Shown: positions 1 to 64,000 of the stretch, piece by piece
Position numbering within the stretch: the stretch's first letter is position 1
How the letters are laid out: each line of letters opens with the position of its first letter
Assembly (NCBI GenBank): GCA_964016885.1
Contig: OZ024743.1
Location: 276,334,001 to 276,398,000, forward strand
From: Eledone cirrhosa
Lineage: Eukaryota
Direction: 5' to 3'
Length of the DNA stretch: 64,000 nucleotides
The notes under the pieces: model-generated
What the model was told of the DNA's origin: nothing
Seen by the model: only the letters and a program-made list of their open reading frames with translations
Databases searched by the model: none
Program-made: the position numbers and the translations under genes

Positions 1-52
1 ATTTCAATTTTCAAATTTTCAATGCCCTAGGGACCGCATTAGGCGATTTAGC

Positions 53-777
53 GATCTCTCTCTATAATTCTTAGTCTTTCTCTTTTTAGATAGATACATA
101 CATATATCGTCGTGACCTTATAATATATGTCTGTATGTCTGGCTATCTGCATTACGTCACTTCCCTGAGGATGTCTGTGTGTGTGTGTGTGTGTGTGAGT
201 TTGAATCCCTAAAACTCGAGAAGTACCCAACCGATTTTTTCCAAACTTTACATGTGTATTATGTTTCAGGGGGTGTTATGCACACAACAAAATTCAACTT
301 TTTGATCTCCTAGGGCTCGCATTAGGTGAAAAACTGCGTTTTTAAGCTTTTTATGGTTTTTTGAGGCGTTACGTCAGACCGATTTCCTTGAAATTGTAAC
401 TATGTATTAGTCAGTCTCTTCTTCATACCGTGAGCAAAGAAAATACAACTTTTTTAGTGTGAAAAACTTCATTTTTAGGTGAAAAACTTCATTTTTTCAG
501 CTTTTTAGAGCTTTTTGGAGGTGTTACGTCTAGCCGATTTCCCGAAATTTCAAGGCATATTATGCACATAAAAAAAATTCATTTTCTTGATCCCCTAGTG
601 AAAACCTGCATTTTTCATGCTTCATCGAGGACAATCTTAAAGATTATCCAGCCATCGGAGTAATCGGTTTATTTTCTTTACATATTGTCCAGGCAAGCAG
701 TTTTTCCACGATCAGGTCTGTTGGCGGCCCGCGTTCCAAAATACCTTATCCCGTGCAACGCCGGGTACGACTTCTAG
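53..777 (+). mobile_element. Non-autonomous Helitron-like element
   Basis: Ends in the hairpin CCCGTGCAACGCCGGG (750-765), then CTAG|T (774-778). Starts near ATCTCTCTCTATAA and has internal ~120-180 bp imperfect repeats (ccgattt...aaact; gatccctaggg...cgcattagg). The 5' boundary is approximate. Confidence 0.6.
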
Positions 778-914
778 TTTAATATAAAGCGCAGTCGCTT
801 CAAACGCGATTTCAAAAGCATGCTGTTCTGCTTTTTTTTTGTTTGGAACACATATCGTTGGAACCGACGGAGGCCCAACACACAACAGTTTATTGAATAG
901 AGATAAATTATATC

Positions 915-1060
915 TTGTTTTATCATGTTGGCACAAAGCCATGCAATTATATAGCTTAGGAATATCGGCGATGAAATCGATACAAATATTTTAATGTTAC
1001 TTATTTTATCGATCTCGAAGGGATGAAAGGTAAAGTTGACCCCAATGGGAATTGAACTGA
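915..1060 (-). mobile_element. Degenerate tRNA-derived SINE fragment (family S1)
   Basis: ttattttatcgatctcgaagggatgaaaggtaaagttgacc matches the S1 core seen at 1479-1668. Confidence 0.6.
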
Positions 1061-1478
1061 ACTAAATAGTACCGAAATACAGTTTAATTCAATAATCAAC
1101 CATTTTTATCACTCCATCGTTTTCTAACTAAGTACCTATTGATTCTCTAAATTTAGTGCAAGCTTAATATAGTGAAATATATATAGTAGAGTCCATTCGT
1201 TTTTATTCTGAGTTCATACGAACGCAAAGGGTTTGCTAAAATATTTCTGGGGTTCCTACATGGGTTGTCTGTAAAGTCTGACAGGTTTTCATGTCATTCC
1301 CCACGATATTTTAAACGAATAGGCTACTTTGCCGGTCACGGTAAATATAAATAGTGTTAGTGTTGGGTTTGGGTTAGTGTTAGGGTTAGAGTTTAAATTG
1401 TCTTAATAATTGGTGGTGAAAAGAAATAAACTTCTGTGTTAAATCTGTGTGTTGTTAATTTTAACATTATTTGCCTTC

Positions 1479-1668
1479 ATAATAATTGTTTCTACTTTTG
1501 GCACAAGGCCAGCAATTACCCAGTGTATTACTGGTACTTTATTTTATCGACCCCGTAAGGATGAAAGGCAAAGTTAACCTCGGCCCGATTTGAACTCAGA
1601 ATGGAAAGGGCCGTAACTCTTTGTGTCAAAGCATGGCGTCCGACCCTCTACCGATACTGCCAATCCAC
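1479..1668 (-). mobile_element. tRNA-derived SINE (family S1), near full length
   Basis: Reverse strand has an A box (TGGCAGTATCGG), a B box (GAGTTCAAATC), the core CTTTCATCCTTACGGGGTCGATAAAATAAAGTACC and the 3' end GGCCTTGTGCCAAAAGTAGAAACAATTATT. More than 10 copies occur in the window. Confidence 0.85.
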
Positions 1669-1880
1669 TTGTCTTCCATTTGCCTTCATAATAATGGTTT
1701 CTGATTTAGGCACAAGGTCAATAAACTCTATGCATCAAAGCATGGTGTTTGACACTCTTACCCACAAAATAACCAATGGGTCTATTTTACCTGGACCGGC
1801 AGAATAGCCTCTTCTTATTTTAAAAGCTTCTCTTTTAAAATGTTATTCTTTTATGAAATGGGATATTTTATTATATAGGG

Positions 1881-1975
1881 CAGAGGTTCTCAAAGTGGGT
1901 GCTACTGCCCCCAGGTGAGCGTTGAGAAGATCCAGGGGGGAGCGCTGGGGTCTAAGGTGCTGGTGGTGGGGGGCG
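1881..1975 (+). mobile_element. hAT-like transposon terminal fragment
   Basis: Starts CAGAGGTTCTCAAAGTGGG, a typical hAT/Charlie-type TIR. No matching opposite end found. Confidence 0.35.
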
Positions 1976-2030
1976 GTAGATATAATAGTATATTAGATAT
2001 CAAATGATATATATATATATATAGTATCTC

Positions 2031-2240
2031 TAATATTTGGGGTTTGTACATTGAAATATTAAATATAAGGGCTCTTTATGCCTCTCAGTAATATTTAGGA
2101 TCGTATAGTGAAACATTAGGCTTAGGGGCTCTTTATGTGTCTCTCAGGAATATTTGGGGTTCGTATAGTGAAATATTAAATTTAAGGGCTCTTTATGCCT
2201 CTCAATAATGTTTGGTGTATGTATAATGAAATATCAAATT
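2031..2240. repeat. ~58-60 bp minisatellite, ~3.5 copies
   Basis: Repeated taatatttgggg...tgaaatatta...agggctctttatgcctctca. Confidence 0.8.
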
Positions 2241-2302
2241 TTTTTATAAGTTTCTCATTAATATTTCGAGTGTTCAAACTGGTGAACCAATAATAACAAA
2301 AT

Positions 2303-2472
2303 TACGGGGAGATCTCCCACCCACTTTGGGGTGAGTGAGAGATGTCTTCTCTTGTGAAAATGGGTATACTTTTCATTATGCAAACTCTCCCCATTTTGCC
2401 TCATTTCTCCCCTTTTGGGGACAATTTTTCTATGGTACTCCACGTTTGGGCTTTTAGAGGTTGGCAGGTCTG
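2303..2472. mobile_element. Truncated copy of the MITE at 16996-17189
   Basis: Homologous gagatctccca...ttagaggttggcaggtctg; only one TIR is retained. Confidence 0.7.
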
Positions 2473-2509
2473 TGTATATGTATATATGTATATATGTAAT
2501 GTATATATA

Positions 2510-2598
<89 letters not shown>

Positions 2599-2651
2599 CT
2601 GTCTATCTCTCTCTCTCTCTATATATATATATATTATATTATACTATATTT

Positions 2652-2969
2652 AAGGCCCCATTCGGTCACGAATGACCATGGTTTTTCACCGAGGCACAAG
2701 CTTAGGTAAGGTGTGTTTGTGGAAGATCAGCATACCCGTCTCCCCTCTCCACGCCACCGATGTATATTTATTCATGCACACACACACACACACACGCACT
2801 CATATATATATTGCCTTTCCCTTGGACAACATTGGTGGCGTGGAGGGGGGGGGGACTGGTATGCATGGGCGACTGGTGGTCTTCCACAAACAAACCTCGC
2901 CCAGGATTGTGCCTAGGAGGGAAGTTTATGGCCTTCACATCATGGTCATTTGTGACCGAAAGGCGCCTT
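2652..2969. mobile_element. Inverted pair of SINE 3' segments (family S2)
   Basis: 2652-2763 is a diverged reverse complement of 2828-2969 (acattggtggcgtggag...catggtcatt.gtgaccgaa). A related segment lies on the minus strand at 21722-21890. Confidence 0.65.
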
Positions 2970-2977
2970 CACCCTTA

Positions 2978-3085
<108 letters not shown>

Positions 3086-3255
3086 GAAAGGTATAGAAAA
3101 GTTAAATAAGGTGATGTTAAACGGAAACTTCAATATATATATATATATATATATATATTGAAGTTTCCGTTGAAAATTGAAATGAGGACGAATGAGGACG
3201 TCTTATTCGGGAAACCTCTGGTAATGAGGTAATTATATCGTATTGTTTATTATAC

Positions 3256-3317
<62 letters not shown>

Positions 3318-3820
3318 TATATATTTATATATTTATATATATTATGTATTTTTGTAAAGAGGGTGTAATGAAAATTATCGATTTCAGTATATTTTATCAA
3401 CCACAAGGAGCTCAATAACATCAACATTCACGACAATATGATCGAGGGAGAATACCCTGGGAAGGCGTTTTGCATATGAGATGTAAATACGACAGAGTAA
3501 TGTATTTAGGCGGTGAATGATAAAGTCGTTAGAGCACGAGTCAAAATTTATTGAGTAGCAGTATTTATTTAGTTGTCTGCACAATGAGTTCGATTCTCGT
3601 CGTAGTCAACTTTGTCTTTCATCCTTCCCGGGTGGATAAGCAGTACTCATTGGCGCGTTGGATTGGAATTGCTGAAACATCGGATGAGATGCCTTGCGGC
3701 TCTTTGCGTTCTGAATTTTTCAGTGGTAGATTTAATCCGTCACCCAGTTTAACATCACCTTATTTAACTTTAGTGGATTTCATTCTGTTGTAATAGACAT
3801 GAGCCAAGTCTCATACTTAC

Positions 3821-3849
3821 ATTCCTTCTTCCCACCAGTCTTGGGTGTT
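3821..3849 (-). CDS. Candidate 29-nt micro-exon (NTQDWWEEG)
   Basis: Minus strand reads aattttttcag|aacacccaagactggtgggaagaaggaat|gtaagt: consensus acceptor and donor around an open frame. Confidence 0.35.
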
Positions 3850-4526
3850 CTGAAAAAATTTACGGCCATGGTGTCTGTCTTTCTCTCTTGACAAAGTGGT
3901 AAAAACAATCACACATATGTATTATTAACATCTTGTCTTACTGTGGGTATTTTATCAAGACTCAACATATGGAATTCAATTCAACATTGCTATCCTTTGT
4001 TAATCTTACGTCCTTGATTAATCATGAAAGTGGTTTCGTCTCAGCCAGTGAACTTATCGATGGTCATTGCTCTCTGTATTCTTATTGCAATAACTGTGGA
4101 ACTGCATCGATGACTAAGTCGCAAACAGTGAGACGAACATTTTGACACAAAGAAATAAATGATAGATATAAAGTAAAGTTAACAGTTTATGTATGTATTT
4201 TAATAACTAAAATGACTCTTCCATGTAATGACTATTTTAGTTTCAACACACGGTCTCAAATCAAGTCAACTCCGAATCTTACTACATTTTGTAACAGAAA
4301 TATCGAGTAAGTGTGGGTGATGAGGAGACACAGAGGGCAAGAGTTATCGCTAAGGCTACTTGGCTGTGATGAAAGGACTTAACTGATTAATCAACTAATT
4401 GATTAATACATTTGCTTAGAATTTTTCTAATTTTATCTATTATTTATTAGTTTACTTCTTTATGGAATGGGTCAAAATTTACTTTTGTAATGTGCTTATC
4501 GATAGAGAAGATTATGCACATACACA

Positions 4527-4589
<63 letters not shown>

Positions 4590-4590
<1 letters not shown>

Positions 4591-4721
4591 GGAAGAAATG
4601 TGGTAAGGAACCAGCTGGACCATACTTAGGATAGTAGAGTGGGTAATAGGAAAAGAGTCAGGATCCCGACGGCTGAGCTCCGGCCGTTTCGACAGCTCAG
4701 CCGTCGGGGTTCTGGCTCTTT
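4590..4721. mobile_element. (TA)n-embedded fold-back element, family P1 (internally deleted copy)
   Basis: Homologous to 7530-7746 and 8077-8264; terminal hairpin 4652-4721; (TA)n on both sides. Confidence 0.75.
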
Positions 4722-4792
4722 ATATATATACATATATGTTTATGTTATGTTACTGGTACTGTTAATGTAGTGTATAATGTAGTATATAATGC

Positions 4793-4870
<78 letters not shown>

Positions 4871-4943
4871 CATCTCCAGCAGGAAATCATCACGCAAAAT
4901 AATATATAGACTATAGTCTATTTCATGCCAGCATGCTCTGAGT

Positions 4944-4996
4944 GAGTGTCACTGATGAAAGATTAACGAATCTTGAAACAGCGCTGTCTGATGCTC
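4944..4996 (+). ncRNA. Minimal type I hammerhead ribozyme
   Basis: gagtgtca-CTGATGA-aagatt(aacg)aatctt-GAAAC-agcgct-GTC-tgatgctc: full catalytic core, 6-bp stem II, palindromic stem III region (cagcgctg), GUC cleavage triplet, 8-bp stem I with two G-U pairs. Confidence 0.85.
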
Positions 4997-5252
4997 TCAG
5001 AAATACACTGGGAATCCTACAATATATCCATAGATGAAAATGGAGAAAAATATAATTTTTCTCGTTTCGTTACGTTTCTTCGGTAGCCAGGCTACCCATT
5101 TGATTTACTGTTTATTTTTTTGTAACTCACACACACACACTACGGTCTCGCCTCATACTGTAAACTGGACAAACATCCAATACAGTCATTTTCTTTTCTA
5201 CCTGTCTTCTCTTATCATCTGTTTACCCGGGTGAAGCTGGGTACGCCAGTTA

Positions 5253-5342
<90 letters not shown>

Positions 5343-5343
5343 A

Positions 5344-5378
<35 letters not shown>

Positions 5379-5781
5379 GTGTATATGTGTGTGTGTGTAT
5401 ACATACATATATATATATATATATAGAGAGAGAGATATGGAAAGTCCCTTAAAAAGGTTTGCTAAACACATAAGCCGAAACTGCTTGGCGCCGTGGTCAG
5501 GATTTTACATATCTGTAAACCCACCTTGCATCTCCCCATGCATTGAGTACTCCCATGGTTTGTGGTTTACATTCATGATATATGTATGTAGTATATCTAT
5601 ATATATATAGATATACTACATACATACATACATATATCATGAATGTAATGGTATACGCATGAATGACTAAACTATGGGTGTATATATTTCCACATATTTT
5701 TATGTATTCATTCTTGTATTATTAGCCATTAGACAAATAAGTCACCCTGATATATAACACACCAACATCTGTGTCCCTATT

Positions 5782-5815
<34 letters not shown>

Positions 5816-5922
5816 AAACTCACCCAGAAGTTGGAAGCATAATTTCATCCAAATTATTACGTTATTACAATCAAATTAGCGAGTTCATTTCCCAGTATTT
5901 CTCTCTCTCTCTCTCTCTCTCT

Positions 5923-6026
<104 letters not shown>

Positions 6027-6156
6027 TATATATAATATATATATATATAAAGAGAGAGAGAGAGAGAGAAATACTGGGAAATGAACTCGCTAATTTCGTT
6101 TCATTTTTTCCGTTTATATAAATATCTATATAGATTAATAATTGTGCATGTATTAG

Positions 6157-6224
<68 letters not shown>

Positions 6225-6531
6225 CTAATACATGCACAATTATTAATCTATATAGATATTTATATAAACGGAAAAAATGAAACGAAATTTCATTTCCCAC
6301 TCTTAGTACGGCTGTTACTTAAATATAAGTATGTACACGTACATACATATATGTATACAGACGTACAGTAGTATGTATATATATATACATACATGCACAC
6401 ATATATATATGCACGTTTGGATTCGCCGAACATTTATTATAATGCTCGGTGTGTTTGTAAACAAACATCCCGTATTAAGCCGTAGTGTCTAGCAACCATC
6501 GTTGCTCGTTTGTTCAACACTGACAAAGGAA

Positions 6532-6572
6532 CGCTGTACTAGTTTCAAGCTTATCAGCTATCGTCAGCAACG
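6532..6572 (-). ncRNA. Minimal type I hammerhead ribozyme (P2)
   Basis: Minus strand: cgttg-CTGACGA-tagct(gata)agctt-GAAAC-ta-GTA-cagcg; palindromic stem III actagt. Confidence 0.8.
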
Positions 6573-7145
6573 TATACCTTCCTGCCAGATTGTTGAACGT
6601 ATATACTTACCTTATGCATATTAACGTATATACTTACCTTATGCATATTAACGGCTGAGTAGCCCAATTTACATATCGAGTGGGTTAATCGGCCGGGTAC
6701 ACCGAAAACGATAAACGGAAAAAATGAAACGAAATTTCATTTCCCACTCTTAATACGGCTGTTACTTAAATATAAGTATGTACACGTACATACATATATG
6801 TATACAGACGTACAGTAGTATGTATATTTATATACATACATGCACACACATATATATATATATGTACGTATGGATTCACCGAACATTTATTATAATGCTC
6901 GGTGTGTTTGTAAACAAACATCCCGTATTAAGCCGTAGTGTCTAGCAACCATCGCTGCTCGTTTGTTCAACACTGACAAAGTAACAGCCGTACTAAGAGT
7001 GGGAAATGAAATTTCGTTTCATTTTTTCCGTTTATCGTTTTCGGTGCACCCGGCCGATTAACCCACTCGATATGCAAATTGGGCTACTCAGCCGTTAATA
7101 TGCATAAGGTAAGTATATACGTTCAACAATCTGGCAGGAAGGTAT

Positions 7146-7188
7146 ACGTTGCTGACGAGAGCTAATTAGCTTGAAACTAGTACAGCGT
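7146..7188 (+). ncRNA. Minimal type I hammerhead ribozyme (P2, inverted copy)
   Basis: acgttg-CTGACGA-gagct(aatt)agctt-GAAAC-ta-GTA-cagcgt. The core is identical to the 6532 copy and the differences are confined to stem/loop II. Confidence 0.85.
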
Positions 7189-7389
7189 TCCTTTGTCAGT
7201 GTTGAACAAACGAGCAACGATGGTTGCTAGACACTACGGCTTAATACGAGATGTTTGTTTACAAACACACCGAGCATTATAATAAATGTTCGGTGAATCC
7301 ATACGTACATATATATATGTGTGCATGTATGTATATAAATATAGATACTACTGTACGTCTGTATACATATATGTATGTACGTGTACATA

Positions 7390-7529
<140 letters not shown>

Positions 7530-7741
7530 CCGAAGGAGTTGTGGTAAGGGACCAGATGGACCATAACGCACCAGAGTACTCAATACTTAGGGTAGTAGAG
7601 TGGGTAATAGGATAATGTATGACCCCGACGGCAGAGCTCAAGCCGTTTCGACGGCTATTTCTGTACTAAATCAGCATTTTGTTTTAGTCCAGACATAGCT
7701 GTCGAAACGGCTTGAGCTCTGCCGTCGGGGTCATATATTTT

Positions 7742-7746
<5 letters not shown>
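7530..7746. mobile_element. (TA)n-embedded fold-back element, family P1
   Basis: Hairpin 7607-7746 contains the 3' half of a hammerhead (GAAAC-ggc-ttgagctct-gcc-GTC-ggggtc) on both strands. Confidence 0.8.
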
Positions 7747-7786
<40 letters not shown>

Positions 7787-7858
7787 TATATACATACATA
7801 TATACATACATATATATATATATATACATACATATATATATATATATACATACACACG

Positions 7859-7916
<58 letters not shown>

Positions 7917-8021
7917 ATATATATATATATTATATATATACATATGTATATATATATATATATATATATATTATATTTGTGTATATATATATTATATTTG
8001 TGTGTATATATATATTATATT

Positions 8022-8076
<55 letters not shown>

Positions 8077-8261
8077 CGAAGGAAATGTGGTAAGGAACCA
8101 GGTGGACCATAACGCACCAAAGTACTCAATACTTGAGGTAGTAGAGTGGATAATAGGAACCAGTAAGACCCCGACAGCTGAGCTCAAGCCGTTTCGACGG
8201 CTAATTCTGGAATTAGCCGTCGAAACGGCTTGAGCTCAGCTGTCGGGGTCTTACTGGTTCC

Positions 8262-8264
<3 letters not shown>
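8077..8264. mobile_element. (TA)n-embedded fold-back element, family P1
   Basis: Near-perfect ~55-bp-arm palindrome 8153-8264 centred on gacggctaattctggaattagccgtc. Confidence 0.8.
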
Positions 8265-8294
<30 letters not shown>

Positions 8295-8730
8295 TTATTT
8301 GTATATATATATATATAGGGATGAAAAATGGCGTGCTGCATTGTTGCTGATGTGATACATATGAATTAAACAATAGAGTAAGAAGCCAGGACTATCCATC
8401 ATCAGAGATCTTCTGGCCATCATAGGTATTTCTTCGCATTAAAGATCATACACCTCAGGCCAGTTATTGGGATAAAAAGAATTGGGTGGAGAAAGAGAGA
8501 GATGTAAACAAACAAGCTCTATCCCCCTTCCCTCTCCTTGTACCTCTTACTTTCATTCACCCTCTCTGTTAGTCACCCTGTCTCAGCTAGCCTCTTCCTC
8601 ACACTTTCACTCACTCACTCTCTGCTACTCACCCTCTCTCATTTCCACCCGTCTGATCCGTGTGAAATTCTTTTCTCGCTCACATTTCGCATGGCTTGGA
8701 TGCGTCTTTCGTCTTCTCGTCAATGATATA

Positions 8731-8765
<35 letters not shown>

Positions 8766-8768
<3 letters not shown>

Positions 8769-9021
8769 AACGGAAAAAATGAAACGAAATTTCATTTCCC
8801 ACTCTTAGTACCGCTGTTACTTAAATATAAGTATGTACACGTACATACATATATGTATACAGACGTACAGTAGTATGTATATATATATACATACATGCAC
8901 ATATATATATATATGTACGTATGGATTCACCGAACATTTATTATAATGCTCGGTGTGTTTGTAAACAAACATCCCGTATTAAGCCGTAGTGTCTAGCAAC
9001 CATCGTTGCTCGTTTGTTCAA
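8766..9021 (-). mobile_element. Partial P2 copy in (TA)n
   Basis: Nearly identical to 6711-6970 with the same left boundary (taaacggaaaaaatg); TA tracts on both sides. Confidence 0.85.
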
Positions 9022-9059
9022 TATATATATATACATATATGTTCTATATATATATATAT

Positions 9060-9172
<113 letters not shown>

Positions 9173-9187
9173 TATATATATACAGAG

Positions 9188-9399
9188 ATGTGAGAAAAAC
9201 CACAAACCCTCCATCTCAACTCACCTTTTGAAAAGAAGAAGAACTGCGAAACCGGTAAAGGAACCAAATAAATATATATATTTTAAAAAAAAATAAGACT
9301 CCAGTTGCATTTTCGATTTCATCTCTTTTTCTTTATACTTTCACTCGTGTAGGACACCTCGGTTGTTTTTCGTTTTGTAAAAAAACCTCACTTTCTAAT
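9188..9399 (+). mobile_element. (TA)n-embedded element, family P3, with variant hammerhead
   Basis: Homologous to 19714-20068. Contains cctt-TTGAAAA-g(a/c)ag-aagaa-ctgc-GAAAC-cg-GTA-aagg at 9224-9261. Confidence 0.65.
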
Positions 9400-9451
9400 A
9401 TATATATATATCGAGCCCTCTTTGGATTTTAGTCTTCAAATTTATTATTAT

Positions 9452-9549
<98 letters not shown>

Positions 9550-10004
9550 GTATATAGATATGTATATATATGTATTCTTTAGTATGGTCTCATCACGAAT
9601 ATTCAAACTGTACTTCCGTTTTGAGTACTCTTTCTTACATCCGTCAATAGCATATGGATAAATATATATAAACATTAACACATATATAAACCCCTACAAA
9701 CACAAACATACATACATACACACATTCATACATATATACATTCACACATACACACGTATACACATACATAGATACAGATACACACACACACAGAAACAAA
9801 CAGATATATCATATATTTCATCAATGCCTTTTGTTGCGTGTTGTTCTGTTCCAATGTCGCCGAAAACAACAAAAATAAACAACCATACAAGTAACAACAA
9901 ATAGATAACAAATAAAGAAAAAAACCCAAACTATTTTGTTGGTTATTAAATTTTAGATCAGCAAATAATGTTGTTTGATTGTTTGTTTCACCACTACAAC
10001 CACC

Positions 10005-10032
10005 ACTGCTGTTGCTGCTGCTGCTGCTGCTG

Positions 10033-10112
<80 letters not shown>
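10005..10112. repeat. (CTG)n(CTA)n compound microsatellite
   Basis: Direct reading. Confidence 0.95.
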
Positions 10113-10172
10113 GATGGTGATGATAGTAGTAAATAGTAAGGGCGGGGAGAAGAAAGGATAAAAAAAAATAGT

Positions 10173-10253
<81 letters not shown>

Positions 10254-10264
10254 TCATGCGTTAC

Positions 10265-10297
<33 letters not shown>

Positions 10298-10357
10298 TAT
10301 ATATCAGCGTATTTGTAAATATATCTAATATATCTCTATATCTCTATATTTATAAAC

Positions 10358-10422
<65 letters not shown>

Positions 10423-10445
10423 CATACATACAATATATACACACA

Positions 10446-10558
<113 letters not shown>

Positions 10559-10912
10559 GAATTGTAGGAAATAGGATTTTATTCCTTAATCGAATTATCT
10601 AGCGTGATTTTTCTCATTTCGCATTGCTTTGATATAATTCTTCAAAGTAATATCTGTGACGGTTTTCGGTGTATTTGACATAAATAACACAGAAAAATGG
10701 TAAAAAGTAAGTAAATAAATGTGTAAATAAACTCCAAAGAACTCCACCCCAAAACAACCTCGGAACGGTCTTAGCGAGGTTATCAAATACTACTATATAA
10801 GCATAAATAAACAATCAAACAGGCCTATACATGTACAAATATATACGCACATACACGTACTATATAGAGATTACTGACACATCTACATACACATACATAC
10901 ATACATGTATAC

Positions 10913-10943
<31 letters not shown>

Positions 10944-11003
10944 CTTATATACATATATTGTTACATACACGAAACAAAGACAAACTATCTTTTTCTCTTT
11001 TCA

Positions 11004-11044
<41 letters not shown>

Positions 11045-11048
11045 ACTC

Positions 11049-11123
<75 letters not shown>

Positions 11124-11255
11124 CATAAAGAGAGAGAGAGAGAGAGAGAGTGTGTGTGAAAACGAGAGAGAGGGAAAGAGAGGATAAGCATAATCTATAA
11201 ATATCCAAAGAAATTTAATAACGTGAAATATATACATATATTAACACATACACAA

Positions 11256-11302
<47 letters not shown>

Positions 11303-11431
11303 TATATAATATAATACTCCTTATTTTTAAACAAATGAAAAAAATCCTATATAAACTGAATAAAGAACAATAGAGTCACATACACACACATATATATATA
11401 TGCGAGTCTACACACACACACACACACACAT

Positions 11432-11470
<39 letters not shown>

Positions 11471-11919
11471 CATATGTATATGTGTGTGTGAGCGCACACA
11501 GATATAAAGTTATTGAATCTTTTTGGATATTTACATATTTATCATTGACTAAATCTGGTCAATGAGTACAATGGCTGCCTGTTAAACGTTAGAAGTTATT
11601 TCGTCTTATAGACCGATTAGTTCCTTTTATGTACCACTGGTATTCGTTGCTGGAGCCCGACAGATTCGATCATCTATGACATCATATATACAGCATTATA
11701 ATTTGATATATCAGTGCTCGAATTCTACTCTTCCCACATCAAAATGAATAGAAGTATGAAATATTAGTAATAACTTAAGTTGTGTTGGTTGACATTGCTT
11801 TTGTTGTGTTACTTCAGCTCCAGTTCATCTCTGACCGAGTTGAACTATTATCAAAGGTGTTCCAGTTGAGGCCAGTCTGTTTCTTTACATAGATATTTTC
11901 TTTTAATTGTATCTAGAGG

Positions 11920-12070
11920 TTAGGTGGCGAATTGGTACAGTCGTTAGGACGTCGGAGAGAATGCTTTATGGTATTCGTTCCGGCACTCTGTGCTCTGAGT
12001 TCAAATTCTTCCGAGGTCAACTTTGCCTTTCATAAAATAAAGTACCAGTCAAGTAGAGTGGTCGATTCTT
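11920..12070 (+). mobile_element. SINE S1, diverged
   Basis: ggcgaattggtacagtcgttagg...ctgagttcaaattcttccgaggtcaactttgcctttcat...aaataaagtaccagtc. Confidence 0.7.
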
Positions 12071-12691
12071 CCTCTATATCTCATTTCCTCTCATTCACTT
12101 TCTATCTTGTATTTGTTCTGTCTTTTTGCATTCTGAGCTTTTTAGGTGATTGAATTAAACCATCATCTAGCTCTCCGATGCTTTCAGCGAAGTCCACAAC
12201 CAGGTTACTGGTTTCAGGATGTCTTCCGCCATCGCTTTCACCACTGTGAGAAGTTATGAAAAGGGTCAAGATCACTGTCCTCTTTAATTTGGACATGCTT
12301 TACTCGAACTACTGTGACGCTCATCGTCGAAACCGCTGGAGGTTCCATTTACTTATTATATATTTAAATATTTAGAAAGGAGTGGTGTTATCTTCCTATT
12401 TTTTAGTAGGTAGCTAATCGAAACTGGTTACCGTTGGTTTTTGTTGCTAGTGTTGTTATTGTTGTTGTTTATGGCCAAGTCATCCCTGACGGAGTAAAAT
12501 TATGATCAAAGACATTCCCACATTTTTACTTCCATACAGCGTATCAAGGAGTAAATTACTCAGTGACGCCATCCACGTGAAAAAACAATAGCTATCTAAG
12601 GTGTTATTGCTGTTTAGCCACACGTCGATCTGATCGTATAGACATATGATCAAAGGAATTCCAGCGCTTCCTATCACTTTTAGGAGTTTAT

Positions 12692-12767
<76 letters not shown>

Positions 12768-13127
12768 TATGTATACATACACATATACACACGCACACAC
12801 ATATCCTTTTAACTGTACAACATACGCGCGCATATATGCTCGCTTTCACACACCCACATTCTCTCTCACATATTCCACACGCTCGTTATTTTAAGTTTTC
12901 AATCAATGACCTAATAGCCATTGCGTATACCTTTCATTCATTTATAACCTTCGCAAACAAAATGTTATCCACCTGACCTCACATGAAACCTACACTGATT
13001 CTATAAGCAGGAAACTGAAAAGCATCCTCCAGTGGGTTTATACCGACCTTGTCTTTTTCAACAGCGAAATCAACAACAAAAAACCCTCAAGCACTGCTCA
13101 TCTCAAGGAAACATCATCGCACCTCAC

Positions 13128-13357
13128 CCGCCTTTGTTATCACTCCAAACTCCACGTCTCATAATCACCGAGGATCTCTCAATATAGCTAGCGCTGCATC
13201 CTAAAGATTGGTCTTTCTCTTCAGGACCAGGAATTATTCTAACATCCAACAAGTGGTGACCCTCTGCCACAAAGTTCAGAAAAGACCCATAATGGAGTAA
13301 TGCTCCCACATCTGGGATGGCGCTGTCATTGCTTACATTGGCACCCCAGAACAGCAT
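13128..13357 (-). CDS. Candidate exon of an unidentified host gene
   Basis: A pyrimidine-rich acceptor (ttttatttttcag) and a donor gg|gtgag bracket a 230-nt segment open only in phase 0 (MLFWGANVSNDSAIPDVG...RRGVWSDNKG). Non-repetitive, protein-like composition. Confidence 0.55.
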
Positions 13358-14452
13358 CTGAAAAATAAAAAGCTACTCGATTAATCGCTTTAAAGTTAAT
13401 TACTAACACTCGGTAATCTGGCTCACGGTCATGCTGTATCTTCCTTCTACCTCTTCTACCACTACTAAAATGGTCTTATCTTTTGCTTAAGTTTTCTCGT
13501 CCTGTGTTTGTGGTTATCCTTTCTAGTTTCTGAACCTCTTGAGCTGGGATGGTTCTCCCAGCGCATCCGCCTCACCATCCGGAGAAACGCCCTCTATATT
13601 CTGTCCACCGGGGCTGCATAGCGGCCAGCGCGGGGGCCCACATTTGCTCACAATAATGAGAGATGGAGAGAGCTGAAGAGGCGGATGCAGTGATAGTGGG
13701 AGTTTGGTTCCTTTGTGTTCGGACCTGGTGAATATATGTGTATATATAATATCTGTAATTTGCTATATAGTTTTTGTCTACATTTTCATCACTTATAGTA
13801 ATCTTAGCTTATGGAACTATCTTTCTTTTTGTTTCCTTGATGAATATAATCTTGTGTTAATTATTCTGTCGATTGTTTTCTGGAGTTCAAGGGCAGTATC
13901 ACATTAGATTCTCCTATTTATTCTTTTTAAATATCTTTTGTAAGTAGTTGATTGTGACCTACTGTGTTGTTGGTTATTTACTGTCTTTATTCTTTTATTA
14001 ATAGTTATAAGGCTTCATGAAATTCGTCTTGGGTTGCATTGCTCCATGCACAATGACAAATACGTTCTATTCACAATTAAAAACAACAACAAAAAAAAAA
14101 AACGTTTTATTTCAATCATGACACTGCTTCTGTTTCTTGTGTCCTAAATCCTGCTCAATTTTTGCATTGCTGTTACTACGCACAACTTTTCGTAAGTTAT
14201 CATCTAATGCTTACATATTCCTCTTCTTAACATTAGACTGTTTCTCGCCAATCTTTCTTTTAACTATAGTTATCGAAGTTAGAATACATATGGCATATTT
14301 TATATTTTAGTAGAATATAACAATACTATCATGACTTTAGTGGGGAAACGTATAATGCCTTCACATTTATCAAAACAGTTTCTAATACTACGTTTACAAA
14401 CCTTTCAGAACACATTACTATTTCACCAAATGTAGGACAAGTACAGTAACAA

Positions 14453-14493
14453 CTTCAGACAGGTTTTGGTCTTTTTAAAATTCATCAGCGAAG
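14453..14493 (-). ncRNA. Degenerate hammerhead remnant
   Basis: cttcg-CTGATGA-...-aAAAC-ct-GTC-tgaag. GAAA is mutated and stem II is eroded. Confidence 0.4.
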
Positions 14494-14609
14494 CATAGCC
14501 TGACAAAGAAAATCAAGATTCATTTTGTTTAGAAAACACTCACAGCAACTAATACTAATGATTGAAGATATTTCCTAAATAAAATTGCCTAATCTCAAAA
14601 TAATAAGAG

Positions 14610-14610
<1 letters not shown>

Positions 14611-14708
<98 letters not shown>

Positions 14709-15212
14709 CTACTCACTCACTCACTCATTCACTCACTCACTCACTCACTCACTCACTCACTCACTCACTCACTCACTCACTCACTCACACACACACACAC
14801 ACACATGCTCTCACACACACACTCACTCACACACACTCACTCACACACATACACACTCACACACACACATACACACTCACTCACATACACATACACACAC
14901 ACTAACACACTCACTCACACACACATACACACACACTCACTCACACACTCACTCACTCGCACACACACACTCACACACACACACACTCACTCCCACACAT
15001 ACACACTCACTCACACACACACACGCACACACACTCACTCACACATGTACACACATACACACACACTCACTCACACACACACACATATACACACACTCAC
15101 ACACACACACTCACACACTCACTCACACACACACACTCACTCACACACATACATACACTCACTCACTCACACACACACACACTCACTCTCACACACTCAC
15201 TCACACATACAC
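14611..15212. repeat. Complex (CA)n/(CACT)n microsatellite
   Basis: Direct reading. Confidence 0.95.
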
Positions 15213-15366
15213 CCCCCCCATGCTACGCACAGTTTCTGTTCCCAAAATTTTGCTTTGGTCTGCCTAAGACAATAATTCTTCAACAATATTCATGCCATCA
15301 CCTGTATATTTATATATACAAGTATACATTTATATATATCCAACACCCCTCTCTCTCTCTCCCTTT

Positions 15367-15568
<202 letters not shown>

Positions 15569-15708
15569 AGTAATAATAATAAATTTGAAGACTAAAATCC
15601 AAAGAGGGCTCGATAAGGATAAATATATATCAAATATACATATATATATATACGTATATATATATATATAAATGAAAAGAAACAGGTAAATGTGTATAAA
15701 TATATATG

Positions 15709-15806
<98 letters not shown>

Positions 15807-15876
15807 GAGAGAGAGAGAGATAGATACATATATATTTATACACATTTACCTGTCTCTCCCTCTCTCTCTATATATT

Positions 15877-15908
<32 letters not shown>

Positions 15909-16054
15909 GGGTGTCCCAAAAACTGTATACACACTTCAACGATATTCTAAGTGTGAATATATATTTTTTTTGGAGGGGAACCATCGTATATCTTATCGCT
16001 CTCTCTCTATCCCTCTCCCTTTAGAGAAAGAAAGATACATATGTTTGTGCGTAC

Positions 16055-16112
<58 letters not shown>

Positions 16113-16356
16113 AAACACATACAGAGACAAACACACAAACACTAAGACGAAATCATACACGCCGATGGGGGTCAAAACGGACATTTTTATTGTATTCAAC
16201 TTCAAAAGACAGAAACAGATGAATTAAGCCAAATAAAAGATCTAAACTCTCTATTATAACATTAAAAAGAAATTATAAACTAGTTTTATACATTCACACA
16301 CATGTAAAAAAGAAAGAACATAACAACATAACAAAAACAAGTGTCTGTATGTGTCC

Positions 16357-16507
<151 letters not shown>

Positions 16508-16563
16508 TTATATATTATGAATTACACTGTTGGCTTCTTGCTCACATTAATTTCTCTATTTTC

Positions 16564-16624
<61 letters not shown>

Positions 16625-16995
16625 TTGTGTGTGTGTGTGAATGACTGTGTATATATATATATGTATTTATATGTATATCTATATGCATGTATATTTATGC
16701 GCATATATATATATATATATATGTATATACACACACATATATTTGTAGATCCCCGAGTTGTCTTGGGGTGTAACCACAGTTAAAAAAGTTACTCAATACA
16801 TTGGTAGAGTATAATCATCTCTTATTATATATATAGAAAAGACTGCTACAGGACTAGAACTGTTTCATTCGTATGAATGAATGTGCATGCAATTGAAAGA
16901 TAAAAAACACTCAATACGTAATACAGAGCATATATTTGTAGATTTGTAGGCTGTTCACGTATAGAATTGTTGAGTTTCTCAAGTAATAAACCACG

Positions 16996-17189
16996 CAGAC
17001 CTGTCAAAATCTCCCCATCCGACGAGAGATCTCCCATTTACTTTGGGGTGGGTGAGAGATGTCTTCCCTTGTGAAAATGGGTATAGCTTTCATTATATAC
17101 AATTTCCCCATTTTGTCTCATTTCTCCTCGTTTTGGGGCACTTTTTTCATGATACTCCCCGTTTGGGTTTTTAGAGGTTGGCAGGTCTG
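16996..17189. mobile_element. MITE with 12-bp TIRs
   Basis: CAGACCTGTCAA ... TTGGCAGGTCTG; second copy at 2303-2472. Confidence 0.75.
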
Positions 17190-17391
17190 CAATTGTTACT
17201 CAGAGTTTCTGGAGTAATAAACCACGTGCCTGACACAATAAGATGTCCTGTCATCTCAGACATCTCATTCGTTGATACACGTGCTGTCGTGCCTGGGAAA
17301 CTACATGCAATGGTCGTCATTCACTAGCTTCCTATTTACAAATATCTATCTATCTTCTGTGTATGTATACGTGCGTGCATGTACACAACAT

Positions 17392-17422
<31 letters not shown>

Positions 17423-17443
17423 CACACACACTCATATATATAT

Positions 17444-17558
<115 letters not shown>

Positions 17559-17735
17559 TATGTATATATATACACACACACACACATACACATATATTTG
17601 AATGTATATATATATATATATATATGCACCAATCACAAACTTTCTGCTTTGAGCACTGGCCACGTGATGATTCTTAGCCATTTTGAATTCGTTTCTGGCG
17701 GGGATCATGGTCGAAAAATCTTTGTCCAATTGAGT

Positions 17736-17821
17736 TATCTCCTGATGATTTCCAAACCTCGTTGATCTATCCAAGATCGGATATATCCAACAATGGAATG
17801 AAACCGCCGAGGATGGAGATA
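17736..17821 (+). ncRNA. Hammerhead-like motif with long stem II and non-canonical cleavage site
   Basis: tatctc-CTGATGA-tttcca...tggaat-GAAAC-cgccgaggatg-gagata, inside a TA-flanked insert (about 17625-18117). No NUH triplet in register. Confidence 0.45.
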
Positions 17822-18113
17822 TTTTGATGATTTTGGTAAGGTTTATGTACATTTTTTCTTCTAACTTTGATTTTGTACCTAATTATGTATGGTTAGCTAT
17901 ATGTCAAGTCAATTTCTACAGGCTATTAGAAATATTAGATAATTTTTTTTGTAGCTGTGCGTCGCGGATAAGAAGCTATATCATTTATCTATTGTTTCTT
18001 CATAAGTACATTTTAAACTTATAGCCTCGTTTAAATGATTTTTTGTGTGGTTGATTTATGCTGATTGGGAGAAGAAATATTGTATATATTTTATCTAATG
18101 ATTCTATGGACTT

Positions 18114-18150
<37 letters not shown>

Positions 18151-18445
18151 TTAGAAATTATAAGCTTTCACCGTATTTTAGACATGGAATGTACGGCAAC
18201 ACTAATCTTTTTCCATTTCTCCGAGGGTTATAAACCCCACTATCAGGCTAGAAATTTCTTTAGTCTAAAATACGGTGAAAGCTTATAATTTCTAATTTCT
18301 AATTTCAAACTCGCGCACCGTTTCAGAAACATACTTACATGTTTACGTTTATAATTTGCTTGTTTATATATATATATATCCTGGATGCACATAGCATAAC
18401 ACAGAAAAAATTACCTTTTTATGATGTCTACCTGTTATTATTCAT

Positions 18446-18507
<62 letters not shown>

Positions 18508-18587
18508 TATTTGTATATATATATGTCTGTGTGTATACACACACAAACACAAACACACACAAACACACGCGTACACACGCACGCACG

Positions 18588-18657
<70 letters not shown>

Positions 18658-19410
18658 CATATATATAGCTATCTACACCCTCTCCATCCATTATATATAC
18701 AAAGAGCGAGGCTGATAAAAGCTAGACATTGATATGGATATAATATGCATGCATAAATATTATACGTGTGTGTAAATAAATATGCATGTATAACTCATAA
18801 GATATATACATACACATATATATATGTATACATATATATATATATGTATGTGTGTGTGTATGTATATGTGTATATGTATATATGTACATATATATATATA
18901 TATATGCATATGTTTTTCTTATGTAATAAACATAATTGTCTATATGTCCTCGTTTGATGTTCACTTGTTTAGTGTAGTTTGATTACGATTGAGGTCAGAT
19001 GCTACTGAGTGCAACTTGGGGAAGTCCTACTCTCATCGTTTATGTTGCTAATATTCATGTCATGCCGTGGTACACTGTAGGACGTGTAGGGGGTAGCAGA
19101 GTGGTGAATTTTTGCTCTTGAAAGTCGAGCTTGCTATCTTTATATGTGTGTTTTTTTAATACTTTTGGTGATTCGCATATAAATACTGCATGGGGTAGGA
19201 TTTATGTTTAGCACTAGTGAACCCGTGCCGTCAACAATCAGGACAATAACTTTGAACGTATTTAACACATTTCTAACCGTATTTCTCATGAAATACTATT
19301 TCAACTGAGGAAACATTTTGACGGAGGGCGTGAGTAAAAATATTTCCTATTTCATTACTATGACAGTAACTTAAGATATGGTTCTTATATAAAATTATGA
19401 TAGAACATTA

Positions 19411-19617
19411 TAATAGTTTCTGATTTAGGTAAAAGGCCAACAATTTGGGGGAAGGGGAAGTAAATTAAGTTGACCCAGTTTGTTACTGATACTTTATTTT
19501 GTCGACCCCCTAAGGATGAAAGGCAAAGCTAACATTGGTGGGATTTTAACACAGAACGTAAAGGGCCGTAATTCTATGCAGCAAAGCATGTTGCTCAATA
19601 CTGTCAGCTACTGCCCT
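19411..19617 (-). mobile_element. SINE S1, diverged full-length copy
   Basis: Core actttattttgtcgacccctaaggatgaaaggcaaag and the tRNA-like head are recognisable. Confidence 0.75.
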
Positions 19618-19647
19618 CATGTTAGAAGATTATAATATATATATATG

Positions 19648-19713
<66 letters not shown>

Positions 19714-19720
<7 letters not shown>

Positions 19721-20064
19721 GTGAGGTTTTTTTTACAAAATGAAAAATAACCGAGGTGTCCTACACGAGTGAAAGTACAAAGAAAAAAAGATGAAATCTA
19801 AAATGCAACTGGAGTCTTATTTTTTAAAAAATATATATATTTATCTGGTTCCTTTACCGGTTTCGCAGTTCTTCTGCTTTTCAAAAGTAGAGTTGAGATG
19901 GAGGGTCTGTGGTTTTTCTCACATGTGAGAAAAACCACAGACCCTCCATCTCAACTCTACTTTTGAAAAGCAGAAGAACTGCGAAACCGGTAAAGGAACC
20001 AGATAAATATATATATTTAAAAAAAAATAAGACTCCAGTTGCATTTTAGATTTCATCTTTTTTT

Positions 20065-20068
<4 letters not shown>
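19714..20068. mobile_element. Family P3 fold-back (~145-bp-arm palindrome) in (TA)n
   Basis: Arms 19779-19923 and 19924-20068 are centred on ctcacatgtgag. Confidence 0.85.
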
Positions 20069-20098
<30 letters not shown>

Positions 20099-20249
20099 TC
20101 CCGTAACTCCCGGGGGAGTCGTAGGGGGCGCCGTATTGACATACGAGGTTTCTTGGGCATTTTAAGCTTGGAGAAGCCCATTCCTCTCCAGGCCTGAGTA
20201 CAACAGCTTTCTTCCAGAGAAAGATAGAAAGTGAGAAAGAAATATAGAG

Positions 20250-20378
20250 GAAGAATCGACCCCAGTAATAGACTGGTACTTTTTGTTATCGACCTCGAAA
20301 GGATGAAAGGCAGAGAACCGTGATGAATACCATAAAGCATTCTATCCGACGTTCTAACGACTCTGCCAATTCGTCGCC
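20250..20378 (-). mobile_element. SINE S1, internally deleted
   Basis: gactggtactttttgttatcgacctcgaaaggatgaaaggc ... ctctgccaattcgtcgcc. Confidence 0.7.
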
Positions 20379-22095
20379 TATGAACAATTATCAAACTGGG
20401 AAATTTGTCTTTTGATAATGATTTACAGGAGAGAAGCTCTTTAGTTTACGTTGATTACTGACACGTATGTGATTAAAGATAAGTACAATATAGGACAATT
20501 TATTTCGAAGATATAACTACATATGCGGATCGAGTCCTCCTTTGAGCAACACCAACACATCTACCTTCGTTCTGATTCAGTGTGTGGCTTAATTCCGTGT
20601 TCTCTTCATCAATCAGTATCCTTCTTGATGAGAGCATCCGCATTGGAGTGACCCTGTGCCTTGGCCTCCTTGTGTGCTTAACCATACAAATGCCGTTGTG
20701 GAGACATAGTCGACGAGTTCTGACTCTAACCGCTCTCTTGTCGCTACGGTATAGGTCAGTTCCTTCGACACTCCGCCTTGCACAACATCATAAGAAGGAG
20801 CCTTGACGTGACCAGTTTCCCCATCATAACCGGAGCTTGTTTGAGGTGGGTAAATCTCTAATCTGGGACACCACGTGCTGCGACACGACCAGACACTTTT
20901 CCCATTCACGGTGAGTGTATATTTAATGTGGGACACCTCGTGCTGCGCTACGTTCAGGCCTTTTCCCATTCGCGGTGGGTATATCTCTAATTTGGGACGC
21001 CACGTGCTGCGACACATTCTTCGCCTCAACCTTGTTGCTTCGGCCACAAACCTCGGACTTGACAGACTACTTTCTTTTCGTGCAGGTCACTATCGAAACC
21101 TTGGGTGTTCTTACACCCTGAACTGCCGGTTTCCTACGCAAAATTGAGAGGAGTGCATCCTACTGGAGAAAAAAGTGGCAAAAGGCAGAGTAGCTGATGC
21201 TGCAGGTATCACTGACTGTTCTCCACGACAATACTTTTACCGTCATGTCCACGGGGCGCAGGCGATATACCCCCTAGATTGAGGCGTAAATTCCCCTTAA
21301 CGTTACTTTCATTAGTTAATTTTTTTTATTGCAAACATTATAGAATTTAATAGAAACTTTTAAATCAGTCCATTACATAAATGTTTAGCGTTCGGGATTA
21401 AATGTGTGAGTAATTCTGCAGAAAATAACTCAAACTATTTACAGTGTCCAATATTGGATTAAAACCCTGGACCTTGCAACTGGAAAAAAACGAACTTCTT
21501 ATTGTAGCGATATGACTGAGAAAGGAAATGTATATGTATGTATGTGTGTATGTTTGAGTGAGTAAATTTGAATGAGGTACTGGCGGATATTTATATAAAT
21601 AAGTATATAAACACACATGGCATATTGTTATGATTGATATGTATGTGAGCGTGTGTGTGTGTGCGTGAGTGCGTGCGTGTGCAGTGTGTGTGTGTGCGTG
21701 TAGTGTGAGTATGGTCTTTGTACGTCACATGGTACAATCGATTTGCACCAGGAAATCTCTTCTTCAAAGCGCAGGTTTGGGCAAGATTATTATGTGGAGG
21801 ATTAGCAGCCATCCATATTCCGCCTGACCAATATTGTCCAAGGGAAAGCAGAAGCCAATACAGCTCGAGACCAATGTCGTCGCAGACAAGCTAAGAACAT
21901 AAAGGGCTGAAAGAGATAGCGCAAAGTATCCTTAACGGCGCTCTAACAATTACGCTCTGGATTGGTAATTTATTTATAGACCCTTAAAAGAATGAAAGGC
22001 AAAATCAGCATTGGAGGGATTTGAACTCAGGGCTCTGAGAGTTGGTGTAAATACTGCAAGGCATTCAATCCAATTCTCTAACGGAAATGAATAGC

Positions 22096-23566
22096 CTAAT
22101 TTTCGTTGTTTTCTTGATTGGAGATACCCAAACCTTCGATAAGGAGTTGAGAGCCTTCTGATACATTATCTATCCTGGTGTCCACATCGTGCTCTGTATT
22201 CAAGGAACTGCTTAGGTATAATACGTCACCCACTTCTTTAATCACTTCAGCTAGAAAGGATTCTAATTCATCAGCAACTGAGTCATCAATTGTTCTTACC
22301 ATGTTGACATCTTCCCTTAGCGCCCTCCAGTAAAGCTGTTTCTTGCTAGATCTCCTGTTTGAGAAGAAGCTGATTGTAACTTAGGCCATGATGATGTTGC
22401 GATCTTCTCCAATGGCCACAGAGGAAGTATGTACCTGACAATCATGAATGATGTTCCCCCATCATTTCCTGTAAATGATATAGTCAATTTGGGAAATATG
22501 TCCAATTGGGTGTCTCCAATTCCACAGTTTCCGTTTTGATTTATGGAAAATGGCATTCGCGGCTAGGAGATTATGTTGATGTAGAAACTCTTCTAGAAAT
22601 ATGCCGTTTCTGTTAGTACTCTTGTGGTATGAAAATTTGCACATTGAAGTCTCCCAATAATTAGCATGGTATGCTGGGGTACTTCAGAAATAGTGGCACT
22701 CAGAAGATGGTTAAACTGTTCTATTTCCTCTTCTGGCAGGTAATTGTGGGATAAATAACAGCTTATAACAACAGTTTAGGTATTTGCCTTGAATACTACG
22801 GTGACAATCCGGCCATTGTCCTTAGTTACCTTTGTAAGTAAAAGAAGGATGTGTATGTAGAAGAAGGATGTGTATTTGTACTATAAAACAAGCTCCCCCC
22901 AATTGCAGCACTGATGCTGATGCAGTAAACAGAGAGCTTTTGCCGATATGGGGGATTATGCCGGAATCATTTTCTTTGTGTTCTTGAACAAATACATTTG
23001 CAATCTTATAGGTGTTGATATGCTTGTTGAGCTCATCATGGGAAAAGAAGGACATGAGTGAGTCGCTGTTTAGAGAGCCGAAGGTGTATGATCTCTTTGG
23101 TCGAGATAGTCCCCGCCCCCTGTTCTGACATCAAGGGATACTCATTTTCATAGGACGAAGTTGAGCCTTCTTCAAGACCATGTAAGTACAGAAAATCACG
23201 GGCTCTAACCGCGGAGCTGTTGTTTTCACCAGTTGTTTTCTATTATCAGAAATATTATGATGATTTGCCAGGACTCTCACAGGTGCAGTACCCCACTGAT
23301 GAAAGCAGAGTTCCCCTATGTTGACCCGATGATTGGTTTCTCCGCAATAACTGTTGATCGGCGTTCACTTTTCAGCCCAATCACCAATCCTACTTCCCAA
23401 ATGGATCTTATCGTAATTCCGCACGGGTGGCTGGTAGGTACTATGCCTTGCCAAAGGGCAACTTGGGATTTGGTCTAGGACTGCTTATTCAGTATGTTCG
23501 CAGCTAACTTTCATATCTGAAAGCCGTTCCTCTGTCCGCCACCTGAGGGCCCGGTGCTATGGGAGT
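22096..23566 (-). mobile_element. Decayed RTE-type LINE, 5' leader plus APE endonuclease remnant
   Basis: The peptides TNRNGIFLEEFLHQHNLLAANAIFHKSKRKLWNWRHP and SQIDYI are typical of RTE-clade APE domains. Multiple frameshifts; the leader ends at a (TA) tract. Confidence 0.7.
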
Positions 23567-23738
23567 TATATAAATATATATATATATATATGGTGTCATT
23601 ACCACCAAAGAGGCCCGATGAGCCATTGATTACAGAGTCGGGCTAGATCGATACAGATCGAACCTTGAGCTGATCAATAGCGAAACGCGAGTCACTATCC
23701 AATAAACGTAATGAAGGAGTAACCATTCGTCCTTGTTT

Positions 23739-23838
<100 letters not shown>

Positions 23839-24031
23839 TAAAACATGTCTATAGAATCACCAGATAAAATATATACCATTTCCTCTCCCAATTAGCATAA
23901 TCAACTATATAAAAAATGGTTTTATCTGGTGATTCTATAGACATGTTTTATGATATATAGCTCTGATTATTTAATTTATTAACTTTTCATTGAGCCACAA
24001 TGTGACCCGTTGCAAAACACGTATATGTATG

Positions 24032-24141
<110 letters not shown>

Positions 24142-24780
24142 ACATTTATCTAGACAATATCTTTCCCTTGAATTTTTGTTACTGCCCCTAATGAAATTTT
24201 AAAATTTATATTAGTAGAGCTGACTTTAGTGACTACCTGTAGCACTTTGGTTAACCTATACTTTTGTCAGACGATATGATTAATTTCTTTATGTATTAAG
24301 ACTCTACTTGAAATTCACTGAAACAGTCATGAGATATACGAGAAGTTACGCTAAAGATACACGTGTCTGTTGAATACTCAGTTTCTTACAGCTAAATTTC
24401 ACGAGCAGGCTGTTTCGTTTATTAAACAATTAGAATATGTCGAAGATGACAATGATCGTATCAGATGCATTAAAAACGTATTGACACCAGAGCTGATGTT
24501 TGCCAAGAAGGTTTATGGGACATTGTCAGAAAGAATACAGCATTTTGGTCTCCTCCCACATTTATTGACTTCTGCGTTGGATTTGTTTTATTACTATATT
24601 CCACAAAAGAGATTGCTTACAAAATATAAACTCGAACTGGCAGATTTGTTAGGGCATCGGATAAAAAATACATCGGCATTTGTTCTATGACACTGCGCTC
24701 CGAGTTCAAATTTCGCCGAAGGCACTTTGTTTTTCATAAAGTAGAGTATTTGAATCGGCTCTTTCTTTTCTTCTCCTCAC

Positions 24781-24872
24781 TCTCTCTGTGTGGAAGAAAT
24801 TGGGTGTGTTTGGATCTGGAGGCGCATGGGTTCCGCTCGGTTTAAAAAGCTCAAGACACTTTTTGTATCCAT
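24781..24872 (-). CDS. Candidate exon (DGYKKCLELFKPSGTHAPPDPNTPNFFHTER)
   Basis: cccttaaattcag| ... |gtgagg, 92 nt. It ends in phase 0, compatible with the 13357 exon, but a second frame is also open. Confidence 0.35.
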
Positions 24873-24934
24873 CTGAATTTAAGGGCACGTGCGTGTTTAA
24901 AGGCTTTCATTCGAAACTCTGTACTTTCGTGACA

Positions 24935-25025
24935 GTATGGGGTGAGTGTCTTCTACTATAGCCACGGGTTTACTACTGTTTTATGAGTGAGATTTGATAG
25001 ACAGAAACTGTGCGGACGCCCGTCT
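24935..25025 (+). mobile_element. SINE fragment (gtgtcttctactatagcc...gacagaaactg...cccgtc then TA)
   Basis: Resembles a common octopod SINE body that precedes a TA/TG tract (recalled, not searched). Confidence 0.45.
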
Positions 25026-25026
25026 T

Positions 25027-25091
<65 letters not shown>

Positions 25092-25321
25092 GGTGTGACG
25101 TATCTGAGGACCTTGCGATTTCAGAGTCAGGTCCGATCATTGCATCGATCGTGCCTCGAGCTGGTCGCTAGAGAAACGATTGTAATATGTCTAATAAATG
25201 TTTTTCGTCGCACCACTGATTCTTCGTTTCTTATGTGATATATATATATATATATATATATACAGTATACATATATATATATATACAGTATACATATATA
25301 TATATTATATATATATATACA

Positions 25322-25404
<83 letters not shown>

Positions 25405-25586
25405 GCATATATATATATGTATCTATCTATCTCTATATATATATATATATATATATATACATACATGTATATATAAGATTAGGAAGGCCAGGTGCTACAA
25501 CGGTGCCATACCAGGTACCAACGTTTCGTTAGCCCTGATGATCAAGTTGTTCAGCCAACTTGTGGAAATTATTCAGTAGCCAGCAC

Positions 25587-25653
<67 letters not shown>

Positions 25654-25854
25654 CGTGCGTGTGCGTGCGCGCGCGTATGTGTGTCCGTATCCATATCTTT
25701 GTTTATATCCGTTTTTTTTAAAATATATATTTTACACACACATACGTTTTCGCATACATATATTAAATCTTTTCTGTCATACCATAAAAGTTTCCAACAC
25801 ACATGTATATATATTAAACTCTGAACTAGGCGTATACAATTAGCTCGACTACAA

Positions 25855-26060
25855 ATACATACATTCGTACATACATACATACACACATACATACATACAT
25901 ACATACATACATACATACATACATACATACATACATACATACATACATACATACATACATACATACATACATACATACATACATACATTCATACATATAT
26001 ACATACATACATATATACACACATACATTCATACATATATACATACATACATACATACAT
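25855..26060. repeat. (TACA)n microsatellite
   Basis: Direct reading. Confidence 0.95.
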
Positions 26061-26658
26061 AATCGCGCTTATAAAATTATGAAGCTTCCATTACCTCCGC
26101 CCTTCCGTTACACCATACACATACAAACAATGTTCTCCTATCTACAAGTGACCTTTAACGTCAATAACTCTAATAAAGGAATGAGCTTTTATATGAGTTG
26201 CTTGACCTTCTAATTCACTGACCAAATCTTCCCTCAAACAAATTTCTTAAGACTTCGGTGCTGGGATCAAATATGTCATGTCTTAATCCTTAAGATAACA
26301 AGCCCGACAAAGGTAGGATAGATTCAGCCCAAAAGCTCACCGAGCAATGAAGTTTAACAAAACTCCAGCAAACCAGATTTAAATCGAAGGATCTTCTCGT
26401 AGAAATCCTCTTTAGGCTGAATAAATACAAATTTGGCTCGCTTGGATTCTTAAGAGGATAAATATATAGTGGCCTGAGTGAACGGTAGTATATTACTGGT
26501 AGCTATGTTTTTTTACAGGCCCTCTACCCCGAGGGATAATAGACGAAATTGGAGGCTACATTGCAGCATTATAATGGATCTTGCCCTATTTCTAAGATCT
26601 CTGATTAAAAAACTGTATTTAGAACTCTTTCAACCACCTCTCGCACACACACACATCC

Positions 26659-26699
<41 letters not shown>

Positions 26700-26769
26700 T
26701 ATATATAAGCACACATACACACACACACGCGCATACATTTATGGATAGATAGATAATTTTAAGGAAGGA

Positions 26770-27050
26770 CTTTTGAGAAATTGTTGTTGTAGGACCTCTG
26801 TCATTTCCAGTGGCGAATGAGCAATCCACAGACACGTTCACCCTTTATGAAGTTCTCAGGGAGATTTAGTGTGACACAATATGTGACAAGGCTGGCTCCT
26901 TGAATTACAAGTACAACCCATTTTTGCCAACTGAGTGGACTGAAGCAAAGCCTCTTGCTCAAGGACACAATGCGCCACTCGGCTCGGGAATCGAAATCAC
27001 GACTTTTATTATTGTGAGCTGAACATCCTAACCATTAAACCTCATACCTT
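26770..27050 (-). mobile_element. tRNA-derived SINE, family S3
   Basis: Minus-strand head tggttaggatgttcagctcac...gtcgtgatttcgattcccg (A/B-box-like) followed by ttgtgtccttgagcaag. Confidence 0.6.
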
Positions 27051-27224
27051 CACATTATGAGAAGTAGTGTTGTTCAGGTAGTTAGCAGCTTAAACGAAAT
27101 AAAATGGTTCTGACTGAGAATCAAAATAAGGGTATTGGCTTAATTACTGCAGAAGAGTTTTCCTGTACATTTTAAGCATACACCAACAAAAGGTTGTAGA
27201 AAAAAGAGTGTATATTTGACTTTA

Positions 27225-27362
27225 TTTATTTATTTGGCGTCGGATAAAATGGTTTGTGGTTTCGTTTCGGCTCTCTATGCTCTGAGTTCAAAACCCACCG
27301 AGGTCAACTTTACCTTTCATCCTTTCGAGGTCGATAAAAAAGTACTAGTCTAATATTGGGCT
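27225..27362 (+). mobile_element. SINE S1 fragment
   Basis: ctgagttcaaaacccaccgaggtcaactttacctttcatcctttcgaggtcgataaaa. Confidence 0.7.
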
Positions 27363-27983
27363 AAATTCTTCCTCTATATTTCTTTCTCAATTCCCCTCTA
27401 TCAGTCTCTCTTTCTCTGCAAAAAGAAATCGGCTGTGTTTAGAGCTAAAAGAGGATGGAATCCGCCTGATTTAAAAAAGTACCTAACGTACGCTGCATGT
27501 CACCTTGGGTCCCTTACAACCCCAACAGAAGTTACGGATCCAAACATAGATTTATTTATAACAGAAAAACCCATAATATAATCTTTAAATATTAATTTCG
27601 TCGTTAAATACTAAATCAAAGACGAAATATATAACATTATTAATATCTTTTTTAAGCATTCGTCACTGATTATATTAAAAACGCAGAATCGTTAGAGTTG
27701 GGAGATATGCTTAGTGGGTATTTGTCCCAGCTTTTGACATTCTGAATCCAAATGTCACCGAGGTCAACTTTGCCAGTCATTTCTCTTACAAATATTATAA
27801 TTTCAACTAACCTTGCTCTGATCACATAAAAGAAAAAAAAAAATCATACTAAACCTGCCTTTTCCACTAAGCAGTTCACACTCACCCACATTAAATCACC
27901 ATAACACCATATGGCCCTCTCCACCGCTTTGGATATTTCCACAACACTGCTACACAGCAAAGTTGTTTCGCAATAAATTATTA

Positions 27984-28094
27984 TTCCCGCCGAGGTTAAC
28001 TTTGCCTTTCATCCTTACGAGGTCGATAAAATAAAGTACCAGTAATGTACTGGGTAATTGCTGGTCTTGTGCCAAAAAGTAGAAACAATTATTA
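27984..28094 (+). mobile_element. SINE S1, 5'-truncated, flanked by short ATT tracts
   Basis: attattatt|cccgccgaggttaac...ggtcttgtgccaaaaagtagaaacaattattat. Confidence 0.8.
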
Positions 28095-28415
28095 TATATT
28101 TAATTTTATTTAATTATACTAATTTTTATAAAACTGTGACCGTTTAAAGTCCAGTAATGCGTCCTAGGCAGCTGCCTAGTTAGCCTTAATGGCGTCGCCG
28201 ACCTTGATTACATCAATGTAAGAAATCAATACGTGGGAGGTGAACTGTATGGTACAGCTGTACAGAGAAAGCTGGTCACTACTTCTTATTGCTAAAGAAA
28301 ATACGATAATACCACATGTCACCAGATAATAGATTCAAACAACATGTGTATATGTTGATTTGTTTATTTGTGTTCATGCATGCATGTATGTATATACATA
28401 TACATATACATACAC

Positions 28416-28447
<32 letters not shown>

Positions 28448-28611
28448 GCGTGTGTGTGTAGGTTATTGTTATATTTATAATATACACGGTTAGACAAAAG
28501 GTCTGTGGCTTTTGGAAATTACGATTTTTCAATTGTTAAACTAATCAATCAATCAATTAACCACAGTAATACACACGCACACATACATACACATTATTAT
28601 TATTAGGGTAG

Positions 28612-29030
28612 AGGTGGGCGGTGGATTGGCAGTATCGGTAGAGGGTCGGACGCCATGCTTTGCAGCATAGAGTTACGGCCCTTTATGATCTGAGTTCAAA
28701 TCCCGCCGAGGTTAACTTTGTCTTTCACCCTTACGGGGGTCGATAAAATAAAGTACCAGTCATGCACTGGGGTAGATTTAATCGACTTTCCCCCTCCCCC
28801 AAAATTACTGGCCTTGTGCCTATATAAGAAACCACGAGGGCGGTGGATTGGTAGTATCGGTTGAGCATCGGACACCATGCTTTGCAGCATAGAGTTATGG
28901 TCCTTTACTGTCTGAGTTCAAATCCCTCCGAGGTTAACCTTGCCATTCATCCTTATAGGGTCGATAAAATAAAGCACCAGTAACGTACTGAGGTCGATTT
29001 AATCGATTTATCCCCCCCCCCCAAAAAAAA
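28612..29030 (+). mobile_element. Head-to-tail dimer of SINE S1
   Basis: Copies at about 28615-28832 and 28837-29030, each with A/B boxes; preceded by (ATT)4. Confidence 0.85.
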
Positions 29031-29099
29031 ACCCCAGATACACACACATGTATCTTTAGATGTTTATACTTGTGATGTATTTATATTGACATAATTTGA

Positions 29100-29676
29100 T
29101 ATTCCGAGGCCATAGTATATAGAATAAGGACGGGTTGGAAGAAGTTTAAGGAGCTGTTTCCTCTGCTGACGAAGAAGGGTTTCTCCCTGCGTACGAAAGG
29201 CCGGTTATATGATGCCTGTGTGAGGAGCGCGATGTTGCATGGTAGTGAGACTTGGGCAGCAACTGCAGAGGATATGCGACGGCTGGAGAGAAATGAGGCA
29301 AGCATGCTCCGTTGGATGTGCAATGTCAATGTACGTGAACGACCCAGCATGGATGTGTTGAGAGAGAAACTGTGTCTGGGTGGGATAGTATGTAGTGTGC
29401 GAGAGAGGAGACTTGGAGGTATGGATATGTGATGCGAATGGAGGATGACCGATGGGTGAAGAAATGCCAGGAAATGCCAGTTGAAGGAAGATGTAGTAGA
29501 GGTAGACCACGAAAAACATGAGCAGAGGCGGGGAGAACAGACTTCATATCGCTGAAGCTCACGGTGGAGATGACGAAGGACTGTGACAAGTGGAGAGATG
29601 CTGTGCTGAATAAGATCCGTCCCATCCTTGCAAGCAGAGAGAAGCGGACGTAAATGATGATGATGATGATGATGAT
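29100..29676 (+). mobile_element. 5'-truncated RTE (BovB-like) LINE 3' end with (TGA)n tail
   Basis: KGRLYDACVRSAMLHGSETW...ERNEASMLRWMC and, after a frameshift, VEGRCSRGRPRKT: the characteristic RTE ORF C-terminus. Confidence 0.85.
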
Positions 29677-29689
29677 AATCTTCCTTAGT

Positions 29690-30936
29690 ATATAGTACTA
29701 TCTTTTGTATTTCTTCTATACGCAGGCTTCCAGGGATTTGGGATAAGTAATCATTAGACCCTTTAGGTATCATTCCTAGAACGCCTACAACCACTGGTAT
29801 TGTTTTAGTTCTCAATTTCCACATTTTTCCAATCTCTATATCCAGGTCTTTATACTTGCTCAACTTTTCAAATGTTTTTATAGATACAATCTTGTCTATA
29901 GGAACGGCCATGTCAATTAGCAGGCGTACCCTCTTTTTAAAGTCTTTCAGTATTATATCAGGTCTATTTGCATCTATTTTTCGGTCTGTTTGGATGCTAA
30001 AATTCCACAAAATTGAGATGTAACCTTTTTCAAGTACGGGAGGTGGTTGATGCTCCCACCAATTCTTTTGATGGTGCTGGTCAAAATGCTTACACATTAC
30101 CCAGTGTATGTATTGTGCAGCTATGCCGTGCCTGTTTAGGTATTCGGTTGGAGCTATAGGACTAGACATTGAGATTATATGATCAATGGTCTCTGGTTTT
30201 TTTTTATAAACACGGCATTATGGGTTTCATCCATTTGTTATGATGTTGGCTTGATAATTTTTTGTTGGCAGACACTGATCTTGTGCTGATATAATCAGTC
30301 CTTCAGTCTCCAATTTCAGTTCAGAGGATGCCAACCACTGATGGGTTAAAGTTGTCAACATCAGGATTGTTAGCTCTTTCTGGGTATTTTCCATACAGAG
30401 GCCTTTCTTGCTATTTCTTAGCCAGTTTCTTTAGAAGTTCTTTCTTTGCAGATACTTTTCCTTGCTTTGCTTTTTCTATATTTTTTATTTCAGCAGTAAA
30501 GGGAACTTCTGAAATTTGTAGTCCATTACTGTATCTTTGTGCATCTTTTTTAATGGAATATGATCTTTTGATGCTTTCGTGTTTCAAAACGAGTTTGGTC
30601 ATCCAATCATGTGATTCCCTTAGATATGTAGATAATCCAATTGTTCCAGTTTTCAACGCAATATCTAACTGGAGTAACCCACGTTCTCCTTCTTCCCTAG
30701 GTAGATATATTCTATCTGTATCTGCCTTAGGGTGATACATTCTGTGCATGGTTAAGAATTTTCTAATTTTCGTATCGAGTTTACAGATCTCTGCGCTTGA
30801 CCAGTTGATGACATTGAAACTGTAAGTTACTACTGGTATGGCAAGTGTATTTATGGCATCGATCCTATTCCTTGCATTCAATTCCGTTCTTAAAATTGCT
30901 CTTACTCTGCGGTAACATTCCTTCCTTAGCCTTAAC
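29690..30936 (-). mobile_element. 5'-truncated R4/Dong-type LINE (RT thumb, CCHC remnant, restriction-like endonuclease)
   Basis: AINTLAIPVVTYSF, HPKADTDRIYLPR.EG.RGL, ETEGLIISAQDQ, ETIDHIIS, YLNRH, RPDII...IDMAVP and EKLSKYKDL. Frameshifted; the 5' end abuts (TAA)n. Confidence 0.85.
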
Positions 30937-30955
30937 ATTATTATTATTATTATTA

Positions 30956-33900
30956 GTCGTTGAAGCAAATGGACGTACTATCGTGAGCTCGAAAGTTCGT
31001 TTTTTTCTACGGTTTGAAATACGTTTGTCATTAATATTATTGTTTCAAACGGCAAATAAGACTTTAGTCTTTGCCCCCAAGAAAGGACACCCCATAATAT
31101 TTGGGCATTTTGGCCCAAATATTTAAGCTTTGTGTGTTTAAAAAAAAAAGTTTTTATAAAAAAAACAAAAAACATGGCGGAGCCAACTTCGAGTTTGCTA
31201 TCTTACGACAGCGTGTCAAAAATAAAATGGCTTATAAGGCTGCCCCTCCCGCAACGATTTTAAAATGTAACAACACATCAGGCAATATCGCCAACACCAG
31301 TACCAACAACAGTGAGAACAAAAATGACAACAGCAGCAACAGCGACATTACCAAAAACAGTAAAAAAAACCCAAAACAGTCGTGAACAAGAACGACAACA
31401 GCACCAGCAACAACGACAGGAAAATCAACGACAATTGCAATAATGACAACAACAACTGAAAGAACGACAACAAAGACAACAATATCAACAACAGTGACAA
31501 CCACAACAACAGCAGCAGCAACAATATCAACGAAAACAACAACGAAATTAACACCACTAACCAGAACATAAACAGCGACAGCACCAACTGAAACAATACC
31601 AACTGCACCGAGAACAACAACAACGGCGGCACCAACGATATAACCAACTGTAACAGTGATAACAGAACAACACTAACAAGAACAACGACAACAACAACAC
31701 CAACGATAACAACAAGAACACTTTCGCTGCGACAGCAGCCAAGAAAAGGCCATGCTTCAACATGGACTTGACAGACAAGGAAACAAAGTTGGCCCAGGCA
31801 CGAAAGCTTATCATATAGGAGCAAACCTGGGCCAACTTAACTGTCCCGGCAGAGGTCATTGAAGCGGTGGAAAAGAGAACTCTGGTCTTCAGATGCATCT
31901 CAGCTGAGACGAAAAGAGCCACAAACTCTCCCCAAGCAGACGTCGAGGCTGCGCTGAGGTGCATCAGAGGAGATACAGAGTACGTAGCGAGGGGTCAACA
32001 ATACGGCACCTTCTCGGTGCTGTTTAAGTCGGAGGCCCTCGCTTTGAGGCACTTGACAACCCCTTGCAAAACCAGCAAGGTTATTATGTACTCTCCCACA
32101 TGGTAAAAAGAACAATTAGAGTCTGCATTCCCAGGATTCCACCTGGACTAGATATGTAGTGGCTCTTGGGATGCGTAATTGTGGAGGGGTCAGATGTCGT
32201 CCCAATAGAGGCAGGGTGGCCGGATTTCTTTAGACACCTGGAGGCCTTTCTGGGTGCGTCTCATCCTTTACTGTTAGCGGGGGACTGGAACGGCATCTTA
32301 GACGCACGCTGGGACGGTGTGAGAGTATCCGATAGGAGCGGGTGTGTGTGTGCGAAAGCCTCATGTACCTGATCAGCCAGTTCCAACTGTCTGACAGGTA
32401 CCGACTAGATTTCCCTAATGTGCTAGTGTGGACCTGGACAAATCGTTTAGAGACATCTAGATCGTACTTAGATAGATTTCTAATTAGATTAGTGGATAAG
32501 GATAGGGTGTCCACAATTACATACGGTCGCCTATTCAGGTCACAAGTTTGTGATCTGTATGGTCGACTAGATAAGACGCGTTGGTTATGACCTGGTTACT
32601 GGAAGCTGAACATGTCACATCAGGCTTACAGGGACCGGGTCAACAATTTAATTAAGAAAAAGTTGACAGGGGAAGTCGTCAACAATAGATGGTGGGGGGC
32701 TCTCAAAAGAGAGATTAGTGGCATTGCAGCTGACGTGCTAGCGGCGAGAATGGCATTAGATCATTTCTTCAATGCGAACACGAAGGTTGCATTGTCAGAG
32801 CTAAGGCGCGTGCTCTGAGAAACGAAGGAACCAAGCTGTTCGATGGGCCCGCATGGCATAGGCGGAGCGTGGTAATAAAACGATGATTCGGTCTTCGACG
32901 AATCGAGACGGACACGAGCTGAGCGATTCCAAGAGGATGTGTGAGGCCTTTCGCCAACATTTTGCTCGGTTGTTCGAGGGAAGTGGCGGGTCAGAGACGG
33001 TGGCGGAATTCAGTCCCTACCTCGATGGCTTGCCGCAACTCTCGACGGCCGACTCTGAGCGTTGCGAAAGGCCGATTACTTCAGCCGAGATTCAGGATGC
33101 CCTTGTCGGCTGCATGAGGCGCAAGTCTCTCGGTTTGGATGGTCTGCCCTACGAGCTTTACGTAAATATGCCATACTTGTTCTCCGATCTTCTCGAAGCG
33201 CTCTACTGCAACTGGCAGCAGAACGGGAGTATTCTCAGTTCTGTGAGCCGGGGCATAGTGACGCTGATAAGGAAAGACGAGAACAAGAGGGACACATTAG
33301 ACAATTTCAGGCCCATAACTCTGCTCAACACAGAGTTTAAGATTTTGGCCAAGGTGTTAGCGAAGAGGTTGGCGCTTGTCGTCGTGGATTTGGTTGGGGA
33401 GACGCAAACTTTCGCAATCCCAACCAGGTCCATATACGACAACCTCCACCTGATGCGATACATCATAGAGAGGGTAGGGTGTAAACCTGGCTTCGTTGGG
33501 CTCTGATCAATTTAGATCAATCGAAAGCATTCGATAGGGTCGACCATCGGTACCTGGAGGCTGTCCTCAACGCGGCTGGCTTCGGCCCCGTCTTCAGAAA
33601 CTGGATCACTGCAATGCACAACGGCACCTGCTCGGTGGTCAAAGTTAATGGCCACCTCTCGGAACCGTTTCAGATCTCCCGATAGGTCCGTCACCGGTGC
33701 CCTCTCTCCTCCCTTCTGTACGTATTGACTCTTGAGCCTTTACTTCGGAACTGGAGCTGTTGCAGGGCATCTCGCTCGAACCGGGACGCGGAAAGGCTGT
33801 GTCCGCTTATGCGGACGACATCACCGTGATGGTGTCGGACACCTCAGAAATCGAGGTGGTCGGCAACTTATTGGAAGAATATGAAAGGTTGACGGGAGCA

Positions 33901-35007
33901 AAACTTAAACCAGAAAAGTCGGTGGGCTTGCAACTCGGCACCTGGAGAAGCAAATCCATGCCGCCCAACAGCGTCGTTGGGCGCTGGACGGACGGACCGG
34001 TAAAGTTGCTCGGGGTTTGGTTCGGGCCAGACCTCCAGGTGGATAAGAATTGGGACGAGGTGACGGGCAGGGTAGCCAGTCTCACACAGAAATGGGCAGC
34101 GAGGAAGCTATCACTGAAAGGTCGGGCGGAGGTGGCGAACGCGTACATCGCGTCCGTCATCTACTACCGCCTGACCGTCGTCTCTTGCCCCCGTTCGCGC
34201 CTCGCCAACTTGGAACGGCTCCTCTTTCTTGTGGAGGGGTCAGGTTCCGTTGTTGAGGCGGTCCATCTGCTGCCAGCACCCTCTACGTGGAGGCTGGACA
34301 TGCAGTAGCTAATGATGCGCAGACACGCACTGAGGCGGCGGCATCTCCAGATATTCTGCCTAAACGGCGAACGGGTGTGGTCGCCGTTTGTCAGACGGGC
34401 CTTTCCGCAGCTCGTCTCTTTGACTGAGCTGCAGTTCTAGGTCAAGAAGAGACCGAGACTGGGTGACTGGCATCTGGAATGTTGCCAGGCACTCACTTCC
34501 CTCTAACAGGCGGGCAATGCGGTCAGCGGAACTTCCACTCTCGAGTTCTATAGAGGATTAGTGGTGGGCAAGTGCGATGACGTACTAGGAGAGGCTCTGG
34601 GCGTCGACGAAGTCGAACTAACCAGTCTGTTCCGGAGGACTTTCGAGCCGGGGACGATGGATAATTTCCAAAAATCCCTCGCTTGGCAGTGCTACAGGGG
34701 GACACTGCCGATTCGAGATAAACTCTACAGGCACGGAAGTGCTGTCAGACGGACCTGCCCGAGATGCGCGCAGAGCGGCGAGACCGTTCTGCACGCACTC
34801 GTCCAGTGTCCGTGCATTACTGACTTGTGGTGGGGTACCTGAGCGAACCCTGAGTGGTCATCCTCCCTATTGGTAAATTTTTCTTGTATTTTTCTTGTTA
34901 CGTTGTTATTGTTATTCATATTGTTTACTCGGTTTTTCTGTAAAACCCCACTGTCCCAGTCTTTTGTATTGTCTCCTATATGTCGGCCCTTGTGGCCAAT
35001 AAATGAA

Positions 35008-35046
<39 letters not shown>
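30956..35046 (+). mobile_element. Tx1/L1-type LINE copy A (family II), decayed with internal deletions
   Basis: 5' UTR and ORF1 start MAEP at 31174. ORF1 and ORF2 remnants are highly similar to copy D (YADD near 33808). AATAAA at 34998 and (ATT)n tail at 35008-35046. Confidence 0.9.
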
Positions 35047-38000
35047 GAATGGTTGACGGAGGCTCGGCTCTGTAAGGTATAGTAATTTTTAACCGTTATA
35101 ACAATTGTAAATTGTTTAAAACTTGAACCAAATTGTAGATAAAGACACCCTCCTCCTCGTGATGGGTATTTCTGCCCGTTATTTGGCACTTCGGGGTTAA
35201 ATAACCAGTTATTGGGGTTTTGTGCCCAATATTCATTTTAAACCGTAAAAAAAAAACATGGCTACAAAAAAGAATATTCACAAGTCACTCCCACTCCTTC
35301 CGTCTTCTTCTTCCTCAATCGTCATTACGTCAGAGAAAAGATTGTCTCTCTCCCTCTCTTCTCTAAATGTGGTATCGCCTCTGTCGCCTCTTTCGCAAGC
35401 GACGCCATTAAAGAAAAAGAAAAATGTAGTTTCTCGTAGCGTTCTTCATCAAGAGAACGCGCGCACCGTGGAACATTTCTCCACGACGACGACAACAACG
35501 AAAGATGTGTGCGATAAATACGGAAAGCCATTTCATTCGTCTGACGTCATGAAGGATAGCAGCAGCAGCCGTAATAACAGCAGCAGCAGCAACAGTGGCG
35601 AGGAAAATACTAGTAGCAGCCGCAACAACATCAGCAGCAGCAGCATAAACAACAACAGCAGCAACAGCAACAACAACAGCAACAGCAGAAGCAGCAACAA
35701 CAACAACAACCACAGCAACAGCGGCGGCGGCGGTCGTAGTACCAGCAGCAACAACAAAAGTAACAGCAGCTCTGACGACAACAACAACAACAGCAAGAAA
35801 GAAAAACCAATCTCGTTTGCAGGTATCGCAAAGAACCTGGAAACCATCCTTATAACAAATGAGGAATTACAGCAAGCAAAGAAGATGGTGACGAAAACCG
35901 GACACCGAGCAATATGCAAGGCGGCCGAAACATTTTTCGAAACCCAACAGCACTACGGTCACGTACCGTACAGTAAGCACAAAATCCCGTAGGGTTGAAA
36001 GAGCCACATAGGCTCAAATACAAAAAAGCCTTAGGGTCTGTGTGACAGCTGAAAACGCATATCACCCGAGGCAAGAAATATGCCACCGTGGATGTGCTTT
36101 TTACCACACCCCAGGAAGGAAAGGCTCAATCCTTAGTGACCCTAAGGAGCGAGAAAATGGTGTTGGTGCCCTCCTACTGCGGGCAAAAAATTGTGAGGGT
36201 CAAACTGACCCACGTCCCCCCCCGAGATGGCCTCTTCTTGGCTGGCCGCGTCTGTCCTCGTCGGAATCGAGGACAAAACAACTGTACTGCAAGTACAGAA
36301 AAGAGTAAGAGAAGATTGGGTCGGCACCTCCATTGAGATGTTAATCCAAACCAACCAGGAGTGAATCGAAGCTATCCCGGATGTGATAGACTTCGATAAC
36401 GGCACTCAACTGCCCATAAGTGTTGAGGGCAAACGCCCGAAATGCTTTCGCTGTGGATCGAAGACTCACCTCAGGGCCTTCTGCAACGAGAAGACCCTGA
36501 GAAACGAGAAAACCCCACTCCTTCCGAAACCGGCTCCACTGCTACCAGCAACAGAACAAGCGGCAACAAGGAACGATAGGTCCGTGGCACCCATACCCAC
36601 GCCACGGAAATCAAGAACAGCAGCAGCAGTGGAAGTATTAACAACAACAGCAGTAATACCAACTGCAGCTCCAACAGAGACTCCACTGCAAACATCACCA
36701 ACAACAACAAGTGAAAGAGTGGAGCTGGTACCCCTCCCCGACCTCACAGAATCAGACATGGAGTGTGAGGTGGGAGTGGGATGGCAAAACGTCGCAAGAA
36801 GGCACAAACGCAGAAGCAGCGCATCGTCGCCTTCGAAAAGGGAGGAAAGAAATGAAAACAGGGTAAAGGCTACTGCAAAGAGACTCACAGCAGCAACATA
36901 ACCAACACCATCACCACCCACACTAGCACCACCATCACCACCGGCGACAACCCCACCGCCAACAGTAACAACACCTTCAACACCACCACCACAAGCACCA
37001 ACATCGCAAACACAACAACAAAACACACACACCAGCAACAACGACAAGAAAATAGCAGAACCACACCCCACCTCCAGAAAAACAAATGCACGGCAATAAA
37101 TACACACAACAAGAAACTAATGATTTACATAATTGAACACACAGACATTTCACAGCACGACTACATAATACCAGCACCAATCAAAACACCAACGAACATA
37201 AGACTGGTAAGAATAGCACAGAAACAATACACAAACATTAAAACGAAATTCCCCAACGCAGTTGGTGATTTCAGAGACCTAGGAGGGACTCTCAACCGGA
37301 GAGTATATTCGGACATACTCATAGAAGAGCCGACGACCAGCCGAAGGGACGATTTAACGGTCCCTTCACCAGACGATCAAGTGAAAAGGGATGGAGTAAC
37401 CATCCTTCCTCTACGAAAAGTACGGTAAGTGGTCGTTCCCATCTTTTCCACTCCATTTCAACATGACCTCACTCAGAATAGGCAGCATAAATGCGGGTGG
37501 CTTGGGGTCGTCATAGAAGCAGGGCCACCTGCTCAACGACCTCAGGTCACTAAACATAGATGCAGTGGCCATCAGCGAGACCAGAATCTCCGAAGCACGG
37601 GCCTTCGCACCGATCTTCGGCGGCTACGATGTGTACGCATCTCCCAGCCGTCCTGGATCGGGGGGTGGGGGGGGGGGGGAATTGCTGTGCTTTTTCGGAG
37701 AGGTTTGGATCTCGCAATACGGGCCATCTTCCTGAACCCAGAGGGTAAGTTGGTGGTGCTGGACGTGACCAGCGGAGACGGGCAAGCTTTCAGGCTAGTG
37801 GCCGTCTATGCCCCGACAGGAGCAGGGCGGCCTGATTTCTTCCGGCGTCTGGAGACCTTTCTTGGAACGTCCCGCTCTTTAGTGTTAGTGGGCGACTGGA
37901 ACGGGATCTTAGATGACGCTGGGATTGTGTGGGATTAGTGGATAGGGGAGGAGGGTGCAAGAGCCTCACCAACCTGCTCAGGCGTTTTGAACTGTCTGAC

Positions 38001-41000
38001 AGGTACCGATTGGATTTCCCGAATGTGCCAATGTGCACTTGGGCAAATCGTATAGGGTCATCCAGATCATATCTGGATAGAGTATTTTATAGGGAAATAG
38101 ATAGGTCTAGCATAGGCTGTCCACAATTCAAGATAGTCAGCTACACGGACCATAAATTCGTGATCTGTGTGCTTGACTTAGATAGGCTTCATAGACGAGG
38201 AGCCGGCTACTGGAAGCTAAACACGTCATTACCAGCGCGCAAGGCCTACAGAGACCGGATTAGCGAACTAGTTAAGCGGGCGTTGACGGGGGCCATCGTC
38301 AACAACAAGTGGTGATTTGCTCTGAAAAGAGCGATTAGAATAGAGTCCATTGGGTTTAGTAAGGCTTTAGCAATAGAGAAAAATAGAGCAGAGGGAGAAC
38401 TAGTTAAAAAATTAGACGAGGTGCTTAGCAAAGGCAATCGCGACCGACGTGCTTGCGGCGAAATTGGCCCTTGATCAATTCTTCAATGCAAAGCACGAAG
38501 GCTGCATTGTCAGAGCTAGGGTGCGTGCTCTCAGACACGAGGGGACGAAAGCCGTTCAATGGGCCCGAGTGGCGGAGGCGCGTCGTGGGAACAAAGCCAC
38601 GATCCGGTCTTTGGTGGACCACGACGAGCGTATGCTACTAGATCCCAGGCAAATGTGTGAAGCTTTTCAGCGACACTTCGCTCAGCTGTTCGGGGGCAGT
38701 GGCGGGCCGGATCGAGGGATGGACTTTAGTGTCTACCACGACGGACTGCCGCGGCTCTCGGCCACTGAGGCGGAGTGTTGCGAAAAGCCGATAACAGCCG
38801 CTGAAGTACGGGAGGCAATGACTGGCTGCACAAGGGGTAAATCGCCTGGTTTGGATGGTCTGCCCTATGAACTTTACGTACAGATACCAGACTTGTTCTG
38901 AGGCCTCTTGGCGGACGTCTACTGCAACTGGCAACAGAACGGGAGAATTCCCAGCTCTGTGAGCCGAGGAGCGGTGGCACTGCTGAGAAAGGATCCGAAC
39001 AAGGGGGATAACATAGATAATTTCCGGCCCATAACTCTGCTAAACACAGAGTTCAAGATTTTGGCCAAGGTGCTAGCAAAGAGGTTGGCGCTTGTCGTTG
39101 GTGGTCTGGTGGGAGAGGCGCAGACATGCGCCATTCCCGACAGATCCATCCACGACAACCTCCACCTCATGCGATACATCGTAGAGAGGGTAGCTAGGGA
39201 ACCTGGCACGGGTGGGTCTTTGATCAATTTAGATCAGTCGAAAGCTTTCGATAGGGTCGACAATCGTTACCAAGCGGCAGTCCTGAGGACGGCTGGCTTT
39301 GGGCCCGTCTTCAGAGGCTGGATCGCTGCCATGCACAGCAACATCTGCTCTGTGGTGAGAGTGAACGGTCACCTTTCGGAACCGTTCAACATCATGCGCT
39401 CGGTCCGCCAAGGATGTCCCCTCTCGTCCCTCTTGTACGTATTGACTCTCGAGCCATTACTGCACAAACTGGAGACGTTGAGGGGCGTCCCGCGCGAACT
39501 AGGATGCGGAAGATCCATGTCAGCATATGCGGACGATGTCACCGTAGTGGTGTCGAACGCCAAACAAATCGAGGCGATCGGCACTACAGTAAGAGAATAC
39601 GAAGCGGTGACAGGAGCAATGATCAACCAGGAAAAGTCAGTGGGCCTGCAGCTCGGCACCTGGAGAGGCAGGTCCATGCCGTCCAACAGCGTCGCCGGAC
39701 GCTGGACGGACGGACCGGTTAAATTGCTAGGGGTCTGGTTCGGTCCAGACCTCCAGACGGACAAAAACTAGGACGAGGTGACGAGCAGGGTGGCTTCTCT
39801 CACCCAGAAATGGGCGGAGAGGAAGCTATCCCTGAAAGGTCGAGCGGAGGTGGCTAACGCGTACATCGCGTCTGTCATCTGCTACCGCCTGACCGTCGTA
39901 CCTTGTCCTAAGCCCCGCCTGACTGCGCTGGAGCGTTTGCTCTTTCGCTTTTTGTGGAAGGGACGCGCTCCGATGGTCAGGCGGTCCATCTGTTGTCAAC
40001 ACCCACTACGTGGAGGGCTGGGCATGCCGTGGCTGATGATGCGCAGACACGCGCTCAGGCTACGACATCTCCACCTCTTCCTCGACGGTGATCAGGTGTG
40101 GTCGCATTTTGCTAGACACGTCTTTCCCCAGCTCGTTTCCTTGACGGAGCTGCAGTCCTGAGTCAAGCGAAGACCGAGAGGGAGCGCCTGGAGACTGGAA
40201 TGTCTTCAGGCGCTCACAGCCCTTGGACAATCGGGCAATGTGATCGGTGTAAACTCCACCTCGGCGTTCTATAGAGGATTAGTGGAGGGGAAGGGTGACG
40301 ACGTTCTTGGGGAAACTCTAGCGTCGACGAAAATCAACTAGCCAATCTCTTCGGAAGAACTTTCGGGCCGGGGCCTATGGACAACTTCCAGAAATCTCTG
40401 GCCTGGCAGTGCTACTGAGGAGCCTTGCCAGTTCGAGATAAACTCTACAGGTATGGAGGTGCCGTCAGCCGGGCATGTCCGAGATGCGCGCAGGGCGACA
40501 AAACCATCCTGCACGCAATCGTCCAGTATCCGAAAATTGATGACTTGTGGGTTTGACTTGTGGGTTTATATCGAACACCTGCTGTCGCGTGTAGGACGGA
40601 TCCGGCTATCCTCTGAGTCTATCGTGAGGATTGACCCGCCCCCTTCCTTTAGCCGGGAAGGGCAGGCAGTTTTTATCTGTCTGGTGACCATGGCGAAAGA
40701 GATAGTATGGTGGACACGTTTGAAAGGGCTGAAGACGATCACTTACCTCTTCGGTGATGCCCTGATCGACTTTTTCAAATTTCATTTGAAAAGGAAAATC
40801 AGAGTAGAGAGGGAAGTGCTCTCTTCCCAGCATATTGTTGAAAGATGGGTGAGAGAAGCAAGAATGGCCCGAGTGAATGGGCCTACTCTGAGTATGTATC
40901 TGTAAATTAAAGGTGGAAAACTGGGAGAGGGCACTTGCCTTGGTGGTCAGGGTCACTGTGGTCTTATACTGGGATTTCACCACAAATATCCCTCCGAAGT

Positions 41001-41153
41001 CTCCCCCCTATTGGGGAATTTTTCATTGTTATTTTTTGTTACATTCTCTGTTTTTGTTTTTTACACGCACAAATGCCCATTTGTACCGTCCTGTATTGTC
41101 CTGCACTGTCCTTAATGTCTACTTTATGTAAACCCTTGTGGTTAATAAAGAAA

Positions 41154-41188
<35 letters not shown>
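35047..41188 (+). mobile_element. Tx1/L1-type LINE copy B (family I), full length, disrupted
   Basis: ORF1 35258-37428 carries the knuckle CFRCGSKTHLRAFC. ORF2 37463-40905 has stops and frameshifts. AATAAA at 41144; (ATT)n at 41156-41188. Confidence 0.92.
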
Positions 41189-41396
41189 GGCGACCTACGT
41201 AGTAAATCGTATCATCGTGAGCTCCGCAAAGGTTTGTTATTTCCGTTTGTTAAAAATTGCCATTTATGGAAAATTTTATTGTTAACTGTTTATAAGCACA
41301 CATACATTGTTTTCCGAAAAGGACACCCAAAAAGATTGGGGCCTTGTGCCCAAAATTTTAACTTTTATTATTATCAAAAAATTTCTTTGAAAAAAA

Positions 41397-43390
41397 ATGG
41401 CTACTTCACCTCTGCACGAAGCAGCTGAAAGCCTTCCTCACAAAATAACACCTCACACCGACACCACCATTGTAAATATTACTACGTTTGCCAACACAAA
41501 AAAAAATATAAGCAGTAGCAATATTTTAAATTTGTCTCAGGCAGACATTCATTTCCCGCCATTACCAATGACTGCAGGTGTTAAAGCCTCCACTACCACC
41601 ACCACCGCGACAACCACCACCCCCACCACCACCTCGACAACAGAAACAAAAGAAGAAAAAAATAAATTAACTCGTGATGTCGAAATGAAATCAAGCAAAA
41701 TGGACTCTTCCCCACCAAAGACGACTGACGTCACCACCACCACAACTGAAACTAAAATTAATATTAACGATAGCAACAACAACAACAATGACATTATAAC
41801 CCCCCCCCCCCCCCTCAGTTTCGCCAGAGTAGCAAAACAGTTCAAAGATTATACGGTAACTCAGGAGGATTTAGAAAATGCCAAACAAATGGTAAAGAAA
41901 GATGGGTACAGGGTCAGCCTCACCCCCCCCCACCTAATAAAATGGAGCATCGGCGCCTGTGCACCGTGTCGTATAGAACAATAAATGTAAAATCGCGCCG
42001 AGTGGAACGGGCATCCGAGTCCCAAATCCAAAAAGCTTTGGGACATGTGTGGGCAAGAAAAACCCACATCAGACGTGGGCAAAAGTATGGAACCGTGGAT
42101 GTGTTTTTTGAAACACCAGAGGAGGCTAGAGAACACTCCATGGCCCCATTAAAAAGTGACGACCTCACACTCGTCCCAAGCTATTGTGGCCAGAGACTCG
42201 TAAAGATCAGGGTGACCCACGTTCCACCGGCCATCGAAATTCCCTGGCTAATAGCGGCTGTCCTCGCCGGCATCGAAGCCAACACGAAAATAATAGCAGT
42301 AGCAAAAGAAAAGCAGGAAAACTGGTCCGGATCTGGGATGGAGCTCCTGATCCAAGCGGAGCAAAAAAGCATTGAGGAGATCCCAGAGGTAATAGACCTC
42401 ACTGACGGCAGCCACCTCACGGTAATTGTCGAGGGCAGAAGACCTAGGTGTGTCGTTTGTGGTGAAGGAACCCACCTAAGGGCTTTCTGCCCTCAGGCTA
42501 AAAGGTTGAGGCCACCTCTCCTACCCACCACAGTGACACAACCATCAACACCACCAGTAGCAGAGATGGCAACAACAACTGTAGCAGCAACAACAGAAGC
42601 AACTATAACAGCAACAACCCCAGCAACAGTAGCAAAACCAACACCACTACCACCACCAGCAAAACCAACACCACCACCACCCAACGCTTCAGAACTAGCA
42701 CCAGCGCCTACACCATCCACCACACCACAACCAAAACTAACGGCTGTGGAGGATTTTCCACTCCCCGGCCTATCACAACTGGAGACAGATTGTGACGACG
42801 AGGAGTGGGAAACGATATCCGGAAAAAAAAAAGAAACCAAAAAAAGAAAAAATTCTCTTCCTTCCCCCTCCAAAAACAAAATACAGAGGGAAACAAATAA
42901 ACTAAGAAACAAAAAAGTTAGGACAGATATGCCACCATCCACACCAGCATCACCAACCCCATCAACCCAAACACCAACACCATCACCATCATTAACTCCA
43001 ACACCACCATCACCTACACCACAAAAGTCACCAAAATGCGAAACAGAAACAAACCCACAACAAACGCAAACAAAACAAAACAACCAAAACGATACACACT
43101 ACACAGCATTAAATTTGAACAACAAGCAATTATTACACTACATCCAACACAACACCAGCATCACAGAAAAAGACTACACAACAACCCCAAAATTCACACC
43201 ACCTCCACACATACAAATCACTCGCATCACACAGAAAACGTACATGACACTAAAACAAAAATTCCCCAAAGACATCGGAGACTTCCGACAAGCACTCTCC
43301 AGGAGGATTTATAAGGACATCCTTCCTGAGGAGGCCACAAGCAGTGAAAAGGATGGAAAAGCCGTCCTTCCCCTACGAGAAGTAAGGTAA
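41397..43390 (+). pseudogene. LINE ORF1 (RRM-like region, CCHC zinc knuckle, Pro/Thr-rich linker), one frameshift
   Basis: Split between ORFs 41397 and 41942, probably at the C-run near 41922-41934. Knuckle CVVCGEGTHLRAFC. Confidence 0.8.
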
Positions 43391-43424
43391 GTGGTCTTTC
43401 CCATCTTTTCCACTCCTTTTCAAC

Positions 43425-46400
43425 ATGACCTCACTCAGAATAGGCAGCATAAATGCGCGTGGCTTGGGGTCGTCATGGAAGCAGGGCCACCTGCTCAACG
43501 ACCTCAGGTCACTAAACATAGATGTAGTGGCCATCAGCGAGACCAGAATCTCCGAAGCACAGGCTTTCGCACCGATCTTCGGCGGCTACGATGTGTACGC
43601 ATCTCCCAGCCGTCCGGGATCGGGGGGAGGAGTTGCTGTGCTTTTTCGGAGAGGTTTGGATCTTGCCATACGGGCCATCTTCCTGGACCCAGAAGGTAAG
43701 TTGGTGGTGCTGGACGTGACCAGCGGAGACGGGCAAGCTTTCAGGTTAGTGGCCGTCTATGCCCCGACAGGAGCAGGGCGGCCTGATTTCTTCCGGCGTC
43801 TGGAGACCTTTCTTGGAACGTCCCGCTCTTTAGTGTTAGTGGGCGACTGGAACGGGATCTTAGATGACGCTGGGATTGTGTGGGATTAGTGGATAGGGAA
43901 GGAGGGTGCAAGAGTCTCACCAACCTGCTCAGACGTTTTGAACTGTCTGACAGGTACCGAATGGATTTCCCGAATGTACCAATGTGGACTTGGACAAATC
44001 GCATAGGGTCATCCAGATCATATCTAGATAGAGTATTTTGTAGGGAAATAGATAGGTCTAGCATAGGCTGTCCACAATTCAAGGTAGTCAGCTACACGGA
44101 CCACAAATTCGTGATCTGTGTGCTTGACTTAGATAGGCTTCATAGACGAGGACCCGGCTACTGGAAGCTAAACGCGTCCTTACCAGAGCGCAAGGCCTAC
44201 AGAGACCGGATTAGCGAACTAGTTAAGCGGGCGTTGACGGGGGCCATCGTCAACAACAAGTGGTGGTTTGCTCTGAAAAGAGCAATTAGAATAGAGTCCA
44301 TTAGGTTTAGTAAGACTTTAGCAATAGAGAAAAATAGAGCAGAGGGAGAATTAGTTAGAAAATTAGATGAGGCGCTTAGCAAAGGCATCGCGACCGACGT
44401 ACTTGCGGCGAAATTGGCCCTTGATCAATTCTTCAATGCAAAGCACGAAGGCTGCGTTGTCAGAGCTAGGGTGCGTGCTCTCAGACACGAGGGGACGAAA
44501 GCCGTTCAATGGGCCCGAGTGGCGGAGGCGCGTCGTGGGAACAAAGCCACGATCCGGTCTTTGGTGGACCACGACGGGCGCATGCTACTCGATCCCGGGC
44601 AAATGTGTGAAGCTTTTCAGCGACACTTCGCTCAACTGTTCGGGGGCAGTGGCGGGCCGGATCGAGGGATGGACTTTAGTGTCTACCTCGACGGACTGCC
44701 GCGGCTTTCGGCCACTGAGGCGGAGTGTTGCGAAAAGCCGATAACAACCGCTGAAGTACGGGATGCAATGACTAGTTGCACAAGGGGTAAATCGCCTGGT
44801 TTGGATGGTCTGCCCTATGAACTTTACGTACAAATGCCAAACTTGTTCGGAGGCCTCTTGGCGGACGTCTACTGCAACTGGCAACAGAACGGGAGAATTC
44901 CCAGCTCTGTGAGCCGAGGAGCGGTGGCGCTGCTGAGAAAGTATCCGAACAAGGGGGATAACATAGATAATTTTAGGCCCATAACCCTGCTAAACACAGA
45001 GTTCAAGATTTTGGCCAAGGTGCTAGCAAAGAGGTTGGCGCTTGTCGTTGGTGGTCTGGTGGGAGAGGCACAGACATGCGCCATTCCCGACAGATCCATC
45101 CACGACAACCTCCACCTCATGCGATACATCGTAGAGAGGGTAGCTAGGGAACCTGGCACGGGTGGGTCTTTGATCAATTTAGATCAGTCGAAAGCCTTCG
45201 ATAGGGTCGACCATCGTTACCTAACGGCAGTCCTGAGGGCGGCTGGCTTTGGGCCCGTCTTCAGAGGCTGGATCGCTGCCATGCACAGCGACATCTGCTC
45301 TGTAGTGAGAGTGAACGGTCACCTTTCGGAACCGTTCAACATCATGCGCTCGGTCCGCCAAGGATGTCCCCTCTCGTCCCTATTGTACGTATTGACTGTC
45401 GAGCCATTACTGCACAAACTGGAGACGTTGAGGGGGGTCCCGCGCGAACTAGGATGCGGAAGATCCGTGTCAGCATATGCCGACGATGTCACCGTAGTGG
45501 TGTCGAACGCCAAACACATCGAGGCGATCGGCACTACACTAAGAGAATACGAAGCGGTGACAGGAACAATGATCAACCAGGAAAAGTCAGTGGGCCTGCA
45601 GCTCGGCACCTGGAGAGGCAGGTCCATGCCGTCCAACAGCGTCGTCGGGCGCTGGACGGACGGACCGGTTAAATTGCTAGGGGTCTGGTTCGGTCCAGAC
45701 CTCCAGACGGACAAAAACTGGGACGAGGTGACGAGCAGGGTGGCTTCTCTCACCCAGAAATGGGCCGAGAGGAAGCTATCCCTGAAAGGTCGAGCGGAGG
45801 TGGCGAATGCGTACATCGCATCCGTCATCTACTACCGCCTGACCGTCGTACCTTGTCCTAAGCCCCGCCTGACTGCGCTGGAGCGTTTGCTCTTTCGCTT
45901 CTTGTGGAAGGGACGCGCTCCGATGGTCAGGCGGTCCATCTGCTGTCAACACCCGCTACGTGGAGGGCTGGGCATGCCGTGGCTGATGATACGCAGACAC
46001 GCGCTCAGGCTACGACATCTCCACCTCTTCCTCGACGGTGATCAGGTGTGGTCGCCGTTTGCAAGACACGTTTTTCCCCAGCTCGTCTCCTTGACGGAGC
46101 TGCAGTCCTGGGTCAAGCGAAGACCGAGAGGGAGCGCTTGGAGACTGGAATGTCTTCAGGCGCTCACAGCCCTCGACCAATCGGGCAATGTGATCGGTGG
46201 AAACTCCACCTTGGCGTTCTATAGGGGATTAGTGTAGGGGAAGAGCGACGACGTACTTGGAGAAACTCTAGGCGTCGACGAAAATCAACTAGCCAATCTC
46301 TTCGGAAGGACTTTCGGGCCGGGGCCTATGGACAACTTCCAGAAATCCCTGGCCTGGCAGTGCTACCGAGGAGCTTTGCTAGTTCGGGATAAACTCTACA

Positions 46401-46843
46401 GGCATGGAGGTGCCGTCAGCCGGGCATGTCCGAGATGCGCGCAGGGCGACGAAACCGTCCTGCACGCACTCGTCCAGTGTCCGAACATTGCTGACTTGTG
46501 GGTTTATGTCGAACACCTGCTGTCACGTGTAGGACGGATCCAGCTATCAGCTGAGTCCATCGTGAGGATTGCCCCGCCCCCTTCCTTTAGCCTGGAAGGG
46601 CAGGCAGTTTTTATCTGTCTGGTGGCCATGGCGAAAGTGATAGTATGGTGGACACGTTTGAAAAGGCTGAAGACGAGCACTTACCTCTTCGGTGATGCCC
46701 TGATTAAATTTTTCAAATTACATTTGAAAAGGAAAATCAGGGTAGAGAGGGAAGTGCTCTCTTCCCAGCATATTGTTGAAAGATGGGTGAGAGAAGCAAG
46801 TATGGCCCGAATGAATGGGCCTTCTCTGAGTATGTGTCTGTAA
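43425..46843 (+). pseudogene. LINE ORF2 (APE-RT-CCHC), one frameshift and one stop
   Basis: 1-nt deletion near 43866 and TAG at 46235 (GAG in the other copies). GDWN, TDH, YADD and CPRC..H...C motifs are present. Confidence 0.9.
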
Positions 46844-47317
46844 ATTAAAGGTGGAAAACTGGGAGAGGGCACTTGCCCTGGTGGTCAGGGCCACTGTGGT
46901 CTTTTAATGGGCTTTCTCCACAAATGTCCCTTGGCAGTCTCCCCCCTATTGGGGAATTTTTCTTTGTTATTTTATTTCAACCTCTGTTTTTTTACACGCA
47001 GAAATGCCCATTTGTACCGTCCTGTATTGTCCTGTACTGTCCTTAATGTCTACTTTATGTGAACCCTTGTGGTTAATAAAGAAAACATTATTATTATTAT
47101 TATTATTGACGAAAGTGGATGTACGTTTTTTGAAGCTCCGTGAGTAAGCAATTTTTTGAGGATTAATTGTAGAGAATTGTTTATTTTTTGTACCGCTGAA
47201 GCATTATAAGACATTCATTTGTATCCTGTGAAGGAATAACTCATAATATTTGGGCCTTTTGGCCCAAATATTTGAACTTTATTTTGGAAAAAATAATAAT
47301 TTTTTTCTCAAATAAAC

Positions 47318-48583
47318 ATGGCGGAGCCACGCCCCCTAGAGGCGGGCCTGCTGTCGTGCAACGGCGACTTGAGCGTTGAGAGGAGAGGTGAGGCGAGGAG
47401 CGCCACCAGCACGAGTGTGAGCAGCGACAGTGCCAGCACCAACGGGCCGAGCGGCGCGGAAGGTGGTAACAGCGACAACACCAACACCAACAAGCCGAAC
47501 AGCGCAGAAGGTGGTAATAGCGAGAGCACCAACAAAACGAACAGAACAGAGAGTAATAGTAGCGACAGCAACAGCACCAACAAGGCCAACAGCACAGAGG
47601 GTAACCACGACACAGGGGAGAACAACAACAGCAATAGCAGCAGCAACACCAACAAGAACAACAACAGTGACAACACCAACAAGAACACCTTCGCTGCTGT
47701 GGCAGCGGCTAAAAGGAGACCATGCTACAGCATCGACTTAACCAACAGAGAGGAAAAGTTGGCCCAGGCCTGGAAAATCATAAATCAAGAGCAGACCTGG
47801 GCAAACTTAACTGTCCCGGCAGAAGCCATTGAGGCAGTGGAAAAAAGAACGGTGCATTTCAGATGCATCTCAGTAGAGACAAAGAGGGCAGCGATAATCG
47901 CCCAAGCTGATATAGAAGCCGCACTGAAATACATCAGAGAGGACACAGACTTCATAGAGAGGGGCAGGCAATACGGCACCGTTTCGGTGCTGTTCAAGTC
48001 TGAAGCCCTCGCTGTGAAGCATTCAATGACCCCTTGCAAAACCAGCAAGGTTATAATGTACCCCTCCCACATGGGAAAACGAATAGCACGTGCATCACCA
48101 ACACAACCACCAAAATCCCCCAAACGCAAACAAGCTAAACAGACACAAGAACAAATAGACACACAAACATCAGAAACTACAGACACCCCACCCACAACAA
48201 ACGCAGACACAATAGAAACAACACTAACAAAGCTATCACCACCACAATCACACGAACAAATAAAACCCGAGCAACAAAACATTAAAAACTTCGTGCTTGC
48301 CAGAAGGGCCAACAAGGAATTGATGGCCCATGTAGCACGAAGCACAAACATCGAAAAAGACGGGGAAACATTTGAAGCGAGCACATTTCGCGTACCAGAT
48401 AATTTGCTTCTGATGCGAATGTCGCTCGCTTCATACAAAGAAATTCGAAAGAGCTTTCCTCGGGATGTGGGAACCCCGAACGTAAAACCCACGTCAAGAC
48501 TATTAAAGGGGTTCCCAAAAGAAACCCCACAAACCATGGAGGTCGAACCACCCGACCTTCACAAGACCCCGGAAGGTAAGTAA
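47318..48583 (+). CDS. LINE ORF1 protein (421 aa, lacks zinc knuckle)
   Basis: Asn/Ser-rich N-terminus and TFAAVAA motif. RGRQYGTVSVLF is homologous to RGQKYGTVDVFF of copy C. Confidence 0.85.
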   Translation: MAEPRPLEAGLLSCNGDLSVERRGEARSATSTSVSSDSASTNGPSGAEGGNSDNTNTNKPNSAEGGNSESTNKTNRTESNSSDSNSTNKANSTEGNHDTGENNNSNSSSNTNKNNNSDNTNKNTFAAVAAAKRRPCYSIDLTNREEKLAQAWKIINQEQTWANLTVPAEAIEAVEKRTVHFRCISVETKRAAIIAQADIEAALKYIREDTDFIERGRQYGTVSVLFKSEALAVKHSMTPCKTSKVIMYPSHMGKRIARASPTQPPKSPKRKQAKQTQEQIDTQTSETTDTPPTTNADTIETTLTKLSPPQSHEQIKPEQQNIKNFVLARRANKELMAHVARSTNIEKDGETFEASTFRVPDNLLLMRMSLASYKEIRKSFPRDVGTPNVKPTSRLLKGFPKETPQTMEVEPPDLHKTPEGK

Positions 48584-48612
48584 ACCTTTCCTCTCCCATT
48601 CATCCTGCCAGC

Positions 48613-51600
48613 ATGGCCATAAGAGTAGGAAGTTTAAATGTTCGTGGCCTGGGGTCGCCCTGGAAGCAAGGTCACTTGCTCAACGACCTCAGGTCACTAG
48701 GAATGGATGTAATTGCCATCAGCGAGACCAGAATTTCCGACACACGCACACTGGCGCCGATTTTCGACGATTATCAGATCTTTGCATCTGTTAGTCGGCC
48801 GGGAATGGGAGGTGGAGTGGCTGTGCTGTTTAGGAAATGTCTGGATCTCGAGGTAAGGTCAATCTTCCGGGATCCTGACGGAAAGTTGGTGGTCCTGGAC
48901 GTGAGCAATAGCGAAGGTGGTGCCTTTAGACTGGTGGCCGTCTACGCCCCTACTGGGGCCGGTCGGCCGGACTTCTTTAGGCGCCTGGAAAACTTTCTGC
49001 TTACGTCTCGCCCTTTACTGTTAATAGGGGATTGGAATGGCATCTTAGAAGCACGCTGGGATTGTGTGGGAGTATCTGATAGGAGCGGGGGGTGCAAAAG
49101 CCTCAAGTACCTGATCAGCCAGTTTCAACTGTCTGACAGGTACCGACTAGATTTCCCTAATGCGCCAGTATGGACCTGGACCAATCGCATAGGGTCATCT
49201 AGATCGTACATAGATAGGATTTTCATTAGGAAAAGAGATAGAAATAGTGTAGGATGTCCACATTTTAAAACGGTTGCCTATTCAGATCACAAGCTTGTGA
49301 TCTGTATGGTCGACCTAGATAAGACACGTAGGTTAGGACCTAGCTACTGGAAGCTAAACATGTCGTTTCCGGCACGTAAAGATTACAGGGACCGGGTCAA
49401 CAACTTAGTTAAGCAAAAGTTGACAGGGGGGGTTGTCAACAACAGGTGGTGGGGGGCACTCAAAAGAGAGATTAGAGCAACCTCGATAGGATTTAGCAAA
49501 GAAGTAGCAATAGAGAAAAATAGAAAGGAGGAGGGGCTGATAGCTAAGTTAGACGAGGCTATTTGTAGTGGCATTGCAACAGACGTGCTAGCGGCGAGAA
49601 TGGCACTAGACCATTTCTTCAATGCGAAACACGAAGGTTGCATTGTCAGAGCTAAGGCGCGTGCTCTGAGGAACGAGGGAACCAAAGCTGCCCGATGGGC
49701 TCGCTTTGCAGAGACGCAGCGTGGAAATAAAACCACAATTCGGTCTTTGACGGATCGAGATGGACACGAACTGAGCGATTCCAAGCAGATGTGTGAGGCC
49801 TTTCGCCAGCACTTTGCTCGATTGTTCGGGAGGATGGGTGAGTCGGAGACGGCGGCGGACTTCAGTCCCTACCTCGACGGCTTGCCACGCCTCTCGACGG
49901 CCGACGCTGAGCGCTGCGAAGAGCCGATAACATCAGTCGAAATTCAGGACGCCCTTGTCGGCTGCTCGAGTCGCAAGTCACCCGGTTTGGATGGTCTGCC
50001 CTACGAGCTTTACGTAAATATGCCAGACTTGTTCTCCGATCTCCTCGAAGCGCTCTACTGCAACTGGCAGCAGAACGGGAGTATTCCCAGTTCTTTGAGC
50101 CGTGGCGTAGTGACGCTGATAAGGAAAGACGAGAACAAGAGGGACACACTAGATAATTTCAGGCCCATAACCCTGCTCAACACAGAGTTTAAGATTTTGG
50201 CCAAGGTGTTAGCGAAAAGGTTGGCGCTTGTCGTCAAAGATTTGGTTGGGGAGGCGCAAACTTGCGCAATCCCGACCAGGTCCATACACGACAACCTCCA
50301 CCTCATGCGATACATCATAGAGAGGGTTGGGTGCAAACCTGGCTTCGGTGGGGCTCTGATCAATTTAGATCAATCGAAAGCATTCGATAGGGTCGACCAT
50401 CGGTACTTGGAGGCTGTCCTCGAGGCGGCTGGCTTCGGCCCTGTCTTCAGAAGCTGGATCGCTGCAATGTACAGCAGCATCTGCTCGGTGGTCAAAGTTA
50501 ATGGCCACCTCTCGGAACCGTTTCAGATCTCTCGATCGGTCCGTCAAGGGTGCCCTCTCTCCTCACTTCTGTACGTATTGACTCTTGAGCCTCTACTGCG
50601 GAAGCTGGAGTTGTTGCAGGGCATCCCGCTCGAACCGGGACGTAGAAAGGCTGCGTCCGCTTATGCGGACGACATCACCGTGATGGTGTCGGACACCTCG
50701 GAAATCGAGGTGAATCGCACCCATTTGGAGGAATATGAAAGGTTGACGGGAGCAAAACTTAACCCGGAAAAGTCGGTGGGCTTGCAGCTCGGCACCTGGA
50801 GAGGCAAGTCCATGCCGTCTAACAGCGTCGTTGGGCGCTGGACAGACGGACCGGTAAAGTTGCTCGGGGTTTGGTTCGGACCAGACCTCCAGGTGGATAA
50901 GAATTGGGACGAGGTGACGGGCAGGATAGCCAACCTCACCCAGAAATGGGCTGAGAGAAAGCTATCACTGAAAGGGCGGGCGGAGGTGGCGAACGCGTAC
51001 ATCGCGTCCGTCATCTACTACCGCCTGACCGTCGTGCCTTGCCCCCGTCCACGCCTCGCCAATTTGGAACGGCTCCTTTTCAAATTTTTGTGGAGGGGAC
51101 GGGTCCCGTTGGTGAGGCGGTCCATCTGCTGCCAGCACCCTCTTCGTGGAGGGCTGGGCATGCCGTGGCTAATGATGCGCAGACATGCGCTGAGGCTGCG
51201 ACATCTCCAGATATTTTGCCTAAACGGTGAACAGGTGTGGTCGCCGTTTGTTAGACGGGCCTTTCCGCAGCTCATCTCTTTGACTGAGCTGCAGTCCTGG
51301 GTCAAGAAGAGACCGAGACTGGGCGACTGGCATCTGGAATGTTGCCAGGCGCTCACTGCACTCTGCAAGGTGGGCAATGCGGTCAGTGGAACTTCCACTC
51401 AAGATTTCTATAGAGGATTAGTGGAGGGTAAGTGCGATGACGTACTAGGAGAGGCTCTGGGCGTCAACGAAGTAGAACTGACCAGTATGTTCCGGAGGAC
51501 TTTCGAGCCGGGGACGATGGATAACTTCCAGAAATCCCTCGCTTGGCAGTGCTACCGGGGGGCGCTGCCGGTTCGGGATAAACTCTACAGGCACGGAAGT

Positions 51601-52032
51601 GCTGTCAGACGAACCTGCCCGAGATGCGCGCAGAGCGACGAAACCGTTCTGCACGCACTCGTCCAGTGTCCGTGCATTGCTGACTTGTGGGGTTATGTCG
51701 AACAGCTATTGTCGCGTGTAGAACGGATCCGGCTATCGTCCGAGTCCATAGTGAAGATTAACCCGCCGCCTTCTTTTGGTCAGGAAGGGCAGGCAATTTT
51801 CCTCTGCCTGGTGGCAGTAGCGAAAGAGGTTGCATGGTGGACCAGGTTGAAAGGACTGAAGACAGACACTTTTCTCTTCGGCCAATCCCTCATCAACTTC
51901 TTCAAGTTTCACTTGGAAAGGAAGGTGAGGGTGGAGAGAGAAGTGCTGCCCCCCAGTACATTTACTGAAAGGTGGGTGAATGTGGCGAGAATGGCCCGCG
52001 TCAGTGGGCCTACTCTGATCATGCGCCTGTAG
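48613..52032 (+). CDS. LINE ORF2: APE endonuclease, reverse transcriptase and C-terminal zinc finger (1139 aa, intact)
   Basis: APE motifs: SLNVRG, SETR, VYAP, GDWN, IDRIF, SDH. RT motifs: KSPGLDG, FRPITLLN, DQSKAFDRV, RQGCPLS, YADD, KLLGV. C-terminal CPRC-x8-H-x4-C. YWKLN and GGLGMP are typical of L1/Tx1. Confidence 0.96.
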   Translation: MAIRVGSLNVRGLGSPWKQGHLLNDLRSLGMDVIAISETRISDTRTLAPIFDDYQIFASVSRPGMGGGVAVLFRKCLDLEVRSIFRDPDGKLVVLDVSNSEGGAFRLVAVYAPTGAGRPDFFRRLENFLLTSRPLLLIGDWNGILEARWDCVGVSDRSGGCKSLKYLISQFQLSDRYRLDFPNAPVWTWTNRIGSSRSYIDRIFIRKRDRNSVGCPHFKTVAYSDHKLVICMVDLDKTRRLGPSYWKLNMSFPARKDYRDRVNNLVKQKLTGGVVNNRWWGALKREIRATSIGFSKEVAIEKNRKEEGLIAKLDEAICSGIATDVLAARMALDHFFNAKHEGCIVRAKARALRNEGTKAARWARFAETQRGNKTTIRSLTDRDGHELSDSKQMCEAFRQHFARLFGRMGESETAADFSPYLDGLPRLSTADAERCEEPITSVEIQDALVGCSSRKSPGLDGLPYELYVNMPDLFSDLLEALYCNWQQNGSIPSSLSRGVVTLIRKDENKRDTLDNFRPITLLNTEFKILAKVLAKRLALVVKDLVGEAQTCAIPTRSIHDNLHLMRYIIERVGCKPGFGGALINLDQSKAFDRVDHRYLEAVLEAAGFGPVFRSWIAAMYSSICSVVKVNGHLSEPFQISRSVRQGCPLSSLLYVLTLEPLLRKLELLQGIPLEPGRRKAASAYADDITVMVSDTSEIEVNRTHLEEYERLTGAKLNPEKSVGLQLGTWRGKSMPSNSVVGRWTDGPVKLLGVWFGPDLQVDKNWDEVTGRIANLTQKWAERKLSLKGRAEVANAYIASVIYYRLTVVPCPRPRLANLERLLFKFLWRGRVPLVRRSICCQHPLRGGLGMPWLMMRRHALRLRHLQIFCLNGEQVWSPFVRRAFPQLISLTELQSWVKKRPRLGDWHLECCQALTALCKVGNAVSGTSTQDFYRGLVEGKCDDVLGEALGVNEVELTSMFRRTFEPGTMDNFQKSLAWQCYRGALPVRDKLYRHGSAVRRTCPRCAQSDETVLHALVQCPCIADLWGYVEQLLSRVERIRLSSESIVKINPPPSFGQEGQAIFLCLVAVAKEVAWWTRLKGLKTDTFLFGQSLINFFKFHLERKVRVEREVLPPSTFTERWVNVARMARVSGPTLIMRL

Positions 52033-52282
52033 GCTGGTGAATTCGAGAAGGAGAGGGGTGCCCTTCCCGGGTGCCCTAGGAGCGTCGGGTGGCTCAGGAC
52101 TGGTGGGGTGCTTGAGTCAACCCTGGGTGGTGATCTCTCTTATTGGGGAACTTTCATTGTTGTATTTTTATTGTTATTTTGTTTTTTGTTATTTATACTT
52201 ACTCGATCTCTATGTAAACCCCCACTGTCCCTGTCTATTGTGTTGTCCCCTATATGTCGGCCCTTGTGGCCAATTATTGAAA

Positions 52283-52325
<43 letters not shown>

Positions 52326-52426
52326 CCAAGTGTTCTTAAAAGTGTTTTCTTCAGTTATTTTATCATTTATTAAAAAGCGATTTTCTGTGCAATTCGCAGA
52401 GAAAAACTGAAAGAGAAAAAGAAGGA

Positions 52427-52512
<86 letters not shown>

Positions 52513-64000: not shown

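Follow-up and report, generated by a model that had tools for sequence, protein, structure and literature searches.

A hairpin tail and an ATTAT target common to Tx1 LINEs and an abundant SINE suggest a retrotransposition partnership in the octopod Eledone cirrhosa

Which LINE copies the abundant SINE of an octopod genome, and by what feature would it choose the SINE RNA? The sharing of tails between SINEs and LINEs is as such already known, and no tail reading by animal relatives of human LINE-1 is reported in the literature searched; the octopus repeat literature, in its available portions, gives SINE abundance and names no partner. The question is raised by a window of 64,000 nt from Eledone cirrhosa (GCA_964016885.1, contig OZ024743.1, positions 276,334,001 to 276,398,000, forward strand), where SINE copies lie beside a head-to-tail array of four Tx1-clade LINEs at 30955-52284. 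The original prediction had placed a hairpin at the 3' end of each LINE, and all four were found in position:

30955-35009, plus strand: Tx1 LINE copy A, decayed, with internal deletions, of a D-like subfamily, between (ATT)6 (30937-30954) and (ATT)13
34985-34997, plus strand: hairpin at the 3' end of A, GGCC-CTTGT-GGCC, then AATAAA-T-GAAA
35047-41155, plus strand: Tx1 LINE copy B, with a broken ORF2, of the B/C subfamily, then (ATT)11
41131-41143, plus strand: hairpin at the 3' end of B, AACC-CTTGT-GGTT
41189-47086, plus strand: Tx1 LINE copy C, ORF2 split, then (ATT)7
47062-47074, plus strand: hairpin at the 3' end of C, AACC-CTTGT-GGTT
47108-52284, plus strand: Tx1 LINE copy D, then (ATT)13
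47318-48583, plus strand: ORF1 of D, from which 648 bp are deleted in frame near 48091
48613-52032, plus strand: open ORF2 of D, 1139 aa from the first ATG, with APE endonuclease, RT and zf-RVT domains
52259-52271, plus strand: hairpin at the 3' end of D, GGCC-CTTGT-GGCC

Copy A contains RVT_1 fragments and matches D at 91% over 32716-34830, while B, which contains EN and RT fragments, is 94.7% identical to C and 76% to D. The genome contains 40 or more copies of the 3' end of C at 99%, and full-length relatives of D measure about 5.82 kb. The deletion in D removes a CX2CX4HX4C zinc knuckle that other copies carry in their 642-codon ORF1 frame, making D a poor ORF1 source for a retrotransposition assay; D also has AATTAT in place of the AATAAA of its relatives. 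Although Tx1 3'UTRs are otherwise divergent, the terminal ~25 nt are conserved.

Placement of these LINEs in the Tx1 clade of the L1 group holds, judged by protein sequence comparison. The D ORF2 contains PF03372, PF00078 and PF13966 above the Pfam cutoff (APE endonuclease, RT and C-terminal zinc-binding domains) and scored 341.6 phmmer bits against Xenopus Tx1 ORF2, 198.8 against human L1 ORF2p, 84.6 against R2 and 58.7 against an RTE-like element of the same genome, where Tx1 and L1 themselves score 262.9. In a quick tree built without an L1 row or Kibi/Koshi sequences, D ORF2 grouped with Xenopus Tx1 at an SH-aLRT of only 84. On visual inspection, the full ORF1 of another copy (L102) shows the CX2CX4HX4C motif; a Pfam search with it returned no family. 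Neither ESM Atlas matches nor cluster names supplied a clade label for the LINE.

The SINE is of the Pol III type, about 190-220 nt long, with about 4-5 × 10^5 copies in the genome by extrapolation; 211 loci, including 5'-truncated copies and copies with target-site duplications (TSDs), were found in an unbiased sample of 120 stretches of 10 kb (1.2 Mb). Scored against what we take to be the Pol III box consensus, A- and B-box-like motifs occur in 63/67 and 62/67 near-full copies, 65-67 nt apart, and internal TTTT is absent from two window copies. We presume the head to be tRNA-type and the central core Deu/Nin-like; ARAGORN called 0 tRNA genes in the head, and a comparison with Rfam allowing E values up to 5 gave no tRNA. 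In a sister SINE, head and core are similar, the tail is different and the end is (ATAC)n; a search for its LINE partner found none. The window copies are as follows:

1487-1668, minus strand: SINE of the short-tail type, hairpin 1511-1499, with an ATTAT-starting repeat on each flank and a SINE 3' end directly before
15474-15568, minus strand: 5'-truncated SINE, hairpin 15497-15487
19416-19590, minus strand: older long-tail SINE, mutated hairpin
27985-28087, plus strand: 5'-truncated SINE of the short-tail type, wobble stem GGT/GCC, after (ATT)3
28616-28833, plus strand: full-length SINE of the long-tail type, hairpin 28810-28820, with a further SINE, not ATT, after it
28837-29026, plus strand: 3'-truncated SINE in tandem
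55888-56075, minus strand: full-length SINE of the short-tail type, hairpin 55911-55901, between (ATT)5 and (ATT)6

The GGC-CTTGT-GCC hairpins predicted in SINE copies are thus present, that given as 15488-15498 being displaced by one position. Both elements end in CCTTGTG-N8-12-GAAA-NN (~24 nt), and the predicted A-rich spacer with GAAA-NN does follow every hairpin. With ATT appended, the motif matched 106 times in the 1.2-Mb sample, at 91 SINE ends, six Tx1 ends and nine other sites that proved on inspection to be truncated SINE or Tx1 ends; each of 10 shuffles gave 0, and no third family in the sample carries it. The SINE tail is identical in register to those of Tx1 families D, B, C and E at 14-18 of 24 positions. 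A better-matching LINE clade, which would have spoken against the partnership, was sought among the LINE types present in the 1.2-Mb sample, and the RTE-, Dong-, CR1- and Ingi-like ends reached 8-11/24, equal to background: the null median was 9 over 5,556 ATTAT-preceding sites, those scoring at least 16 being almost all leftover SINE or Tx1 ends.

The insertion sites agree as well. TSDs of both elements begin with ATTAT, measuring 12-22 nt for the SINE and about 13-24 nt for Tx1, and both tails end 16-17 nt past the loop, exactly at the start of the ATTAT duplication. ATTAT follows 120 of 150 SINE ends, TSDs of at least 12 nt were found in 42 of the 150 (null 1.4%), and ATCT, AAT or GAT repeats follow none. 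Likewise, TSDs of 13-20 nt flank 6 of 19 Tx1 copies whose similarity ends inside the locus. The (ATT)n had been predicted to be a shared tail. This part did not stand: at least three ATT units follow just 21/150 SINE ends, variant ATT units are duplicated on both flanks of two Tx1 copies (L114 and L378), and the repeat is mostly duplicated target. Among young D loci, 19 of 20 are full length, with (ATT)n on both flanks in 19/19; eight of the full-length loci lie at a Tx1 3' end and three at a SINE 3' end. A SINE directly follows the Tx1 end in 6 of 30 cases, about as predicted from the ATTAT content of the runs, so these cases are not taken as a sign of extra preference. Every insertion regenerates its target site, which leads to head-to-tail arrays as well as to mixed junctions of SINE and Tx1. 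Runs of ATT are longer at Tx1 copies (median six units) than at SINE copies (median two), from which it follows that target stringency differs and is laxer for the SINE.

Could the likeness be chance between short AT-rich ends? The shared region covers only about 24 A-rich nucleotides at 60-75% identity, and folding against shuffles favored no 3' end by much (z 0.89 to −1.85), leaving no structural z-score signal. Against this, non-element sites reached 15/24 in only about 4 of 5,500 cases, and there is independent agreement in target site, register and size of the duplication; the motif, null and target tests largely refute chance, which we regard as highly improbable. A second alternative is that a rare or extinct LINE, a CR1/L2-group element or Dong spread the SINE and that its likeness to Tx1 reflects shared ancestry or coincidence. 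The window contains one further feature, which we presume from its motifs to be R4/Dong-like:

29681-30936, minus strand: LINE fragment, R4/Dong-like, adjoining the (ATT)6 at the start of the Tx1 array

Dong-like elements occur at SINE 3' junctions in 4/10 loci, and their (TAA)n end is the ATT microsatellite read from the other strand. They lie on the opposite strand, however, and none of the 150 SINE ends is followed by AAT repeats. The known partners of DeuSINEs and Nin-DC SINEs are CR1/L2-group LINEs (PMC3747384, Table 1, part of the source), and the sample is only 0.04% of the genome; the sampled CR1-, RTE-, Dong- and Ingi-like ends nevertheless mismatch the tail and end in other repeats, and the absence of the motif from any third family in the sample also weighs against another LINE, which we consider unlikely. 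Ages overlap, though measured by different yardsticks: SINE divergence medians are 6.5% and 12.1%, and ATT-type Tx1 copies are 78-98% identical to young copies. In-register tails, target, duplication size, overlapping ages and the Tx1 placement thus support the prediction that an ATT-targeting Tx1 lineage drives the SINE, which we hold to be very probable.

Whether the driver reads the tail is a separate matter. Run with tandem repeats masked, the duplication scan gave 24 duplications that start with ATTAT outside tandem DNA (inserts < 1 kb); 21 enclose the shared tail, and the remaining three fall within the 5-13 obtained with control seeds. This points to selective use of RNAs. Both SINE subfamilies, older and younger, retain the tail. 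In a 13-row family alignment, which omits one irregular old Tx1 end (L202), 88.5% of stem cells are paired and three of four pairs have changed on both sides; the stem of the SINE departs from those of Tx1 by a change on both sides, with pairing preserved. Of 60 unconstrained stem positions, 55 pair. Count-based covariation was weak (81/500 and 22/500 shuffles), with few independent family-level events, and SINE copies showed none among themselves, only post-insertion decay. Metagenome relatives (about 25-42% identity) are too distant to inform, no such hairpin appearing near AATAAA in the 15 of 80 loci checked, and four sequencing runs gave no usable hairpin variants.

A less demanding Tx1 driver would need only pairing of a 3' AUUAU with the nicked target, much as poly(A) pairs with TTTT in L1, and the CUUGU/GAAA tail would be a relic of Tx1-end capture or serve LINE 3'-end processing beside AATAAA, which adjoins the hairpin in all Tx1 families seen. 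Folding predictions lend this some weight. Predicted pair probability is 0.92-0.96 for the A hairpin, about 0.5 for B, about 0.73 for C and 0.95-0.99 for D in its 3'UTR context; in full-length SINE RNA the predicted median is 0.03, exceeding 0.5 in 6/55 copies, because an upstream palindrome captures the 5' arm, and limiting the pairing span gives 0.97 at 20 and 0.35-0.44 at 30-50. A nested branch of sister Tx1 families shares the hairpin and targets (ATCT)n: ATCT-type sequence comes next in 15/15 family E loci, and at the repeats of these families (4,510 exact ends) SINEs numbered 0 in two registers, compared with 14,213 at ATT. The target repeat tracks the partnership exactly, and the hairpin is not sufficient, as these sisters do not appear to move the SINE. 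Against so relaxed a driver, and against the tail as a relic, stand the enclosed tails, the compensated SINE stem and the retention across subfamilies; both versions seem improbable to us, and given Tx1 as driver, reading of the tail is quite probable. Stem-loop recognition, as predicted, thus gains from family covariation and selective use of tail-bearing RNAs, and loses from the predicted outcompeting of the SINE hairpin, the sisters without SINEs and a loop that is CTTGT throughout the window and varies across the lineage (a young sister family has CTAGT, and single copies have AATGT, GTTGT and TTTAT). We modestly favor direct reading of the hairpin fold in the SINE.

The common ~24-nt 3' end and the same ATTAT site make it likely that the Tx1 ORF2 protein copies the SINE in trans, probably choosing RNAs via the tail. 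The SINE would be transcribed by Pol III from its A and B boxes, and its tail, a small C-G-closed hairpin with a GAAA spacer, bound by ORF2p. The APE endonuclease would nick the bottom strand at 5'-ATAAT/R-3', which, like the TTTT/AA of L1, is a pyrimidine-purine step; AUUAU just 3' of the tail would then anneal to the nicked strand and prime reverse transcription, a second nick about 15-18 nt away giving the duplication. The SINE tail may be a module swapped in from a Tx1 ancestor. We tentatively suggest, at somewhat less than even odds, that the RT reads a minimal 24-nt hairpin tail rather than poly(A) in a two-key check of hairpin and AUUAU-target pairing. It is similarly conceivable that RNA recognition, with the hairpin kept, has split from DNA targeting (ATT vs ATCT), so that the SINE rides the ATT branch only.

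If this is true, one of the most abundant SINEs of the octopod genome rides only on an ATT-targeting Tx1 branch. The comparison names a likely driver for a SINE expansion to several hundred thousand copies. The part of PMC3747384 available poses as an open question whether the L1 clade had stringent recognition of 3' tails ancestrally, and counts only three L1-tail SINEs, all plant or algal. Young copies of the animal Tx1 lineage have both ORF1 and ORF2 open; together with natural stem and loop variants and two target specificities, they allow that question to be tested using a short RNA motif. Developers of insertion tools may also be interested in a compact APE-type ORF2 with sequence preference and a putative 24-nt loading signal.

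DeuSINE and Nin-DC elements, whose core we presume to resemble that of the octopod SINE, have CR1/L2-group partners in the portion of that literature available, unlike the Tx1 partner proposed here; tRNA-Deu SINEs are reported as major octopus SINEs in the available text of PMC4824008 and PMC8967140. In the accessible part of Kojima (2015, PMC4494074), crocodilian SINEU is assigned to Tx1-Mar by target preference and overlapping age; its heads are of snRNA type and its tail is poly(A), and no Repbase LINE similar to the 3' half of SINEU-1 was found there. The octopod pair likewise joins a SINE to a Tx1-clade LINE by target preference and age overlap, and differs in its Pol III boxes, its common hairpin tail and its ATTAT target. 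Kibi and Koshi, Tx1 families described there as specific to (TC)n and (TTC)n microsatellites, also target simple repeats, whereas the octopod families use (ATT)n and, in the sister branch, (ATCT)n. In ZfL2-1/ZfL2-2 and UnaL2, a 3' stem-loop with an exchangeable stem and a specific loop is read by ORF2, the requirement shown by assay and the binding region lying between EN and RT (Hayashi 2014, PMC4176376, available portion); octopod Tx1 is of another clade, is known from sequence, and its loop differs between sister families. Among L1-group elements, tail pairs in the literature available to the search come from plants and algae only, the SINEU/Tx1 link being one of target preference alone. 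ZmSINE2/3 with LINE1-1_ZM (maize/sorghum) and SINEX-3 with L1-1_CR (Chlamydomonas) have shared 3' ends of about 50-80 nt with poly(A)/poly(T) ends, and the hairpin of the monocot pair shows compensatory substitutions in the stem around a conserved loop; stringency was inferred (Ohshima 2013, PMC3747384, in part). The octopod SINE resembles them in having its 3' end in common with an L1-group LINE. It differs in that the host is an animal and the LINE is of the Tx1 branch, the common stretch measures 24 nt with a stem of 3-4 bp, and the target is a microsatellite.

The partnership that the original prediction drew between the SINE, a Pol III element of about 190–220 nt, and the Tx1-clade LINEs of this region is real and well supported, resting on a match of their 3' tails, target-site duplications that begin at ATTAT and overlapping ages. 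The SINE and Tx1 have the tail, the insertion target and the register in common. The LINEs lie in a single array:

30955–52284: four related LINE copies (A, B, C and D), head-to-tail, with spacers of (ATT)13, (ATT)11 and (ATT)7

In copy D, ORF2 is open and encodes an endonuclease, an RT and a zf-RVT domain. Because this ORF2 scores higher against Xenopus Tx1 ORF2 than against human L1 ORF2p (341.6 and 198.8 bits, same program), the Tx1 label holds for D; support for the placement is modest in a tree built without any L1 row. Among named relatives, the LINE protein comes closest to those in Argonauta (68% across the RT region) and a cuttlefish, which points to an octopod cephalopod as host. ORF1 of D carries a 648-bp in-frame deletion relative to other copies, which takes out a CCHC knuckle-like motif. 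Nineteen of the 20 young D loci (L101–L120), which are the top-scoring matches and no random draw, are full length, an unusually high share for a LINE, though the set was chosen for youth, and 9 of these have an open 1150-codon ORF2 frame. In two D copies (L108 and L118) the break falls at an identical site within ORF2, near D offset 1662, and the element's own sequence there includes ATTAT. Three Tx1 copies (L366, L378 and L170:9216, minus strand) are cut to 24–60 nt, barely beyond the hairpin tail, with ATT-starting repeats still flanking them.

The shared tail, a hairpin with a CTTGT loop followed by GAAA-NN, was found at every predicted position within a base or so. For a chance test, 120 stretches of 10 kb were sampled at round coordinates from the 3.0-Gb host genome; CCTTGTG-N8-12-GAAA-NN-ATT matched 106 times there (91 SINE, 6 Tx1 and 9 others that proved on inspection to be truncated SINE or Tx1 ends) and never in ten shuffles. 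The same stretches hold 211 SINE loci, 150 with a recognisable tail, and the SINE copy number extrapolates to about 4–5x10^5 genome-wide; exact-pattern counts across the genome gave 12,308 ATT-type and 4,510 ATCT-type Tx1 ends. Rival 3' ends, all types drawn from the sample, were those of LINEs that we take from their motifs to be RTE-like, ending in (GAT)n, Dong/R4-like, in (TAA)n, and CR1-like, in TA runs, along with one presumed Ingi-like copy. Three natural SINE tails matched Tx1 ends at 14–18 of 24 positions and the other LINEs at 8–11; 5,556 sites before ATTAT gave a null median of 9, nearly all of its high scores being leftover SINE or Tx1 ends. In the 120-stretch search the motif was also absent from elements outside this comparison of 3' ends: an RTE-X-like copy, additional R4-like families, and Penelope-like repeats. 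The RTE-like family (L141–L152; window 29081–29677) is itself very young and very abundant (118,346 candidates; 100% protein identity in 150 of 150 scored), and the sample seems to include short elements that combine a tRNA-like head with its (GAT)n tail. Elsewhere in the window are large inverted repeats or palindromes around (TA)n (6160–9200 and 19631–20071), probably foldback or MITE-like, and a GGT-rich repeat of about 5 kb with a 112-bp satellite unit (58141–63417).

ATTAT lies directly 3' of 120 of the 150 SINE ends, and none of the 150 is followed by ATCT, AAT or GAT repeats. Duplications of at least 12 nt were present in 42 of the 150 copies (range 12–22, 24 of them 14–17 nt; null 1.4%), beginning at ATTAT directly after GAAAC(A/C). 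(ATT)n flanks the full-length young D loci on both sides in 19 of 19, and their insertion points coincide with a Tx1 3' end in 8 and a SINE 3' end in 3. In a set of 30 Tx1 ends picked by their order along the genome, a SINE directly follows 6, and duplications of 13–20 nt occur in 6 of the 19 copies whose similarity ends inside the locus, the length of pure ATT duplications being ill-defined. Two Tx1 copies, L114 and L378, each carry a variant unit that is repeated on both flanks; therefore (ATT)n is mostly duplicated target and not the shared SINE/LINE tail first proposed. The median number of ATT units after the element end is 6 for Tx1 and 2 for the SINE, and the longer runs after Tx1 could be explained by AUU repeats that the LINE transcript picks up through read-through. 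R4/Dong-like LINEs (window 29681–30936, minus strand; L154–L164) insert into this microsatellite too, but on the other strand, and are often found tail-to-tail against the 3' end of a SINE or Tx1 copy. Runs of ATT/TAA thus serve as landing sites common to two unrelated endonuclease types. Divergence from the column majority has a median of 6.5% for short-tail SINEs (n=109) and 12.1% for long-tail SINEs (n=27), and sampled ATT-type Tx1 copies are 78–98% identical to young copies; the age ranges overlap, on yardsticks that differ between the two.

A machinery that inserts at ATTAT and copies RNA indiscriminately should leave inserts of other kinds between ATTAT duplications. With tandem repeats masked (32% of the sample), a scan of duplications less than 1 kb apart gave 24, of which 21 enclosed the shared tail, and the remaining 3 fall within the 5–13 given by seven control seeds. 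A sister SINE has a similar head and core, and is changed in both its tail and its end repeat, (ATAC)n, indicating that tail and target travel as one module. The copies of this older SINE in the window (11921–12108; 20216–20380, minus strand; 27238–27520) have a tail of about 170 nt ending in GGGACCATAC-(ATAC)n; a partner LINE for them was sought and not found. Sister Tx1 families targeting (ATCT)n (L068:4200–6530; L245–L259) share the same hairpin-AATAAA-GAAA end and nest in the tree among the ATT families, which implies a target switch in one branch. SINE ends followed by ATCT repeats number 0 genome-wide in two registers, versus 14,213 with ATT; since the ATCT families have the same hairpin, the hairpin is not sufficient.

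The proposal of stem-loop recognition fared unevenly. In its favor, 88.5% of stem cells are paired across 13 family or copy variants (one irregular end excluded), with both sides changed in 3 of 4 pairs. The covariation score exceeded 500 of 500 shuffles, but the count measures did not (81/500 and 22/500), and relatedness inflates all of these measures. Thirty Tx1 ends pair at 55 of the 60 stem positions left free by the search pattern, the terminal 25 nt are conserved while the rest of the 3'UTRs diverges, the duplications are tail-selective, and the inner pairs have predicted probabilities of 0.52–0.99 in the LINE context. Against it, the loop is not invariant as had been claimed, a young sister family having CUAGU, and the SINE hairpin is predicted to be unstable in full-length RNA (median probability 0.03; above 0.5 in 6 of 55), forming only with short-range folding. 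Recognition through the stem-loop is a plausible candidate mechanism. PMC5135761 makes a case for 3' stem-loops in human L1/Alu as well.

The most likely mechanism is target-primed reverse transcription of the SINE, carried out in trans by the Tx1 ORF2p. We propose, by analogy with L1 and L2 biochemistry for the binding, nicking and priming steps, that ORF2p would load RNAs through the 24-nt tail, the bottom strand would be nicked at 5'-ATAAT/R-3', and AUUAU pairing would prime reverse transcription. The literature compared, in the portions available, includes PMC3747384, PMC4494074, PMC4176376, PMC4758252, PMC4824008, PMC13282606, PMC8967140, PMC5203782, PMC10294476 and PMC11121367. No report of this SINE/Tx1 pair appeared in the portions searched, and Repbase Reports or Dfam could already hold the SINE or its partner. 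As far as the available texts go, two precedents bear comparison: SINEU and Tx1-Mar, a SINE and LINE tied by target preference only, and the plant or algal SINEs, which have L1 tails.
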